Assembly: GCA_963719505.1 (NCBI GenBank)
Contig: CAVRCF010000002.1
Span: forward strand, 352,001 to 416,000
Direction: 5' to 3'
Length of the DNA: 64,000 bases
Source: Halobacteriovoraceae bacterium
GTDB lineage: Bacteria; Bdellovibrionota; Bacteriovoracia; Bacteriovoracales; Bacteriovoracaceae
Shown: positions 1-64,000 of the stretch, one piece after another
Layout of the letters: each line of letters starts with the position of its first letter
Numbering within the stretch: the first letter of the stretch is position 1
Notes under the pieces: model-generated
Seen by the model: the letters and a program-made list of their open reading frames with translations, nothing else
Databases searched by the model: none
What the model was told of the DNA's origin: nothing
Position numbers and translations under genes: made by a program

Positions 1-996
1 AACTATATGGAAGTTTCCGGCTATGCTGCAACGATAGCTGAACTAACAGGTGAAGACGTCTATTTGATTCCGCACTTTAATGAAGAGAAACATTTTTTAA
101 AGTTTGATGATGGAGTCTTGATCTATAAAGATGATCAGGGTGTCGATATTCCAATCCGTGCTGCTTTTAGATATGTGACTCAAAAGCCTTGGAATCGAAT
201 TCCCGTTGTCACAAAAACATTTATTTTCAATTCAACTCTCGTCTGTCTCTCAGGTGGACGCAATAAATTATTAGCAAATAAGGCGTATGAAATTTATAAT
301 AGTGAACTGATGGATAGTGGTCTGGAGATCATGATGCCTGAGACGATCAAAGATGTTTCTAAAATAGAAATTCCTCTTTGGGTTCAAAAATTTGGTGGAA
401 AAGCTGTCATCAAAAACCCTTACTCAAATGCTGGTCAAGGAGTCTATACTGTTACCAGTGAAAAAGAGCTTGCCGCTTTTATGGAAGAGGATCATCCTTA
501 TGATCAGTTTATCGTTCAAAGTTTAATTGGTCATTATGACTGGAGTTCTAATAGTTCTCAGGGAAAGTTTTTTCATATCGGAACCGTTCCAAATAAGAAA
601 GGAAATATCTACATAGCAGACCTTAGAGTGCTTGTTTATTCTTCACCGCAGGGATTTCTTCCCTGTGCAATATATGCAAGAAGAGCAAAGCTTCCAATGA
701 CTCCTACGATTGAATCAAACTCTTGGGAAGTTCTAGGGACAAATCTTTCTGAAAAGAAAGGAGAAAACGAGTGGACCTCCGATACAAGTAGACTCATGCT
801 AATGGATAGAAAAGATTTTAACTCTCTAGGTGTAGGGATTGATGATTTGATTGAAGCTTATATTCAGACAGTTATGACAATTATTGCAATCGATAAAATG
901 GCCACTAATCTTGTGGATAAAAACGGAGAGTTTGATCAAGAATTGTTTAAATCACTCGATAGCGATGAATCGCTCTTTAAGGAAATTTTGATATGA
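1..996 (+). CDS. ATP-grasp-fold ligase-like protein (probably 5'-truncated by the window)
   Basis: Frame is open from base 1. Motifs VIKNPYSNAGQGV, FIVQSL and DLRVLV resemble ATP-grasp ATP-binding elements. Confidence 0.6.
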   Translation, partial: NYMEVSGYAATIAELTGEDVYLIPHFNEEKHFLKFDDGVLIYKDDQGVDIPIRAAFRYVTQKPWNRIPVVTKTFIFNSTLVCLSGGRNKLLANKAYEIYNSELMDSGLEIMMPETIKDVSKIEIPLWVQKFGGKAVIKNPYSNAGQGVYTVTSEKELAAFMEEDHPYDQFIVQSLIGHYDWSSNSSQGKFFHIGTVPNKKGNIYIADLRVLVYSSPQGFLPCAIYARRAKLPMTPTIESNSWEVLGTNLSEKKGENEWTSDTSRLMLMDRKDFNSLGVGIDDLIEAYIQTVMTIIAIDKMATNLVDKNGEFDQELFKSLDSDESLFKEILI

Positions 997-2012
997 GTAA
1001 AGTTTTAACGATTAAAACAAAAGAAGAGCTGAGTATCGAGTCACTTGGAGCAGCAGAAGTTCATAGGATCCATCTTCATCTTTCTGATAATGCCCTTGGT
1101 GTGCCTTGGCGTCTTCCTTTAATTATTATTAAAGGAGCAAGTGAAGGTCCTACCGTTGGTATTACAGCGGCTCTTCATGGAAATGAACTGAACGGAATTT
1201 CTACTATCTTTAAACTGATTGAACTCGTTGACCCTACAAAGCTCAAAGGAAATTTAATTCTAGTTCCTATCACAAATGTCCCGGGTTACTTGATGGATCA
1301 AAGAAAATTTTCAGATGAAGTTGATCTAAATCGTATCATGCCAGGAAAGCCAGTGGGGTCGGCCAGTCAGATATATTGCCACAATCTTGTCACAAAAATT
1401 ATAGGGAAGTTTGACTACCTTCTTGATCTGCATACTGCAAGTCCAGGTAGAGTAAACAGTCTTTATATTCGAGCAGATATTGAATCTGAGGTCACAAGAA
1501 ACTTGGCCTACCTTCAGAATCCTCAAATTATCGTGAAGAAATTTGATGAGGAAGGGACGTTGAGATCTTGGGCGAATGACAATGGGATTCCCTCTATTAC
1601 AATTGAGATCGGTAATCCAAACGCCTTTCAACATAGTCTTATCGATGAAACTCTTGAGGGCATCATGAATACACTTTATTACCTTGAGATGCTTGAAGGA
1701 GAGGTCAAGGACATGGTAACTGAACATGCCATTGTTTGTGACAGCTCTTACTGGATCTATTCAAAGAAGGGTGGCATTATTGATGTTATGCCAAAGCTTG
1801 CTGATGAGGTGAAAGAGGGGCAAATCATTGCAAAGATTTTCGATGTTTTTGGTCAAATTAAAGAACTTGTGAAAGCGGATAGATCGGGGATCGTCATCGG
1901 TAAAAATGTTAATCCAAGGTGCGATGCTGGGACGAGAGTTCTTCATTTGGGGGTAAGTATCTTCGAGCCTGAAACAGAAGATATTCCAGGCCATGAAGAC
2001 TTTGAAGACTAG
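993..2012 (+). CDS. Succinylglutamate desuccinylase/aspartoacylase family (M14-like) Zn hydrolase
   Basis: Motifs ALHGNELNG, DLNR, LDLHT and ITIEIG, plus a C-terminal barrel-sandwich-like region. Overlaps the upstream stop (ATGA). Confidence 0.88.
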   Translation: MSKVLTIKTKEELSIESLGAAEVHRIHLHLSDNALGVPWRLPLIIIKGASEGPTVGITAALHGNELNGISTIFKLIELVDPTKLKGNLILVPITNVPGYLMDQRKFSDEVDLNRIMPGKPVGSASQIYCHNLVTKIIGKFDYLLDLHTASPGRVNSLYIRADIESEVTRNLAYLQNPQIIVKKFDEEGTLRSWANDNGIPSITIEIGNPNAFQHSLIDETLEGIMNTLYYLEMLEGEVKDMVTEHAIVCDSSYWIYSKKGGIIDVMPKLADEVKEGQIIAKIFDVFGQIKELVKADRSGIVIGKNVNPRCDAGTRVLHLGVSIFEPETEDIPGHEDFED

Positions 2013-2013
2013 T

Positions 2014-2547
2014 TTACAAAATGAGGTCGATAGCACCGTTAATAATTGGTGCAATCTCTGCTCTTGAATATAACGTTATTAAAGGCATAGATCGACCAGC
2101 AACATAAAGCTTCTCAAATGAAAGCTCCGGGTTGTAGATCTGATCATTTTCTGAGGGCCTTGTAATAAAAAAGTTAAACGTTAATCTATTTTTATCAATA
2201 TCACTCATTCTCAACCCGAGTTCCTGAGCTAAGGCTTGTCTGTCAATCTTTGTATCAAGATCAATTGTTACAAGTTTTGCGTGACATTTATTTATAGCAA
2301 GGTCAATATTCCCTTCGTACTTTCCATTTGTAAGAGTAATATACTTTTAAAAAAACTTGGGTGAACGATCTGAAAAAATGTCACCTGAGAATGTTGTACA
2401 AACTCTTGATGTGGATGTTGATTTATAAACTAACGATACTTTTGTATAAGTTAAAAACGATACTTTGCTAGATAAATCTAATTTTAGATCTACTGAACTT
2501 GCCAACGCTGATACGCTTAGCAATAGGGTTGTAAGAATTATTTTCAT
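2014..2547 (-). CDS. Secreted hypothetical protein with a +1 frameshift in the A7 run at 2349-2355 (likely sequencing error)
   Basis: RBS AAAGGAG, then signal peptide MKIILTTLLLSVSALA. Removing one base from the run joins ORF 2347..2580 to 2014..2214 with no stop. Confidence 0.7.
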
Positions 2548-2735
2548 GATGATCTCCTTTTTATAAGTACTTATCATCACCGTTTCAAAAAACGCTGTTC
2601 AGACTGTAAAAAGTTCATAGGTAACCAAAAAAAATTAAGAGAAAAGTGAGGAAAGATAGAGTTAGGGAATATGATGTTGGGTGAGGCATTATGGGTTTCG
2701 ATTCAATAATTCCACTCCATTCCCTCGTAGCTTTT

Positions 2736-2783
2736 AAAAAAAGTCACCGGAAGAAAAAGCAGTAGCGATCTTCCAGTGACTTT
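2736..2783 (-). terminator. Rho-independent terminator of the 2804..3772 gene
   Basis: Stem AAAGTCACTGGAAGA...TCTTCCGGTGACTTT followed by a U run on the minus strand. Confidence 0.75.
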
Positions 2784-2803
2784 ATAATGACTTTTTTTAA
2801 CCT

Positions 2804-3772
2804 TTAAACAACAGTAATTCTTGCTGCTTGGCTTCCTGCTCTTCCGACAAAACCAGAAAGGATCAGTCCCATTAAAAGAACGCCAAATAAGACGGCTAAT
2901 GTTGTCGCGATATCATTTTTAATCATATCAGCTTCCTGAACAATTTCCTCTTGAGCTTGTTGTACTTCGTTTCTCAGTCTTGGGATTGTTGTATCTAGTC
3001 TTTGAGAAATTTCATTTATTTCTCTCTCCCAATTTTTTGCCATGCGGTTGACCTGACTTTCAGACAGATCAGAATTTTTTTCAATAATATTTTTTATCTT
3101 ATCTTCAGTTGCCAAGTTAGCTAGTCTGTCTTTAGAAGATTGTAATTGCATTTGAATTCTTTCTAATCCTCTTTCTACTCTGTTGGGATTAATTGCGGCA
3201 GCAATAACAACATCTCTAACAGTCGCTTTAATTTGAACGTACTCACTTCTCACGGCCTCTTTAACCTCAGGAGCTGCTATCTGCTCAATTGAGTTTTCAA
3301 TTTGTCGGTAGCTCAAATCATCCATTCCGATTTGAACATCAAGGTTTTGAAAAGCTGAATAATTTGCTGGAACTAATGAAGCCACTGCGTTGGCTGATTT
3401 TGATGCCATAAAGCTTATTCCATTTGCTATCGAGCTAACAGTAAGAAGAGAAATAATTGACCAAACAACTAATCCACTTGCTACTCCAGAGAAAGATGTC
3501 ACGCTTCCAGATAGCCTTGCAGCTGTATAGGCCCCAACTCCAACGGCGATTGAATAGGATGCGAAAAGCCAAATACCTGTGCTCCAAGTACTCGCTGTAA
3601 GACTAATTCCATTCTCAAAGTCCATAACGGCAATACCCACTACACTTGAGAGAAGAGTAAAGAGAAAGAAAAGCGCGAAAGCGATAAGCGTTCCACCCGC
3701 GATGGCCCCCCATGATATATGAGGCAAGATTAGATTTGACTGTGATTCATTGACGTTGATTTGTGATGACAT
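2804..3772 (-). CDS. Membrane protein (YrzE-like N-terminal TM bundle, helical soluble domain, C-terminal TM)
   Basis: ISWGAIAGG motif, three N-terminal TM segments and one C-terminal TM segment. RBS AAAGGAG. Confidence 0.65.
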   Translation of the reverse strand: MSSQINVNESQSNLILPHISWGAIAGGTLIAFALFFLFTLLSSVVGIAVMDFENGISLTASTWSTGIWLFASYSIAVGVGAYTAARLSGSVTSFSGVASGLVVWSIISLLTVSSIANGISFMASKSANAVASLVPANYSAFQNLDVQIGMDDLSYRQIENSIEQIAAPEVKEAVRSEYVQIKATVRDVVIAAAINPNRVERGLERIQMQLQSSKDRLANLATEDKIKNIIEKNSDLSESQVNRMAKNWEREINEISQRLDTTIPRLRNEVQQAQEEIVQEADMIKNDIATTLAVLFGVLLMGLILSGFVGRAGSQAARITVV

Positions 3773-3963
3773 TTGTTTCTCCTTTTTCTTAAGTTATAGT
3801 CAATCGAAATTGTAAGGGCTTCACAGACTGAAGTATTTAATGGAAGTTATATAGTTCTTGTTCAAATATACACATGAGACCTTTTTGAGGCTTTGAGGTG
3901 CAGTGTCCTTAAATGCGCTTAATTCCAGATGACAGTAAAGGCTTATTTTGCTAAGGTCGCGCT

Positions 3964-4239
3964 ATGAAGCTTTTTCTGTCCTCTTTATTCATTTTATTAT
4001 GTGTTACAACATCTTTAGGGAGTAAAGCTCATTTTCATGATCACGATTCAATAGAGGTTGAATGCCTCGATTGTCTTTTATCAGCAAGCCATAGTGCTTC
4101 TGATGCTTTAGAGTCACAACCAACAGCTGTTATCGATTCTGTAGTGCTCTACAGTACTGTCTTTACTGCTTTGCCAGTTTCTAGATATCTTTTTGATCCT
4201 TCTCTTTATAGGTACTCTCGAGGACCTCCCATTTCTTAA
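3964..4239 (+). CDS. DUF2946/CruR-like leader peptide (signal/TM, His cluster, CxxC, C-terminal RGPP)
   Basis: HFHDHD...CLDC...SRGPPIS, directly upstream of metal-uptake genes. Confidence 0.75.
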   Translation: MKLFLSSLFILLCVTTSLGSKAHFHDHDSIEVECLDCLLSASHSASDALESQPTAVIDSVVLYSTVFTALPVSRYLFDPSLYRYSRGPPIS

Positions 4240-4301
4240 ATTTAAATACGTTTTTTTACCTTTAAATTTAAAATCCCAAAATTGGGGAAGAGGAGCTCAC
4301 T

Positions 4302-5399
4302 GTGAGATCATTTTATATCATTATTATTTTAGTCGTTTGTTCAAAGCTGTATGGGCAAAGCACCATGATCCAAAATAGAGGAAGTCAGTTTAATCCCGCA
4401 ACAGGATTAAATGCGACAATGCTTATGCGAAAATCAGAAAACGATACCGAGCACGATGGCTTTATGCTCCAAGGGGTGGAGTTACAATTCAACTCTGATG
4501 TCGATGCCTACTTTAGGGCCCAAGTGGTTATTGGTGTTCATCCAGAGATTCATGAACATCATGACGAAGAAGAAGAAGAAGAACATGAAGAAGAAGAAGG
4601 TCATAACCAATACGAGATTCACCCCGAAGAGGCTTATGTCGAGACGATTGCAATTCCTTCGGTAACTCTAAAAGCGGGAAAGTTCCTTTCTCAATTTGGA
4701 AAGTATAATGCCATCCATCTTCACGCACTTCCCTTTGTTTATAGAGGAGTGGTTCAAAAAGAAGTTTTTGGAGGTGAGGGCTTTACGGCGCCAGGTGTCT
4801 CAGCTTCTTTTCTCTTACCAATAGGCTGGTATAGCGAGTTATCTCTAGAGGCGATGCAGTCTGACAATGAGACTTTATTTGTAAAATCATCTAATGCCAC
4901 AGTTTACGTCGCTAAAATGAAAAACCTATGGGACTTAAACGACGAGACCACAATTGAGTGGGGTCTGTCTGGACTCAATTACGAAAGAGCAAGTTTTGGA
5001 GATAATGAAAAAGAGACCTCCAAACTTTTAGGAACCGATCTGACAATTAAATGGCGTCCTACCCAAAATGGAAGAAGCTCTTCTGCAATGTGGTCAACAG
5101 AATTTATTCAAAAGCAAAGGTCTGGAACAGTTAATTCTGAAAATGGTGGAATCACATCATTTATTAGGTATCAAATCAAACAAAGATGGTTCACCCAAGC
5201 CCAATATGAATTTTATGGAATTAATAAATCTGATGATGAGGAAAGTATACAGGCTTACACAGGGCTTATTGGATACATTCCCAGTGAGTTTTCGGCCATT
5301 AGATTACAGTTCGATAAAATAAGTTCACACGAAGATGACTCGAGAATATCTCTTCAGTTTAATATGAGTATTGGTGCCCATCCTGCACATAATTATTAA
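4302..5399 (+). CDS. Outer-membrane beta-barrel metal-uptake protein with a His/Glu-rich loop
   Basis: Signal peptide, EIHEHHDEEEEEEHEEEEGH loop, EEAY and KAGKF...FGKYN..H.H motifs, C-terminal GAHPAH.Y. GTG start after GAGGAG. Confidence 0.75.
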   Translation: MRSFYIIIILVVCSKLYGQSTMIQNRGSQFNPATGLNATMLMRKSENDTEHDGFMLQGVELQFNSDVDAYFRAQVVIGVHPEIHEHHDEEEEEEHEEEEGHNQYEIHPEEAYVETIAIPSVTLKAGKFLSQFGKYNAIHLHALPFVYRGVVQKEVFGGEGFTAPGVSASFLLPIGWYSELSLEAMQSDNETLFVKSSNATVYVAKMKNLWDLNDETTIEWGLSGLNYERASFGDNEKETSKLLGTDLTIKWRPTQNGRSSSAMWSTEFIQKQRSGTVNSENGGITSFIRYQIKQRWFTQAQYEFYGINKSDDEESIQAYTGLIGYIPSEFSAIRLQFDKISSHEDDSRISLQFNMSIGAHPAHNY

Positions 5400-5409
5400 G
5401 GGGGAGAGA

Positions 5410-6282
5410 ATGAAAATTTTATTGTTTCTCATCACACTAAACTGCTTTGCAACCTTAAAAGTCGTGACAACAACTTCAAATCTTAAAGCGCTCACTAAGA
5501 CAATTGGTGGAGATAAGGTTGAGGTTCTGGGGCTTTGTAAAGGGGCTCAGGACCCTCACTTCTTAGAAGCAAAACCTAGCTATATTTTTAAACTATCCAA
5601 AGCTGATCTGTTGGTCAGTGTTGGCGCTGACTTAGAGATAGGGTGGCTTCCTCTTATTATCCAAGGCAGTAGGCAGCCTAAATTGAGAGTTGGGCAAAAA
5701 AATCATTTAGTCGCAGCTAATTCCGTAGAGCTTCTTGAGAAGATTGAGGGAAGAGTCTCAAGGGCGCAAGGTGATGTTCATCCCAATGGAAATCCTCACT
5801 TTATGCTCTCTCCTATGGAGTCAATTAACGTGGGAGAGGCTTTGGCGAATAAGCTCTCAACTGTCGATCCCCAAAATGCAACATTTTATAAAGAGAACCT
5901 TGAAGCTTATAGACAATCGATTCTAAAGAAGATGATTGAGTGGAAAAAAAGGGTTCCTAAAAACCAAAAGGTGGTCACTTATCATAGAACGCTATCTTAC
6001 TTTTATAGGGACTTTGAGATAGAGAATATTGATGTTCTTGAGCCAAAGCCTGGTGTTCCACCAAGTGCCTCTCATATTATGAACCTCATAAAGAAAATGA
6101 AAAAAATGAAGACGAATATTATCATTGTAGAAAACTACTTTAACGATGCAGTCGCGAAGAGAATTCAAAGAGAAATACCTAATATCAAAGTTAGGACTGT
6201 TCCTGTAGCCGTGCAAGGCACAGAAGGTATAGAGAACCTTATTGATCTTTACTCATTCTTAGTTAAAAGCGTGGAGAATTAA
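5410..6282 (+). CDS. Zn/Mn ABC transporter substrate-binding protein (TroA/ZnuA family)
   Basis: Motifs QDPHF, GNPH and TYH, plus KPGVPPS. ATG at 5410 follows GGGGAG. Confidence 0.9.
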   Translation: MKILLFLITLNCFATLKVVTTTSNLKALTKTIGGDKVEVLGLCKGAQDPHFLEAKPSYIFKLSKADLLVSVGADLEIGWLPLIIQGSRQPKLRVGQKNHLVAANSVELLEKIEGRVSRAQGDVHPNGNPHFMLSPMESINVGEALANKLSTVDPQNATFYKENLEAYRQSILKKMIEWKKRVPKNQKVVTYHRTLSYFYRDFEIENIDVLEPKPGVPPSASHIMNLIKKMKKMKTNIIIVENYFNDAVAKRIQREIPNIKVRTVPVAVQGTEGIENLIDLYSFLVKSVEN

Positions 6283-6283
6283 A

Positions 6284-7090
6284 ATGGAAGTCATAAACTT
6301 TCTTCTTGCTCCCTTTTTAATGTGTCTCGTTTTAGTTGGAATTCACTGCTACTTAGGTTTACACGTCTTAAGAAGAGAGGTGATCTTTATTGATCTCTCT
6401 TTAGCTCAAGTGGCAAGCCTTGGAAGTACAGTTGCTCTTTTATTTCATGTTGAGCATCACTCCAGTGGATCCTATTTTCTCTCACTTGGATTTACACTTT
6501 TAGCTGCGCTCTACTTTGCTTGGGCGAAAAAATTTGAGAAGAAAATTTCTCAAGAGGTTTTAATCGCTCTCGTTTATGCTTTTTCATCGGCAGCAGTTGT
6601 CCTTGTGGTCAATATGCTCGCCCACGGAGCTGAACATATTAAAGAAATACTCGTTGGTAAGATTCTTTGGGTTAGTCTTGACGAGGTTAAAGAGACCGCA
6701 CTTATCTATCTAGGCGTCGCTATTGTTCATTACCTTTTTAGAAAGCAGATGTTTAAAGCGACCAACGGTGAAGTTGAGAATCATAAGTTTTGGTGGGATT
6801 TTTTGTTCTATGCCCTTTTTGGAGTGGTTATAACTTCTTCGGTAGGCATTGCTGGAATTCTTCTTGTCTTCTCTTTTCTTGTTGTTCCGGCGTTGATTAG
6901 TATGCAGTTGGTGAAGAGTATCAAAAGCCAGCTTCTTTTGGGTTGGCTAATAGGCAGTCTCTTGTCTTTGGTGGGAATGTTCTTGAGCTATCGTTATGAT
7001 TTACCCTCAGGGGCCATCATCGTCGTGGTTTTCACCTTGGTGCCTTTAGTTGGGTTGATTTTAATGGGGATGATAAAGTTGAGAAAATGA
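6284..7090 (+). CDS. Metal ABC transporter permease (ABC-3/ZnuB family)
   Basis: Multiple TM segments, GILLVFSFLVVPA and DLPSGAIIV. Confidence 0.88.
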   Translation: MEVINFLLAPFLMCLVLVGIHCYLGLHVLRREVIFIDLSLAQVASLGSTVALLFHVEHHSSGSYFLSLGFTLLAALYFAWAKKFEKKISQEVLIALVYAFSSAAVVLVVNMLAHGAEHIKEILVGKILWVSLDEVKETALIYLGVAIVHYLFRKQMFKATNGEVENHKFWWDFLFYALFGVVITSSVGIAGILLVFSFLVVPALISMQLVKSIKSQLLLGWLIGSLLSLVGMFLSYRYDLPSGAIIVVVFTLVPLVGLILMGMIKLRK

Positions 7091-7240
7091 TCGAAACTTT
7101 AAATGTTGAATGTTCAACCGAGGTTGAATCTTTATGACAAAATTTCCTTTAGCTTTTTCTTCAAAAACCATCGTTCTTTTTTTGTCACGAATCTTCATTT
7201 TGAAGTTTCGATCATTTCCTATACCTAGGATATAGGAAAT
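7085..7240. other. Long structured intergenic element (15-bp inverted repeat enclosing internal hairpins, plus an adjacent 10-bp hairpin)
   Basis: AAATGATCGAAACTT (7085-7099) pairs with AAGTTTCGATCATTT (7203-7217). Inner pairs are TTCAACC/GGTTGAA and TGACAAAA/TTTTGTCA. ATTTCCTATA/TATAGGAAAT spans 7214-7240. Confidence 0.7.
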
Positions 7241-7294
7241 TTAGATTTTTATCTTCTAAGACTTTATAAGCTTAGGTAAACAAATGAATACAAT

Positions 7295-9376
7295 TTAAGA
7301 GTTTGTATTAAAATCAATCTGAACTTGCTTAAAACGTCCGTCTCCAACAGATGTACTTTTAAAATCACCCTCTTTTTCTACGTATTGATGAATGATTCTT
7401 CTCTCTGCTGGATTGAGTTTTTTCGTTAGCACAGCTGCTTTTTTCTCTTTCACTTCGCTTATCACAGTCTGAGCGATTTTATGAAGTTGAGCTTCCATAT
7501 TTGGGTTTTTCTCTCTTCTATTATTTGTTGGACGTTTACGGTCAGATTTTGGTTTGTCACCATCTTCTGTTCTCCAAGAGATTCTTGTGTTGCTGGCCAT
7601 CGAAACTTTATTGCGAAGATACTGCATTGATACTTCTTTGATCGCGTTGTGAAGAGCAAACTTTCCTTTGGCCAACTCTTTAGCATCTGTTCCCGAGAAG
7701 GTTACCGAAACATTTGGTTCTCTATAGCTCACATCAACAAAGACTCTCAGGTCCATTTTCTTAAAAAGATTTATAAGAAAAGGAAGAAGAATTTTTCTGT
7801 AGATGGGTTGAACTTTAAATTTGTACTGAGTCTTGCTAGGTCCAAAGATAATGAATTTCTTTTTCCCTTTGCCAACAACTTCGTGCTCAAGAATTGATTC
7901 TTCATTAATATAAAAGTATTCAAGAGCTTTCTCTTTTGCTTCTTCTAAGGAATAAGTCGAAACATTGAAAAATCTTTCATAGATCTTAACTTCTTTCGCT
8001 GGAGAATCTTCTCTTTTTGCTTTGGTTTTCGTTTTTTCAGTTCTAGGTTTTTTATCCATACTTTTTTCTCTCGCTTTATCGTTTGTCTTTTTATTCTCAT
8101 AAGGTTTGAGAGTTTTACTATCTATTCTTGGACGTTTTACAATATCAGTTGCAAAGTCTTCATCTTCTATATCTGCTTTTGGTATTTGCATACCGATGTA
8201 CTGGGTAATGGCTTCAAAGTTTTCTGAGTCATCATAACCACAAAAACCGACAGCTAGTCCCGACTTTCCAGCACGCCCTGTTCGCCCGATTCTGTGGACA
8301 TAGTTTGGTGCCTCATGCGGCATGTCCCAGTTGACGACCAAGTTAACATCTTTAATATCTAGGCCTCTCGCTGCAACATCAGTACAGACAAGAATATTTA
8401 TTTTTTTATCTCTAAAGTCTTGAAGAAGACGAGTTCTTTTACTTTGAGGAAGTCGTCCAGAGATTGGCTCGACTTTAAAGTCCATCTGTCCCAACCAAAT
8501 CGCAACAAGTGAAGTCATATACTGAGTATTACAGAAAATAATAGCGTAGTTGTCTTCATTTTTACGAAGAAGGTTAACCAAATAGGGCATCTTTTCTTCT
8601 TCACTTATCATCGCCACTTTTTGATTGATATTATCCACTGTCAAACTGTCTTCATTGAGTTTGACTTCCTCTGGAAGAGAGCCAAACTTATAAGCCGTTC
8701 TAAAAATTTCTTGATTATTTGTCGCCGAAACCATGATGAGTTGTCGTGACTCTTTTACTGATCTAAGAACAAATTCATTGTCTTTATTAAAGCCCATCTC
8801 AAAGAGTCGATCCGCTTCATCAAAGATGACGCAATTACAGTTTTTCGCTTTTATAACTTTTTGTTTGATGAGGTCACATATTCGCCCTGGAGTTCCAACG
8901 ATAATGCGGGCCCCTTTTTCGATAAATTCTTTTTGTTTTTCTGCACTCTCTCCACCGATGACACTAACAGAGTGAATACCTAGAGGTTCACCAAAGTCTG
9001 AAAAGACTTTGTGAGTTTGCTGTGCAAGTTCACGTGTAGGACTTAAGACAATATAAATATCGTCATTATTTTTCCTAAGAATTTGTTCAAGAACTGGAAT
9101 TGCAAAGGCTCCCGTTTTCCCACTACCTGTTTCTGCTTGTGCAAAAATATCTTTATCAGCAAGAATAATAGGTATGGTTAATTCTTGAATAGGAGAGGCG
9201 TTTTCAAAACCTAATGCTTTTAGGCTTCCAATAAGTTTTTCGTTTAAGTTAAATTCAGTAAAGGCTGCTGATGTTTCGATAGTTCTCTCGTTTGTGTTAA
9301 TTATTAAAGGGTTACAGTAGCAAAAACTGAGTGATTTAGACAATGTTTTCTTCCATTGATTTTTGCTTCGCAACAT
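7295..9376 (-). CDS. DEAD-box RNA helicase fused to C-terminal Jag_N/KH-like/R3H (KhpB/EloR-like) domains; start uncertain
   Basis: Q motif, AETGSGKT, PTRELAQQ, DEAD, SAT, ARGLD and HRIGRTGR. The C-terminus has SLEEAKEKAL...EVVGKGKKKFIIFG (Jag_N-like) and LNPAERRIIH...STSVGDG (R3H). Confidence 0.85.
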   Translation of the reverse strand: MLRSKNQWKKTLSKSLSFCYCNPLIINTNERTIETSAAFTEFNLNEKLIGSLKALGFENASPIQELTIPIILADKDIFAQAETGSGKTGAFAIPVLEQILRKNNDDIYIVLSPTRELAQQTHKVFSDFGEPLGIHSVSVIGGESAEKQKEFIEKGARIIVGTPGRICDLIKQKVIKAKNCNCVIFDEADRLFEMGFNKDNEFVLRSVKESRQLIMVSATNNQEIFRTAYKFGSLPEEVKLNEDSLTVDNINQKVAMISEEEKMPYLVNLLRKNEDNYAIIFCNTQYMTSLVAIWLGQMDFKVEPISGRLPQSKRTRLLQDFRDKKINILVCTDVAARGLDIKDVNLVVNWDMPHEAPNYVHRIGRTGRAGKSGLAVGFCGYDDSENFEAITQYIGMQIPKADIEDEDFATDIVKRPRIDSKTLKPYENKKTNDKAREKSMDKKPRTEKTKTKAKREDSPAKEVKIYERFFNVSTYSLEEAKEKALEYFYINEESILEHEVVGKGKKKFIIFGPSKTQYKFKVQPIYRKILLPFLINLFKKMDLRVFVDVSYREPNVSVTFSGTDAKELAKGKFALHNAIKEVSMQYLRNKVSMASNTRISWRTEDGDKPKSDRKRPTNNRREKNPNMEAQLHKIAQTVISEVKEKKAAVLTKKLNPAERRIIHQYVEKEGDFKSTSVGDGRFKQVQIDFNTNS

Positions 9377-9424
9377 CTAACCTTTGGACTAATCAAAGCG
9401 TACTTTTAAAGCTATTCTCAATGA

Positions 9425-11185
9425 ATGTACAAATTAAGGGGCTATCAAAAAGATGCCGTGAGTCAGACAATTAAATACTTTCAAAAGAAAAGACAACCGG
9501 CTGTCATTGTTTTGCCAACAGGAGCTGGTAAGAGTTTAGTTATCGCAGAGCTTGCTAAGCTTGCTTTGGGACGAGTGCTTGTTTTGGCCCACGTCAAAGA
9601 GCTGGTAGAGCAAAACCATGCAAAATTTGAAAGCTATGGATTGAGTGCTGGTATTTATTCAGCAGGGCTGAATAAAAAAGAGAGCTCGCATAAGGTTATC
9701 TTTGGCAGTATTCAATCTGTTGCCCGAGCGCAGGAGGACTTTTTCGAAAACTTCAGTCTGCTCGTTATTGATGAGTGCCATCGGGTTGGCCTAGAGCCAG
9801 ACACGCAGTATCGATCAGTGATTGATAAACTTAAAAAGCTAAACCCAGAACTTTGTGTTCTCGGACTCACCGCAACACCATATCGTTTAGGTCTTGGTTG
9901 GATTTTTAATTTTGATGCTGAGGGCTCAACTTTGACAAACGAGTCGCGCTTTTTTAGCCAGTGCATTTTTGAACTTCCCCTGGAATACATGATTGAAAAT
10001 AAATTTCTCACTCCACCAATCAAAGTTGATATCCCGGTGACTTGTTATGACTTTTCAGAACTTGTGCAAGATGGTCAAAAGTTTAAAATTAAAGACATTG
10101 AGAGACTTCTCAAGGAGCAAAGAAGTTTAACTCCTCTTATCGTGAAAAATATTATCGACATAACGACTGTCTATAAGAGGCAAGGAGTGATGATCTTTTG
10201 CTCAACGATCAAGCACGCGAAAGAAATTGTTGATTGTCTTCCTAAAGGTGAGGCAAAACTTGTTATAGGAGATACAGATTCTAGTGAGAGGTATCAGATT
10301 ATAGAGAGCTTCAAGCAAAGGCAATTTAAATACCTGGTGAATGTGTCTGTTCTCACAACAGGTTTTGATGCCCCTCATGTCGACGTCATAGCCATCTTGC
10401 GTCCAACGGAATCGGTGAGTTTGTATCAGCAGATTATTGGTCGAGGCCTAAGATTGTCAGCTTCGAAGAAGGACTGCTATGTTCTCGACTATGCAGGAAT
10501 GGGACATAATATCTATAGACCAACTGTGAAAGATAAAAGACCCAAACCAGAATCAGTCAGAGTGCGAGTTAAATGTCCTCAGTGTTGTTTTATAAATACT
10601 TTTTGGGGAATTAAAAACCTTGATGGAGAAGTCGTTGAACACTTTGGAAGAACTTGTCGAGGGGGAACTAAAGATGCTCTGAGCTTCGAAGTTAAGCCTT
10701 GTGGGTACCGTTTTCGTTTTAAGATTTGTGATAAGTGTTTTCATCAAAATGATATGATGGCCAAAGAGTGTGAAAGTTGCCATCATGAACTCATCGACTC
10801 AGATGCCAAACTCAAACAAGCAAAACTTTCTAAAGACTCCCACGTCTTAACACCGGAGACATTTATTTTTGATCAAGGGGTGGATGATGAGGGGAGTGAG
10901 TACCTCGAAATTAGATACTACGATTTTAATGGTGATTTTTTAAAAGAAACTCACTACCTTCAAGAAGAAGTAGACAGGCAAAGGTTTGAGATTAATTTTT
11001 TGCGCTCACACAAAAAAATCCCTGAATTTAAGTTTCATTTTTTAAATCCTCAAGACGTCATAAAGAAACAAGGTCTTTTTCGACAGCCCTCTTTTATTAT
11101 TGGGCGAAAGAAGGGGAAAGAGTGGAGAATTACAGAAAAGATTTTTGCAGAAGGACTAGGTAAGATTAAGCCCCAATTTGAATAA
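9425..11185 (+). CDS. radD: RadD/YejH-like SF2 DNA-repair helicase with Zn-finger
   Basis: LPTGAGKS, DECH, LTATPYR, VLTTGFDAP, QIIGRGLR and C-terminal Cys clusters. Confidence 0.85.
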   Translation: MYKLRGYQKDAVSQTIKYFQKKRQPAVIVLPTGAGKSLVIAELAKLALGRVLVLAHVKELVEQNHAKFESYGLSAGIYSAGLNKKESSHKVIFGSIQSVARAQEDFFENFSLLVIDECHRVGLEPDTQYRSVIDKLKKLNPELCVLGLTATPYRLGLGWIFNFDAEGSTLTNESRFFSQCIFELPLEYMIENKFLTPPIKVDIPVTCYDFSELVQDGQKFKIKDIERLLKEQRSLTPLIVKNIIDITTVYKRQGVMIFCSTIKHAKEIVDCLPKGEAKLVIGDTDSSERYQIIESFKQRQFKYLVNVSVLTTGFDAPHVDVIAILRPTESVSLYQQIIGRGLRLSASKKDCYVLDYAGMGHNIYRPTVKDKRPKPESVRVRVKCPQCCFINTFWGIKNLDGEVVEHFGRTCRGGTKDALSFEVKPCGYRFRFKICDKCFHQNDMMAKECESCHHELIDSDAKLKQAKLSKDSHVLTPETFIFDQGVDDEGSEYLEIRYYDFNGDFLKETHYLQEEVDRQRFEINFLRSHKKIPEFKFHFLNPQDVIKKQGLFRQPSFIIGRKKGKEWRITEKIFAEGLGKIKPQFE

Positions 11186-11245
11186 CGCACTGTCTTTTGG
11201 GCGATTTATTTTGATTTAGTGGATGAGTAAATATATAAATTCTCT

Positions 11246-14041
11246 ATGATAAAACTACTTTTAATTTTCTTAGTGAGCTTAAGCTCTTACGGTCAAGCTA
11301 TTGACTACTCTCAAAGCTCTTCCGATATATCCTGGAAAACAATTTCAAATGACTTTGTAAAACTCATCTATCCAGATTACCTAAAGGATGATTCCGTTTA
11401 TCTGGCTAACCTTATTGAACATTACTCAAAAGATGTTGGTCAAAGCTACCAAATAGAGAGGCCAGAACAGATTACTGTTATTATTAGACCAGAGACTTCT
11501 CAGCCAAATGGATTTGTGACTCTTGGGCCAAGGCGAAGTGAGTGGTTTTCAAGTTCAATGTACTCGCCATTTCTCGGTGGACTCGAATGGTATCAAGCTC
11601 TTTCCATTCACGAATATCGACATGTTCTCCAATACGACTATTCGAGAAAAGGTATTATTAAATTTTTAGATCTTGCCCTAGGGGACAGTGGCTATAGTGC
11701 GGGGTTATTCCTAGGACTTCCATCTTGGTTTTTTGAAGGTGATGCTGTTTGGGCCGAGACAAAGTATACCGATGCAGGACGAGGAAGGTCTCCTCGATTT
11801 TTAGCGCGTTTAAAATCATTGATTAAAGGTCATGATATTCCAAGCTATGACGAATTTCTTGGAGGCAGTTTTAATAGACCGCTTCCTAATCACTACGTCT
11901 ACGGCTATATCTTAGTCTCAAGTGCCACAAAGAGGTTTGGTGATGACTTTTGGCAAAAGGTTATCAAGTACGTTGCCGATTTTCCTCATCCCTATAGAAT
12001 CTACAGCGGAATAGAGAAATTTTCTGGGATGGAATTTGAAGACTTTTACAATGAGACAATGAATGAGCTCAAAGATGAGTGGCAAGGTTCTCAAAAGTCA
12101 GAAGATAAGAAGTATTCAGATATAAAGTTTCCCACCATGATTGATGGAGAGTTGATTTCTGTTGTTTATGATCTTGATCATTATTGGAGCCTTTACAGAG
12201 GAGACAAAAAATTAACTGAAATCCCTTTTTCAAATGATTTAACCCGAATGAGCTTCTCAAAAAAGAATGCCGTTTATAATCAGTATCTGCCTTCTCCAAG
12301 ATTTGACTATAAAGAGAGTTCAGATCTTATCTTAGTCGATCTAAAAAGCGCAGAGACAAAAAAAATCACTGATGGCTTAAGACTTTATAATCCTTCTTTT
12401 AATCGATCTGGAGATAAAATTCTAGCAACTTTATTTGATGAAGAAAATAACTGGTCGATTGCCGAATTTAATCTCGAAGGTGAGAGGACTAAAAAGTGGT
12501 TTTTTAAAGATTTAAAAATTGCAGAGTCTCACTATATTGGAGATGAGTCGGCCGTCGCTGTTGTGATTAATAAAATTGGTGAAAAAAGTATTGTCAGATT
12601 TGACTTAAACTCTAAAAAGACAAATCTAGAAACACTTCTTCCATTTTCTCGAAACACAATTTTCAATCTTAATATTACCAAAGAAGAGGATATTTTGTTT
12701 GAAGCCCAAAAAAATGGTGTTGTTGATATCTTTAGATTTTCCCCCTCTGGCGTCCTTTCTCAGTGTACACAAGCAAGTATTATGGCGACAACGCCCTCTT
12801 CAGATGGAGAATTCCTTTATTTTAGTGACCAAGTTGAAAATGGATCTGTGGTGGGAAAGACTCTTCTTTCAAATTGTAAAGAAGTGAGTGTTAATGAAAT
12901 TATAGATTATAAATATTTAGGAAAGAATAGTTCAGATGCTTACAATGACTTCAAGCTAGAGAAGTTTCCAAATTTTGCAGATCTTGTCACCCAAGACGAT
13001 GATCGATATAAAGCTGAAGACTACGGCCATATTGACTCTAGACTTTTCGTTCCTCACTCTTGGAACTTTTTTGGGGGGAATGGTTTCCAGCTTTCAACTC
13101 AAACAGATAATTACCTAAGAACTTTATCTCTTGGAGCCACTATTGGAGAGGATGGATCTGAAAACGTTAATTACTCCGAGTTTACTTTGGCCTTTAAAAA
13201 ATACTATCCTATCTTCGCTCTTTCTGCAGGTGCTCGAAATAGAAGTCTCAACCCAATAGGTTTTTCGAATTCTTTGTCATGGGAGGAGAAGTCTGCACAG
13301 CTCAATATAGTCATTCCATATATCTACTCTTTTGGACTTTTTAACTTTGGCTCTCAACTGGTCCTAAGCGGTGGGTATCTCGATGCTTCGGACTATAAGT
13401 ATAATGATGAAAGTATTGAAAGAGAGTCAAGCTACTTTTACACGAGCTCTGTGACTGCTTCATTTAAGCTGTCTAAGAGTTTAAATGCTCGTTCTATTCA
13501 ATCGCCACTGGAAGTTGGATACACGGTTAAATACGACGACCTTGACAGTCAAAAAGTAGAGGCGCACTCATCTTATAGACTCTTTCAAAACCTTGATGTA
13601 AAGGTGCCGGGATTTTTTCTCCATGATGGTTTCAAGTTAGAGTTACAAGAAGAGAGACATAAAGAGGATAGAGCTGCTTACCTCATTTCACCTTCTACAA
13701 CAGATCCAACCGAGAATATTTTTTCAAGAGGTTATGGATATGAAAGTTTCGCTAAGTATTCTAAAGCTTCTTTGAATTATGTTTTTACACTTGGATATCC
13801 AGATTACAATCTTTGGAATTTCGCTTACACAAAAAGGGTTGTGACAAATCTCTTTTTTGATTCAACAAGACTCGATCTTATTGAGCGGGAAAAAACCTTA
13901 AACAGCTTGGGCTCAGAGGTAGAGTTTGAGACTATGTTTTTTAGATTAATTCAGCTCAATTGGGGAATAAGATACTCTTATCGACTCAGAGATAGTGAAA
14001 GCGTCGGTGAGCTCTATTTTGCTAGTGATCTCTCTTTTTAA
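11246..14041 (+). CDS. Exported protein: N-terminal HExxH metallopeptidase-like domain, TolB-like propeller, C-terminal outer-membrane barrel-like region
   Basis: Signal peptide, HEYRH...WFFEGDA, propeller-like repeats (YNPSFNRSGDKI) and a terminal Phe. Confidence 0.6.
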   Translation: MIKLLLIFLVSLSSYGQAIDYSQSSSDISWKTISNDFVKLIYPDYLKDDSVYLANLIEHYSKDVGQSYQIERPEQITVIIRPETSQPNGFVTLGPRRSEWFSSSMYSPFLGGLEWYQALSIHEYRHVLQYDYSRKGIIKFLDLALGDSGYSAGLFLGLPSWFFEGDAVWAETKYTDAGRGRSPRFLARLKSLIKGHDIPSYDEFLGGSFNRPLPNHYVYGYILVSSATKRFGDDFWQKVIKYVADFPHPYRIYSGIEKFSGMEFEDFYNETMNELKDEWQGSQKSEDKKYSDIKFPTMIDGELISVVYDLDHYWSLYRGDKKLTEIPFSNDLTRMSFSKKNAVYNQYLPSPRFDYKESSDLILVDLKSAETKKITDGLRLYNPSFNRSGDKILATLFDEENNWSIAEFNLEGERTKKWFFKDLKIAESHYIGDESAVAVVINKIGEKSIVRFDLNSKKTNLETLLPFSRNTIFNLNITKEEDILFEAQKNGVVDIFRFSPSGVLSQCTQASIMATTPSSDGEFLYFSDQVENGSVVGKTLLSNCKEVSVNEIIDYKYLGKNSSDAYNDFKLEKFPNFADLVTQDDDRYKAEDYGHIDSRLFVPHSWNFFGGNGFQLSTQTDNYLRTLSLGATIGEDGSENVNYSEFTLAFKKYYPIFALSAGARNRSLNPIGFSNSLSWEEKSAQLNIVIPYIYSFGLFNFGSQLVLSGGYLDASDYKYNDESIERESSYFYTSSVTASFKLSKSLNARSIQSPLEVGYTVKYDDLDSQKVEAHSSYRLFQNLDVKVPGFFLHDGFKLELQEERHKEDRAAYLISPSTTDPTENIFSRGYGYESFAKYSKASLNYVFTLGYPDYNLWNFAYTKRVVTNLFFDSTRLDLIEREKTLNSLGSEVEFETMFFRLIQLNWGIRYSYRLRDSESVGELYFASDLSF

Positions 14042-14223
14042 AAGGGAGATAGGTTTTTACTATGGTTATAGCTTATATTTACCTTAATAAAAATTTAGGT
14101 TGTGTAACTCTTTCATATCAAGTGAATTGATTGTTACATATTTGGTTTTAACATATGTCTGCATCTTGATTTGTGAAACAACTATGGTATTTAATCATCT
14201 TAGATGAATTTAGAGGAGTCGGG

Positions 14224-14538
14224 ATGAATACCACGGATGTTTTATTATCAAACCCAAGCACAAGAAAAATTGTCTTTTTCTTTGTCGAAAACTTACCCAA
14301 AAGAGTTGGGTCAATAAGGCTAGACCTTGAATCTGAGTCTAGAATTGAGTTGAGAAATCATGCCCATGAACTCAAGGGGACTGCCGCATCTTTTGGTTTT
14401 ATGGATATTTCCGACCTTGCTTCTGAGTTAGAAACACAAGCCGAAAGTAGCTCTTATGAGTCTCTTGAAAAATACCTTCGTAAAATGGAACTTTTATCTA
14501 TTGAAGTATGTAGTAGTTTTGAAAATAGGATTCATTAG
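14224..14538 (+). CDS. Hpt (histidine phosphotransfer) protein
   Basis: AHELKGTAASFGF motif. RBS GAGGAG precedes ATG at 14224. Confidence 0.85.
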   Translation: MNTTDVLLSNPSTRKIVFFFVENLPKRVGSIRLDLESESRIELRNHAHELKGTAASFGFMDISDLASELETQAESSSYESLEKYLRKMELLSIEVCSSFENRIH

Positions 14539-14803
14539 AACAACCCCTTCGCTTTTAGACTTTTTGCTTTCAGGGCAATTAAGGAAATTTAACTTAATGC
14601 GGCGCCAAAGTTCCCTTTACGGAAGCTTTATCACTATGCTAATCTTTATCAAAGTTTATTGAAGTCGAATCTAGGCTGATGCGAAAACTAAACGAATATA
14701 CGGTGCCCGGGCACAGGTATAAAGCTCTCGATAATTCTCAAAGCTTCTTTCCACTTTTTACACGATAAATATATAACGGCTTTTGGCTTAGGTTTGTAAA
14801 AAT

Positions 14804-17800
14804 ATGTCACAACGAGAAACTCATTCAAAAGATAATTTAAAGACTTCAACTCCTATTGTCGCCGTTGGTGCTTCTGCTGGTGGACTTGACGCTTTTCAAA
14901 AATTTCTGAGTCATTTACCTAGTGATTCAGGCATGGCTTTTGTTTTAATTCAACATTTAGATCCAAATCATAAAACCATGATGCCTGACATTCTTAGTAG
15001 CTCTACCAATATGAAGATTGAAGAGGTTAAAAGTAAGGTTGAGATTAAAAAAAATCATATTTATTTTATAGCGCCCAATTCAACTTTAACAATTGATGGA
15101 AAGTTTCTTGTTTCACAAAAGCCAAAACAGGCCCATGGCCACAGATTGCCCATTGATATTTTCTTTCAGTCTCTTGCCGAAAATAAAAAGTCAGATGCTA
15201 TTGGTGTTATTTTATCAGGGACAGGTTCTGATGGTTCAATAGGTATAAAGGCTATTAAAGAGGCTGGGGGATTAACCTTTGCTCAGGATTTAGAGTCATC
15301 CAAATATGATAATATGCCTCGTTCCGCTGTTGCAACTGGGATGGTTGACTTTGTAATGGATATACAGTCTATGTCAGAGCATCTGGTTGATTATGTTAAT
15401 CATAAACTGAACTCTGATCATGAAAGATCAACTCCCTCTGATGAGGCAAAGGTGATCCTTCATGATGTTTGTCGACATCTTCATCGCCACCTCAATCACG
15501 ACTTTTCAAAATATAAAGAAAACACATTGTTGAGACGGATCCATCGTCGAATGCAAATGCGCCAGCTAGATTCTGGAGCGGACTATTTAGCAGTAGTAAA
15601 ACAAAATAAAGAAGAAGCAAAAGCACTGTTGAATGATTTTTTAATAGGTGTTACCTATTTTTTTAGAGATGCAGAAGTTTTTAAATATCTTAAATCGGAT
15701 GTCATTCCGGAAATTTTGAAAAAGAACAAAGATCTCGTGAGACTTTGGGTTCCAGGCTGTGCCTCTGGTGAAGAAGCTTATAGTCTTGCTATTTTACTTA
15801 AAGAAGTAATGGATGAGTTAGATGTTGATCCCAAAAGTACAGATTTTTGGAACAGATCTTGATGAAAGAAGTGTTGCGACGGCCAGAGCCGGACTTTATA
15901 GTGAAGGAATTGCCGAGCATGTAAGTCCAAAAAGACTAAAGCGTTTTTTTGATAGAGTCGGAAATAATTATGAAGTGGGTAAGTCACTCAGAGAAATGTG
16001 TCTCTTTTCAAAGCACGACCTCCTGCAAGATCCTCCCTTTGCAAAAATTGATTTAGTTTCATGTCGAAACCTTTTGATTTATTTTGGACCAGAGTTACAA
16101 GTCAATGTTATGGCTTTGTTCACATACTCGGTCAAAAATAATGGATTCTTACTTTTAGGCCCGACAGAATCTATGAGGGGCGAGAACAGTCAGTTTGAAT
16201 GCATAAATAAAGAATACAAGGTTTTCAAAAACTTGAACTCTTACTATCTACCAAAAATTAATTTCCCTTTGAAGTTTACGGGTATTACAAAGACAGATTC
16301 TGTAACCAGTAACTCTCAAGAGCCAAATCAATTTAGACAGCACAATAGTTTCAGTCAGCAAGTCGACAATCTTATTTTAAGAAAACATATCCCGGCTCAT
16401 GTTATTATTGATAAAAACTTTGATGTTCAATTCTTTTCACATAATCTAGAAGGCTTGATCATTCCTTCAAAAGGTGTTCCTTCAAATAATCTTGTCCAAG
16501 TTATCGAGCCTTCTTTACGAGTGGAGCTTAGGTCGCTTCTGTCAAAGGCCTCTCGAGAGTCGAAACCCGTTAAGAAAGAGAGAATCCTATTTAGAGATGG
16601 TGAAAAACACTTCCACTTAACGATTACAATAGAGCTACTTTCTGAAGAGGAAGGACTCGAAAATTTTTTTCTCGTTGTTTTTGACAAGGTGAAGGTTAAG
16701 AAAAAAACTGTGGAGACAGGAAACTCTTTGGTCACAAGTGGCGATGTAGACTCAAAAGAAGTTGAGCATTTACAGGCTGAAATAAGAAGTATGAAGGAGC
16801 AACTACGCTCAACAGTAGAAGACTTAGAGCATGCCAACGAAGATTTAAAAAGTTCAAATGAAGAACTCTTATCTCTTAATGAAGAGATGCAATCGGGAAA
16901 TGAAGAGTTACAAACCTCCCACGAAGAAATGCAGTCAGTGAATGAGGAGTTGGAAACTGTTAATATGGAACTTTCCACAAAGGTTGTTCAGTTAGATGCT
17001 GCTAATAGTGACTTAGAAAACTTATTTAGAAGCACTGAAATTGCAACCATATTCTTAGATAATAATTTGAGAATAAAAAGATATACTCCAAGAGCAAAAG
17101 CAATTTTCAATTTTATAGAAAGTGATCTTAATAGGCCCCTTACAGACCTAGCCTTTACTTTTGAAGGCTATGATATTGAAAAAGAACTATTTGAGGTCGT
17201 GAGACTACTTGTCTCAAAAGTTCAAACAGTGAAGATGAGTAAAACCAATAAATGGTTTAAACTTCAAATGCACCCCTATAAAACGATAAATAATGTTATT
17301 GAAGGTGCTATCATTTCTCTTCATGAAATAACTGAGCTCAAAGAGGCAGAAAAGGAATTAAGCGACAGACTGTCTCAGCAGGTTTCCGTAGCGGACTTTG
17401 GATTTAAAGCTCTCTCCAACGAAATGGAGCTTTCAAGACTTAAAAAGCACGCCGTTCGAATTCTCAAAGAGACATTGAGAGTTGACTTCACCAAGATATT
17501 AGAACTTTCTGATTCGGGGACCAGTTTACTGCTCGTAGAAGGTCTCGGCTGGAATTTTAATGAGGGCGATGAAGTCAGAGTAGGAGTTCAGCTCGAATCT
17601 CAAGCAGGTTATACTTTGCATTCTAAATACCCAGTTCTCGTTGATGATCTTTTAGTGGAGAAACGTTTCCAAGGCCCTCCACTTCTTACAGACCATGGAG
17701 TGCGAAGCGGAATTAGTGTCACGATTAAAGGTCAAAGTGGTAAAGCGTATGGTGTTTTGGGCGTACACTCTAGAACAGCCCATCATCTTTCTGAGCAAGA

Positions 17801-19406
17801 TATTCAATACGTACAATCAATAGCCAATACTTTGGCCACTGCAATTGAGAGACATGACCTCATAGAGACTAAAACAAGACTTGCTCAAATCGTTAATGGA
17901 TCTAAAGATATTATCTTTAGCTGTAATAGAGATGAAATAATTAACTCTTGGAACCCAGCTGCTGAGAAAGCATACGATATAAAGGCTAAGAATGTTTTAG
18001 GTAAAAGCGTCTCTGAATTTATTCTTGGTAAGTCCGATGTGTTAGGACTTGAAGCTTCTATTAGAAAAGTTCTTCAGGGAGAAAGTTCAGAAGAGATTAA
18101 GTGTGAGTTTTTCAATGGTATTGGAAACAGAGTGGTTCTCTCTCTTAACTTAACGGCAATTAAAAGTGGACGCGGCAAGATTGAAGGAGTCTCATTTGTT
18201 GGACGTGATATCTCTGAAGACTTAAACAATCAAAAACTTTTATTAAATGCAAAAAATGCTGCAGATGAAGCCAATGAACTCAAGAGTAGATTTATGGGAG
18301 TCCTTAGTCACGAGTTAAGAACCCCTCTTAGTTCAATTTTGGGTTATACCAATCTTTTGATAAAGGATGAAAATATAGCGGAGAAAGATAAAGGTGAATT
18401 TCTCGAAAAGGTTATAAAGAATGGTAACCTCTTGCACTCTCTTGTTAGCGATATTCTTGACGTTTCAAAAATTGAACAGGGCAAAGTCGACATAAAAAAA
18501 TCATATTTTAAATTGAAAGACTATATTTCAGAACTGGTCTCTGCACTAAGTGCTTTGGCAGACAAGAAAGGTCTCTCACTTGAAGTTAATTATCTTGGTA
18601 AAATTCCAGACAAAATTAAGACTGATCCTTTAAGACTTAGGCAGGTAATTGAGAACTTAGTATCGAATGGAATAAAGTATACAAATAAAGGGCGAATAGA
18701 AGTTCGAATTACTGTTGAGTCCCAAGATGATGCAGGACATGCTCTTATCATTGAAGTTGAAGATACCGGCCGAGGGATGACAGAAGACAAGATGGCTAAC
18801 TTATTTTCTCCCTTTTTTAGGGCCGAACCAGGTAAGGGAGCTCCAGGTGTTGGACTCGGACTTTATTTAGCAAAAAATTTGGCTTCTCAAATGGGAGGGC
18901 GCTTATCTCTTGTTGAGACAACTGAGTCAAAAGGCTCTACCTTTAAGCTCTTTGTTCCCGTTGATGTTTCCTCAAGCGATGAAGAAACTCCTAAAAAGGA
19001 AAACTCTTTCTCTGAAGTGATTTCAAGCACAAGCTTAAAGGATAAGACAATTCTCTTGGCTGAAGATTCAGAAGATCTTCGAGGACTCTTGACTGCTTAC
19101 TTAGAGTTAGTTGGTGCCAAGGTGGATGCCTTTGAAAATGGTAAACTGGCTTTGGCAGCTCTAAAGAAAAATGTTTACGACCTGGCGATTCTTGATCTTT
19201 TTATGCCTGAAATGGATGGTAAAGAACTAGTTGGAGAGATGAAAAAACTCTCTTTAGATATTCCTGCTATAGTGGTTACGGCCCATGCAATGTCTAACGT
19301 GAGACAAGAGTGTCTTGATCTTGGATTTAAAGATTATGTTTCTAAACCAGTTACTCAAGAGAAACTGGTTGAAACTGTTTTAAAAAACTTAGTAAGTTTA
19401 GACTAA
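14804..19406 (+). CDS. CheB-CheR-PAS-GAF-PAS-HisKA-HATPase-REC hybrid sensor kinase, split by a +1 frameshift at A4 15833-15836
   Basis: GASAGG/IQHL/GTGSDG (CheB); FFRD, GCASGEEAYS and SCRNLLIY (CheR); EELQ coiled coil; SHELRTPL, GxGLGL and a REC domain. Removing one A restores DVDPKVQIFGTD. Confidence 0.88.
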
Positions 19407-19415
19407 ATTTAAGGA

Positions 19416-19607
19416 CTATTCGGATTTAGAGAATTTTGAATCTAATGACTCCTTTAAAGACTCAGAAAGTTTTTCTCCCACTTTAGCTGCCTGGTCATGA
19501 TCCATGAGGCCTTCGTTATAGAGAAGATCCTCTAACGTACTGTCTGTTTTAGACTTTTGAACTTTACCACCACGAGCTAAGAACTCTTCAACTGTTTCAG
19601 TTTTCAT
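19416..19607 (-). CDS. Small hypothetical protein
   Basis: RBS AAAAGGTG precedes MKTETVEEFLARGGKV. Confidence 0.65.
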   Translation of the reverse strand: MKTETVEEFLARGGKVQKSKTDSTLEDLLYNEGLMDHDQAAKVGEKLSESLKESLDSKFSKSE

Positions 19608-19661
19608 TAAACACCTTTTGATTGGGATACAGGGGATTTCTAACACAATGAAAAGATCCTT

Positions 19662-19689
19662 TAAAGTATTGCTTCACATTTTCCGATAA
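19662..19689 (+). promoter_or_regulatory. Putative sigma-28 (FliA) promoter
   Basis: TAAA-N16-TCCGATAA lies directly upstream of the M23 gene. Confidence 0.55.
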
Positions 19690-19697
19690 GTTTTGAT

Positions 19698-21050
19698 ATG
19701 ATAAATTCTAATATGTTGAAATTGTTGCTCTTTGCTGTATTCACTTTAGGCACTCAAGTGTCTTTCTCTAAATCAAATTCGTCTTTTGATACCAAACTTT
19801 CTAATTTTGATACAAAGTCAGGTGTTGTTGAAAGAGGCCAAGGGCTTTTTCAGGCATTAAGAGGTGTTGGAGTTGAAGGCGCTACTGCGCTTGAGGTCAT
19901 TAATGCTTTGAGGGATGAAGTTGAATTCTCCTCTTTAAAAGTAGGCGATGCCATTGAGGCAGATTTTAGCGATGGTAAGCTCTCTTCATTTTCCTTTTCT
20001 CAAAATCCAGCAGAATTCCACCTTTTAAAAAGGACAGGCACTGGTGATAAGTGGGTGTACACTTTTAAAGAAAAGCCCACGTTTTGGTATTCAAAAATTG
20101 TGGAAGGTTCTTTAAAGAAGGGATCAACACTCCAGGCAGACCTTATTTCTCAGGGACTTTCTAGGATCGTTACAGGCGAGGTTGTGAATATTCTTTTATG
20201 TAAAGTGAACTTTAGGCTCAATGCTAGAGAAGGCGATAAATTTAAAGTTTTAGTGAAAGAGAGAAAACTTGGCAATCAGATCATTGAGACCAAGGTGATG
20301 TATACTTCATACAGTGGGACTCGGGCTGGAAAAAATGAGGCTTTTTATTATGATGATGGAGTTAAAGGCTCAACCTTTACAGCTCATTATACCAAAGATG
20401 GCCAGGCTCTTATTCGCTCAGGGCTAAGATATCCACTCCCAAGGCTTCATATTAGATCTCACTATGGCAAGAGAACCCATCCGGTTACGGGAAGAAGGGC
20501 AATGCATAGGGGAGTTGACCTCAGAGGATACAACGGCCAGCCTGTGCGCTCTGTCGCAAGTGGTAAGGTTGTTGTTTCAAGCTATAATAAATTTGCTGGT
20601 AACAAAGTCGCAATAAGGCACAGAGATGGATCAACATCTTACTATCTTCATCTCAAAGGAAGAAGGGTGAGAGTTGGTCAGTGGGTTAGGTCGTATCAAG
20701 TTATAGGATCTGTGGGGGCAACTGGTAGAGTTACAGGACCGCATTTACACTTTGGTTTTAAAAAGCCAAACGGAAGATGGATGAATCCTATGAACAAGAG
20801 AATGATTGCAACTCCGAAACTCACTGGAGCAAGGCTAATGCAATTGGAAAAGCAGGTGCTTGTTTCTGAGTCTTTGATCGATAGTCTCGAAATTAGTCGA
20901 GTGGCAAAATACATTGTTAAAAAAATTCCAAACCAAAAAATAGAGTCTGTTTTTGATTATCTCAACTGGGATGAAAAGAAGCTTTTTAAGACATCTGCTA
21001 GATACCTTGCCCAAACAGAGACAGAGAACGTTTTAACTGTTGAAAAATAG
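19698..21050 (+). CDS. M23 family peptidoglycan DD-endopeptidase (MepM/OapA-like architecture)
   Basis: Signal peptide, HRGVD, YLHL and GPHLHF motifs. Confidence 0.9.
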   Translation: MINSNMLKLLLFAVFTLGTQVSFSKSNSSFDTKLSNFDTKSGVVERGQGLFQALRGVGVEGATALEVINALRDEVEFSSLKVGDAIEADFSDGKLSSFSFSQNPAEFHLLKRTGTGDKWVYTFKEKPTFWYSKIVEGSLKKGSTLQADLISQGLSRIVTGEVVNILLCKVNFRLNAREGDKFKVLVKERKLGNQIIETKVMYTSYSGTRAGKNEAFYYDDGVKGSTFTAHYTKDGQALIRSGLRYPLPRLHIRSHYGKRTHPVTGRRAMHRGVDLRGYNGQPVRSVASGKVVVSSYNKFAGNKVAIRHRDGSTSYYLHLKGRRVRVGQWVRSYQVIGSVGATGRVTGPHLHFGFKKPNGRWMNPMNKRMIATPKLTGARLMQLEKQVLVSESLIDSLEISRVAKYIVKKIPNQKIESVFDYLNWDEKKLFKTSARYLAQTETENVLTVEK

Positions 21051-21073
21051 ATCTCCTTTGCTAATCTAAAGAG

Positions 21074-21697
21074 ATGAAAAATCTCATTATACTTTTATTT
21101 TTAACTTTTGTAACAATCTCTTATAGTAGCGAGCGATCACAAAATAGCGGATGGGTTGGAATTTTTGCAAAAAAAGAACTAACAAAAGAATTCTCATGGT
21201 GGTCAGAAGCCCAACAACGCTACAGTTTTGATCAAGGTGGTGTGGGACAATTCCTCTATCGCACAGGTGGACTTTATCGTTTGAATGACAGTCATGGACT
21301 TGGACTTATTTATGGTTATATAACTACGGGAGACATTAAAGAGCATCGCTGGACGTTTCAACATACTCAGTCCTTTATGAGTTCTGAGTCATCAAAGCTG
21401 TCCAGCCGTACTAGATTAGAATACCGAAATAATGAAGATAGTGACGACGACTCTTGGCGCTTTAGATATTTATTGAGGTTTGATAAAAATGCTGGGGTTT
21501 TCTGGAATGAAGTCTTTCTAAATTTTACAGATGAAGAAGGTGCAGATCATCAAGCTTTCGAGAGAAACCGACTTTTTATAGGAAGAGGATTGGAGCTTTT
21601 TGATTCTAAAGTTGAATATGGTTACTTAAATCAATATGTCCCAAGACAGGATACTTCGATCATTGAACATATCGCTGTTGTCTATTTTTTCATGTAG
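21074..21697 (+). CDS. DUF2490-like outer-membrane beta-barrel protein
   Basis: Signal peptide, EHR, RLEYR, RFRY, NEVF and RNRLFIG...GYLNQ motifs. Confidence 0.75.
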   Translation: MKNLIILLFLTFVTISYSSERSQNSGWVGIFAKKELTKEFSWWSEAQQRYSFDQGGVGQFLYRTGGLYRLNDSHGLGLIYGYITTGDIKEHRWTFQHTQSFMSSESSKLSSRTRLEYRNNEDSDDDSWRFRYLLRFDKNAGVFWNEVFLNFTDEEGADHQAFERNRLFIGRGLELFDSKVEYGYLNQYVPRQDTSIIEHIAVVYFFM

Positions 21698-21709
21698 AGG
21701 AGAATTAAT

Positions 21710-22024
21710 ATGGAAATGATTCCCGTTTTTATGATCGTAAATTTAGAAATTAATGATGCTGAAGAATATAAAATTTATGAAAAAGGCTTTTTTCCATTAT
21801 TAAAGAAATATGGAGGATCCTTTGTCACTTATGACGATAACCCCATTCATATGGAGGGGGAGAGTCCAAGACCTGGGCGTATGATTATTTTTAAGTTTCC
21901 ATCTGAGCAAGCTGGTAAAGATTGGTTTGCCGACAGTGATTATAAAAAATTGTCTGAACATCGAAGGGCTGGAACCAAAATGAATTTTTTAACTATGGTC
22001 CACGGTCTCCCACCTAGAAATTAG
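21710..22024 (+). CDS. DUF1330 family protein
   Basis: KYGGSF...EGE...IFKFPS...W.....Y......R pattern. Confidence 0.8.
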   Translation: MEMIPVFMIVNLEINDAEEYKIYEKGFFPLLKKYGGSFVTYDDNPIHMEGESPRPGRMIIFKFPSEQAGKDWFADSDYKKLSEHRRAGTKMNFLTMVHGLPPRN

Positions 22025-22473
22025 TAGCTAATAAGTATTTGAATGACTCTTACAATTAGAAAGATGGGAATCAAGAAAATAAAAATGCCAAGAAATCCAA
22101 TGAAGAGATTATTGATCCAGCTTTTTGCAACAATACCTTTTTCTTTGCGTGAATATTCGCTAACTAATCTATAGTTCATCTCATTTGACTTCCAAACAAA
22201 ATCAAAAATATCTCCAAAAATTGGAATCATTCCAATAAGCTGGTCAATGATGATATTGAGTGCCATGCGAATAATAATAATTTTAGGAATATTGAGATTT
22301 GTTGCGCGAATGAGTATATAGCTTCCAAGACCTGTCGTGATAAGATCACCAAATCCAGGTATAAGGCCAATAAGACCATCAAAACCAAACTTAATACCAA
22401 AAGGCCCTTGAAATTTTGTATCTAACCATTTTGAGATAATCTCTATGTCTTTGATATCATTTGATTTACTCAT
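22021..22473 (-). CDS. DUF4112 family membrane protein
   Basis: GFDGLIGLIPGFGD and IPIFGDIFDFVWKSN. Confidence 0.85.
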   Translation of the reverse strand: MSKSNDIKDIEIISKWLDTKFQGPFGIKFGFDGLIGLIPGFGDLITTGLGSYILIRATNLNIPKIIIIRMALNIIIDQLIGMIPIFGDIFDFVWKSNEMNYRLVSEYSRKEKGIVAKSWINNLFIGFLGIFIFLIPIFLIVRVIQILISY

Positions 22474-22577
22474 TACAAACCTCTTTCAATTTTAAATGCC
22501 CAAATTCATTGAGATTTTCCATTTAGATAAATAGCTTACTGTTAATATGCTATAATTGCCAAGTTAAAGGAGAGCTT

Positions 22578-23636
22578 ATGATTGATCTTGTCGTTGGTCC
22601 GCCACTTTTAAATAATACATCAACTCAACATATCGAAGATATCTTTGAAGGGATCTCTCTTTTTGAAGCAAAGAAGTTCAACCTTATTGTCTTTAATTTA
22701 GCAGATGTTATTTTGAATGAAAGAGATGTCTCTCGACTCAAAAAATTAGTCAGTAGTCGCAAGTCAAATTGTATTTTTATCTCGACTCAAAAAGACGTTC
22801 AAAACTTTGATGAGATGGAATTTGTCCAAAGCTTTGCGCCAGAGCATATAGATTTATACATAGATGACTCTATTAAAGAACTTCAAAGAAGAAGTGACTT
22901 AAAAAATAAATACTTGGAGCAGTCTAAACAAAAACGGTCCATCCCTTTCTATATTCTTGGAACTTTACTGCTTATAGAGCCTCTTATCAAAGTTATCTTT
23001 TTGAAGATAGATACGGGCTTCAGCTTTGGGAAAGTTTTTGAAGTCGTCACAAGTATTGATGACCCTCTAAAGTTCATTGAGTTTTGGGTCCTCTTTCCCA
23101 TGGCGGGATTAGCACTTTTAAAGCCTGCAGCTATAAGCTTATTTGTGTTCGCTACCGTTCAACTCTACTCGGTCTATAGTTATGTTAATTACGAAAAGTT
23201 TACGTGGCCTTTTGTACAGGAAAATCCTCATATTAGTAGTGCTCTTTTACTTTGCTTAAACCTTGGGATTTTGGCATTCTTTCTTATTCCAGAAAACAGG
23301 AAGCCTTATATCTTTAAGGCCAAAGAACTGTTTAGAAAAAATAAAAGAATCAACTGCCTTTTGCGTGCAACAGCCAAATTTGATGGAGGTCATTTGGAGG
23401 TTGAGGTTCTTAATCTTTCTGAGACCGGTCTGATGGCTTCAACAAAAAAGAAGGTTGGTCATGGCGAGAAAATAATTATTTGTATTGATGATGTAAAACT
23501 GCACGGAGAGATTGTAAGGGTCTCTAAAGCGGGTGATTTTTATCAATACGGTATTTTATTTAAAGGGAGAAATTCTGAGGCTGGAAAACTTATCAAAAAA
23601 CTAGAACAGGGGCAGACAATCAATTCAGTCGCGTGA
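22578..23636 (+). CDS. Membrane protein with C-terminal PilZ (c-di-GMP-binding) domain
   Basis: About four TM segments followed by RKNKR (RxxxR) and NLSETG (D/NxSxxG). Confidence 0.75.
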   Translation: MIDLVVGPPLLNNTSTQHIEDIFEGISLFEAKKFNLIVFNLADVILNERDVSRLKKLVSSRKSNCIFISTQKDVQNFDEMEFVQSFAPEHIDLYIDDSIKELQRRSDLKNKYLEQSKQKRSIPFYILGTLLLIEPLIKVIFLKIDTGFSFGKVFEVVTSIDDPLKFIEFWVLFPMAGLALLKPAAISLFVFATVQLYSVYSYVNYEKFTWPFVQENPHISSALLLCLNLGILAFFLIPENRKPYIFKAKELFRKNKRINCLLRATAKFDGGHLEVEVLNLSETGLMASTKKKVGHGEKIIICIDDVKLHGEIVRVSKAGDFYQYGILFKGRNSEAGKLIKKLEQGQTINSVA

Positions 23637-23647
23637 TATAAATAGAT

Positions 23648-24127
23648 ATGACAAATAATGATGTGCTGCGAAGACTCAGATATACCCTCGATTACGGCGA
23701 CCAACAGATGATGGAAGTCTTTTCTTTGGCCGACAAAGAAGTGTCGAGGGAATTACTTAGCAATTGGTTAAAGAAAGACGATCATGATGACTACCAAGCT
23801 CTCAAAGACGTGGATTTGGCCACTTTTCTCAATGGACTGATAAATGAGCTCAGAGGCTCTAAAGATGGTGAAAAGCCAGCTGCTGAAACCGAGTTAAATA
23901 ATAATATTATTCTTAGAAAACTGATGATTGCCTTCACTTTAAAATCAGACGATGTCCTTAAAATTCTTGATATTGCCGATCTTAGGGTTAGCAAGCCCGA
24001 ATTAAGTGCATTTTTTAGAAAGCCAGGTCATAAACACTATAGACCTTGCAAGGATCAAATCCTTCGAAATTTCCTGACAGGTTTACAATTAAAACTAAGA
24101 GATCAAGACGAAATCACTCCAAGTTAA
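23648..24127 (+). CDS. DUF1456/YehS family protein
   Basis: MTNNDVLRRLRY, NNIILRKL and CKDQILRNFL.G. Confidence 0.88.
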   Translation: MTNNDVLRRLRYTLDYGDQQMMEVFSLADKEVSRELLSNWLKKDDHDDYQALKDVDLATFLNGLINELRGSKDGEKPAAETELNNNIILRKLMIAFTLKSDDVLKILDIADLRVSKPELSAFFRKPGHKHYRPCKDQILRNFLTGLQLKLRDQDEITPS

Positions 24128-24163
24128 TTGACTGGGGATAAACGCCCTTGATATAACATATCT

Positions 24164-24593
24164 ATGCAATCGATGAAATTAAATTCACTGGTTTTTGGTT
24201 GTTCTGGCCATCAGCTTTATAGCAATGCTTGGCAGTCTCTTTTTTAGTGAAGTTATGAGCTATACACCTTGTGTTTTGTGCTGGTATCAAAGAATCGCCT
24301 TATATCCACTGGTGTTTATCTTTTTAGTTGGATCTTTTCAAACGCCCCGCGCGACTTTTATGTTTTCCGCCCCACTTGTCTGTACCGGATGGATCATTGC
24401 CTTATATCATAATCTTCTTCACTACGGCATTGTCCCTGAGTCAGCTTCTCCTTGTGTCTCTGGTGTGCCCTGTTCGACAGTTTACATCAACTGGTTTGGC
24501 TTTATAACAATCCCACTACTGTCTCTTATCGCTTTTAGTCTTATAGGATTCTTACTCATTTTGTTAAATAGGAAATACACTTATGAAAAATAA
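24164..24593 (+). CDS. Disulfide bond formation protein B (DsbB/BdbC-like); probable +1 error near the 5' end
   Basis: PCVLCWYQRI and a second Cys pair. ATGs at 24164/24173 are out of frame by +1 with the ORF starting at TTG 24195. Confidence 0.8.
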
Positions 24594-25236
24594 AATTGCT
24601 ATTTTTGGAGCTAGTGCTCTTGCACTCGTTATTCTATTCATCTTGGGGGCGCGAGCTTACAAAAAGGGACAAATGGAAGCTTATAGTTTCTTGGCCATTG
24701 GTAATTCTGAAGTTTTTGTCAGGGCTCATTCTCCGATCTATGGTCAAAAAGAGGCTAAAGTTTATATCACTGAGTTCTTGGATCCTGAGTGTGAGAGTTG
24801 TCGAAGGTTCTATCCAGAGGTGAAGGAGCTTTTAAATAAGTACCAAGGAAAAGTTCAGCTCGCGGTAAGATATGCAACCTTCCATAAAAACTCAGAGCTG
24901 GCAGTTCGTGCTTTAGAAGCCGCTAAGATGCAAGGAAAGTATTGGGAGTCTCTTAGTCTTCTCTTTGAAAAACAACCAGAGTGGGGCAATCATCAAAATC
25001 CAAAACCAGAGTTAATATTTGTTTATCTCAAGGAGTTAGGGCTAGATATTGAGCGCTTAAAAACGGATATGCAAAGAGACGAGATCAATAAAATTTTAAT
25101 GATTGATGAGCAAGATATGATTAAGCTTGGAGTGCGTGGAACTCCAACATTTTTTGTCAACGGAAGGCCTCTTGAAAGTTTTGGTATGGAGTTCTTAGAA
25201 AAAGCCGTAAACGAAGAAATTGACAAGCTCTACTGA
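24583..25236 (+). CDS. DsbA/BdbD-like thioredoxin-fold oxidoreductase
   Basis: EFLDPECESC and GTPTFFVNG, with an N-terminal anchor. Confidence 0.88.
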   Translation: MKNKIAIFGASALALVILFILGARAYKKGQMEAYSFLAIGNSEVFVRAHSPIYGQKEAKVYITEFLDPECESCRRFYPEVKELLNKYQGKVQLAVRYATFHKNSELAVRALEAAKMQGKYWESLSLLFEKQPEWGNHQNPKPELIFVYLKELGLDIERLKTDMQRDEINKILMIDEQDMIKLGVRGTPTFFVNGRPLESFGMEFLEKAVNEEIDKLY

Positions 25237-25271
25237 GAAGGTAAAGCGGCAATCAGTTTCTTGGAGAGTGT

Positions 25272-25652
25272 ATGAGAAAGCTATTCATTTTATTTTTTAT
25301 TCTTGGTTTTAGTGGGGAGAGAGACTTAAAGAAAGGATCTAACCTTTTGATCGAAAATGACGAGATCTTGAGAGTTGATTGTCTCGATGAACTTTGTATT
25401 GATAAAAAAGAATCTCATTACACTGATATGCAAATTAATGATCTTTTGTTACGGCGATTCTCATTTGAAATTGAGTCTCTAGATAAATTGATTATAGATA
25501 ATCCAAAGAATGAAACTCTGTTCCAAAAAAGAGAGAAGCTTCTAAAATACAAAGAGGCAAACCTGCCCAAAAGGGTTAGGGCTGAAATTTTAAATAAAGA
25601 AGATCTTGAGTTTAGAAGTTATATCTTTGCCGCGACAGATTCGCTAGATTAA
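25272..25652 (+). CDS. Hypothetical exported protein
   Basis: RBS GGAGAG and a hydrophobic N-terminus. Confidence 0.55.
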   Translation: MRKLFILFFILGFSGERDLKKGSNLLIENDEILRVDCLDELCIDKKESHYTDMQINDLLLRRFSFEIESLDKLIIDNPKNETLFQKREKLLKYKEANLPKRVRAEILNKEDLEFRSYIFAATDSLD

Positions 25653-25653
25653 G

Positions 25654-26010
25654 ATGAGCTTCACAATGAGAGTCTTTATTCTTATGACAGGACTGATCTT
25701 TATGAGTAATAGTGAGCAACTTGAAAAATACCATTGGAAAAAGAGAATTATTCTTTTAACATATTCAGATGTATCGAATAAGAAAGTCCTTGAACAAAGA
25801 AAGATATTTGAGCAAACTCCTGGTGAAAATAAAGAGAGAAAGCTTATTCTCATTGAAAAAGTGAAAGAAGATATCGAGTTTAAATTAGATCTTATTGGGT
25901 TAGATGGTGGGGTGAAGAAGAGCTTCAAAAATATTGTTCCGATGAAAGATCTTTTTAAAATAATAGATTCCATGCCGATGAGGGCCAGTGAATTAAAAAA
26001 GCCCCGCTAA
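25654..26010 (+). CDS. DUF4174 family protein
   Basis: YHWKKRII, LIGLDGGVK and IDSMPMR..E. Confidence 0.85.
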   Translation: MSFTMRVFILMTGLIFMSNSEQLEKYHWKKRIILLTYSDVSNKKVLEQRKIFEQTPGENKERKLILIEKVKEDIEFKLDLIGLDGGVKKSFKNIVPMKDLFKIIDSMPMRASELKKPR

Positions 26011-26023
26011 TACGAGGCTCTTT
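25995..26023. terminator. Probable bidirectional terminator between convergent genes
   Basis: A6-GCCCCG-loop-CGAGGC-TCTTT. Confidence 0.55.
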
Positions 26024-26046
26024 GACTTTATTAATTTGTATTGATC

Positions 26047-26568
26047 TTAGTTTCCACCCATATAAATTTCTGGCTCATAAGTAGACTCAGAAACAAATAA
26101 CCTATTGGCGATGTAAACAAATGCCACTGCACTAAGAAGAAATATTGAAGCATCTAAAACACCACTACCTGTTGTAAGGGAGAAGTTTGCACCTTCTCCA
26201 ATAAGAGCTTCACTCATTAATTCTGGACTTGCCAAGAATAATTCAAGATCCTCTGGTGAAGACGTCTCTAAAACTCTCAAGTATGCTTCTCTCGTTTCTG
26301 ACTGAGGTATTTGCTCAATAAGGATGTTGAAGCTCTTGATAAGCTCTTCAGTTGAGGAAGCCTCAACAACGGCACGAATCTCTTGCTTCATTTGAGCTAG
26401 AGTCTTCGCCTTAAACTGATCATCATGGGCCATTGGATGGCTCGTTAGCATATAGTCAAACTTCTCTAAGGTCTGGTTTAGGTTGAGGTCTGTATTTGCA
26501 TATGGCTGTGCTAATGCACTTACAGAGAAAAATGCTGACAAAATAAATGATTTAACTGAACTGATCAT
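26047..26568 (-). CDS. Secreted/membrane-anchored hypothetical protein (paralog B)
   Basis: Signal peptide ending ALA-QPY. Shares DY.LT.HP.AH, REAYL.VL and AL.GEGANF with its neighbour. Confidence 0.75.
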   Translation of the reverse strand: MISSVKSFILSAFFSVSALAQPYANTDLNLNQTLEKFDYMLTSHPMAHDDQFKAKTLAQMKQEIRAVVEASSTEELIKSFNILIEQIPQSETREAYLRVLETSSPEDLELFLASPELMSEALIGEGANFSLTTGSGVLDASIFLLSAVAFVYIANRLFVSESTYEPEIYMGGN

Positions 26569-26595
26569 AATTTTTCCTTCTATATTGATATTAAA

Positions 26596-27354
26596 CTATT
26601 TCTTTTTTGATCTATAAGATGCAACACCAGTACAAGAACCTTCATTTCCTTGGACTGAGTTTCCATTTTGAGTCGTATAAGTGTAGCGCTCAAAGCTATA
26701 AAGGAATCCAAAGAATTCACATGTATCAGGTCTTGGGGATTCTGACTCGCATCTCATTTTTGCATCTGCTTTCATATTATTTCTCTCAGCAGAAGAAACA
26801 TATTGGTTAAAAGTGTAATCCGCACAGTAAGGAACGTCCTGAATAGTAACAGGGTAACTAGCAAATCGAGGTCTATTTGATTTTACAATCGCATTAATCA
26901 TGACAAAAAGAATAAGGCCCGTCATGATGATATAAGTAGCAACGATCAAGGGTTCATCTGTGATGAGAGCAAAGTTTGCACCCTCACCAGCTAAAGCGTC
27001 ATTCATAAGTGCCGGGGCACTGATAAAAGCGAGGAGCTCTTCTTGAGTTGAGTTTTTTAGGACTTTTAAGTAGGCTTCTCTTTTAGAACGCTGAGGAATT
27101 TTTGCGATAATTTGTTCAAAACTCTCTTTTACTTCTTCTTCAGATGAACGAGATAAAGAGGCACTCAATTCCTCTTTATACTTTTTCAAATTTTCATTTT
27201 GAAAGCTATCTTCGTGTGCTTGAGGGTGAGCGGTAAGAATATAATCGTACTTCTTTACGATGGCACTCGGAGATAAATTTATCTGAGAGTAGGGTTGTGC
27301 TAACGCTGTAAAAGAGAAGGTTAGCATGAGTATTAGAGCTGAAAGAGATCTCAT
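26596..27354 (-). CDS. Secreted/membrane-anchored hypothetical protein (paralog A) with Cys-containing C-terminal extension
   Basis: RBS AAAGGA before MRSL. Same conserved blocks as 26047..26568. Confidence 0.75.
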   Translation of the reverse strand: MRSLSALILMLTFSFTALAQPYSQINLSPSAIVKKYDYILTAHPQAHEDSFQNENLKKYKEELSASLSRSSEEEVKESFEQIIAKIPQRSKREAYLKVLKNSTQEELLAFISAPALMNDALAGEGANFALITDEPLIVATYIIMTGLILFVMINAIVKSNRPRFASYPVTIQDVPYCADYTFNQYVSSAERNNMKADAKMRCESESPRPDTCEFFGFLYSFERYTYTTQNGNSVQGNEGSCTGVASYRSKKK

Positions 27355-27436
27355 TGTAGTTCCTTTGTTAATAATTTTTTCAATTGATAACACAGAAAGT
27401 CATGTTTTGAGACCAAAGCTATAATTTTTGTAAAAT

Positions 27437-28594
27437 CTATATCCCTCTATTATTGAGAAGAATACTTGTTTCAACTCCATATTCAGGAAAAAATTCCCAG
27501 AAAAGGGCCGGAAGACCTTCTCTTATATTCGTATCGACACTGAGACCTTTTCTCATTTCAAAAAGACGTTTTTGGACAAAGGTATCTCCTTCATACTTAG
27601 AGATATATCTTTCTACATCGTGAAGAACGGAAAGAACAAAGTCTGTACCGACTCCCAGTTTTGTATCGAGGTTGAGATCAAAGGCGATCTTATTGATTGC
27701 CGATCGTGACTTGGCAAGCTTTCCATAGTCTCCAAGTTCATGTGCAAGCTGATCGATACCACTTACTTTGGTCGCAAAGTAGTCGGCAAAGCCCTCAAGG
27801 ATTGAACTATTAACCTCAGGTGCTACTGAATCGCTCATCGCATAGTGTGAGTATTCGTGGTACATGACTTCAGGTACAAATGAGGCATCGAAGTAGAACT
27901 CTTTGCCAAGGAAAAGGCTTGCGAGCTCTGGAACAGCAACCCTAATAAAGGAATCAATCAGAAAGTTTGTTAAAAGAGTTTTCCCTGAAGTCTCTAAAGA
28001 TCCAGAGATATCACTTGAAACGGAAGCATTCAAAGCTGTGAAAATGAGAACATCAGTGTCTATATTTGATCTTCTTGGCAATGAGTCTCTAAGCATTTTC
28101 TTATATTTTTTTCTAAATTCTTTGGTAATTGCTATCTTTTTAACAGGTCTAAACCAAATTTCATTTCCCCATGGTTCAATCCCAAACATAGCATCCCCTG
28201 TACCTGCTGCAATAGTTGTAGCATTATTAAAGACAGGAGAGACCTGAGGGTTTTGGAAGTGAAATCTTTTATGATAAGCATTTTGGATATCAACTCTGAT
28301 AATAAGTTGTTCCGTTTGAGGTTTTCCCAAAGTTTCAAAGTACTTTCTGGCAATATCAAGATGATATAAAATCGTCGCTGACTTTCGAAGAAGCTTTTCA
28401 TCAGTTGTCTTTATCACCTCGTCAGTTGTTCCTTTAACGAGTTTAAAAAACGGAGTCTCAAAATAAAGATCTTCTTTAAGATTTTCTAATGTTACTTTCC
28501 TTGGGATAAGTTTATCTTTTTCTCCTCGAACAATAACCTGAGTTTCGAAGGAGAAGGCTGAAAATGAGAGGATGATTAAAAAAATTATTCTCAT
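27437..28594 (-). CDS. Secreted gluzincin-type Zn metallopeptidase-like protein
   Basis: Signal peptide and YHEYSH...LEGFADYFA. Confidence 0.7.
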   Translation of the reverse strand: MRIIFLIILSFSAFSFETQVIVRGEKDKLIPRKVTLENLKEDLYFETPFFKLVKGTTDEVIKTTDEKLLRKSATILYHLDIARKYFETLGKPQTEQLIIRVDIQNAYHKRFHFQNPQVSPVFNNATTIAAGTGDAMFGIEPWGNEIWFRPVKKIAITKEFRKKYKKMLRDSLPRRSNIDTDVLIFTALNASVSSDISGSLETSGKTLLTNFLIDSFIRVAVPELASLFLGKEFYFDASFVPEVMYHEYSHYAMSDSVAPEVNSSILEGFADYFATKVSGIDQLAHELGDYGKLAKSRSAINKIAFDLNLDTKLGVGTDFVLSVLHDVERYISKYEGDTFVQKRLFEMRKGLSVDTNIREGLPALFWEFFPEYGVETSILLNNRGI

Positions 28595-29814
28595 AACTTC
28601 TGCTCACAGTTTCCATAGAAAAGATCATGCTCAAATGAGGGATCTTTTACTTCTTTTTTATTAATTTTCCCATCGAGAATAGAAATTCCAATCGAGTAAC
28701 CTATACCGACAACGGGACCAGCAACAGCTGCAACAAGAAAATCGAGTCTTTGAAGAAATGAGACAGACTTTTGCCAAAAGTTTTTCTTAACTGTTTTTTT
28801 CTCTAAGAGGCTTAATCCATTGAGCTCTTTTTCATCGACCTGGTTTGTTTGATAACCTAAAGTCATGAGGTCTCTATAGTCAAAGTTTGCACCTCTAAAG
28901 TAGTCTTTTTGTAACAGGAGGTTCTTCTCTTTTTTGTATAATTTTAGCGCGAGTCTTATCTGCTCTGTATGGGTGAGTTGAATCCTCTCATTAACAATAC
29001 CTTCTTTTGCAGAAAAGATGAGTTCAGACTTATGAGAGTTAAAACGCATGGTCATTTTATTGAGGAGATTGTTCATCTCTTTGATTTGAATGAGTGAGAA
29101 GTTATTAAAAAGTTTATACCTTCTGCTTTTTTGACCTTTGTCTCTTTGTGCGAGATGAAAGCTTGTCACAGTGTCGTTCATTTCTAATTGATTCTCTAAA
29201 AGCCAAGCCCTTTTTTCCTGATAGTCTTTAACCTTTAAAAGAGACGACTCATTATCCGAGATGATTCTAACAGTCTCTATGAGATGGTATTCATTTTGAG
29301 AAATAAATCCCGATTCATAAGCGAACTGATTAAGCCTTTGATAGATATTTTCATCATCACCTTGGAGGACAATCTTCTCTTTAAACTCGACCCACTTATC
29401 AGACAGACAGCCATTAGAAAATATCGCTCTATAGTTTCTCTTTAATACATCTGTTCTTTGTATGGATAGTTTTGTCTCTCCTGCAAGCGCAGATCTCTTG
29501 AAGGCCTGTGCATAGGAATAGAAAATATCGGCTTCTACTTCGTCAATAAAACCTAATTTATGAGCTTTAATAACGGCAAAGGGGATGCTTTTTTTGTTGA
29601 GAGAGGAAAGGCTTGAGATGACATCAATCTCACAAGACTTCATGCCATGAGAGAAACTAGCTTTTAGACTCTCTGTTGAATAAATGTTTTCAACTTTGGT
29701 AAACTCTTTTTCTAGCTTTCGTTGTCGGAATTGTGTCTCCAACCAAACGGTTGGGGTATTGGCGAAAACACCAAAGCTCATGATTGAAAGAATTATAAAA
29801 CAGCTAAATTTCAT
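28591..29814 (-). CDS. Secreted hypothetical protein
   Basis: Signal peptide. Overlaps the start of the downstream peptidase gene. Confidence 0.7.
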   Translation of the reverse strand: MKFSCFIILSIMSFGVFANTPTVWLETQFRQRKLEKEFTKVENIYSTESLKASFSHGMKSCEIDVISSLSSLNKKSIPFAVIKAHKLGFIDEVEADIFYSYAQAFKRSALAGETKLSIQRTDVLKRNYRAIFSNGCLSDKWVEFKEKIVLQGDDENIYQRLNQFAYESGFISQNEYHLIETVRIISDNESSLLKVKDYQEKRAWLLENQLEMNDTVTSFHLAQRDKGQKSRRYKLFNNFSLIQIKEMNNLLNKMTMRFNSHKSELIFSAKEGIVNERIQLTHTEQIRLALKLYKKEKNLLLQKDYFRGANFDYRDLMTLGYQTNQVDEKELNGLSLLEKKTVKKNFWQKSVSFLQRLDFLVAAVAGPVVGIGYSIGISILDGKINKKEVKDPSFEHDLFYGNCEQKL

Positions 29815-29874
29815 AAGACTATTCTATCTTTTAGGCGGAGAATTTACTCTTTCGTTGAAGAAGTTTCAATGGGG

Positions 29875-31185
29875 TGTATAAAGATTCGACAATTATGTCC
29901 TATCCTTATTTCCCAGCGAAAATGTCCTACTTAACGCATTAATATTACAATACTCAGGTAATCAAACCTGAGGTGTTAAATGGGAAAAATAAGCATGGAT
30001 GCTAAACAAATGAAGCTTTATAGACTCGCCTGTGAAGTCTTAGCCGGAAAAATTTCTATTAAAGAATTTTCCATCATATCTAAAAAGTCATATCGCCAGT
30101 CTCAACGTATTATTAAGAATGTTGAGACTCATGACTTCATAGGAGTCATACATAAAAATTCTGGTGTTGCTCCAGTAAATAAAACTTCTGAAAGACTAGA
30201 AGCTTTGATCGTAGATCTTCTAACTTATAAGTATGTTGGATTTAATCTCACTCACTTTAACGAAATGTTAATTAAAAATGAAAACATTAAAATTTCAAAG
30301 TCTTCACTTCATCGAATTGCAACTAAACACAATCTTGTAAAAGCTCCAAGAAGAGCGAAGAGAAGATCTTTCAAGCCTAGAGCCAGAGTCCCTCAAGAAG
30401 GTATGCTCGTGCAGTTCGATGGAAGCCATCACCCTTGGTTTGGTAATCACAAATCGGACTTAATTGCAGCAATCGACGATGCAACCGGAAAGATTTTAGC
30501 AGCAGAGTTTTTTTACGGAGAGAAGTCGATGCATTCGATGAAAGTTATCAAGGAAGTAATTGATAAAAATGGAATTCCAGAAGCCTTCTACATGGATCAA
30601 GCAGGGATTTATGGAAAGGTAGATCGAGACTGGGAATCTCAGATCTCAAGAGCCTTTGATCAGGTTAATATTAACTTAATTCTTGCAAGCTCTCCACAAG
30701 CTAAAGGACGAGTAGAGCGTCTCTTTAGGACTCTACAAGATCGACTGGTAGCGGAGCTTTCGTTTTATAAAATAGAAACTTTGGAAGAGGCAAATGACTA
30801 TTTGAGAACAACTTTTATAGAAGCTTTTAATAAGCAGTTCTCGGTAGAGTCGCAAAGCTTCGATACAGCTTACAGGAAAAATGTTTTTGGAAATTTAGAC
30901 AGAGTTTTTTGTAAAAAAGAGAGAAGAAAAATTGGAGTTGGAAACGTATTTTCTTTCGAAGCAATTACTTGGTTGATAGACGAAAAGTTTTGCTATCGAG
31001 GTCGCGAAGTGAATATAAATACCCATCTTGATGGCAGTCAGAGCTTTGATATTATGGGTAAAGAAATATATCCAATAGTGTTCAACACAAAGAGGATTTA
31101 TGACTATAAAAAGCGAGCAATATGACACACAAGGTAGGACATAATCGCTGGGATATTAACCGGACATAGTCGCTGGGATTCAACA
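29875..31185 (+). mobile_element. IS1202-family (ISNCY) insertion sequence #1, ~1.31 kb; left boundary 29875 or 29877
   Basis: Direct repeat GAAGTTTCAATGGGG(TG) at 29860 and 31186. Right end ...TCAACA. Subterminal repeats CAGCG.[T/A][T/A]ATGTCC occur at both ends in inverted orientation. Confidence 0.9.
29980..31125 (+). CDS. ISNCY/IS1202-family DDE transposase
   Basis: N-terminal HTH, QFDGSHHPW, IDDAT, FYMD and SPQAKGRVERLFRTLQDRL. Confidence 0.92.
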   Translation: MGKISMDAKQMKLYRLACEVLAGKISIKEFSIISKKSYRQSQRIIKNVETHDFIGVIHKNSGVAPVNKTSERLEALIVDLLTYKYVGFNLTHFNEMLIKNENIKISKSSLHRIATKHNLVKAPRRAKRRSFKPRARVPQEGMLVQFDGSHHPWFGNHKSDLIAAIDDATGKILAAEFFYGEKSMHSMKVIKEVIDKNGIPEAFYMDQAGIYGKVDRDWESQISRAFDQVNINLILASSPQAKGRVERLFRTLQDRLVAELSFYKIETLEEANDYLRTTFIEAFNKQFSVESQSFDTAYRKNVFGNLDRVFCKKERRKIGVGNVFSFEAITWLIDEKFCYRGREVNINTHLDGSQSFDIMGKEIYPIVFNTKRIYDYKKRAI

Positions 31186-31219
31186 GAAGTTTCAATGGGG
31201 TGTCTATTTTTTAGACACT

Positions 31220-32419
31220 TTACTTTTCACTGGGCTCGTAGCGATTTTCAACACTTGGCCTCACCCTTAGGCTTGCTAGAAAGGGGACTTGAAAAGTTAG
31301 GCTCAGTCTGTCTCGATGATCTATTTGTTTTAGGGCCAGATCCCAGGGTGATGTAAAATCAATGGCTCTAGATGTTTTAATTCCCTTTCTAAAATGAAGT
31401 TCAAAGCTACTCTCTAGTTCTAAGCTGGCCAAGAAGATATCAAATTCGGTCCCAACTGATAGACCAAATCGAACCTCATTGAGCTTAAATAAACCCCTGT
31501 TTTGTTCTGCACGGTCTGCTGTTTTAAGAATGCTTAAAAATGGGATCGTTAACGAACTCATATTGAGTTTTTTAAGAATATCAGCTTTACGTGTCTTCGT
31601 ATATTCTACTAAAAAACCCGAGCCTGCAGATAAGGAGGCAAATTTGATATCTCCGCTGATATTTAGATCAAAAGAGGCTCTTAGACGATAGAGGTTATAG
31701 CCGGTTTCCCTTTTAATTTCATTTTCATCGACTTTGGAAATCTTTTTAAATAGTTTATCTACAAGCTCACTTTGTCTCGAGGATTCCTTCTCCTTTGAAG
31801 GTGTAATTTTAAATCTAAACCTAATTCTTTTGTCGTAGCCCACTTTTAAAAAATCTAATATTCCAAGATCAAAAGAGAAATAATAGTTTCTCCAAAAGCT
31901 ATTTATCTGCCACCCATTGGGCGGGGTGATGGAGCTCATTGTTTTAGCAAAAGTACTTATTTTTTTGGCATCTTTGTGGAGAGTTTTTAAAATTTTTCTT
32001 CTCACTGACGGTTTTATTGAATTCCAATCAACTTGAGATTTCAACTGCTCGACCAGATCCAATTTAAGTTTCTGTTGTTCATCCTGAGTTACGGATAGGG
32101 TTTTCATGGTCTTCGGAGTATCTGTTTCTTTTCTCCAAATGAACTCAACTGATTTTGAAAATCCAGTTGAGAAAATGCCAATGCCACCTTGGCCACTTAT
32201 TCCAATAGAGGCATCAATCCGTTCAAGGTTGTCGTATTTTCTATTTGCCTTGTCGATAATCCCCTCGTAAGCCTTAATGATAGACTCGATTTTCTCAGGG
32301 GCATAGACTTGAGAATCCTCTTTTAATAAGGTCTTTTTTCCAATCCAAGATAAAGGAATATCTTGGGCGTGAAGACAAAAAGAAAAGGCGAGGAGACTTA
32401 AAATGAAGAGATTTTTCAT
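31220..32419 (-). CDS. Secreted hypothetical protein
   Basis: Signal peptide and amphipathic beta-strand-like segments. Confidence 0.7.
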   Translation of the reverse strand: MKNLFILSLLAFSFCLHAQDIPLSWIGKKTLLKEDSQVYAPEKIESIIKAYEGIIDKANRKYDNLERIDASIGISGQGGIGIFSTGFSKSVEFIWRKETDTPKTMKTLSVTQDEQQKLKLDLVEQLKSQVDWNSIKPSVRRKILKTLHKDAKKISTFAKTMSSITPPNGWQINSFWRNYYFSFDLGILDFLKVGYDKRIRFRFKITPSKEKESSRQSELVDKLFKKISKVDENEIKRETGYNLYRLRASFDLNISGDIKFASLSAGSGFLVEYTKTRKADILKKLNMSSLTIPFLSILKTADRAEQNRGLFKLNEVRFGLSVGTEFDIFLASLELESSFELHFRKGIKTSRAIDFTSPWDLALKQIDHRDRLSLTFQVPFLASLRVRPSVENRYEPSEK

Positions 32420-32697
32420 TTGTCATTCTCCGGATAAAAACGAAATTCTATCGCAGTTTCAATGCCTTTATTCCAGCTCCAAAGTCCCGCTTTGGTATCA
32501 ATACTTAAACCAATGATCCTTTGAGAAAGGGAGAGTGAATTTTTAAGGGTGCTTTTTTGTCCAATGGATTCATCGAGTGAGTGAAGAATAAGGTTTTCAA
32601 AGTCCTGGCTTTCCACCTGTGTTTTAGGACCAATATAAAGGGTCTGCGCATGGAGCGCACTCGTCATGAGAAAAAAGGCGATAATAGACTTTTTCAT
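32416..32697 (-). CDS. Small secreted hypothetical protein
   Basis: Signal peptide MKKSIIAFFLMTSALHA. Overlaps the next start. Confidence 0.7.
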   Translation of the reverse strand: MKKSIIAFFLMTSALHAQTLYIGPKTQVESQDFENLILHSLDESIGQKSTLKNSLSLSQRIIGLSIDTKAGLWSWNKGIETAIEFRFYPENDK

Positions 32698-32813
32698 GGG
32701 GAAATTTTATAGCTTTCATGATCCAAATCAATCAATTAAGAATAAAATGTAATTTTTTCAGATTAAATTCTGCTTAATTTGTCTGTGAACACAATCTTTA
32801 AATTTTTAAAAGC

Positions 32814-33755
32814 TTAAACGAGCTCTTCAACCTCTTTGAAATACTTAAATGTTGTACCGATGTTTGAGGCTATTTTAATATGTTCTTGGGAGTCCATTTT
32901 AGTGGTCCACCAAGACTTTCTTATGAGAATTTGATCAACAAGGTTTGGGTGGAGTTTAGATATTTCCAAATAAATTTCAGGATCTCTTTGGCCTTCATCA
33001 CCGATGAGAATCAATTGACCTTTGTTAACGAGCTTCGAGATCTCTATAAGGTAGTCAAACTTTTGATGATGAGACTTTTTTGACTTTTGTTTGTCTCTTG
33101 TATTTTGAAGAAGGATTGGTCCGTTTGGAAAATCAAATTCAAGAATAAAATCTTTAATCATAGGATAGAGATCCCATGTCGAGCTTGAGACGTATATGAT
33201 TTTATTTCCTGCTCTTTCTAAATTCTGATAAAATTCACTCGCTCCTTCAAAGGAGCTTCTTTTTTTTAAAGGTCTAAATAGAGTTCTCAGTATTAACTTG
33301 GTAAGATTGGTCGCTTGAGATTTTAAAATAGTATCATCGAGATCACTCACAACAAGTTTCGAATCTCGACTCAGAAAATCAATAGGTATGTCTTTGTAGT
33401 TCTCATGCCCTTTTATTTTAAATTTTAAAACTTTTGATTGGGTTTCTACTTGTAGAGTCTTTTCAATAAATCCTCTTTTTGATGTTTTAAGAATGTGTTT
33501 TCTTCCATCAATGAGAAGCTCTACCTCTGTTCTTTTCGAACTTCTCGACAAAAAGAGTCGAATAACTTTGAGGATATGGGATGGATGTGAATCCTTTTTA
33601 GAGAATTTGATATCGGAATTTGATCTTACGATTCTAAGCCTCAAAAAAAGATTTTCACCATTGCTAATACAGGCGTATGTAAGAACCCTTTTAGGTTCTT
33701 TTCCTTTGAAGATAGACAAAGTCTCTCTTAAAAAATGGAGTGCATGATTAAGCAT
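32814..33755 (-). CDS. App1/DUF2183-like phosphatidate phosphatase (HAD-like)
   Basis: VSDLDDTI, YVSSS, FPNGPI and IGDEGQRDPEIY. Confidence 0.82.
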   Translation of the reverse strand: MLNHALHFLRETLSIFKGKEPKRVLTYACISNGENLFLRLRIVRSNSDIKFSKKDSHPSHILKVIRLFLSRSSKRTEVELLIDGRKHILKTSKRGFIEKTLQVETQSKVLKFKIKGHENYKDIPIDFLSRDSKLVVSDLDDTILKSQATNLTKLILRTLFRPLKKRSSFEGASEFYQNLERAGNKIIYVSSSTWDLYPMIKDFILEFDFPNGPILLQNTRDKQKSKKSHHQKFDYLIEISKLVNKGQLILIGDEGQRDPEIYLEISKLHPNLVDQILIRKSWWTTKMDSQEHIKIASNIGTTFKYFKEVEELV

Positions 33756-34014
33756 TTTTACCTCTTTGTTGATTTGTCTTTTCTATCTTAACAAATACAG
33801 AGAGATATACCTTGTATTGATTTGCATCAGATGTGTATTTTTTTTCAATAAATACAATATATTTCTATGACGAGGTGCAAGCTATGAAAGTTGACTTTTC
33901 TACTGTCTTTTCTCTTCAAAGAAACAATAAGTTGTAGTGTTTTGTGTTGAATTATTCACAGTACCTTCATGGATTTATGAGATAAAAGGTAAATACCTCC
34001 CGTATTATTATTAC

Positions 34015-34140
34015 AAGAGGAAGAGATCACATCTCTAAACCAGTCTAAGGACTAAACGGCCCGCCTCAAGTAGCTAAAAAATTTTAGCTACATTATCTAA
34101 AAAAAGTATTTATCAATACATTCTAGAATCTCTTCCTCTT
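34015..34140. ncRNA. Candidate structured ncRNA, copy 1
   Basis: 13-bp closing IR AAGAGGAAGAGAT/ATCTCTTCCTCTT. Internal hairpins AGTC-TAAG-GACT, GTAGCTAAAA-AA-TTTTAGCTAC and GTATT-TATC-AATAC. Confidence 0.55.
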
Positions 34141-34301
34141 AAGCTTTTTAAAGTTTAAATCTATCGCGCTAGTAGGTGAGTCTTTAGGTCGATTTTGAAT
34201 AAATTTGGTTTCAATGACTTGTATATTTTTGTGTTTAATATTGCACAGAACCTTCATGGATTTATGAGATAAATTGTAAGCACCTCACGTACTATTATTA
34301 C

Positions 34302-34427
34302 AAGAGGAAGAGATCACATCTCTAAACCAGTCTAAGGACTAAATGCCCCACCTCAAGTAGCTAAAAAATTTTAGCTACATTATCTAAAAAAAGTATTTAT
34401 CAATACATTCTAGAATCTCTTCCTCTT
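34302..34427. ncRNA. Candidate structured ncRNA, copy 2
   Basis: Same stems as copy 1, all preserved. Confidence 0.55.
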
Positions 34428-34433
34428 AAGCTT

Positions 34434-34889
34434 TTACCAAGAGCCAATATTTTCCATGCTCTGCCATGGCTCGCATATTTTAAGAGAATCACCTTTTTGA
34501 AGCAGTTCTATAGAGATACCATCAGGAGATTTGATAAAGGCCATGTGTCCATCTCTTGGAGGTCTATTGAGAATAACACCTTGATCCATCAGGTTCTTGC
34601 AAAATTCATAAATATTATCTACTCTGTAGGCAAGATGACCAAAGTTTCTTCCACCTTGATAGTCCTCAGTGTCACCATTTTCATCAGGCCAGTTATAGGT
34701 TAGCTCGAGAAGGGGAGATTTACTTGTTTGAGCTTTTTCAAAATTTTCATCATCTGACAGAAAGATCAATGTAAAACGTCCTCTTTCATTCTCTGATCGA
34801 CTGACTTCTTTGAGGCCAAGCTTATCACAGTAAAAGTCCAAACTTTTTGTTAGGTTTTTAATTCTTATCATCGTGTGAAGATATTGCAT
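34434..34889 (-). CDS. gloA: Lactoylglutathione lyase (glyoxalase I, VOC)
   Basis: YLHTMIR, LELTYNW, FGHLA and AFIKSPDGISIELLQ. Confidence 0.9.
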   Translation of the reverse strand: MQYLHTMIRIKNLTKSLDFYCDKLGLKEVSRSENERGRFTLIFLSDDENFEKAQTSKSPLLELTYNWPDENGDTEDYQGGRNFGHLAYRVDNIYEFCKNLMDQGVILNRPPRDGHMAFIKSPDGISIELLQKGDSLKICEPWQSMENIGSW

Positions 34890-34897
34890 GAGAACTC

Positions 34898-35626
34898 CTA
34901 TAAGTTTTTATATAAAATAAAGGATCCCATAATAATAAGAAAAATAGCAAATATCTTTTTTAATTTTGCTTGTGGAACTTTTGTATTAAGGATGGCACCT
35001 AGGAAAATACCAATAGTTGAGCAGATTGAAAAAAGGATCATGAGCTTCCAAGGTATATCGACTCTGCCAAGATAGGATAGGAAGCCAAAAATAGAATTAA
35101 AGCTAATAATGAAAAGTGATGTTCCCACAGCTTTTCTCATATCTATTCCGGTAAAGAACATAAGTGCCGGAACGATTAAGAACCCCCCCCCAACGCCGAT
35201 AATTCCTGTCATGACTCCAACAAAAATGCCCGATACTGAGATGAGTGGGTAGTTGAGACCTCTGGGGTGGTCATCTATTTCAGCTCTTCCTCGAAACATA
35301 AATACTGCGGCAATTATCATAATGGCAGAAAAAATGAGAAGTTGTATCTGACCGGTTAAAAATTGACTTAGATAAGATCCAAGATAGGTTCCAGGTACGG
35401 CGAACCCTCCAAAGATAAAAGCAATTTTAAAACTTATGTTTTTATTTTTAAAGTGACCGTACATGCCCATTAAAGCTGTCCAACCAACAATCGCTAAGCT
35501 CATTGCAACGGAGACTTTAGGGTCTACATTAAAGATGTAGACAAGAATGGGGACGGTGAGAATAGATCCACCTCCACCAAGAAGGCCCATTGCCAAACCA
35601 GCAAATAAAGCTAAAGCATATCCCAT
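34898..35626 (-). CDS. TauE/SafE family sulfite exporter
   Basis: GLLGGGGSILTVP, GIIGVGGGFLIVP and AVGTSL. Confidence 0.9.
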   Translation of the reverse strand: MGYALALFAGLAMGLLGGGGSILTVPILVYIFNVDPKVSVAMSLAIVGWTALMGMYGHFKNKNISFKIAFIFGGFAVPGTYLGSYLSQFLTGQIQLLIFSAIMIIAAVFMFRGRAEIDDHPRGLNYPLISVSGIFVGVMTGIIGVGGGFLIVPALMFFTGIDMRKAVGTSLFIISFNSIFGFLSYLGRVDIPWKLMILFSICSTIGIFLGAILNTKVPQAKLKKIFAIFLIIMGSFILYKNL

Positions 35627-35675
35627 AATCTTATTCCTTTTCTTTCTATACTAGCTTTTAACCAGCGGCATGTAA

Positions 35676-35689
35676 TTGATAGAGATCAA
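35676..35689 (-). promoter_or_regulatory. FNR/CRP-type box upstream of the tauE-family gene
   Basis: TTGAT-AGAG-ATCAA is a perfect FNR consensus, centred about 41-42 bp upstream of the start expected from the -10-like TAGTAT (35648-35653, minus strand). Confidence 0.75.
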
Positions 35690-36294
35690 TGACCAAAGTT
35701 TTTTAAGTCTTCTTCACTCAAAATATCTATGGATCTTCCATTCTTCTCAATAATCTTGGCTTTTTCTAGTTTTGATATAACTCTTGCCACTGACTCTGGG
35801 GTTGTCGATGCGAAATCAGCGATGTCTTTACCTTTCCATTTAATTTCGGGATCTTTAATTTTCAAAAAAAGTAAGGCTTCGGCCACTCTCTTAGTTACTG
35901 TTTTATCCTGGACTGATGCTAAACGAATTTCAGTTTGCGCCAAGTCCCTTGCCAAGGTTTTCATAATCGTTTTTAAAATTTCTGGGCTTTCAGAGCAAAG
36001 TTGATCACATGCCTCTTTTGAAATGACTTTCACTTTTATATCTGTGAGAGCAAAAGCTGTAGCGTGATGGGGCTCTTGTGCAAAAAAAGAGCGATGACCC
36101 ATATGATCATTTTCTTTGAAGATTCTGAGAAATGTGCTCTTTCCATTTTCTGTATTATAAGAGAGTCCAACAACACCATCAAGGAGATAGTAGACATGGT
36201 CTGGAGCATCACCCTCATGGTAAACAAAAGCGCCTTTAGTTAATACTTTTACTGGAAGAGATGTATCTAACTTGACGATATTACTTAGACTCAA
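35686..36294 (-). CDS. Crp/Fnr family transcriptional regulator
   Basis: cNMP-like domain (VYHEGD) and HTH IADFASTTPESVARVI. TTG start. Confidence 0.88.
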   Translation of the reverse strand: MSLSNIVKLDTSLPVKVLTKGAFVYHEGDAPDHVYYLLDGVVGLSYNTENGKSTFLRIFKENDHMGHRSFFAQEPHHATAFALTDIKVKVISKEACDQLCSESPEILKTIMKTLARDLAQTEIRLASVQDKTVTKRVAEALLFLKIKDPEIKWKGKDIADFASTTPESVARVISKLEKAKIIEKNGRSIDILSEEDLKNFGH

Positions 36295-36314
36295 GTGTTA
36301 ATCCTTTTACAAAA

Positions 36315-36328
36315 TTGATAGAGAACAA
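36315..36328 (+). promoter_or_regulatory. FNR/CRP-type box upstream of the persulfide dioxygenase operon
   Basis: TTGAT-AGAG-AACAA matches the 35676 box at 13 of 14 positions. A -10-like TATGAT at 36351-36356 gives class II spacing. Confidence 0.7.
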
Positions 36329-36387
36329 TGTTTTAAATTTGATATTAATATATGATACTGAATGAAAGGACTATTAGGAAATATATT

Positions 36388-37266
36388 ATGACTTTAAAAG
36401 TACAACATTTTTTCGACGAAAAGACTAAAACATTAAGTTATATCGTTTATGATGAAAAGACGTCAGACTGCGTCCTTATTGATCCCGTTTTAGATTATGA
36501 TCAAGCCTCCTCAAAGATTTCAAATGAATCAATAAAGGCGGTTAAAAGTTTTATAGCAAAGAAGTCTCTAAAGGTGCATTATATTTTAGAGACTCATGCT
36601 CATGCGGATCACCTCTCAGGAGCTCAGGAATTATTAGAATCTTTTGATCATGCAAAGCTTGTGATTGGAAAAAACATCACAAAGGTTCAAGAAGTTTTTT
36701 CTAAAATATACAATTTAAAAAACCTAAACCTCAAAGGTGAACAGTTCGATATCTTAGTCGATGAAGACTCTGTTTTGAAAGCCGGAAGCTTTGAGATTAA
36801 TGTCATCGAAACTCCTGGGCATACGCCAGCTTGCGTCTCTTATCATATAGAAAACCATCTCTTCACAGGAGATGCTCTTTTTATGCCTGACTATGGAACG
36901 GGAAGGTGTGACTTTCCAGCAGGAAGTGCAAAAGACCTTTACCATTCAATACACGAAAAGCTTTATAAACTACCAGATGAAACACAGTTCTACACCTGTC
37001 ACGATTATCAACCCAACGGAAGACAGATGATATACACATCTTCAATCGGTGAGAGTAAAGCTCGTAATATTCAGTTGAAAGACTCTACAACACGTAGTGA
37101 GTACATAGAGTTCAGAGAGAAAAGAGATGCCACTTTGAGCGCACCAACTCTTTTACTTCCAAGTATACAAATAAATATTGATGGAGGCCGTCTTCCCAAA
37201 GAAGAAGACAACGGCACCTCTTATATAAAAATACCTTTAAACAGAGAGGACGAATATGAACGGTGA
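36388..37266 (+). CDS. Persulfide dioxygenase (ETHE1/Blh-like metallo-beta-lactamase fold)
   Basis: ETHAHADHLSG, TPGHTPAC, GDALFMPDYGTGRCDFP and CHDY. Confidence 0.88.
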   Translation: MTLKVQHFFDEKTKTLSYIVYDEKTSDCVLIDPVLDYDQASSKISNESIKAVKSFIAKKSLKVHYILETHAHADHLSGAQELLESFDHAKLVIGKNITKVQEVFSKIYNLKNLNLKGEQFDILVDEDSVLKAGSFEINVIETPGHTPACVSYHIENHLFTGDALFMPDYGTGRCDFPAGSAKDLYHSIHEKLYKLPDETQFYTCHDYQPNGRQMIYTSSIGESKARNIQLKDSTTRSEYIEFREKRDATLSAPTLLLPSIQINIDGGRLPKEEDNGTSYIKIPLNREDEYER

Positions 37267-37675
37267 AATATTATTTCCTCTTATTGGAGGCATTTTAATT
37301 GGGTTGGCAGCTAGCCTTGTTCTTGTCGGTTTAGGAAAAATCACAGGTATAAGTGGTATTTTAGCATCAGCCGTTTTTAATCCAACTCTTAAAGAAAATG
37401 TCTGGAAGATTGTTTTTGTCTGTGGCTTGATTCTTGGTGGACTTTTAATGAGAAGGTTTTATCCCGAACTTTTTAACTATTCCATTTCAACCAATATTCC
37501 TCTTGTTATTGCGGCAGGTTTGTTGGTTGGATTCGGCACCAGGCTTGGAAGTGGATGCACCTCTGGGCACGGGGTTTGCGGTTTACCAAGACTGTCAAAA
37601 AGATCCTTAGTCGCGACCCTCACTTTCATGGGGAGCGGAATTATAACTGTTCTGATTAAAGGAGCTCTTTCATGA
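37256..37675 (+). CDS. YeeE/YedE family sulfur-transport membrane protein (PmpA-like)
   Basis: GISGI and GSGCTSGHGVCG..R.S.RS. Confidence 0.88.
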   Translation: MNGEILFPLIGGILIGLAASLVLVGLGKITGISGILASAVFNPTLKENVWKIVFVCGLILGGLLMRRFYPELFNYSISTNIPLVIAAGLLVGFGTRLGSGCTSGHGVCGLPRLSKRSLVATLTFMGSGIITVLIKGALS

Positions 37676-38073
37676 AAAATGTTCTGAGTTTATTTGCAGG
37701 GATGATATTTGCCATAGGTCTTGTCGTATCAGGAATGACAAATCCCGCAAGAGTCATCGGTTTTTTAGATATTTTTGGGCAGTGGGATTATTCCTTGGCC
37801 TTTGTCATGGGTGGAGCTGTTGTTGTTAACTTGGTTCTTTTTCGATGGATTTTAAAAAGAGATCCCATTTTTAATGGTAAACATGATCTTCCGACAAATA
37901 AGCTTATCGATAAAAAACTAATTATTGGATCAACTTTATTTGGTGTCGGTTGGGGACTTGTTGGAATTTGTCCAGGTCCAAGTATCGTTAATCTCGTCAC
38001 TGGAAACGTCAGCGCAATCATCTTTTTTCTCGCAATGATTGCTGGTTTTTTCTTAGAAAAAAAGCTTAATTAA
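37672..38073 (+). CDS. YeeE/YedE (DUF6691, PmpB-like) membrane protein
   Basis: GM.NPARV.GFLD..G.WD.SL and FGVGWGL.GICPGP. Confidence 0.88.
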   Translation: MKNVLSLFAGMIFAIGLVVSGMTNPARVIGFLDIFGQWDYSLAFVMGGAVVVNLVLFRWILKRDPIFNGKHDLPTNKLIDKKLIIGSTLFGVGWGLVGICPGPSIVNLVTGNVSAIIFFLAMIAGFFLEKKLN

Positions 38074-39439
38074 ATTCGCCATTTTTCAATTTATCAAAAT
38101 ATCGTTTCGTTTGAACTTTAAGCTTAGGCAGTAAAAGCCAAATAGCAATGATATTTGGAAACACCATCATCCCGGTCATAATGTCCGAGAAGTCGAGAAC
38201 TGCTTGAACTTTCCATACTGATCCCAGAAAAGCCACGATACAAAAGACAACTTTATAGGGGACGATACCTTTTTCTCCTGTCAGATAGTGAATCGCTGTC
38301 TCACCGTAATAAGACCAACTTATCAATGTAGAAAAAGCAAATAATGTTGCAGCAACTGGAATAAAGAAATGTCCAAAACCATCTATTACTGTGTCAAAAG
38401 CTAGTGCTGTTAAGGGGACACCAACTAAGTCTGAGCTTTCCCACACGCCTGTTGTGAGAATAACTAAAGCTGTAAGAGTACAGATTGTAACGGTATCGAT
38501 AAAAGGTCCAAGGAGAGCGACAACACCCTCTCTAACTGGCTCTGTCGTTGATGCGGCAGAGTGTGCAATCGCCGCAGATCCCAAGCCCGCTTCATTCGAG
38601 AAGCATGCTCTTTTTACTCCTTGAAGGATGGCCATGTGCATCGTTGCAACAAGTCCTCCCGAGAGTCCTGTATTAGAAAAAGCACTTGTAATAATTAGAG
38701 AGATGAGACCAGGGATTTTTTCATAGTGAAAAGAGATGACAATAATGCATCCAATAATATAAGTGACGGCCATCACAGGAACAAGAAGACTGGTGACTTT
38801 GGCAATTCTGTTAATTCCACCAATAATTACAATACCACCTAGAATCATAATCGTTAGACCCGTCACTAGGTGTGGGACGCCAAAGCTTTGATTGAGGATG
38901 ACCGCTGACTGATTTGTTTGAAACATATTGGCAATTCCAAAACTTCCGATAGCGATTGAAAGAGCGTAGAACTTTGCCATTGGCTTGAACTTTTTTCCAA
39001 GTCCCAGTTCCATATAGTACATTGGTCCACCACGAACAACGCCATTTGGCTCAATTTTTCTAAAGAGAATGGCGAGTGTGGATTCAGCATATTTTGTGGC
39101 CATCCCAATAACTCCAGCGACAATCATCCAAAATACAGCCCCAGGACCACCATACTTTATAATGATGGCAACGATTCCAATATTTCCTAGACCTATAGTG
39201 GCAGAAAGAGCGGTCATAAGTGCTTGAAAATGAGAAATCTGTCCTGGGTCATCATCTTTATCAAATTTTCCACGAATAACTTGAATCCCGTGGAGAAAGG
39301 CTTTTCTTTGAATACCTCCATAAATACCGCCAAGAATAACGGATAGAAGGAGTCCTGATAAAATTAAAACAATAATTGTAGGAAGTCCCCAAACATAGCT
39401 AACTGTAAGGGCCAAAAAGTTTTCGATAGAAGTCATCAT
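38066..39439 (-). CDS. Alanine/glycine:cation symporter (AGCS family)
   Basis: IGLGNI, GGPGAVFWM, GGPMYY and FSNEAGLGS. Confidence 0.92.
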   Translation of the reverse strand: MMTSIENFLALTVSYVWGLPTIIVLILSGLLLSVILGGIYGGIQRKAFLHGIQVIRGKFDKDDDPGQISHFQALMTALSATIGLGNIGIVAIIIKYGGPGAVFWMIVAGVIGMATKYAESTLAILFRKIEPNGVVRGGPMYYMELGLGKKFKPMAKFYALSIAIGSFGIANMFQTNQSAVILNQSFGVPHLVTGLTIMILGGIVIIGGINRIAKVTSLLVPVMAVTYIIGCIIVISFHYEKIPGLISLIITSAFSNTGLSGGLVATMHMAILQGVKRACFSNEAGLGSAAIAHSAASTTEPVREGVVALLGPFIDTVTICTLTALVILTTGVWESSDLVGVPLTALAFDTVIDGFGHFFIPVAATLFAFSTLISWSYYGETAIHYLTGEKGIVPYKVVFCIVAFLGSVWKVQAVLDFSDIMTGMMVFPNIIAIWLLLPKLKVQTKRYFDKLKNGEFN

Positions 39440-39477
39440 AACTAATAGTGACGCAATAAATTTACATTGTAAAATAG

Positions 39478-40791
39478 CTAGAGGGCCTTGGCGATTCCGC
39501 TAGATATATCAAAGCAATTCCACTGTAGTATGTCGTTTTTTTGATTTTGGCAGTAGCAAGCGACTAACTGGTCTTTCTCCACTCTCTCACTTGCTGTAGA
39601 GCAGTTTTTATTTATATAGTTTTGAGACAGCTCAATTCCAGAAGATGGAGACATCGGTCCCGAACAAATAAGTTGTGCTAGATTTTTATTTTTTATCCAC
39701 GTTCCATCAATACAAATTGATTCGTCTCCTTGGCAGTGTTTAACTTCGCCAATATATTCACTGTAGCATGATTCCCCAGAGGAGCGACTGATAGCATTAT
39801 TAGTATCCTCAACTGAACACACGGCTCCAGAATTAGCCGGAGTGATATTATTTAACTGATCACTCATCTGAGCAACTTTACTAATAGGACTGTAGTCTTT
39901 TGTGTAGATACCGTCTTGAAAATCTCCGCTTAGGTACTGATCCATAGAGATAAAGTCAATGCCCAGGCACTTTCCCTTTTCGATCAACTCATCCATGACC
40001 GTCTTTTGAGTATTATATTTTGAAGGAAGAGAGTTTATCTCCCTGGTATCATGAAAAAGAGTCATGAAGTTTTTCACTGAACTTTTGCAAATCGATTTTA
40101 GTTGATCTTGAATATATTTGTCTTTATTAGATTCGCTATAGGTTGAACTGGCATCTTTAGAATCTAAGTTCCAGCCAATATGAGACAAATTAAATTCACT
40201 TGCCACACTCATAGCCGGACTATTGAGGCGATAGTATTTAAGTTTTTCCGCGTAACTCGCTCCTATAATTCTTCTGCCTTGTTCGTCGATCATTGTTTGA
40301 ATTTCTTTTTTACTAGGGGATATTCCTCGACCGTAAGGGAAGCGTAAAAGCGTGTGCTTTTGTTTTTGAAATTTACCATCAGTAAAAGAATTTAAAAGAG
40401 AAACACTTTTACCAATTTGATCACGTCTTTGTTGATCAGAGTAGCCTACTTCAAGAGAATCACCAACGTAGCGAAGATCGTGACAATTATGATCGTGGAC
40501 GTGGCTTGAGAGAGTATGCCCCGAATCTAGCATTGAATTTAAAATAAGTTTTTTTTGTTTAAGGTCACCCTTTTCAAGTTGATGAGTAGAAATAAAAAAA
40601 GTCGCTTTTACGTTTTGTCTTTTTAGTGTTTCGACAATCTTGGGTGTTGTCGTTGTGTTTGGCCCATCATCAAAAGTGAGATGAACTTTTTTATTATCAC
40701 AACTCTTTATCTCAGAGATGTCGTTTTTATAAAGATCGCAGTTTTGAGCTGAAGCGATAGAGAAGGGAATAAGAGCAAGAAGAAAAAACAT
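39478..40791 (-). CDS. Secreted polysaccharide/peptidoglycan deacetylase (NodB/CE4) with Cys-rich C-terminus
   Basis: LTFDDGP, SHVHDH, RFPYG and LFHD. Confidence 0.85.
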   Translation of the reverse strand: MFFLLALIPFSIASAQNCDLYKNDISEIKSCDNKKVHLTFDDGPNTTTTPKIVETLKRQNVKATFFISTHQLEKGDLKQKKLILNSMLDSGHTLSSHVHDHNCHDLRYVGDSLEVGYSDQQRRDQIGKSVSLLNSFTDGKFQKQKHTLLRFPYGRGISPSKKEIQTMIDEQGRRIIGASYAEKLKYYRLNSPAMSVASEFNLSHIGWNLDSKDASSTYSESNKDKYIQDQLKSICKSSVKNFMTLFHDTREINSLPSKYNTQKTVMDELIEKGKCLGIDFISMDQYLSGDFQDGIYTKDYSPISKVAQMSDQLNNITPANSGAVCSVEDTNNAISRSSGESCYSEYIGEVKHCQGDESICIDGTWIKNKNLAQLICSGPMSPSSGIELSQNYINKNCSTASERVEKDQLVACYCQNQKNDILQWNCFDISSGIAKAL

Positions 40792-40851
40792 CTGTTTATT
40801 ATATCAAGGAATTAAAGAGGTTTTCATGTGAGTAGTATTTGCCACTTGTTG

Positions 40852-40886
40852 AAAAAAATAAAGCCGAGGTTTTTACCCCGGCTTTT
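40852..40886 (-). terminator. Rho-independent terminator
   Basis: AAGCCGGGG-loop-CCTCGGCTT followed by a U-rich tail on the minus strand. Confidence 0.75.
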
Positions 40887-40890
40887 GATA

Positions 40891-41838
40891 TTATTGATTT
40901 TGTACTGAGATATAGTCAAATAGGTTGCTATCATCGATATTGATTTCAGAAAATTTTGTTGATCCATAACTTGTTACTAAAGCTCCAATATTATTAGCTT
41001 CTGTTTCAGTATGTCTCATTAAAAGTTTTGTGGCTTTTCTATCATTAGCTATCTTGATACCAACTCCCGCAGATAGTATAGTTGATCTTTTTATAATCAC
41101 TTCTTCAGCGTCATAAACATGGATTCCTTCAGCTGCATTTCCAAGAGTTGAATCTACTATTCTAACCAGTTTTGTATCGTAGATAAAAACCTGTGTTCCA
41201 TCAATCTGTGCATTAGAAAGATCCATATCTTTAATGACAACTTTCTCAGTGGCCTTAAGGTTAAAACCATTCGCAGATCCATCAAAGATGCTATTGTGTT
41301 TTTCAAGAATTCTAATCTTTTTTGCAGAAAGGCTTAGAGCCACTTGTTTTGAATATGAAAAATCTGAATTGATAAATCTTGGAGAATAATCACAGCTTGG
41401 GGCATTGACTCGCGCACCATAAGTATTATGACTGAGATCACTATTTGAAACTCTTAATCTGTCACAAGATTGATCATCTTCAGAATAAAAATCAACTCCC
41501 ATATACATATCAGTAGCGATAACTTTGTTGAGAATCAATTTCTTTACATTATAACCCTCAACCGCTTTGGCCGTTTCGCTTCCTTCTATCTTTACATTTC
41601 TTATTCTAATCGTGTCACCTTCAGCATAGATACCAACTGTCGTGTTTGGAGTGATAATTCTGTGACCATTTCCTTGTAAAATAGCTTCACCTCTCAAAGA
41701 GAGTGCTGAGTACCCTGAGTGAGCTGAACAATCTAGATCTTCAGTCATCTTTACTTCAGTTGTAATAGTGTCTCCGCAGTTAAGTGCGAATGCTGATAGT
41801 GAAATTAAATTAAGTGCCGTGATAGTAAGTAGTTTCAT
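40891..41838 (-). CDS. Secreted right-handed parallel beta-helix protein
   Basis: Signal peptide, CGDTI...DL.C...L.GNGH.I start and repeated G[IV]x[IV] strands. Confidence 0.72.
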   Translation of the reverse strand: MKLLTITALNLISLSAFALNCGDTITTEVKMTEDLDCSAHSGYSALSLRGEAILQGNGHRIITPNTTVGIYAEGDTIRIRNVKIEGSETAKAVEGYNVKKLILNKVIATDMYMGVDFYSEDDQSCDRLRVSNSDLSHNTYGARVNAPSCDYSPRFINSDFSYSKQVALSLSAKKIRILEKHNSIFDGSANGFNLKATEKVVIKDMDLSNAQIDGTQVFIYDTKLVRIVDSTLGNAAEGIHVYDAEEVIIKRSTILSAGVGIKIANDRKATKLLMRHTETEANNIGALVTSYGSTKFSEINIDDSNLFDYISVQNQ

Positions 41839-41889
41839 TTTTTCCCCTCTCTCAAAAGTTAAATTAAATGTCTTTGTTTCTTTAAGAGC

Positions 41890-41905
41890 TGCAAGGAGAG
41901 GGCCA
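41890..41905 (-). promoter_or_regulatory. Putative sigma-54 (-24/-12) promoter
   Basis: TGGCCCTCTCCTTGCA has exact GG-N10-GC spacing, about 50 bp upstream of the 41838 start. Confidence 0.6.
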
Positions 41906-41999
41906 AAAAGGAAGGTGGCTAATTAGTTGAATATTCTTTTATGAAGGAAGAGAAACTGTAAATTTTTTAGGAGCTGTATAGAAACTAGACGATTATGTC

Positions 42000-43749
42000 G
42001 TAACTGCTCAATAAAGTGTTCTTCAAATCTTTAAAAATATTTATTTTGAACTAATCATCAGAAATTGTTTGGCCATCCATCTCTTTTTTGTAAATATATC
42101 TCCATGGCATTTGATGAATTAAAAAACATGGCAATGGGATGGGTAAATACTTGGAATAAAGGCAAACTCAAAAGAAAGTTAAAAGAGACTGCTCAGCGTG
42201 CTGTAGACCTTACTATAGAAAATTCAGAGTTGGAAAAAAAGAATAGTGAACTCATAGATGAAGTTCGTCGTCTCAAAGGTGAAAAAGAAAAACCTAAAAT
42301 AAAGCCAACAAATACTAGTGACCTAAATCCACCTCCGAAGAAAGAACATAAGAAAAAGTCTAAAAAGAAAGATATCGAAGTTGATGAAGAGATTGAAATT
42401 TCTCCAGATAAAAATGAACTCCCTAAAGACGCTAAATTCATCGGTTCTAGAGATGTTGTGGTCCAAGAAATAGTATTTAATCGCAGAAATATAAAATTCT
42501 CTATTAAGAGATATTACTCTGAAAGTCTTAGTAGAGTTATCGAAGGTGAGATACCTTCAGGTTTCAAGGGCCATCAGTTTGGTCCTAAACTTCGGGCCCA
42601 CATTCTTTATTTGAATTACAAATTAAGAGTTCCCCACGAAAAGATTAGAGAAATGCTCTCTGAGCTAAAAATTGATATTAGTGCTGGAACTATAAATTCA
42701 ATTCTAAATAACCTGACTGATGACTTTCAGGTTGATCTGGAATCCGCAAGACATGCAGGACTAAAAAGAGATTCGAAAGTTCATATCGATGATACTGGGG
42801 CGAAAGTTAATGGAGTAAAAGCTTACACATTTGGAGTAAGCCATAAGTACTTTACTAGCTTCACTACGAGTTTTGAAAAGAATCGTTGGGCATCGGTGGG
42901 AGCACTCTTTGGAGGTGAGCAAAGGTTTATTTTCGATAGAGCTGCAATTGATTTTATTGGTAAGAAACTAAAACGTCCCAAGGTTACAGTATTTTTTAAC
43001 CTTCTAGAAAAGAAGATAAGTTTTAGTCGAGAAGAATTAGAGGTCTTTTTTGAAGATTCGACTTTCTCAGATGTAACTAAAAAACAAAAAGATATCGTTA
43101 GAACTGCTGGTGCACTTAGTTATGCGAACTCTAGAGCGAATGGACCACCAATAAGATTTTTAATCTCAGATGAAGGGACAAATTTTAATGGGCTTCATAG
43201 GAACCATCAGCTTTGTTGGGTGCATGAGATTCGTAAATATAAGCTATGTGAGGTTTTCAAAAGAATAGAGAGTGAAACCCTTGAGAAATTGGTTCGTCAG
43301 TGGAGAGCTTTTTATAAGCTCATGAAGAGGTACAGGAATAATCCTGACACCGTTAAGAGAATACAGATTCGATCAGAATTTGAGAGGATCACGTCTTTAA
43401 AAACATTAGTTAAACCACTGGATGCACAGCTTGGAAGAACAAGAAAGAATAGAGATAAACTTTTACTATTTTTGAAATACCCACAACTTCCTCTGGATAA
43501 TAACCTTTGCGAAAGAGACCTTCGAGAACGAGTGATAAAAAGAAAAATCTCACTTCAAAACCGCTCATTGAAAGGAATGAAGTCTTGGGACTTGATGCTT
43601 TCACTGGCCTCAACTTGTAGAAAAATAAATTTGAGTTTTTGGCGATATTTAGAAGATCGAATCTCCCAACGAGAAGAAATTCCATACCTGGGCAAGCTAG
43701 TTCAAGCTATTTAAATCCTATAAATTTAAACACAATATTGAGCAGTTAC
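42000..43749 (+). mobile_element. IS66-family insertion sequence (single ORF, ISBst12-like), 1750 bp
   Basis: TIRs GTAACTGCTCAATA/TATTGAGCAGTTAC. 8-bp target duplication ATTATGTC at 41992-41999 and 43750-43757. Confidence 0.93.
42104..43714 (+). CDS. IS66-family DDE transposase (TnpC-like)
   Basis: N-terminal coiled coil, HIDDTG, LISD, QLCWVHEIRK and DNNLCERDLR. Confidence 0.9.
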   Translation: MAFDELKNMAMGWVNTWNKGKLKRKLKETAQRAVDLTIENSELEKKNSELIDEVRRLKGEKEKPKIKPTNTSDLNPPPKKEHKKKSKKKDIEVDEEIEISPDKNELPKDAKFIGSRDVVVQEIVFNRRNIKFSIKRYYSESLSRVIEGEIPSGFKGHQFGPKLRAHILYLNYKLRVPHEKIREMLSELKIDISAGTINSILNNLTDDFQVDLESARHAGLKRDSKVHIDDTGAKVNGVKAYTFGVSHKYFTSFTTSFEKNRWASVGALFGGEQRFIFDRAAIDFIGKKLKRPKVTVFFNLLEKKISFSREELEVFFEDSTFSDVTKKQKDIVRTAGALSYANSRANGPPIRFLISDEGTNFNGLHRNHQLCWVHEIRKYKLCEVFKRIESETLEKLVRQWRAFYKLMKRYRNNPDTVKRIQIRSEFERITSLKTLVKPLDAQLGRTRKNRDKLLLFLKYPQLPLDNNLCERDLRERVIKRKISLQNRSLKGMKSWDLMLSLASTCRKINLSFWRYLEDRISQREEIPYLGKLVQAI

Positions 43750-43837
43750 ATTATGTCCTATCCTTATTTCTCAGCGATTATGTCCTATTCAATAATATTT
43801 ATGTACCCTGATTCCAATCAGTTATTAGGGGAATTGA

Positions 43838-45001
43838 ATGGGAAAAGTCACTATGTCACAAAAAGAATTGAAGCAGTATCGCCTGGCCATGGATGTTATT
43901 GAAGGTAAGTTAACTATAATTTCCTTCTCTGAACAGATTGGAAAATCGTATCGACAATCTCAGAGAATTATCAATAAAGTTAAGGCCAAGGGTTCGATTG
44001 GTGTCTTACATGGAAACATTAATCGAACTCCTCACAATAAAACTCCATTCGAAGTTGAAGAAAAAATAGTCTCTCTTCTAAAAAATCAATATCGAAACTT
44101 TAATCTAACTCATTTTCGAGAAAAGATAGAAGAGTATGAGGAAATTAAAATCAAAAAAGATGCACTTCACTCAATTGCTAGGAAACATTGCCTTGTAAAA
44201 CATCCTAAACGAAGAGGAAGACGGTGCCATAAACCAAGAGCAAGACTTCCAAAAGAAGGGATGATGATTCAGTTTGATGGAAGTGATCATACTTGGTTCG
44301 GTGATGAAAGAACTGATTTGATTGGAGGAATTGATGATGCTACCGGGATTGTTGTTGGTGCTGAATTTTTCTATGGAGAGACGTCAAATAACTCTCTGAA
44401 GGTGATTAGGGAGATCGTTGATAACTATGGATTGCCAGAAAGTTTCTATATGGACCAAGCAGGTATTTATGGTAAGAAAGAGCGCGAGTGGGAATCACAA
44501 ATTTCGAGAGCATTTGATCAAACAGGAATTCAATTAATCTTAGCAGGTTCTTCTCAAGCAAAGGGAAGAATAGAGAGACTCTGGAGAACATTCCAAGACA
44601 GACTGGTAGCGGAGTTAGAATTTAATCACATAACAAATATTGAAGAAGCCAATTATTACTTAAAAGAGATTTTTATTCCTGCATACAATTTTCAATTCTC
44701 AGTCAAAGCCGAAGAAGAAGAAGAAAAAGCCTGGAGAAAAAATGTTTTTGGAGACCTAGATATTATATTTTGTAAAAAGATTAGGCGAAAAATTATGGTT
44801 GGAAATGTATTTAGTTGGGAGAATGTGACTTGGGTGTTGGATGAAAAAAGGTGTTTCTATGGACGAGAAATCAATATAAATATTCACCTTGATGGAAGCT
44901 ACAGCTTCGATGTGATGGGCAGAAAAGTTCAATGTAAAGTTAGTAATAGGAAAAGATTAAGTGACTATGGTGATAAGTCGAAACACAGAAAAAGCGCTTA
45001 A
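43838..45001 (+). CDS. ISNCY/IS1202-family DDE transposase
   Basis: QFDGSDHTW, IDDAT, FYMD and QAKGRIERLWRTFQDRL. Homologous to, but diverged from, 29980..31125. Confidence 0.92.
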   Translation: MGKVTMSQKELKQYRLAMDVIEGKLTIISFSEQIGKSYRQSQRIINKVKAKGSIGVLHGNINRTPHNKTPFEVEEKIVSLLKNQYRNFNLTHFREKIEEYEEIKIKKDALHSIARKHCLVKHPKRRGRRCHKPRARLPKEGMMIQFDGSDHTWFGDERTDLIGGIDDATGIVVGAEFFYGETSNNSLKVIREIVDNYGLPESFYMDQAGIYGKKEREWESQISRAFDQTGIQLILAGSSQAKGRIERLWRTFQDRLVAELEFNHITNIEEANYYLKEIFIPAYNFQFSVKAEEEEEKAWRKNVFGDLDIIFCKKIRRKIMVGNVFSWENVTWVLDEKRCFYGREININIHLDGSYSFDVMGRKVQCKVSNRKRLSDYGDKSKHRKSA

Positions 45002-45076
45002 AGTCTGATAGGACATAATCGCTCAGAAATTAACCGGACATAATTGCCCAGAAACAACAAATTTTTTAGGAGCTGT

Positions 45077-45922
45077 CTAAAGTTTAGACGATTCTAAGCA
45101 GTTGGGATCTATATCATCTCTTTTTTCAAAGCCGCTTTTATCTTTCTTTAATTGGTGAGAGTTTTCCCAGCTAAGACAGCTTATAGCTTTAGAGCGATCT
45201 GTATCAGATGGGCCTAAATTTCTAGGGACATCTTGGGTTTTAAAGAGGCATGTTTCAAAAATCATCGAGGCAATCTTAGTTGTCTTTGAGGTTTTACCAG
45301 CATGAGTGCCATGTGAGATTAAGTTTTCACTGTATCGACTTCCTGTGGGCATATCGGAAAAGTGAATAATCGGTTTAATGATCTCAGGTGAAAAGAAAAG
45401 GTATTCATCATTATCATCGATTTCAGTAAACAAAAGGGAAATTGTTTCATCTCGCTTAACCTTATATAAACCATGACGATCATTTTGTTCGCTGTATGAT
45501 GCGTAAATTGGATCGTCATCGAAAGAATCAATAACAAGATCTTCATGCCTGAAATTTATTTTTTTACCAAAAAAATCTCTACGAGTTCCCGATTTACGAA
45601 TGGTCTCCGGTTCATCGTCTTTTTGATTTTTTTCATAGATACAGCCTTTTATGTACTGAACGACTGCATACTTCTTTATCACATCTTTGGATGTCACTTC
45701 GTACTTTCCTTCAAGGAAGGTTGTCGCGTAATGAATGGGAGTTGATGAGATGGTGGTATCTGTTTCAAAATCTTTAAAGATTGTTATGGAGAAGCTCTTT
45801 AAATCACATGAGTTCGTGACTGAGCAGTCTTTATTAATAAATGACTTCGTTTCTTGCTCCATCGCTCCAGCAGAAAAAAGGGCGAGAAAGCTTAAAAAGA
45901 TCAGTATAAAGTAATTTGTCAT
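45077..45922 (-). CDS. Secreted hypothetical protein
   Basis: Signal peptide and several Cys (YAVVQYIKGC). Confidence 0.7.
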   Translation of the reverse strand: MTNYFILIFLSFLALFSAGAMEQETKSFINKDCSVTNSCDLKSFSITIFKDFETDTTISSTPIHYATTFLEGKYEVTSKDVIKKYAVVQYIKGCIYEKNQKDDEPETIRKSGTRRDFFGKKINFRHEDLVIDSFDDDPIYASYSEQNDRHGLYKVKRDETISLLFTEIDDNDEYLFFSPEIIKPIIHFSDMPTGSRYSENLISHGTHAGKTSKTTKIASMIFETCLFKTQDVPRNLGPSDTDRSKAISCLSWENSHQLKKDKSGFEKRDDIDPNCLESSKL

Positions 45923-45972
45923 AGTTTATGCTATCAAGAGTTTGAAGAGCGTGTAGTTGGATTGGAAAAATT

Positions 45973-46005
45973 TCAGCCACTGTCAAATATTTAGACAGTG
46001 GCTGA
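45973..46005. terminator. Hairpin downstream of the 46012 gene; contains the TGTC-N9-GACA motif
   Basis: TCAGCCACTGTC-AAATATTTA-GACAGTGGCTGA. Confidence 0.6.
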
Positions 46006-46011
46006 GGGCTT

Positions 46012-46440
46012 TTATCTTAAATAATCAAAAGAGAATCCACCTATATAGTCTATTCCTGATAGGTTTTGCTCTAAAGAATCAGCCAGCGGAAGATGCCCAG
46101 ATCTTTTATAAACATCTCCATAAAATTTAATTTGGTTTGTGCCTTTTAGATAAGTCCCTTTTATGATGATGGTCGATTTAAAAGATTGGAAACTTGTATT
46201 AAAGGCAGCGATAAAAATCGTTTGTCCGTTTTGGTTAAAAGATTTGAATTTTTTCGTTCTCCACTCAAAGTTTGTTCCTGATAGGACAACTTCACCCTGT
46301 CCTCTTGAAGGCACATCGAGGATAACCTGTCTTGTTGTCAGTTCCCCAGAAGGGAGTTTATAGTAAATCTCACCATCGACAGGTGCTGCAAATGAGTTCA
46401 GTGAAAAAGCGTAAGCAAAAAGTAGAATTAATGTTTTCAT
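46012..46440 (-). CDS. Secreted hypothetical protein
   Basis: RBS AAGGAG before MKTLILLFAYAFSLNSFA. Confidence 0.7.
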   Translation of the reverse strand: MKTLILLFAYAFSLNSFAAPVDGEIYYKLPSGELTTRQVILDVPSRGQGEVVLSGTNFEWRTKKFKSFNQNGQTIFIAAFNTSFQSFKSTIIIKGTYLKGTNQIKFYGDVYKRSGHLPLADSLEQNLSGIDYIGGFSFDYLR

Positions 46441-46641
46441 AATGGTCTCCTTGATAAGTTGGTTTAATAATGGAATGGGCATCACAAGTTTTCTATATAA
46501 AATTTCTTTGTTGACTAGATGTCTATTGGCGAGGTGCCCAAAAATCTGAAATTTAGCCATAAACAGCTTAAATGTGTACAGATCTACACTTTTAAAGGGA
46601 TAATTTTTGATAGAATCTGGAAAATTATTAAAGGGGTAAGT

Positions 46642-49312
46642 ATGAAAAGTTTAAATACTTTTAAAAGTAAAAAGAAAATTGAAGTTAGTGGTAAAAGTTA
46701 TCAAATCTTCAGTTTAAAGCAAGCAGAAGAAAATGGTTTAAAAGACATCTCAAAGCTTCCAAAGTCACTTAAAGTCCTCACTGAAAATCTTTTAAGAAAA
46801 GAAGATGAAAAAACGGTAACGAAATCCGATATAACGGCCATGACGAGTTGGCTGGTAGATAAGAAGTCTAAAACAGAAATAAGCTTTTATCCTTCTCGAG
46901 TGATGATGCAAGATTTTACAGGTGTTCCTGCGGTCGTGGATCTAGCGGCAATGAGAGATGCCATGAAGAATCTAGGGGGAGATCCTCAGAAGATTAATCC
47001 TCAAGTTCCCGTTGACCTTGTCATTGATCATTCGGTTATGGTTGATAGCTATGGAGATAAAGATTCATTTCAACAAAATGTCGTTTTAGAATTTGAAAGA
47101 AATAAAGAGCGGTACGAGTTTTTAAAATGGGGACAAAATGCCTTTGAAAACTTTAAAGTTGTTCCTCCTGGCACAGGTATCATTCATCAAGTCAATTTAG
47201 AGTACACAGGTCAAGTTGTTTGGACCAAAGATGAAGACGGGGAGGAACTCGCTTATTGCGACTCCCTTGTTGGTACAGATTCTCATACGACAATGATTAA
47301 CGGTCTTTCTATTCTAGGTTGGGGAGTCGGTGGTATTGAAGCCGAGGCTGCCATGCTTGGGCAAGCTATAACAATGCTTATTCCTGAAGTTGTAGGATTT
47401 AAAATATCGGGAAGACTTACCGAAGGAACAACGGCTACGGATCTGGTTTTAAGAGTTGTCGAAATGTTAAGACAAAAAAATGTTGTCGGAAAATTTGTTG
47501 AATTCTATGGTGACGGCCTTGCCAACTTAAGTCTTGCCGATAGAGCAACGATAGCAAATATGGCCCCAGAGTACGGTGCGACCATGGGATTTTTCCCCAT
47601 CGATGAAGAGACTATTCGTTATTTAAAATTCACCAACAGAGATCCTCAAAGAGTTGCTCTTGTAGAAGCTTATGCAAAAGAGCAAGGCCTTTGGAGAAAT
47701 AATGGAGATGAGCCTACATTTACCGACTAGTTTAGAATTAGACATGGCCACAGTGGAAGCATCAATTGCAGGACCAAAAAGACCTCAGGATAGAGTTCTT
47801 TTAAGTAGTGCCGCTGAAAAATTTAGTCATGATTTAGAAAAAACTTTTAAAGTCAAAGATATGAATGCAAAAGTACAAGTTGAAGGCGAAGACTTCTCAA
47901 TGACTCAAGGTGATGTTGTCATAGCGGCGATTACAAGTTGCACCAACACATCGAATCCAAGTGTTATGATTGGTGCTGGCCTCCTCGCTAAAAAAGCGAG
48001 AAAACTTGGTTTGACAGTTAAGCCTTGGGTTAAAACATCATTAGCTCCAGGATCAAAAGTTGTGACAGACTACCTTGTTGAAAGTGGACTGCAAGAGGAC
48101 TTAGATGCACTGGGCTTTAACTTAGTTGGGTATGGATGTACGACATGTATTGGAAACTCAGGACCTTTACTTCCAAAGTTTTCCCAGGCAATTCAAAAAG
48201 GTGATCTTGTGGTCAACGTCTGTTCTATCGGGAAATAGAAATTTTGAAGGACGAATCTCTCCAGATGTTAAAGCTAACTATCTCGCTTCACCTCCTTTGG
48301 TTGTGGCTTATGCCTTAGCTGGAAGTATGAAAATAGATATTACTAAAGATGCTCTTGGCAAAGACAAAGATGGTAATGATGTTTTTCTAAAAGACGTGTG
48401 GCCAACAGATTTAGAGATAAAAGAGACGGTGGCCAAAGCCTTAACTCCTGAAATGTTTCAAGCTCGTTATTCGAAATGTCTTTGAGGGAACCAAAGAGTG
48501 GCAAGACATAAAGACGAGTAACAGGACAAACTTATCAGTGGAATGAGAAGTCTACTTATATTCAAAACCCTCCATTTTTTGAAGGGATGAAAGCATCAGA
48601 AGAAAAAGTTAATGACATTCACGATGCTAAAGTTGTGGCCATCCTTGCTGACTCGACAACGACAGATCATATTTCGCCTGCTGGAAATATAGCGGCATCC
48701 TCTCCCGCTGGGATGTTTCTAAAAGAAAATGGTGTTGAGCCAAAAGACTTTAACTCTTACGGCTCGAGAAGAGGGAACGATAAAGTCATGACCCGAGGAA
48801 CCTTTGCCAATATTAGAATTAAAAATGAAATGCTCGATGGAGTTGAAGGTGGCTACACTTTATTTGATGGCAAGCAGATGTCTATTTACGATGCAGCGAT
48901 GAAACATAAAGAAAAAGGTAACGACTTAGTTGTTGTTGCTGGTAAAGAATATGGTACCGGCTCTTCGAGAGATTGGGCTGCAAAAGGGACAAGACTTCAG
49001 GGTATTAGTGCCGTCATCGTTGAAAGCTTTGAGAGAATCCATAGATCAAACCTCATTGGTATGGGTGTTCTTCCTTTAGAATTCACTAATGGGCAAAGTA
49101 GGAAAACTCTAAAACTAGATGGATCGGAGAGTTTTAGCATTTCAGGTCTGTCTTCTATGAAGCCTGGGGAGTTAGTCGATTGTAAAATTGAGTTTGCTAA
49201 TGGTAAATCAGAAACGGTAAAACTCAAGTCTAGAATCGATACACAAACGGAACTCGAGTATTATAAAAATGGTGGAATACTTCACTACATGCTTAGAAAC
49301 TTTATTAAGTAA
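46642..49312 (+). CDS. acnA: Aconitate hydratase A with four +1 frameshifts (~47724, ~48215, ~48475, ~48520; likely sequencing errors)
   Basis: [55 protein letters not shown] and [10 protein letters not shown] occur in consecutive frames. Each break is repaired by deleting one duplicated base. Confidence 0.92.
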
Positions 49313-49322
49313 GGATAAAAAA

Positions 49323-49901
49323 ATGATTAAATTATTAGTGCTTTTGCTTGTGGCTTCTTGCGCCCATAAAAAAATGGATATCGAAACAACTGGAAAAACA
49401 GTTGAGCCTGGCTCGAGTGTTACTTTAGGTGGACAAGAAGTTAAGCTTTATAATGAAGGTGGAGTTATAAAAGTGAATAAACCCATCGCAAATTTTATTA
49501 AGCCTATTGCAGATCCAAAAACTTTTATCGGAAATGTGACTATTATTAATATCGTTCCATCAATCGATACAAAAGTGTGTGAGGAGCAGACCCATATCTT
49601 AGGGGAAAGTGACCTCATCTATAAAACGATTAAAAGAGTGACTATTAGTCGAGACCTTCCCATGGCCCAAAGTCGTTTTGCCAAAGAGGCTAGTCTAGAA
49701 AACATAGTGTACCTCTCCGACTTCAAGGACTCTTCTTTTGGTAAGAGTTCAGGTCTTTTAATGACTGAAAAAGGTCTTTTAGCCCGTGGCGTAATTGTCA
49801 CTGACAGAAAAGGAATAATTCGCTATATGCAGGTTGTACCAGAGGTATCTATACTACCTGACATGAAACAAGCGATAAAATTCGCCAACGACCTTCTCTA
49901 G
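49323..49901 (+). CDS. Tpx-like thiol peroxidase lipoprotein
   Basis: Lipobox LVASC, PSIDTKVC (PxxxTxxC), ISRDLPMAQSRF and LLARGV. Confidence 0.8.
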   Translation: MIKLLVLLLVASCAHKKMDIETTGKTVEPGSSVTLGGQEVKLYNEGGVIKVNKPIANFIKPIADPKTFIGNVTIINIVPSIDTKVCEEQTHILGESDLIYKTIKRVTISRDLPMAQSRFAKEASLENIVYLSDFKDSSFGKSSGLLMTEKGLLARGVIVTDRKGIIRYMQVVPEVSILPDMKQAIKFANDLL

Positions 49902-49972
49902 AAATTTAAAATCTGTTTGACGAGACAAACTTCTGAGTGCTAGGCTTAACAATTCTAGCATTTAGGAGTCAT

Positions 49973-51214
49973 TTGAATCTTTTCTTTTTATCCCTCATCG
50001 TTTTTTCTTTTTATTCAAAAGTTTTGGCCAATCCTGTTGATCATTTACTGGGACGGTATATTAAAGATTTTATGCTTGCTCCACCTGCAACTGCGCCTAT
50101 GGATGATCCTAAAAAATACAGGCTGGGAAAACTTCTTTTTAGTGAAAAAAAACTCTCATTAATGAATGATAGAAGTTGTCAGTCCTGTCATGACCCGACA
50201 CTTGGAACAAGTGATGCCTTACCATTTTCTTTTGGTACCGATGGGATCACCAATAGAAATAGCCCACACCTGTATAATAAAGGTCATGAAAAGATCAAGC
50301 TTCTTTTTTGGGATGGAAGAGTGAGCTATAATTCCCGTACGAAAACCTATAAAACGCCTGAGCCCCATCTCAACGGAGCAAATCCAAAATATGATTTTAT
50401 CACCAGTAAAATTGAAAATGTTTTGGCCATGCAAGCTCTTTTTCCCTTGGTAAATCCAATCGAGATGAGAGGGGAGGTCAACAGTAGTCTCACGAATCTA
50501 GAAGTTTGGAAAATGATTGAGATAAAAATTTCTAATGATCCAAAATATTCTTTTTGGGATCAAAAAATTGATATTGCCACTATTGCCAATGCTCTTTCCT
50601 ATTTTCAAAAAATTGAGTTCCAAGTTAACGACACACCTTTTGATCGATACATTTTGGGTGACTTAAAAGCGTTGGGCCCAAAAGAGAAAAACGGAGCCCT
50701 TGTTTTTATGGAGCAAGGAAGATGCGTGCGTTGTCACTTTGGTCCTCTTTTGAGTAACCAATTTTTACAAAATATTGGCTCTCCTCAAACTGGAGAAGGT
50801 GCAAATACCGACCATGATGATGAAGGACAATTTGCTTTGACGAGAAATTCAAATCACAAATATGCTTTTCTCAATCAACCCCTTCGAAATGTTGCACTGT
50901 CAGCTCCATTTTTTCATAGTGGAGCTTTCACTTCTATTGAAGAAGTTATCAATCATTACGATGATCCCAAAAAGTCACTCGCCAACTACAATGGAATCAC
51001 CATGCTAGATACTTATGAATCTTTATATCCAAGCCCAATATACGTTTTAAAGTCTAGAGTTCTCATTGAAGACAAGTCAAAATTTATCAATAATATTTTG
51101 CGCTTTCCACTGAACTTAACTGACGACCAAAAAAGAGATCTTGCCTGTTTTGTTAAAAAGTCTCTCACCCAACAGAAGTTTCACTCCAAGCTTGATTTAC
51201 TTGAGTGTTTTTGA
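49973..51214 (+). CDS. Di-heme cytochrome c peroxidase/MauG family protein
   Basis: CQSCH and CVRCH heme motifs, RNSP, FWDGR and LRNVALSAPFFHSG. TTG start after AGGAG. Confidence 0.88.
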   Translation: MNLFFLSLIVFSFYSKVLANPVDHLLGRYIKDFMLAPPATAPMDDPKKYRLGKLLFSEKKLSLMNDRSCQSCHDPTLGTSDALPFSFGTDGITNRNSPHLYNKGHEKIKLLFWDGRVSYNSRTKTYKTPEPHLNGANPKYDFITSKIENVLAMQALFPLVNPIEMRGEVNSSLTNLEVWKMIEIKISNDPKYSFWDQKIDIATIANALSYFQKIEFQVNDTPFDRYILGDLKALGPKEKNGALVFMEQGRCVRCHFGPLLSNQFLQNIGSPQTGEGANTDHDDEGQFALTRNSNHKYAFLNQPLRNVALSAPFFHSGAFTSIEEVINHYDDPKKSLANYNGITMLDTYESLYPSPIYVLKSRVLIEDKSKFINNILRFPLNLTDDQKRDLACFVKKSLTQQKFHSKLDLLECF

Positions 51215-51271
51215 TTTATTTTTGCTAAAAATTTAAACCGTGATAAAATTTGTTTATATCATGGAGGATAA

Positions 51272-52018
51272 ATGAAAAGGATTTTCATTGCACTATTAAT
51301 ATGTGCTCACGGGGCATATGCATCTATGCCAAATCAATACACCCAGTTATTACCATTTGTTCAAGAGTCACCAGATCAAGGGGATGTTGCATCTTGTATG
51401 TTCATGGCCACGACAGGATCTATCGAGCTTTTGCTAAACCAAAAGTACGATATTCGCTATCCCACAAAAGGTGAGCTATTTGATATTTCTGAAAGGTTTA
51501 CGATGAATATGAGTGGTACTCGAGGATCTTCTTGGCATCTTGGAGCTTTATCAAAGTTGAATCAAAATTGGGCCATTGCCGAAAGTGACTTACCCTTTTC
51601 AGCTTGGACCGAATCTGGACAGGTAGATAGATCAATGTGGAGAAGGCCAGCAGATTTTTATAAACTTCCTAGAATGAAAATTGATCACACTTTTAGTGCG
51701 AAAAGACTTTTTATTAGAGGAAAGAAATACGCCAAGTACGTTATTAAGCCCGGGGATATTGACCTTGTGAAAAAAGCATTGGTTGAAAATAACGCACCGG
51801 TATTAATTAATTATAACCATAATGGATGGTGGCATATGATTAATATCGTAGGATTCGATGATAATGCCAAAGGGGAGTGTACGCATACACCTGAACCTCA
51901 ATGCACTCAAATGGGTGGCTTTTATGTAAGAGATTCACTGGGAAAGAGCGTTCATTTAAGATCTTATGACTGGTTTAGAGTTAACGTGAATGCCGCTTTT
52001 AGTGTCACTATGAATTAG
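51272..52018 (+). CDS. Secreted papain-like (C1-type) cysteine peptidase
   Basis: DQGDVASC, WHMINIVGFDD and YVRDSLG. Confidence 0.7.
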   Translation: MKRIFIALLICAHGAYASMPNQYTQLLPFVQESPDQGDVASCMFMATTGSIELLLNQKYDIRYPTKGELFDISERFTMNMSGTRGSSWHLGALSKLNQNWAIAESDLPFSAWTESGQVDRSMWRRPADFYKLPRMKIDHTFSAKRLFIRGKKYAKYVIKPGDIDLVKKALVENNAPVLINYNHNGWWHMINIVGFDDNAKGECTHTPEPQCTQMGGFYVRDSLGKSVHLRSYDWFRVNVNAAFSVTMN

Positions 52019-52088
52019 TATAGTTATTTTCACATTAACTAAACGTTAAAGAAGTCTTTTATCTCTAGTTGTTTGATAGCTTAGAGAA

Positions 52089-52631
52089 ATGAAAACTAAG
52101 CTATCATTTTTACTTTTACTTCTCTCTTTCGCCGGCTTTTCAGCACCAAAAAATAGTGAGATTTTAATCAATGGCTACTCTGAGTTGTATTCAAACTTTG
52201 AAACGATGACGATGTCAGATTTGATTATCACCTTTAAGTTTGAGTCAGATAAAGTCGAAAAGCTCAGTTCAAAAGTGACATCACTGGGTGAAAAAATGAC
52301 GAAGGATCTTAAAGCTCTCAAAAAGAAATCTTCTTGGCTAAAGTTAAATGATGAGGGGCAATCCAAATTTTCAAAAAAAGTTTCTGAAGTTTCTAAAGAA
52401 AGAAGAGTGATGGGACTAATGCCACTGATAGGCAAAGATCAGAAAGCTTTCGAAAGAAGTCTTTTGTTTCTCTACGGCGTTCTTGCTCAGAGTAATATAG
52501 ATAAAATAAAAGTTTTAAAACAATTGGAAACAGACCAGGACAGAATCCAATTCCTAACACTTGCAAATAAGAAACTTCAAGACTTAGACTCACAGGCAAG
52601 TACTATGCTTGAAAAATACTACTTTCAATAA
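52089..52631 (+). CDS. Secreted helical hypothetical protein
   Basis: Signal peptide. Confidence 0.65.
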   Translation: MKTKLSFLLLLLSFAGFSAPKNSEILINGYSELYSNFETMTMSDLIITFKFESDKVEKLSSKVTSLGEKMTKDLKALKKKSSWLKLNDEGQSKFSKKVSEVSKERRVMGLMPLIGKDQKAFERSLLFLYGVLAQSNIDKIKVLKQLETDQDRIQFLTLANKKLQDLDSQASTMLEKYYFQ

Positions 52632-52730
52632 GTCATTTCAGCACTATAACTGCTTAATATCATCATTGATTAGAATCATTCCTTCATGTAACCTTTTCTC
52701 TATAATAGAAGTATTAAGTTTTAAGGACAA

Positions 52731-53304
52731 ATGGGATGGACCAAACACACCTAGTAAGACAGCGAGGATAGATGCAAAGCTTAGAGGCTTATTTCTCTTG
52801 TCAGCGGACGGTTGCGCCAAGTCTTATAGGAAGTTCTTAGAAGGTGTTCAAGAAATACTCTTGAAGTTCTACAGTAAGGGAAGCTTTAAGTTTTCTCCAA
52901 GCGATATCGAAGAATTGAGCCAAGAGGCACTTCTTAAGATTCATCGCTTTAAAGGGTCTTATGATATGAGCTACCCAATAACACCTTGGATATATGCTGT
53001 CGCAACAAATGTAGCAAATGATAGATTTAAAGAGATTAGTAAAGACTCCAATATAAAAATGTCCTTGAAGTTTGAGGAAGTTGTTGATTCTTTTGAAATT
53101 AATATTGCTTTAAAACAAGAGCTTGAGACTTTATTGGAGAAACTAACTGAGAACCAAAGATATGTTTTACAATTATCTAAAGGTCTAGGTTTTTCAAATA
53201 AAGAGGTCTCTTCTCAAACCGGCATGGGGATATCGGCAATAAAAGTTAGTATTCATAGATCTTTAAAGTTATTGCGTGGGAAAGGTAGAAAGAATGAAAA
53301 GTAA
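52731..53304 (+). CDS. ECF sigma factor (SigF/ECF16-like); probable +1 error just after the start codon
   Basis: ELSQEALLKIH, PWIYAVATN and region 4 (AIKVSIHRSLK). RBS AAGGA + ATG 52731 comes into frame if one G is removed from ATGGGA. Confidence 0.8.
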
Positions 53305-53920
53305 TCTTGATTTTCTTGTTAAAGACGAAAGTCGTTTTAAACCCATGTTAAGGGAGAAGCTTTTCGTTTCAATCTATGTGATCCTCATTCTCGCGACTTA
53401 CTTCTTATGTGTAACTCTGATTGATATTAGAAGAGATGATGATCTGACTGCTGGATACTTCTACTTTGAAACTTTTCTCCTCTTTGCTGTTGCTCTCTTT
53501 TCAAGTGTCTTAACTTATAGGCTACTGACTCCAGCAAAAAATATAGGCAACTTGGCAAAACTTTTTTCAGTGTCTTTATTGGCCTATCTTGGTTCACTCC
53601 TTTACAGAATTCCTAAGAGCGATATGCTAAGCCAATTTTATCTCGAAACTGATATGAGTAGAGGAGGTTGTGGGGTTCTTATAACTATTTTTTCACTATC
53701 AAGCTTCTTTGTTCTCTATCATTTTGTTCTTAAAAATGGGTATGTTTTCAAAAAAGCTTTATTTAGTTTATCTCTGGCCTGTGCAACTTGCTCAATAGGA
53801 GCTATTTCAATGCAGGTCATTTGTGAGCACGAATCAGTGGCACATGTTCTCGTTTATCATGCACCACCATTCATTGCTTTGGGTTTAATCTTTTTTATTT
53901 GGCAAAAACGAACCTCTTAG
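53294..53920 (+). CDS. NrsF/DUF1109-like membrane anti-sigma factor
   Basis: About six TM segments and a C-terminal C...H...YH motif. Overlaps the ECF gene. Confidence 0.72.
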   Translation: MKSNLDFLVKDESRFKPMLREKLFVSIYVILILATYFLCVTLIDIRRDDDLTAGYFYFETFLLFAVALFSSVLTYRLLTPAKNIGNLAKLFSVSLLAYLGSLLYRIPKSDMLSQFYLETDMSRGGCGVLITIFSLSSFFVLYHFVLKNGYVFKKALFSLSLACATCSIGAISMQVICEHESVAHVLVYHAPPFIALGLIFFIWQKRTS

Positions 53921-53922
53921 TT

Positions 53923-54588
53923 TTACCAAGGAAGTTCTTCTCCATTTGAGTGAAAGAAGTGACCAGAAACCTTATAGTCTAATGACTCCATAACCTTCAT
54001 TATTCCTACAGCACTTTCTTTTGGTGTTAAATGACCTGATCCATTGGTCATGTCCGTTTGAACGTAGCCAGGATGGAGAACCGCGACGTTAATTCCATCG
54101 CTTTTAAGATCTATACTCAAACCTTTACCAGCACAATTGAGGGCACACTTACTCATTCTGTAAGAATATTTATCTCCACTTGTATTGTCTTCAATACTGC
54201 CCATTCGTGAACTCATAAGGCCTATTTTTGACCCCTTGGGAAGAAGGTGTCTAAAAGCATTTACTGTTTTTAGGGGAGCAATAGCATTAACTTCAAATGA
54301 CTCTGTAAAGTGGTCCCAATTCACATCGGAAAACAAATTGTCATCTCTCCAAATTCCTGAAACGTGAAGAAGCATATCAAAACTTTGTCCTTTGAGTTGA
54401 GCGGCAATTTTTTCAAGGCTTGTCACATCACTAACATCGGCTCCTTCGATAACTGTAACATTATCAAGAGCATCGAGATCTTTTGACGATTTTCTGCATA
54501 GCGCTGTGACCTCATAATCTTTGGCATATTCTTTTGTAAGGGCCAGGCCAATTCCTCGATTGCTGCCTACGATCATTATTTTTTTCAT
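53923..54588 (-). CDS. Short-chain dehydrogenase/reductase (CsgA/C-factor-like)
   Basis: GSNRGIG, SSRMGSI, YRMSK and HPGYVQTDM. Confidence 0.9.
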   Translation of the reverse strand: MKKIMIVGSNRGIGLALTKEYAKDYEVTALCRKSSKDLDALDNVTVIEGADVSDVTSLEKIAAQLKGQSFDMLLHVSGIWRDDNLFSDVNWDHFTESFEVNAIAPLKTVNAFRHLLPKGSKIGLMSSRMGSIEDNTSGDKYSYRMSKCALNCAGKGLSIDLKSDGINVAVLHPGYVQTDMTNGSGHLTPKESAVGIMKVMESLDYKVSGHFFHSNGEELPW

Positions 54589-54674
54589 ATAAACTCCTTT
54601 GTTTGAACAATTCTAAACAATTTCTCTAATATTGTAAGTTTAGTTTTCGTCTTTAAGTATGTTAGTCTGTTCAC

Positions 54675-55460
54675 ATGAAAACTCTCGTTATTCTTATTCC
54701 AGGTAACCCAAGCGTCCCAGGGGTCTATGAACCTTTTATGAGTCAGCTGAGAGACGATTTCAATATCAGTGGAGAGATCGTTACGGAGATACTGCACCAT
54801 TTAGGACAATGCAATACCAAAGGTGTGAAGTTACCAAAGATATCTCTAAACCAAGTAATAGAGGATCATAAAAGCTCTATTATTAGGCTTATAAATGAAC
54901 ACAAAGCGCAAAGGGTTTACTTAGTTTCTCATTCGCTTGGGAGTGCCGTCTCTATTAGTCTCAATGATTTTCTTAAAGAGAGCATTGATAAGTTTTTTAT
55001 TCTTTGCCCGTTCATGGGACCAAGTGAGCAAAATATGTCTTATCTAAAGGTGTTTAAAAATCCAATCTCTCGATATGGAATGTCTTTGGGATCAAAAGCT
55101 ATTCTTTCAAATAGTCATATCTCAAAAAAATTCTTTTCAAGGTGGTTGGGAGATAACGATCTGAATGATGTTATTATTAATGAAATAAAAAAACCAAACT
55201 ATATCGATCACTTCTTCTCTTTAGTGTCGGGCTATTTTGAAGACTTCGAAAGACTCAATGTCAAAGAAGCTGTTCAAAAGCTTGACCCAGAGAAAACATT
55301 TTTCATTTTTGCAAAGAATGATTTTTGGGTACCAATTGAATATACAAAGCTAATTCCAAAGAATTCGAAGTACGAAGTGTTAGAAGATATCTCTCATGAT
55401 TTTTGTCTCTTTGATGATCAGTATAAAAAGGTGTCTAAAGTTATTTCAAGTCAGATTTAG
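54675..55460 (+). CDS. Alpha/beta hydrolase (lipid-droplet-associated hydrolase-like)
   Basis: IPGNP, SHSLG, D.WVP and SHDF. Confidence 0.78.
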   Translation: MKTLVILIPGNPSVPGVYEPFMSQLRDDFNISGEIVTEILHHLGQCNTKGVKLPKISLNQVIEDHKSSIIRLINEHKAQRVYLVSHSLGSAVSISLNDFLKESIDKFFILCPFMGPSEQNMSYLKVFKNPISRYGMSLGSKAILSNSHISKKFFSRWLGDNDLNDVIINEIKKPNYIDHFFSLVSGYFEDFERLNVKEAVQKLDPEKTFFIFAKNDFWVPIEYTKLIPKNSKYEVLEDISHDFCLFDDQYKKVSKVISSQI

Positions 55461-55492
55461 AAGTTAAGAAGTATGATTTAAAAGGTTGTTTC

Positions 55493-55957
55493 GTGGAAGA
55501 TTTATTGCAAAGCCCTTGGCTGTTAGTTTCATTTATTTTTATTTTTCTTGAGCTTTTTTTCGCAAGAAGGATCTTGTTCTTTTTAGGTGTTGCTTGTCTA
55601 GGAGTCGCTCTCACGACTGAGTATTTACAACTAAAGAGCTTGGAAAGTGAAATTAAGGTTTTTATAGCCTATAGCCTTTTTTCTTTAGGAGTATTAAGGT
55701 ATGTCACGAGAAAAATTTCACCGGTAACAATTATTGAGACGACCTTTAAAAAAGAGTCAAAGCTTTATGGTAAGTACGGCGTGGTGGTAGAAACGATAAA
55801 AGTCGCCAAAAAGGGAAGAGTTAAGATTGGTAAAAGAATTTTCTTAGCGAAAACAAAAGAAAAGTCTGATATCAAAATGGGTGAAGAAATAAAGATCTCC
55901 GGCAAAGATAAACGATGCTTTATTGTAGAGAGAAATGTCAATCGCGTCTTTATGTAG
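55493..55957 (+). CDS. NfeD-like membrane protein
   Basis: N-terminal TMs plus an OB-like C-terminus (LYGKYGVVVE...GRVKIG). Confidence 0.7.
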   Translation: MEDLLQSPWLLVSFIFIFLELFFARRILFFLGVACLGVALTTEYLQLKSLESEIKVFIAYSLFSLGVLRYVTRKISPVTIIETTFKKESKLYGKYGVVVETIKVAKKGRVKIGKRIFLAKTKEKSDIKMGEEIKISGKDKRCFIVERNVNRVFM

Positions 55958-55974
55958 GGCGATCAGTCCTTAAG

Positions 55975-56730
55975 CTATCGCAGGGCTTCTTCTAAAGCCA
56001 AAGATGCATTACTTTTATCGTCCCTATATTTTATAATAATAGGGGTCGAGATTTGAAGTCCTAATTCTTTTCCAAATTTAGTCTTTACAGGCCTTGAACC
56101 AGGAACAACCACAGCATTTTCAGGTATATCAGCACCTCTTTCTAATATTTTCTCGTTAACACAATCATAAACAGCGACAGCTTTAGACAGTGTAACCCCC
56201 GGCGCGATCACTGCATTTTTTCGAACGACAATACCTTCAACAATAACAGAGCCAGCTCCTATAAAAACATTGTCTTCAATAATCACTGGTGCAAGGCCTA
56301 TTGGCTCTAGCACACCACCTATTTGAACTCCTGCTGATAAATGAACATTCTTTCCTATTTGAGCACAACTTCCAACAAGGGCATGGCTATCCACCATGGA
56401 ACCTTCATCGATAAAGGCACCAATATTAACATAAGCCGGCGGCATAATGATAACGCTTGCTTTGACACACGCACCTCTTCGGACACTTGATCCACCTGGT
56501 ACCAGTCTCACACCATCTTCTATTTTGAATTCGCGAGCGGGTAGGTTGTGCTTATCAACAAAGCCTTTGTAGTTTCCAGTGCATCCAGTGTTATTACCAT
56601 TTTTAAAAACCTCTAAAATACCTTTTTTGACATCAGTATTGGCACTCCAATTTCCTTCGTGATCTCTAATCGCTGAACGTTGTTCGCCGCTTTCAAGCCT
56701 ATTGAGAAAATTTTCTATTTCAGTGCTCAT
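55975..56730 (-). CDS. dapD: Tetrahydrodipicolinate N-succinyltransferase
   Basis: [14 protein letters not shown] and [14 protein letters not shown]. Confidence 0.92.
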
Positions 56731-57611
56731 AATATTTCCTTTTTATACCAGTTGAGAATATTTGTATCTGCCGTCTTTAATGGATCAGTATCTTTGGTTT
56801 CCAAAGACGTGAGAGGTAATCTAAGTGTTGGATGAGAAATAATTCCCTTCAAGTGGAGTAAAACTTTTGTCGGTATAGGATTCGATTGCATAAAGAGTGC
56901 ATCTATCGCTGGCGCCCATACACTTTGGAGGCCTGTGTCTTCTTTATCAAGGGCCAGCTTTACATAATGGGAAGTTTCTTTTGGCCATATATTTCCAGCG
57001 ACACTTACAAGTCCACTGATACCAATTTTGGCTTGATCGACAATTAGCCCATCTTCCCCTGAGAAAATTTTAACATTCCCACAAACGCTTTGGTAAAGTT
57101 TAAGCTCTTCCAAGCTGCCACTGGCTTCTTTTAAAGCCCAAAAGTTTTTGTGATCATTCAGCCTTCTCACCACTTCTTGATGCAGTTTAACTCCTGTTCT
57201 GGAGGGGACGTTGTATAGCATTGTTGGTCGATTAGTGTGATCCAGAAGTTCTTTGAACCAGAGGGTTTGACCCTCTACTCCAGGTTTTGAATAAAGGGGA
57301 CAAGGCATTAAAAAAGACTTAACCTGTTCAAAGTTTTCACAGTAGGATATCCAAGATTTTTGTTCTTTAAGGTTTGCTCCACCAACACCTACCATGAGAG
57401 GTGATGTTAAGTTTTGTTGAGATGCAAACTCTACTATTTTTTCTCTATCTTCGACAGATAGTGCAAGGGCTTCCCCCGTACTTCCAAGAAGAACAATTCC
57501 GTTGCTGGCTTCTTCTTGTCTCAAAAGAACTTTTGAAAAAGATTGATAGTCTATTGATCCATCTTCTTTCATTGGGGTAATAATTGCTGTCCAAAGGTGC
57601 TTCTTAAACAT
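56727..57611 (-). CDS. dapA: 4-hydroxy-tetrahydrodipicolinate synthase
   Basis: [26 protein letters not shown] and SNPIP. Confidence 0.92.
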
Positions 57612-57613
57612 TT

Positions 57614-58271
57614 CTATCCTTTAAATATTTATCAACGATACTTTCAAAACTATGGAGACCGAATTCCATCGGGACTTGTGAAACCATTTTTGCACACCAA
57701 ATAGCTCCTTGGGCAAAAAGCTCTCTATCTTTCGCTTCGTGGATAATAGAAATTTTTTCATTAGTGGTTTCAATATGAGCTTCATGGGTGCCGACTATAT
57801 CTGCGCGGCGAAAAGACTTTATTTCAGCTTTGTTCTCTAACCACTCATTCCATAAAAATGGGCCGTTCCACTTGGAGCATCTTTTTTATCGGTATGATGA
57901 GTCTCAGAAATTGTAATAGTTGGATCTTTCAAAAGGACTAAAAGAGAGTTTATTTGATTTATCGCTTTTCTCACCAGCAGCATTCCTAAAGAAAAGTTTG
58001 CGGCAAAAATCCATGTCTTTTTATTCTCTTTAATTTTCGTCCTCATCTGTTGGGTCCATTCGATACCAGTTGTACCAATAATAATCGGACAATTTAGAGT
58101 GAGAAGTAGATTAAAGTTTTCCAAAAAACCGCTGGCAGGAATGAAGACAATAAGTGCATCTAGAGGAGTTTTGTTTGTGGGAAGGTTTTGTGAATCATAG
58201 ACCATTGTTGTGCCAAGCATCTCAATGACTTTTGCGCCCGTTTTACCTTTTCCAAATACACCTATGTTCAT
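57614..58271 (-). CDS. dapB: Dihydrodipicolinate reductase with a frameshift at ~57854-57862
   Basis: GKGKTG, IGTTG, NFSLG and ETHHTDKKDAPSGTA. The other frame continues ...IVGTHE...IIHEAKDRELFAQGA to TAG at 57614. Confidence 0.88.
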
Positions 58272-58433
58272 AAAAATTCCTTCGTCACTATTTTGCCTCA
58301 ATGAGCGAGTAGCTGTAAAGGGTTTGTCTTAAGACATTTCTAAATGTGTAGATTTAATCATGAAAGCTAAATTGCTAAATGAATCTTTTATTGGGGATGT
58401 CCCGTCTAATAGTCACATATAAAGGAGAGTTAT

Positions 58434-59516
58434 ATGGATACAATTTTCGAGCCAATACAGATGAAAAGTTTAAACTTTAAAAACAAAGTGGTCATGGCAC
58501 CAATGACAAGAAGTAGAGCGGATAAGTCGGGAAAACCAACAAGTATGATGGCCGATTACTATTCCCAGCGCTGTGGAGCTGGACTTATTATCAGTGAGGC
58601 AACGAATATCTCAAAAGAAGCCTATGGCTATGAGCTAACTCCTGGCATTTTCACCAGTGAGCAGATAGAAGGTTGGAAGGAAGTGACAAAAGCTGTGCAC
58701 GAAAAAGAGGGAAAAATCTTTTGCCAATTATGGCATTGTGGAAGAATTTCTCATGATGAACTTCAACCAAACAATGATTTACCGGTGGCTCCAAGTGCCT
58801 TAAATCCAGATGCAGAAGCATTTGTTAATGGCGAAAAGAAAAAGACGCCAACTCCTCGCGCGCTTGAAACAGACGAGATTCCAAGAATTATTGAACAGTA
58901 TGTTGCAGCTGCAAAAAACGCTATTGAAGCTGGGTTTGATGGAGTGGAAGTTCACTCAGCTAACGGCTATCTCCTTCATCAATTTATTTCAGACTCTTCA
59001 AACAAAAGAGAAGATCAATATGGAGGCTCAATCGAAAACCGAAGTCGTTTCACTTTGGATACGGTATCAGCAGTTGCTAAGGCCATTGGGGCGGAAAAAG
59101 TGGGAATTCGCCTTGCTCCAGTTTCTGATTTTAATAATGTGCAAACAAAAGAGCCCCAGAAGGTTTATGAGTATATAGTGGAGAAATTAAATGAATTAGA
59201 AATTGGCTATATCCATATTATAGAAGGAAGAACCCAAGGTGATAGAGATTATCTAGACTTTGATTATCAATCTTTAAAAAAGAAATTTAGTGGGCTCTAT
59301 ATCGGAAATAATAATTATGATCTAAAATTGGCCAAGAGTAGAATGAGTGAAGGTCGTATCGACATGGTCTGTTTTGGAAGACCTTTTATTGCGAACCCAG
59401 ATCTTGTGACTCGATTTAAAGAAAATGCTTCTATGAATGAAGTTGATGAGGATACAATGTATGCTGGCGGAGAGGAAGGATATATTGATTATCCAAAAAT
59501 GGGAGAAAGAAAATAA
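58434..59516 (+). CDS. nemA: Old Yellow Enzyme family alkene reductase (NemA-like)
   Basis: MAPMTRSR, QLWHCGR, HSANGYL and FGRPFIANPDL. Confidence 0.88.
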   Translation: MDTIFEPIQMKSLNFKNKVVMAPMTRSRADKSGKPTSMMADYYSQRCGAGLIISEATNISKEAYGYELTPGIFTSEQIEGWKEVTKAVHEKEGKIFCQLWHCGRISHDELQPNNDLPVAPSALNPDAEAFVNGEKKKTPTPRALETDEIPRIIEQYVAAAKNAIEAGFDGVEVHSANGYLLHQFISDSSNKREDQYGGSIENRSRFTLDTVSAVAKAIGAEKVGIRLAPVSDFNNVQTKEPQKVYEYIVEKLNELEIGYIHIIEGRTQGDRDYLDFDYQSLKKKFSGLYIGNNNYDLKLAKSRMSEGRIDMVCFGRPFIANPDLVTRFKENASMNEVDEDTMYAGGEEGYIDYPKMGERK

Positions 59517-60445
59517 TGGGACATTTAAAAAAGGGTTGGTGGCACAATGATGACGTTGCCACAAGTGATGAATCAGGTGCATTTAAAAGAGAAGAAAGTA
59601 GCTTTAGAAATTCTATAGAAAGTGATGGAACGTTCAAGCCAGAAAAGGATCGCTATCACTTATACGTTAGTTACGCTTGTCCATGGGCTCAGAGGACTCT
59701 TATTGCCCGAAAAATTAAAGGACTTGAAAGTATTATCGGAGTAGGCGTCGTTCACCCAGAAATGTTGGAAAATAGCTGGACTTTCAAGGACGACTTTGAA
59801 GGTGCGACAGGGGATGACCTCTATGGTTTAAAGTATCTTTATGAACTTTACCAAAAAGCAGAAGAAAATGTGACAACAAAAGTTACTGTACCCGTATTAT
59901 GGGACAAGAAACTCAAAAAAATCGTAAATAACGAATCAAGTGAAATTATAAGAATCTTTAACTCTGGATTCGACTCTCTCGCCCAAGGTGATATAGATCT
60001 TTATCCGACTGATTATCAAAAAGAAATCGATGAAGTTAATGAGCTGGTCTACGAGAATATTAATAACGGAGTTTATAAAACCGGTTTTGCAAAAAATCAA
60101 AAAGCTTATGAGGAGTCGTTTAACTCATTATTCTCTGCACTCGATAAAATAGAAAGTCGCCTTGAAGGGGCTAATTATTTAGTGGGTGATAGACTTACTG
60201 AGGCTGATATCAGATTAGTAACAACACTTTTAAGGTTTGATATCGTCTACTTTGGTCATTTTAAATGTAATAAGAAAAGAATAACTGATTACAAAAATAT
60301 TTCAAGTTACACTCGAAGACTTTTTGAAATGAATGAGATTAAAGAGACGACAAACTTTGAACATATAAAGAGACATTACTACTATTCTCACGACTTTATA
60401 AACCCTTATAGAATCGTTCCTCTTGGGCCTGAGAAGTTAATATAA
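59516..60445 (+). CDS. Glutathionyl-hydroquinone reductase (YqjG/ECM4-like GST)
   Basis: YACPWA, TVPVLWD, NNESSEI and INNGVYK.GFA. Confidence 0.92.
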   Translation: MGHLKKGWWHNDDVATSDESGAFKREESSFRNSIESDGTFKPEKDRYHLYVSYACPWAQRTLIARKIKGLESIIGVGVVHPEMLENSWTFKDDFEGATGDDLYGLKYLYELYQKAEENVTTKVTVPVLWDKKLKKIVNNESSEIIRIFNSGFDSLAQGDIDLYPTDYQKEIDEVNELVYENINNGVYKTGFAKNQKAYEESFNSLFSALDKIESRLEGANYLVGDRLTEADIRLVTTLLRFDIVYFGHFKCNKKRITDYKNISSYTRRLFEMNEIKETTNFEHIKRHYYYSHDFINPYRIVPLGPEKLI

Positions 60446-60451
60446 TTATTA

Positions 60452-61819
60452 ATGATAAAAGCTGACAGAATAGAGACGATTCAAGAAAGAGAAATAAAAG
60501 ATGAAACTCAATATGTCTTGTACATTATGGATAAAGCTCAACGTATACGTGGGAATCAAGCTCTCGCTTTTGCCGTTGATTTAGCAAATAAAGAAGAGAA
60601 GAAACTTATTGTTGTTCATTTTGTAAATTTGGAAAAATCCAACGTCCTACGAGATCGATTTTACTTAGAAGGGTTAAAGGAAGTTTCAGATGCTCTAGAG
60701 GAAAAAGGTATTAAATTTTTGACTTTCAATCAAGAATACGGAAAGTTAGAGAAGAAAATCAAACGTCGCACCGGCGCTATCGTAACTGATAAAGGATACC
60801 TAAAAGAAGATGTCAAAAAAAGACAGAGACTTTATAAAAACTGTGAAGTAAGTCTTTTCGAAGTAGAGACGTCTCTTGTTGTACCGCCAAAAGTTGCAAC
60901 TGATAAAAGAGAATATGCAGCAAGAACGATTAGACCTAAATTAAAGAAAATATATCAGGGCCATCTCCATTTAGTAAAAATAAATAACGTTAATGCTAAA
61001 TCTCTAAACGCCCAAGTTTCTGGTGACTTCGATGTGAGCTTAAAAACCGACAATCTTTTGAAAAAGGTTGGTTACAAAAATGAAGAGGTAAAGAAAAAGC
61101 CCTTGTTCACAGGAGGATACACACAAGCCTCCAGCCAATTAACCAGTTTTATAAGAAGCTCTCTCGATTCCTACGCTCAGGAGAGGCAAAATGTTTTATC
61201 TGATGATGGACAAAGCTTTTTATCCGCCTACCTCGCTTTTGGACAGATATCTCCTATAGAGGTGATTTCTAAAGTTGAAAATGCTAGAGCCGCGAACCAT
61301 AAGGGAAGAAAAGCTTTTGTGGAGGAATTACTGACAAGAAGGGAGTTGGCTTTCAATTTTGTCTCTTTTGAATCGAACTACGACGATTTTAATTGCTTGC
61401 CAGATTGGTGCGTTAAAACATTGGACGAGCATAAAAGTGATAAGAGGGAGCCCAAGTACTCTAAAAATGAATTTGATAATGCACAGACTCATGATGACCT
61501 TTGGAATTATTGTATGATGAAAATCCAAAAGACAGGTTATCTGCACAATGCTCTTAGAATGTATTGGGGAAAAAAGGTCTTGGAATGGGGAAGCTCTCCT
61601 AGCTATTCATATAATATCTTAATCGAGCTTAATAATAAGTACTTTTTGGATGGAAATGATCCCAACTCCTATACAAATGTTCTCTGGTGCTTCGGTTTAC
61701 ACGATAGAGCTTGGGGAGAAAGAAAAATTTATGGTAAAGTTAGGTCGCATTCAAAAAAAAGCGCAATGAAAAAGATCGGAAAAGAAGAAGGTCTTGGAAA
61801 ACTTCAGGAGAATCTATAA
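60452..61819 (+). CDS. Class II CPD DNA photolyase
   Basis: LSAYL.FGQIS, RRELA.NF, RMYWGKK, DGNDPNSY and HDRAW.ER.IYG.VR. Confidence 0.88.
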   Translation: MIKADRIETIQEREIKDETQYVLYIMDKAQRIRGNQALAFAVDLANKEEKKLIVVHFVNLEKSNVLRDRFYLEGLKEVSDALEEKGIKFLTFNQEYGKLEKKIKRRTGAIVTDKGYLKEDVKKRQRLYKNCEVSLFEVETSLVVPPKVATDKREYAARTIRPKLKKIYQGHLHLVKINNVNAKSLNAQVSGDFDVSLKTDNLLKKVGYKNEEVKKKPLFTGGYTQASSQLTSFIRSSLDSYAQERQNVLSDDGQSFLSAYLAFGQISPIEVISKVENARAANHKGRKAFVEELLTRRELAFNFVSFESNYDDFNCLPDWCVKTLDEHKSDKREPKYSKNEFDNAQTHDDLWNYCMMKIQKTGYLHNALRMYWGKKVLEWGSSPSYSYNILIELNNKYFLDGNDPNSYTNVLWCFGLHDRAWGERKIYGKVRSHSKKSAMKKIGKEEGLGKLQENL

Positions 61820-62592
61820 TGAAAGTACTACTTTTAATAAGTCTTTTGTCAACGATGGCAGTGGCAAAAAGTAAAATTCAGTGGCTTGGTCAAGCAGCGA
61901 CTTTGATCACCACAAATGAGGGTAAAACAATATTGATTGATCCTTTTATCTATAACAACCCAAAAACGCCAAAAAAGTTTAAGGATGATAAGCTGTATAA
62001 AAACATTGATATTGTTCTCATCACGCACGGTCATGGAGATCATCTTGGAAGTTTCAAAAAAATAATCGAACTCTCTCCAAAAGCTAAAATTAGCATGAAT
62101 GCAGATCTTGCAAAAGTGATGATGGCAAAAAAACAGTTCGCAAGTGAACGATATATTCCTTTGAATAAATCAGGCAAAATGAATCCCTTCAATGATAAGA
62201 CTGAGATATCTATGGTCAGAGCTGAACACAGTTCAGCAGTTGAGCTGGACGGTGGAGTTCACTACGGAGGGGAGCCCGTGGGCTATATTGTTAAGTTTTC
62301 AAATGGAAAGACTTTCTATCATGCAGGTGACACGGGAGTCTTTGGTGATATGAAACTAATTGGAGAGTACTACGACGTAGATACAGCTTTTATTCCAATC
62401 GGTGGTAGTTATACTATGGGACCAAAAGAGGCAGCATTTGCTGTGGATAGTCTGATTAAGCCAAAGAGAGTTGTTCCTATTCACTATGGAACCTTTCCTG
62501 CTCTAAAGGGAACCCCTGAGCAATTTAAATCATTTTTAAAATCAAAAAAGAAACTCAAGGTCATTGAGCCTGGTGAAAGTGTGAGGTTGTAA
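61819..62592 (+). CDS. Exported metallo-beta-lactamase-fold hydrolase (UPF0173-like)
   Basis: Signal peptide, THGHGDH, YHAGDT, PIGG.YTMG and PIHYGTF. Confidence 0.85.
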   Translation: MKVLLLISLLSTMAVAKSKIQWLGQAATLITTNEGKTILIDPFIYNNPKTPKKFKDDKLYKNIDIVLITHGHGDHLGSFKKIIELSPKAKISMNADLAKVMMAKKQFASERYIPLNKSGKMNPFNDKTEISMVRAEHSSAVELDGGVHYGGEPVGYIVKFSNGKTFYHAGDTGVFGDMKLIGEYYDVDTAFIPIGGSYTMGPKEAAFAVDSLIKPKRVVPIHYGTFPALKGTPEQFKSFLKSKKKLKVIEPGESVRL

Positions 62593-62822
62593 TGAAAGAA
62601 GAACTACTAAGTGATCAAAAGAAAAAAGTCATTGATAAAATCATATCGGAGCTTAGTCAGTCAGACCCACAGCTTTACTACACTGATTCAAGTTCAGTTG
62701 CATCGATTGTCAAAGACTATATCGACGATAAAAAACTAGAGCGTGGGCATTACGAAATGGTCAAGGATATGAGTGCTCATGATATTCAAATGCTCATGAG
62801 CTTCAAATCAAACTGTTGCTAA
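62592..62822 (+). CDS. Small hypothetical protein ending in Cys-Cys
   Basis: RBS GAGG. Start overlaps the upstream stop. Confidence 0.6.
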   Translation: MKEELLSDQKKKVIDKIISELSQSDPQLYYTDSSSVASIVKDYIDDKKLERGHYEMVKDMSAHDIQMLMSFKSNCC

Positions 62823-64000
62823 ATTCTTTCTCTTAAAATAACGAGACCACTTTCGATTTGAAAATAGTCCCAATGATCTAGTTCGAAAGCTGTCTCAAAG
62901 TATGCGCTAGAATCGTCAAGCGAATAATCTTTGTAGGTATTTGCGATAGTTGTTTGACCTTGCCTAAAATATCTAAATCCTTCACTCTCAGTGAAGTAGA
63001 AAATGTCCAAAGCATCAGTTGATGTCCCACAGTTTGGCCTGGATGGGATACTAACTTTACAACTCGTTGTAAGTTTAGTTTTATCAAGATCAATGCGAAC
63101 ATTACTTGATACATCGAGCTGGAAATAATCTTGAACACCCTTTTCGTCAGCTTTTACCCAGCTTGAAAAGTATCCATCAAAGCTATACAGGCTGACATCT
63201 TCTTTTGGATTGAGATTATTTAAATCTACTCCATCAAACAAGAAGTAATTTGTTTTCGAATCTAAATAATCTTCAATTAAAATATTTCCTTGTGTCTCAT
63301 AAAGATCAAAGTAATTTGTAGATGTATAAACTTCTTCTAAAGAGCATCCATTGAGCTTATAAAGTGTTTGTCTTTCTCCTTGCTCGGATGATATTCCTAT
63401 ATAACCATTTGAAAGAATTTCATTGATATAGCTTACTTCCTCTACTTTTATTTTGCATGCTGTTGAGTTTGTAAAATTGAAGACGTTTAAATTCTCATTT
63501 TCATCAAGGTAGTAGAGACTATTACCTTTTCTCTTTGTCGTCACATACTGAGTTGATTCTATCTGGTGTATTTTTAGGACTCCGTTGTCAGTGTAGTATA
63601 CGTTATAAAATAAACCCGATCTGTTTGAAAAAACAGAGTCTTCGTTCTTGGTGATTATATATTGACCGACATCAAGATCACTTCCATAACTAGATGATTG
63701 CCCTAAGTTAACTGTCTGGTCGAACTTGAGAGCAGTAACATCGTAGATATTGATCTCCGATTCATATGTATCTGTTGATTGATCAGTCAGTGCTAAGTGG
63801 GTTGAGCCGATAGAATTTAAGTTCATTGAACCGTATTTCAACGTGAGCTGATCCATTACTCCGCCGTACTTATTCATTAGGATGATGGTTTTCTTGTCTT
63901 GAACGATCACAAAGCCCAAAAGCCGATTAACCAAAAGGATTTTCATCTGAGGAGCAAGTGTTACTCTTTTGTTTGTCGTCATATCCACAAAAGACCTTTC
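62819..64000 (-). CDS. Hypothetical beta-propeller-like protein (5' end outside the window)
   Basis: Frame is open to the window edge and rich in beta-strand-like repeats. Confidence 0.6.
   Translation of the reverse strand, partial: ERSFVDMTTNKRVTLAPQMKILLVNRLLGFVIVQDKKTIILMNKYGGVMDQLTLKYGSMNLNSIGSTHLALTDQSTDTYESEINIYDVTALKFDQTVNLGQSSSYGSDLDVGQYIITKNEDSVFSNRSGLFYNVYYTDNGVLKIHQIESTQYVTTKRKGNSLYYLDENENLNVFNFTNSTACKIKVEEVSYINEILSNGYIGISSEQGERQTLYKLNGCSLEEVYTSTNYFDLYETQGNILIEDYLDSKTNYFLFDGVDLNNLNPKEDVSLYSFDGYFSSWVKADEKGVQDYFQLDVSSNVRIDLDKTKLTTSCKVSIPSRPNCGTSTDALDIFYFTESEGFRYFRQGQTTIANTYKDYSLDDSSAYFETAFELDHWDYFQIESGLVILRERI

Follow-up and report, generated by a model that had tools for sequence, protein, structure and literature searches.

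IS30 and IS911 insert at a fixed place next to sequences like their own ends, and the Tn5053/Tn402 "res hunters", as well as the Tf1/Ty retrotransposons, are guided by DNA-bound host factors. Transposases of the IS1202 family are described as having a DDE triad, with a DD pair between the first two aspartates and a Q in place of K/R downstream of the E (bioRxiv 10.1101/2022.12.17.520857), and the elements have outer ends of the form 5'-TGT ... ACA-3'; ISTde1 is 1327 bp long, with a 17-bp duplication and 394 aa (PMC10132070). As far as the accessible text of these two reports goes, the only subgroup stated to be targeted is that of ISAba32 (ISAjo2, ISAba71, ISKpn21), whose targets are XerC/D sites (bioRxiv 10.1101/2022.12.17.520857; PMC10132070).

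The window considered here is a 64,000-nt stretch from a Halobacteriovoraceae bacterium (GenBank GCA_963719505.1, contig CAVRCF010000002.1, positions 352,001 to 416,000). It holds two elements, A and B, with the following parts (window coordinates):

29877..31185, plus strand: element A proper, 1309 bp, TATAAAG... to ...TTCAACA
29860..29876, plus strand: left copy of the element A target duplication, GAAGTTTCAATGGGG followed by TG; 17 bp here, 16 bp being typical, with the identical string at 31186-31202
31186..31202, plus strand: right copy of the element A target duplication
29875..29891, plus strand: look-alike at the left junction of element A, consisting of the target TG and the element's first 15 nt (TGTATAAAGATTCGACA)
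29980..31125, plus strand: transposase of element A, 381 aa
31201..31217, no strand: intact host palindrome at element A, TGTCTATTTTTTAGACA
28591..29814, minus strand: neighbour gene toward which the left end of element A points; encodes 407 aa with a signal-peptide-like N-terminus and without a Pfam family
41977..45059, plus strand: element B, about 1.32 kb without its passenger, split by a nested IS66-family element
41961..41976, plus strand: left copy of the element B target duplication, 16 bp, AATTTTTTAGGAGC followed by TG, with the same string at 45060-45075
45060..45075, plus strand: right copy of the element B target duplication
43838..45001, plus strand: transposase of element B, 387 aa, sharing 59% identity with the element A protein
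45074..45090, no strand: host palindrome at element B, TGTCTAAAGTTTAGACG, overlapping the stop of the minus-strand gene 45077-45922
40891..41838, minus strand: neighbour gene toward which the left end of element B points; encodes 315 aa with a signal-peptide-like N-terminus and a right-handed beta-helix
45981..45997, no strand: palindrome-like site, TGTCAAATATTTAGACA, unoccupied; 58 nt upstream of where gene 45077-45922 (minus strand) starts
42000..43749, plus strand: IS66-family element nested in element B, 1750 bp, ends GTAACTGCTCAATA..., transposase ORF 42065-43714

Judged by their sequences, A and B belong to the IS1202 family, make ISTde1-like duplications and represent a clade found in Bdellovibrio-like predatory bacteria. 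This agrees with the first-pass annotation, which had called them IS1202-family elements and had noted that subgroups of this family make long duplications: the transposases score 302.8 (A) and 313.1 bits (B) against NCBIfam NF033594 ("ISNCY family transposase", cut-off 250), a model that we infer covers the IS1202 group, and the duplications measure 15-17 bp. Residues D147, D166-D167, D206, E246 and Q253 (E+7) are invariant between A and B, and an alignment with 14 relatives shows them conserved there too. Each end carries two subterminal repeat units of the GCGA(T/A)(T/A)ATGTCC type (GCGAnnATGTCC type in element A), candidates for the second, internal transposase-binding repeat of the family. 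By size and duplication the elements can be likened to the ISTde1 subgroup (1.31-1.33 kb, transposases of 381-387 aa, duplications of 15-17 bp), but their left tip is TA/TC, not TG. All copies have a right end of the form ...ACA. The element itself starts TAT or TCT, and it is only the TG supplied by the target that makes the left junction read TGT; in sister elements both ends carry TGT.

The genome carries five copies of element A (99.7-100% identity) and eight of element B (99.7-99.8%). Eleven of these 13 copies have a target duplication; it is absent from B5 and B6, for which no partner flanks were found in the genome. Duplications are 15-17 bp long, mostly 16, in the 11 copies here and in L024, L025, L027, L100, L104 and L125. 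The element proper begins at T3 of the palindrome. We assign the preceding TG to the duplication because B2 and B3 read AG and CG at both junctions, and because L100 has a 16-bp duplication ending in AG; moreover, the distances from tip to inner repeat agree between the two ends only when T3 is taken as the left tip, L123 contains a right-end/left-end junction in which ...CACA is followed by TATAG with no spacer, and sister elements likewise make 16-bp duplications. These junctions show that the left end is joined between G2 and T3 of the palindrome and the right end 16 bp (15-17) to the left, with the consequence that X14 plus TG is duplicated and the palindrome is left intact 14 nt past the right end. 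The element's left tip begins at the corresponding T3 and bears a look-alike, so that the left junction reproduces the palindrome in the same register. The four 17-mers of the first-pass annotation are in place, the two palindromes at 31201-31217 and 45074-45090 and the two left junctions at 29875 and 41975, the latter reading TGTATAGAAACTAGACG (41975-41991). Its proposal that the left end rebuilds a mimic of the palindrome needs amending: the look-alike is present, but its first two bases, TG, follow from the 16-bp (15-17) X14+TG duplication and are derived from the target.

Sequence comparison indicates that the A/B clade inserts site-specifically and in a fixed orientation. We pooled 44 distinct right flanks from this genome, five other genomes and 26 metagenome contigs, and counted a flank as matching if it agreed with TGTCTAAAnTTTAGACA in at least 11 of 16 positions. 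By this measure 39 of the 44 match, as against 0.4% of random genome positions, although the related genomes and contigs are non-independent samples. The offset of the palindrome from the right end is 14 nt in 36 of the 39, and an internal control placed 18 nt further out matches in 1 of 43. The earlier suggestion that both elements target one palindromic host motif, to be recognized by a palindrome at fixed offset in other insertions, thus holds for the pooled flanks and in this genome, where the palindrome follows 10 of the 11 copies with a duplication. B5, which has no duplication, instead has the inverted left tip of an element A at the same offset past its right end. Among the five flanks below 11/16, B2, L102 and L122 score 10, without a clear palindrome, and B6 and L087 score 6 each, the low value of L087 being due to a later ISL3 insertion; three further right flanks score 14, 10 and 9. 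The target logo is symmetric, G2, A6 and C16 are invariant in 39/39 targets, and X14 has no conserved position. A DNA search of 40 relatives with the right flank returned no usable empty site, the genomes being too diverged, and one sediment metagenome yielded two internal element pieces, with no empty site and no junction.

As the ISAba32 subgroup is portrayed in the accessible text of its reports, the resemblance is one of principle: the same transposase family makes an oriented insertion beside a short host protein-binding site, with one copy of the duplication between, and the same site is open to more than one element. The particulars differ. The duplication here is 16 bp and theirs 5-6 bp, with insertion 5-6 bp from the XerC/D site; the landmark here is an 8-1-8 palindrome occurring about 20 times per genome before genes, whereas theirs is an 11-6-11 Xer site; the end next to which the intact site is found is the right one here and the left one there; and here the duplication overlaps the site by 2 bp and the left tip carries a copy of it.

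That copy is a constant feature of the clade. All 21 distinct left tips match the host consensus at 8-12 of 14 positions (11/14 for the element-borne part of the look-alike of element A), and in most relatives the left tip reads (TG)T[A/C]TAGTTTCTAGACG. Right tips match at 5 and 7 positions, in keeping with the earlier remark that the right ends lack the pattern. Six sister or outgroup elements (nine copies) have neither the look-alike nor the palindrome as target. Transposases of targeting elements can be aligned over their whole length with those of non-targeting ones, neither kind having an additional domain, and the visible difference between the two kinds of element lies in the DNA end. 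Much as host copies precede host genes, the look-alike precedes the start codon of the transposase, by 88 nt, and it may equally serve the element's own regulation or its targeting.

Other elements treat the look-alike as a real motif: IS66-family and ISL3-family elements have inserted beside it, as has element B, all of the IS66 and ISL3 cases coming from DNA that also holds A/B-type elements. The 8-bp duplication of the nested element, ATTATGTC (41992-41999 and 43750-43757), directly adjoins the left-tip look-alike of element B. This element is placed in IS66 by Pfam PF03050 (92.7 bits, cut-off 23.1), its NCBIfam NF033517 score of 162.8 falling below the cut-off of 180. All nine full copies of the IS66-like element have an 8-bp duplication, and a 17-mer with a score of 11/16 or higher adjoins six of the nine. 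In A5 and B8 the IS66-like element stands 8 bp from the look-alike, the same distance as beside a perfect host site, and in L101 a palindrome that already has an occupant on one side is flanked by it on the other. The B5 and L148 copies are 14 nt from an inverted left tip, and L105 has the end of an ISL3-family element directly next to the look-alike.

The clade's landmark, the host palindrome (G/C)TGTCTAAAnTTTAGACA(G/C) of 17-19 bp, is a promoter-proximal element that precedes exported-protein genes. Seven perfect 6-5-6 palindromes occur in this genome and none with spacers of 3, 4, 6, 7 or 8; 24 related family genomes contain 82 perfect copies as against 8 control hits, and a search of those 24 genomes for in-group elements yielded none, its only finds being relatives with identities up to 39%, in four genomes. 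Perfect sites are intergenic in 29 of 32 cases (two element-free genomes). Among genes that start toward a site, 63 of 74 have signal-peptide-like N-termini as judged by a crude signal-peptide rule, compared with 42% genome-wide, and the site recurs at orthologous DUF7844/Lnb_N genes of two genomes. In the window, the reconstructed empty site of element A places the palindrome 75 nt before the start of gene 28591-29814, and the palindrome at 31201-31217 lies 2 nt after the stop of the minus-strand gene 31220-32419. The observation that both left ends face minus-strand secreted-protein genes stands, both neighbours having signal-peptide-like starts. Of 10 insertions in this genome, 7 have the left end pointing at a nearby start codon; the closeness of the other side to the upstream gene's stop codon, 2-14 bp away, can account for this. 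The idea that the look-alike restores an operator and so keeps the neighbour regulated is not supported in that form, since the original palindrome is intact beside the right end, and it is not needed to explain the data.

Several identities for the palindrome were considered and set aside. An ordinary -35 box does not fit, as -10-like hexamers occur at spacers of 16, 17 and 18 in 1, 0 and 1 of 40 oriented sites, with no peak; no other conserved column was found within 90 nt of the sites, and no consistent -35 was seen by eye next to the duplication in eight outgroup flanks. A hairpin or terminator is disfavoured by variant sites, which break base pairing and do not compensate, and by the lack of a following T run. 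The architecture and copy number do not fit a Xer site. For a Fis-like site, the only small HTH_8 frame belongs to a 173-aa receiver-plus-HTH protein. An autoregulated regulator beside a site was likewise rejected: Pfam detected no DNA-binding domain in 83 neighbour proteins, nor did a relaxed re-scan of four, and no transcription factor gene adjoins the examined sites. In the accessible literature on IS1202/ISTde1, and on TTTAGACA with predator genera, no report of the target or the motif was found, the supplementary tables of the preprint, which may include ISTde1-type flanks, apart.

We suggest, at a probability of roughly 50%, that a single symmetric DNA-binding protein, putatively a host regulator, recognises the left tip as well as the target palindrome and thereby brings the left end onto the target. 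What the transposase senses would be either this regulator in its bound state or the distortion that it imposes on the DNA, and the left-tip site may also bring the transposase gene, which starts 88 nt downstream, under control of the same regulator. Steering by a host DNA-binding protein, as the first-pass annotation had supposed, is plausible, and we slightly favour a host regulator over the transposase as the reader. The transposase is nonetheless a credible candidate, if one we consider less probable. Through a DNA-binding part that recognises the left tip, it could read the palindrome as a pseudo left end, with the same G2/T3 phosphodiester in its active site, in a clade that evolved to use a frequent, harmless site upstream of promoters. 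Tip and target share one register, look-alike and targeting co-occur, and IS30 and IS911 offer a precedent; here, though, the target is a conserved host regulatory palindrome found also in element-free genomes, only the left tip resembles it, and unrelated elements share the site. Targeting also occurs in a genome without motif enrichment: the host of L024, whose 223-kb contig shows both a proper duplication and the palindrome, has no perfect motif copies, 8 as against 17 control hits at one mismatch and 34 as against 33 with a degenerate pattern, which fits recognition carried by the element or its transposase. The L025 host is similar in this respect, but its contig is only 2.3 kb. Against the transposase as reader, the right end lacks the motif, and the repeats that look like transposase sites (GCGATTATGTCC) are subterminal and common to the non-targeting sisters, whose transposases lack no domain. 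A symmetric site suggests a dimeric regulator, and the two unrelated families that use the site and the look-alike would need separate explanations. The N-terminal 100 aa of the transposase have no relatives in two motif-rich, element-free genomes, which counters only a domain borrowed from the host.

Two other accounts were weighed. Insertion of three transposase families at palindrome edges, and the extended stems of some copies (e.g., GGAGGTGTTAGAATTCTAACACCTCC), would be expected if a hairpin, a cruciform or a bend at the AAAnTTT centre made the palindrome a general transposase hot spot that no protein reads by sequence. We think this very improbable, given the three invariant positions, the uncompensated variants, a spacer fixed at 5 and sister elements that ignore the palindrome in motif-bearing hosts. 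The resemblance between left tips and palindrome might also mean that the palindromes are relics of the elements, solo left ends or excision footprints, and the association self-made. The present data contradict this and we give it next to no credence: the palindrome is abundant in genomes in which searches detected no in-group element, its symmetry is more perfect than that of every left tip, it has no adjoining ATTATGTCC repeat and it precedes exported-protein genes, including an orthologous pair.

Returning to the host regulator, we would tentatively extend its role, as a possibility on the doubtful side. A regulator of a secreted-protein regulon in Halobacteriovorax-like predators could be a shared landing pad for at least three unrelated IS families, one clade having copied the operator onto its left tip; the regulator would then bridge the element to its operators and switch the transposase gene with the regulon. 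Such guidance to a protein-occupied site would be akin in concept to that of Tn5053/Tn402 and Tf1/Ty, although the transposition machinery differs and the protein partner here is putative.

The targeting described here would give the IS1202 family a second kind of target site, with a landmark wholly different from Xer sites. The elements also illustrate a rule of design: one end of the element is a copy of the target, and sisters that do not target lack this copy. For the host, the palindrome is a new operator-like conserved element before exported-protein genes of marine predatory bacteria, and provides bait for its regulator. Since five of the seven perfect palindrome sites in this genome are occupied, the elements probably shape the expression of predation-related host genes.

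Two IS1202-family elements lie in the window, with a third element nested in the second:

29877-31185: element A, with a 381-aa transposase at 29980-31125
41977-45059: element B, with a 387-aa transposase at 43838-45001
42000-43749: IS66-family element nested inside element B, with the 8-bp duplication ATTATGTC

The genome (3.69 Mb, 5 contigs, 37% G+C) holds five copies of element A (A1-A5) and eight of element B (B1-B8). Both transposases pass the 250-bit cut-off of NCBIfam NF033594 (302.8 and 313.1 bits, respectively), and both carry D147, the D166-D167 pair, D206, E246 and Q253, the signature residues given in the IS1202-family preprint (bioRxiv 10.1101/2022.12.17.520857). A stem (CTCAGG/CCTGAG, 29953-29972) lies just 5′ of the start codon in element A and covers the GAGG ribosome-binding site, where it probably blocks translation of read-through transcripts; element B and relatives have comparable inverted repeats at the same place.

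The first-pass annotation had noted, at two insertions, a 17-bp palindrome directly after the right-hand target duplication. The four 17-mers it listed are all present where it placed them, and the association holds well past those two cases. Using the 16-position consensus of this 6-5-6 motif, TGTCTAAAnTTTAGACA, we took the best score over offsets 12-16 in 44 right flanks (13 of this genome, 5 from species genomes and 26 from metagenomes). Scores reached at least 11/16 in 39 flanks and at least 12/16 in 37; random genome positions do so at rates of 0.0040 and 0.0006, and in an internal control at offsets 32-36 only 1 of 43 flanks reached 11/16. The offset was 14 in 36 of the 39 matching flanks, 15 in two and 13 in one. 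Three further flanks of elements of this targeting group, from a phylum-wide search, scored 14, 10 and 9. The target logo is symmetric, (A/G)(G/C)TGTCTAAAnTTTAGACA(G/C), its columns being inflated because rows were chosen by score; the 14 nt between right end and palindrome (X14) carry no information.

The species-genome scan gave 11 loci, of which five had recognizable ends of the targeting group (L024-L028); L029, with unclear ends, L034, which is truncated, and L030-L033, whose ends differ or whose identity is 31-35%, were left out. The metagenome scan gave 42 loci, and 26 distinct right flanks were used; the 16 left out were duplicates (L088, L103, L114), L123, partial loci (L126-L128), and those whose contig ends too early (L091, L097, L099, L100, L107, L108, L117, L118, L121). 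Several contigs in two other genomes, G112 (C22, C30, C4, C18) and G388 (C1, C35, C40), start with palindromes or left tips 100-160 nt from the contig end, which suggests that many more copies are breaking those assemblies right beside palindromes.

A target duplication is present at 11 of the 13 copies in this genome, and a palindrome lies beyond the right end in 10 of these 11, the exception being B2 (10/16, offset 13). The duplication is absent at B5, whose right end is followed by 14 nt and then, in inverted orientation, by the left tip of a truncated copy of element A, and at B6, beyond whose right end we found nothing palindrome-like. In place of TG, B2 carries AG and B3 carries CG, at the left junction and again past the right duplication; the 16-bp duplication of locus L100 has AG as its last two bases, and the element there begins TCTAG. 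In L123, a 1409-bp contig, a right end runs directly onto a left end (...CACA|TATAG) without any spacer; the assembly has captured either two elements in tandem or a circular intermediate of transposition. At the right end, as in sister elements, 18 nt separate the tip from the inner ATGTCC repeat; the left end shows this spacing only if its tip is set at palindrome position T3. From these junctions and equal distances it follows that the duplication is X14 plus TG, and thus that the left end is joined between G2 and T3. This duplication, 16 bp long with a range of 15-17, agrees in length with those of the sister elements and with the one tabulated for ISTde1-type elements (PMC10132070). The left-junction mimic that the first-pass annotation ascribed to the element is therefore element-borne from T3 on, its initial TG being target duplication.

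Of the 14 look-alike positions that the element itself supplies, 8-12 agree with the host consensus in every one of the 21 distinct left tips, and the most frequent version, (TG)TCTAGTTTCTAGACG, is palindromic in its own right; for the two right tips the figures are 5 and 7. Six sister or outgroup elements at 37-54% identity (one with four copies in a family genome, plus L030, L150, L152, L153 and L156) have symmetric TGT... or other ends, with neither look-alike nor adjoining palindrome. In the portions available, the IS1202-family papers describe targeting in no subgroup but ISAba32, which uses Xer sites (bioRxiv 10.1101/2022.12.17.520857; PMC10132070), and within what was accessible of the literature on IS1202/ISTde1 elements and predator genera, preprint supplements aside, we found no report of the palindrome or of this target.

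The palindrome is a host element. This genome has seven perfect copies and none with spacers of 3, 4, 6, 7 or 8, and 21 one-mismatch copies against 2-10 for other spacers; A or B occupies four of the seven perfect sites and the IS66-like element one. Across 24 same-family genomes the perfect palindrome occurs 82 times, against 8 for a reversed control, and in 16 more distant genomes 13 times against 6. Transposase relatives in the 24 family genomes reach at most 39% identity and occur in only four, and the two palindrome-richest genomes (17 and 15 sites) lack the targeting element. In those two, 29 of the 32 sites are clear of any ORF of at least 70 aa, and at 31 of 32 an ORF start points to the site, mostly 20-150 nt off; in the present genome, counting sites with 0-1 mismatch, 19 of 28 fall between ORFs and two more reach only into the final codons of one. 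By one crude rule applied to both sets, 63 of 74 genes starting toward a site have signal-peptide-like N-termini, compared with a genome-wide 1460 of 3456 ORFs (binomial 3e-14). Their Pfam families include proteases (S8, S41, C1, trypsin-like), phospholipase D and a beta-helix protein, many having no family; in two genomes the site accompanies a DUF7844/Lnb_N gene.

Outside the window, at C2:222913, a palindrome with one mismatch precedes a multicopper oxidase gene by 91 nt. At six of 40 oriented sites (L055, L064, L065, L066, L070, L075), inspection by eye revealed CCGATAA or CCGACAA 30-60 nt downstream, similar to the -10 hexamer region of sigma-28 (flagellar) promoters; one of the six precedes a flagellin gene. 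The palindrome as a plain -35 box was rejected on the sequence around sites.

What reads the site? Base pairing is broken in variant sites, so the palindrome looks like a site for a protein to bind and not like a hairpin. Direction of insertion by intrinsic DNA structure seems to us improbable. We give roughly even odds to a host regulator as the reader. The palindrome exists without the elements and is symmetric, the right end has no such motif, unrelated families use it, and targeting and non-targeting sisters visibly differ only in the DNA end, their transposases aligning end to end with no extra domain and with the same inner repeats; all this speaks for a host protein. Recognition by the transposase itself is less probable in our view but keeps appreciable odds: tip and target stand exactly in the register that end-like recognition would give, and the motif is not enriched in the L024 host genome (a 223-kb contig), with 0 perfect copies, 8 against 17 in the control with one mismatch allowed, and 34 against 33 for a degenerate pattern. 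Other host genomes are enriched (34 against 9, 38 against 10, 21 against 7), some little, as in a host of non-targeting sisters (15 against 15). If a host regulator is the reader, one possible candidate is the small response regulator encoded by a 173-aa frame, which combines a receiver domain with a Fis-type helix-turn-helix (HTH_8, 53.6 bits; C5:764.6-765.1 kb, minus strand).

Other insertions treat the look-alike as a target. Nine full copies of the 1750-bp IS66-family element, which encodes a 549-aa transposase and makes an 8-bp duplication, are present in this genome (window 42000-43749, C1:1015646-1017395 and seven others). This element independently prefers the palindrome: the 17-mer abutting its duplication scores at least 11/16 in six of the nine (14, 13, 12, 12, 11, 11), two of these being the left tips of A5 and B8, while a seventh copy adjoins a 16-bp palindrome and the remaining two adjoin nothing similar. 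In metagenome locus L101 an IS66-like end lies 8 bp from a palindrome with a B-like element on its other side. At B5, and at L148 in another genome, an inverted left tip stands 14 nt away from the element. An ISL3-family element (PF01610; L105:10-1281, minus strand; 423-aa transposase, end GGGATCTTTCTCA...) abuts look-alike position 16/17, and the same element abuts X14+T(G) in the right flank of L087 and L088, which is why the L087 flank scores only 6.

The first-pass annotation went on to propose that the left tip restores the operator. This is not borne out as stated; the original palindrome is never destroyed. Seven of 10 insertions in this genome point their left end at a start codon 72-150 nt off, five of them lying between co-directional genes (A1, A3, B1, B3, B8). 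In four of those five, 0-14 nt separate the other side of the palindrome from the stop of the upstream gene (172 nt in B3), and insertion on that side would clip the upstream gene. Between the look-alike and the start codon of the transposase are 88 nt, a distance inside the range of host sites before host genes; the look-alike could equally well plug the transposase into the regulon.

Follow-up and report, generated by a model that had tools for sequence, protein, structure and literature searches.

Genomic context and tandem duplication

The window (the whole 64,000-nt stretch of DNA analysed here) includes a neighbourhood of gloA, App1, TauE and Crp genes in which the genes flanking our locus all lie on the - strand. 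Between gloA and the next - strand gene sits a non-coding module of ~210 nt, with a multi-hairpin fold shut by a closing stem, that occurs twice in tandem. The genes and units concerned are as follows:

34434..34889, - strand: gloA, glyoxalase I family (PF00903); the module abuts its stop codon
32814..33755, - strand: App1-like phosphatidate phosphatase (PF09949, E 8.8e-38), the next - strand gene
34212..34435, no strand assigned: copy 2 of the module (repeat D1), placed as in the orthologue and overlapping the gloA stop codon at its right end
33925..34148, no strand assigned: copy 1 of the module (repeat D1), an extra paralogue whose 5' block is faster-changing
34123..34257, - strand: candidate 44-aa ORF, weak, whose start lies in copy 2's distal block

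The gloA product scores 119.6 bits against TIGR00068, for which the cut-off is 120. The two units form direct repeat family D1 (33925-34148 and 34212-34435; 224 nt each, 92% identical, spacing 287), the same repeat that a first-pass annotation of this DNA had given as 217-bp copies, 7 nt shorter through trimming. The gap had also been described as free of ORFs, which is not strictly so given the 44-aa ORF on the - strand; its counterpart in copy 1 meets a stop at codon 5.

Differences between the copies are unevenly spread. Just three sites differ in the 3' 144 nt, all of them, as had been noticed at first pass, within one 7-nt segment (CGGCCCG at 34057-34063 versus TGCCCCA at 34344-34350), and the rate of difference is far lower in the core (3 of 143 sites) than in the 5' part (16 of 81; Fisher p 1e-5). 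Outside the duplicated unit, the flanks resemble each other no more than they do in shuffles. Nineteen differences separate the copies and their flanks are distinct, so misassembly seems unlikely and the duplication is best taken as genuine.

A BLAST-type search of the host genome (3.69 Mb) returned only the two adjacent copies, the next match having E 0.2 over 22 nt, so that the additional copies contemplated at first pass did not turn up in these 3.69 Mb. With two copies only, lying side by side, and an inverted repeat that is internal to the unit, the module is neither a MITE nor a REP-type element. No target-site duplication was seen around the copies on reading the sequence.

Predicted fold of the core

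On either strand, the predicted fold consists of a closing stem and three internal hairpins. The 126-nt core, its perfect 13-bp closing stem and the three hairpins were already part of the first-pass description, and we find them in both copies. The arms of the stem are the perfect 13-bp inverted repeats AAGAGGAAGAGAT and ATCTCTTCCTCTT, separated by 100 nt, and the duplex has a predicted energy of -19.1 kcal/mol. Compared with dinucleotide shuffles, the cores have z-scores of -7.0, -6.4 and -5.5 on the + strand and -5.0, -4.6 and -4.1 on the - strand. The structural parts are these, L059 being a metagenome contig with an orthologue of the module, taken up below:

34015..34140, no strand assigned: core 1, with closing stem 34015-34027/34128-34140 and hairpins 34042-34053, 34070-34091 and 34106-34119
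34302..34427, no strand assigned: core 2, with closing stem 34302-34314/34415-34427 and hairpins 34329-34340, 34357-34378 and 34393-34406
34022..34036, no strand assigned: alternative hairpin AGAGAT-CAC-ATCTCT, competing with the closing stem; copy-2 twin at 34309-34323
34057..34063, no strand assigned: hypervariable 7-nt single-stranded segment, CGGCCCG in copy 1, TGCCCCA in copy 2 (34344-34350), CGTCCTA in L059
34099..34124, no strand assigned: A7 run, hairpin 3 and ATTCT, within a 30-nt word identical in L059
34141..34149, + strand: tail of AAGC and a T-run, with T5 in copy 1, T4 in copy 2 (34432-34435) and T7 in L059
34230..34272, no strand assigned: distal conserved block of copy 2, with TGTG-N10-CACA at 34230-34247, TTGCAC at 34241-34246 and TTTATGAGATAA at 34261-34272

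The competing hairpin AGAGAT-CAC-ATCTCT, likewise pointed out at first pass, can be read in both copies and falls within a 32-nt word that is identical in L059. Folded locally, the 5' region is predicted to form two adjacent hairpins (-9.7 to -10.8 kcal/mol). The distal block has its equivalents in copy 1 at 33943-33960 and 33974-33985, and a 10-nt hypervariable stretch follows it in both copies (34273-34282 in copy 2, 33986-33995 in copy 1). At the other end, the AAGC and T-run tail is where both conservation and the duplicated unit stop. A further hairpin flanking the core (AATAC-CTCCC-GTATT versus AGCAC-CTCAC-GTACT) is present here as originally described, but the compensatory change read into it does not carry over to L059, where the hairpin is not kept.

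Conservation and selection

L059, which comes from a diverged relative, has a single orthologous copy of the module, located as in the host directly at the stop codon of gloA. Between host and L059, 127 of 144 positions of core and tail are identical (88%), compared with 165 of 440 four-fold degenerate sites in seven neighbouring genes (37.5%; Fisher p 5.5e-28) and 3142 of 4401 coding positions overall (71%; p 2.9e-6). The element contains both of the longest exact words common to the two loci (32 and 30 nt); coding sequence reaches 23 nt at best. The limits of cross-species conservation coincide with those of the duplication, and the 3' end of gloA shows no elevated synonymous conservation. 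Core identity so far above that of four-fold sites, along with the longest shared words, shows strong purifying selection on the module. It is the best-conserved stretch of the 10-kb syntenic region, above the proteins that surround it, and must therefore do something. That the module is a functionless leftover of neutral duplication, or a misassembly, is highly improbable: its presence in two genomes only speaks for this, the contrast between 88% and 37.5% identity and the 19 differing sites with distinct flanks speak against it.

The variable spot of the L059 orthologue is the same 7-nt segment. The notion of siblings with a variable segment, put forward at first pass, is strengthened by an orthologue that is so well conserved where synonymous sites are saturated. 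The firm part of the picture is that the module is duplicated, able to fold, strongly conserved and placed at the gloA stop. Beyond that, the module is very probably a discrete, selected and structured non-coding unit, and the data support a putative functional unit with two siblings and one variable segment; a function at the RNA level is favoured.

Does the pattern of substitution support the fold? The covariation envisaged at first pass as a check does include one compensatory pair, but 27 of 30 pairs are invariant and 186 of 500 shuffles do equally well, which is too thin to prove the fold. In hairpin 2, a double change from A-T to G-C maintains pairing while the sequence itself is not conserved. 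The structure conservation index is equal on the + and - strands.

When differences between the copies are polarised with L059 as outgroup, nine changes fall to copy 1 and four to copy 2, with six ambiguous. Copy 2 is the ancestral copy at the gloA stop, and copy 1 the extra one. Neither this status of the copies nor the tie to the gloA stop codon had figured in the first-pass annotation. The gene after the element is App1 in the host, whereas in L059 a peroxiredoxin gene comes first and then App1; comparing the two organisms, the pair of gloA and element has seen genes gained or lost on both sides.

Distribution and known classes

Searches elsewhere place the module in two genomes, the host and L059, with genomes of ~300 relatives searched. 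A covariance model gave eight matches at chance level (E 0.11-0.66) in 150 other genomes of the family and no convincing match in 150 further genomes from the phylum, where the one hit (E 0.017) lies inside a 504-aa ORF; at gloA loci it matched 0 of 80. A DNA search of 60 relatives returned only A/T-rich matches of 22-49 nt. The gene order is just as restricted: none of 12 relatives with gloA in the family has App1, tauE or crp adjacent to it, and the three genomes of the same genus have App1 in none, tauE in two, gloA in two (52-55% identity) and the element in none. Pattern scans of a genome-contig collection found 0, 3 and 1 loci, all chance according to the covariance model, and those of viral contigs 0 and 0; a search of the genome-contig collection for App1 produced no relative. 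Genome-wide motif searches revealed no second genomic site for the distal blocks. Wider importance is limited by this known range of two genomes.

Nor does the module match a catalogued family. Rfam 15, proposed as a check at first pass and searched on both strands of 33000-35500 at E up to 10, gave no match, the sole overlap being with sn2417 at 15.5 bits (E 6.3), far below the gathering score of 80. The first-pass annotation had likened the terminal inverted repeats to retron msr-msd or Y RNAs and had suggested looking for an orphan retron reverse transcriptase or Ro60. As in those RNAs, the ends of the core pair in a long stem around several hairpins. Inverted repeats a1/a2 flank a retron msr-msd; the 13-bp inverted repeat that closes the core is not by itself specific to retrons. 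Unlike in retrons and Y RNA loci, no reverse transcriptase or TROVE gene adjoins the module in host or L059. The host genome, which is 83.5% complete, had no match to PF00078 (RVT_1) or to PF05731 (Ro60/TROVE), although control genomes responded in both searches. Since neither gene was found, and since Rfam gave no match, the retron and Y RNA ideas are unsupported.

An integron attC site was also considered and, on stem ends and copy number, rejected. Such sites have core sites of the form RYYYAAC/GTTRRRY at their ends and occur in cassette arrays together with an integron integrase; the stem here ends in AAGAGG/CCTCTT without GTTRRRY, and there are two copies only.

A proposed small RNA gene on the + strand

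What kind of RNA might the module encode? The reading we prefer, at a probability of about 0.4, is that each unit would be a stand-alone gene for an sRNA of ~160 nt on the + strand, duplicated into siblings; its transcription, strand, ends, switch and pairing targets are what we infer. The distal conserved block, with the TGTG-N10-CACA dyad, TTGCAC and TTTATGAGATAA, would act as control region, and transcription would start within the 10-nt hypervariable stretch behind it. The 126-nt core, headed by a short leader (CCUCACGUA.UAUUAUUAC), would make up the RNA body of ~160 nt, and the RNA would end in an AAGC-U(4-7) tail overlapping the gloA stop codon, making the gene convergent with gloA. The gloA mRNA has to extend into the element, which would make the sRNA antisense to the 3' end of that mRNA as well. 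The 5' arm of the closing stem might first fold into the two local hairpins and only later be captured by the 3' arm, so that the RNA could toggle between an open form, exposing a C/U-rich 13-mer, and a closed one. Specificity would reside in the C-rich 7-nt variable segment beside CCUC, a candidate seed region that differs between the two siblings. A search for targets through complementarity to the C/U-rich arm gave 415 purine-rich matches, which amounts to noise.

Several features argue for the + strand. Core z-scores are stronger there, and the order of elements is that of conserved blocks, 10 variable nucleotides and a conserved body. A T-run behind the -19.1 kcal/mol closing stem exists on the + strand only. 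The sole U-tract hairpin on the - strand, a weak hairpin followed by U7 at 34099..34124, reaches -3.1 kcal/mol, compared with -17.2 kcal/mol for a real, canonical terminator nearby in the window. The first-pass argument about strand, which had set a G-U pair possible only on the - strand against promoter-like sequence on the + strand, comes out divided: in the closing stem of L059, a change from G-C gives G-U on the + strand and an A-C mismatch on the - strand, but the L059 change in hairpin 2 pairs on the - strand only, as U-G. Overall, the - strand supports 61 pairs versus 34 on the + strand.

Signals for initiation and termination are imperfect. The promoter-like TTGCAC-N16-TATGAG reported at first pass is present and conserved in L059, but it agrees with the sigma-70 consensus at only 7 of 12 positions, its last -10 base is not T, and a promoter scan does not call it. 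The would-be terminator, also not called by a scan, has a stem enclosing 100 nt, a 4-nt AAGC spacer and, in copy 2, just T4. Further points against the sRNA reading are that copy 1 is altered inside the supposed -35/dyad block and that Hfq was not found in the host genome, 83.5% complete. Readings of the distal block as a sigma-54, sigma-28/FliA or ECF promoter were rejected for wrong spacing and key bases, the FliA motif being that given in the part of PMC3627812 consulted.

A possible transcript extension or switch on the - strand

The same module can be read from the opposite side: on the - strand, the tauE-gloA transcript would continue into it as a structured 3' extension or intercistronic region, which begins 6-9 nt past the gloA stop codon. 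Its role there could be in mRNA stability or processing, in giving rise to a 3'UTR-derived RNA or in controlling read-through to the next gene. A ribosome that terminates at the gloA stop would be placed over the opening bases of the closing stem, by which the fold could be coupled to translation. We consider this, the main rival of the + strand reading, somewhat unlikely. All flanking genes are on the - strand, and the element abuts the gloA stop in both organisms despite gene gain and loss on both sides. More pairs are available through G-U, including an 8-bp hairpin looped by the 10-nt hypervariable stretch, in addition to the minus-only wobble in hairpin 2. Moreover, gloA lacks a canonical terminator although the host genome uses such terminators, and a terminator-like CCTCTT...GGGAGG with a T-rich tail follows core 1 on this strand.

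On the other hand, the distal ends of copy 2 and of the L059 module have no terminator, z-scores are weaker on this strand, and the L059 change in the closing stem leaves the mismatch described above. The downstream genes differ, each apparently with promoter-like sequence near its own start. In addition, a perfect 13-bp stem of -19 kcal/mol is too stable for a ligand-gated P1, which is typically less stable. No conserved - strand promoter could be read in the gloA 3' end of host and L059.

In a more specific version, the module, read on the - strand, would be an RNA switch that responds to a signal and lies between gloA and the stress gene that follows (peroxiredoxin or App1). A four-way-junction sensor, in which the closing stem competes with two local hairpins, would be arranged in tandem, as some riboswitches are. 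It would control read-through or the fate of mRNA within a glutathione-/sulfur-detoxification cluster, its signal possibly being a metabolite related to thiols or methylglyoxal, or else the ribosome as it terminates. This strikes us as improbable. A conventional riboswitch or cis-acting leader was rejected, given that the downstream gene differs (App1 versus peroxiredoxin) and that P1 would consist of 13 perfect pairs at -19.1 kcal/mol; a terminator-like expression platform follows copy 1 only.

Finally, the locus might be a sense/antisense pair of the kind found in type I toxin-antitoxin systems, with a - strand mRNA in which the core is the leader of the ORF running from 34257 down to 34123, and a + strand sRNA antisense to that leader. 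Such loci typically show tandem duplication and long-range closing stems. The frame of the ORF is the sole one open over 20 codons in both copy 2 and L059, and of the six frames it scores highest by BLOSUM (40 versus 7-27; column-shuffle P 0.008, with a control that is biased toward the observed order in that it splits conserved blocks). Yet both peptides are hydrophilic, their lengths differ (44 aa for copy 2, 20 aa for L059), the frame is broken at codon 5 in copy 1, no Shine-Dalgarno sequence could be read ahead of the ORF start, and a homologue search for the small ORF found none. All six of six identical residues after the start share identical codons, which points to constraint at the level of nucleotides rather than protein. 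We rejected a type I toxin-antitoxin locus on the nature of the peptides and the state of the ORF, and regard the sense/antisense arrangement as having very little chance of being right.

Comparison with known small RNAs

Returning to the + strand sRNA reading, the closest parallels are sRNAs that occur as tandem siblings, such as PrrF1/PrrF2 of Pseudomonas and OmrA/OmrB of E. coli. These likewise consist of two neighbouring paralogues, each about 200 nt long and preceded by a block of its own; the bodies are nearly the same apart from one short segment, and a relative has a single copy (here L059). The module differs from them in having no sequence or Rfam relation and no canonical promoter or terminator, and in that Hfq was not found in the 83.5%-complete host genome. 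For the - strand, the 3'UTR-derived RNAs CpxQ and SdhX offer a comparison: they too start just past a stop codon and are linked to one gene across species. CpxQ and SdhX end at the strong intrinsic terminator of their mRNA and use Hfq, and the distal end of the module on the - strand differs in lacking such a terminator.

In a phylum that is probably also that of our host, whose placement in the Bdellovibrionota follows the label of one MAG, attack-phase sRNAs of the predatory bacterium Bdellovibrio bacteriovorus have been described, in the part of the source consulted, as structured intergenic RNAs of 100-200 nt (PMC3627812). The module is similar as a structured intergenic unit, a likeness drawn from that description, but the FliA-type promoter TTAAG-N16-CCGATA given there does not occur at the module (PMC3627812, same part).

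Regulatory RNAs in this family, probably the Bacteriovoracaceae judging by the label of one MAG, are almost unknown, and our literature search, by title and the start of abstracts, found no work on sRNAs of this family. The module probably represents a new small regulatory RNA. Should it turn out to be an sRNA or an mRNA-end switch connected with glyoxalase, electrophile/sulfur stress in these bacteria would be linked to control by RNA. Small and discrete, and with a natural contrast between single and double copy, it makes an easy experimental target.

The dyad and a possible role at the level of DNA

Much of what is conserved could instead serve as DNA and not as RNA: the palindromes AGAGATCACATCTCT and GTATTTATCAATAC, the TGTG-N10-CACA dyad and the 13-bp inverted repeat might be sites for protein binding, recombination or single-stranded hairpins. 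We think this quite unlikely. Conservation does exceed what pairing needs (27 of 30 pairs invariant, identical words of 32 and 30 nt), and a discrete unit has been copied without recognisable flanks. However, hairpin 2 keeps its pairing through a double change rather than its sequence, dimer binding has no need of perfect 13-bp complementarity across 100 bp, and the genome holds two copies only, without a visible target-site duplication. The dyads of the module agree with the apparent consensus across the genome in its outer TGTG/CACA only. Their N10 spacing compares with N8 in the canonical CRP site, for which spacer length is critical according to the part of the source consulted (PMC8465061), and a Crp/Fnr site at the module dyad is therefore only a lead. 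In favour of a DNA-level role, TGTG-N10-CACA is over-represented in the host genome, with 44 sites versus 11-28 at other spacings, and 22 of the 44 lie in DNA without ORFs of at least 90 aa.

A duplicated, structured unit beside gloA

The gap between the App1-like gene and gloA holds two direct repeats of 224 nt with 92% identity and 287 nt from one start to the next.

Features of the gap and its borders
32814-33755, minus strand: App1-like gene
33925-34148: unit copy 1
33943-33960: TGTG-N10-CACA dyad of copy 1
34123-34257, minus strand: 44-aa ORF (MKVLCNIKHK...) of copy 2, starting in the distal block (the dyad, TTGCAC and TTTATGAGATAA)
34212-34435: unit copy 2
34230-34247: TGTG-N10-CACA dyad of copy 2
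34434-34889, minus strand: gloA

Within each unit a perfect 13-bp inverted repeat (AAGAGGAAGAGAT / ATCTCTTCCTCTT) closes a 126-nt core with three internal hairpins of 4, 9 and 5 bp, and the closing stem has a local competitor in an AGAGAT-CAC-ATCTCT hairpin. Between the copies, 16 of 81 positions differ in the 5' part versus 3 of 143 in the core plus its tail (Fisher p 1e-5), all three inside a single 7-nt segment. In substance this is the duplicated unit that the first-pass annotation described, closing stem, hairpins and clustered substitutions included, except that its gap is not strictly ORF-free, given the 44-aa minus-strand ORF. Misassembly of the duplication, which it had also raised, is unlikely, whether as a collapsed or as an expanded repeat: 19 sites distinguish the copies, and their flanks are unrelated.

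Distribution

The element's own genome (3.69 Mb in 5 contigs, 83.5% complete) carries only these two copies, not the wider set that the first-pass annotation had thought worth seeking, and no Rfam family matches the element. A DNA search of 60 relatives returned nothing but short A/T-rich matches. An exact 22-mer scan of a metagenome collection found one contig, L059, from a diverged relative; it is syntenic with the window across App1, gloA, tauE, a Crp/Fnr-family gene, an MBL-fold gene and two more genes (66-76% nucleotide identity) and has a single copy whose right end overlaps the gloA stop codon, as in the window. The orthologous position is thus that of copy 2, which makes copy 1 the additional one. 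Two L059 genes are missing from the window: a peroxiredoxin gene between element and App1 (4207-4788) and, separating gloA from tauE, a gene for 235 aa that matches no Pfam family (5606-6313). With gene content different on either side, gloA and the element remained a pair as the surroundings changed on both flanks.

A covariance model derived from all three copies gave nothing convincing in 150 other genomes of the family (8 matches, E 0.11-0.66), in 150 other genomes of the phylum (one match, inside a 504-aa ORF), at 80 loci around gloA relatives or on chance matches from pattern scans, and viral contigs held no match to the element. The family in question is probably Bacteriovoracaceae, since one of its members matches by coordinates a contig from a MAG bearing that label. 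The likeness to retron msr-msd or Y RNAs proposed in the first pass finds no support either: RVT_1, TROVE and Hfq had no match in the genome (at 83.5% completeness this is no proof of absence), control genomes responded, and none of the three is encoded next to the element in the window or in L059.

Selection on the unit

Identity between the window and L059
Four-fold degenerate sites of seven orthologues: 165 of 440 (37.5%, about saturation)
All coding positions: 3142 of 4401 (71.4%)
Element core plus tail: 127 of 144 (88.2%)

The core is more conserved than four-fold sites (p 5.5e-28) and than coding positions at large (p 2.9e-6), and the two longest perfect matches between the 10-kb L059 locus and the 64-kb window, of 32 and 30 nt, fall in the element, versus 23 nt for the best in coding DNA. 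Conservation ends sharply at the gloA stop codon, with no rise in synonymous conservation over the last gloA codons; on the distal side it fades about 40 nt past a conserved block, and outside the unit the flanks are no more alike than shuffled sequence. Since these limits coincide, the conserved unit is the duplicated unit, a discrete piece of roughly 205-224 nt.

Conservation along the plus strand, left to right (copy 1 / copy 2 / L059)
1. TGTG-N10-CACA dyad, overlapping TTGCAC
2. 16 nt of moderate conservation
3. TTTATGAGATAA, invariant
4. hypervariable stretch of 10 nt
5. CCTC(A/C)CGTA
6. invariant 32 nt: leader end, 5' arm of closing stem, competing hairpin
7. hairpin 1, with a loop change
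8. hypervariable 7 nt, CGGCCCG / TGCCCCA / CGTCCTA, then CCT(C/T)
9. hairpin 2, variable
10. invariant 30 nt: A7, hairpin 3, ATTCT
11. 3' arm of closing stem, one change
12. AAGC, then a T-run of 5, 4 or 7

Judged from these comparisons the module is under selection, and a functionless leftover is very unlikely. The module is real, discrete, non-coding and under strong constraint; it is tied to the gloA 3' end and known in two organisms, of which this one has it in duplicate. The case for function is strong, the range narrow and any mechanism a proposal.

Structure and strand

Most likely the module is a new small structured RNA. The model has 30 pairs: 27 are invariant, one changes in a compensatory way from A-U to G-C (hairpin 2), one turns from G-C into G-U and one is disrupted. 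Covariation at this level is also reached by 186 of 500 shuffles. The model pairs 98.9% of cells versus 40-51% in slid controls, a comparison flattered by the model's origin in the same sequences. The predicted fold, not proven, rests on thermodynamics and retained pairing.

We tentatively favour (probability about 0.4) a stand-alone plus-strand sRNA gene whose copies are siblings set apart by a short C-rich segment. The three cores are much more stable than their dinucleotide shuffles on either strand, but their folding z-scores are stronger on the plus (-7.0, -6.4, -5.5) than on the minus (-5.0, -4.6, -4.1); only on the plus strand does the T-run follow a stem of -19.1 kcal/mol; conserved blocks give way to a variable stretch and this to a conserved body, the order expected around a promoter and its start site; and the L059 substitution in the closing stem leaves a wobble on plus and a mismatch on minus. 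Against this, the promoter match in the TTGCAC region is weak (7 of 12 consensus positions; the final base of the -10 is not T), and a promoter scan did not call it. Nor is this candidate of the FliA type that PMC3627812 reports for Bdellovibrio attack-phase genes.

Next comes a structured minus-strand extension of the gloA mRNA, which we consider somewhat less likely. The neighbouring genes all lie on that strand, where G-U pairing allows more helices (61 pairs versus 34), one hairpin takes the hypervariable 10 nt as its loop and the L059 change in hairpin 2 is a wobble on minus only; moreover, gloA lacks a canonical terminator though the genome uses them. However, the sole minus-strand hairpin with a U-tract reaches just -3.1 kcal/mol, and on reading, the gloA 3' end has no conserved minus-strand promoter, which counts for plus. 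Both strands have the same structure conservation index; sense/antisense readings seem distinctly unlikely.

As a coding gene the small minus-strand ORF deserves little weight. An L059 ORF of 20 aa (VEVLCKKRHK..., 4897-4956, minus strand) resembles the copy-2 ORF at the N-terminus, and the frame scores best of six, but the copy 1 counterpart is broken at codon 5, identical residues show no synonymous differences between copy 2 and L059, reading reveals no Shine-Dalgarno sequence and a homologue search found none.

The dyad and the neighbouring genes

For the plus-strand sRNA gene, the dyad offers a possible regulatory lead. If GATAAA is read as the -10 hexamer, the dyad centre lies 29.5 nt upstream of it, which we take to be a class II activator position, and a Crp/Fnr-family gene is conserved nearby. 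The N10 spacing is nevertheless unlike the canonical TGTGA-N6-TCACA, and spacer length is described as critical in PMC8465061.

Genome-wide, TGTG-N10-CACA occurs 44 times versus 11-28 at other spacings (N4-N14), about twice as often, and 22 of the sites lie clear of ORFs of 90 aa or longer. The intergenic ones point to a consensus close to TGTGTAG-N4-CTACACA, of which the element's dyads match the outer bases only; this palindrome could be a regulator site or mark insertion sequence ends. Near-identical dyad-containing sequences form inverted pairs around ORFs at C2:429583 and 431206, C4:21198 and 22889, and C5:1091174 and 1092680 (a 479-aa ORF) and resemble terminal repeats of insertion sequences; six of the intergenic sites look like ends of repeated elements, probably insertion sequences. 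DNA-level readings of the module itself strike us as rather unlikely.

Beside gloA, 34898-38073 encodes a TauE-type exporter, a Crp/Fnr-family regulator, an MBL-fold protein and then two small genes. Among NCBIfam models the MBL-fold protein scores best with the one for the dioxygenase half of Blh, a sulfur transferase/dioxygenase (327 bits, cut-off 625), and in gene content the cluster resembles a set for sulfur or persulfide detoxification. The divergent crp / MBL-fold intergenic region (window 36295-36351, L059 7722-7813) has three conserved blocks, one of them TAATATATGATACT, and a 28-nt insertion in L059. In gloA (window 34434-34889, L059 5136-5591), 24 of 39 four-fold sites are identical, well above the 27-43% of six neighbouring genes, an excess that shows no clustering towards the 3' end.
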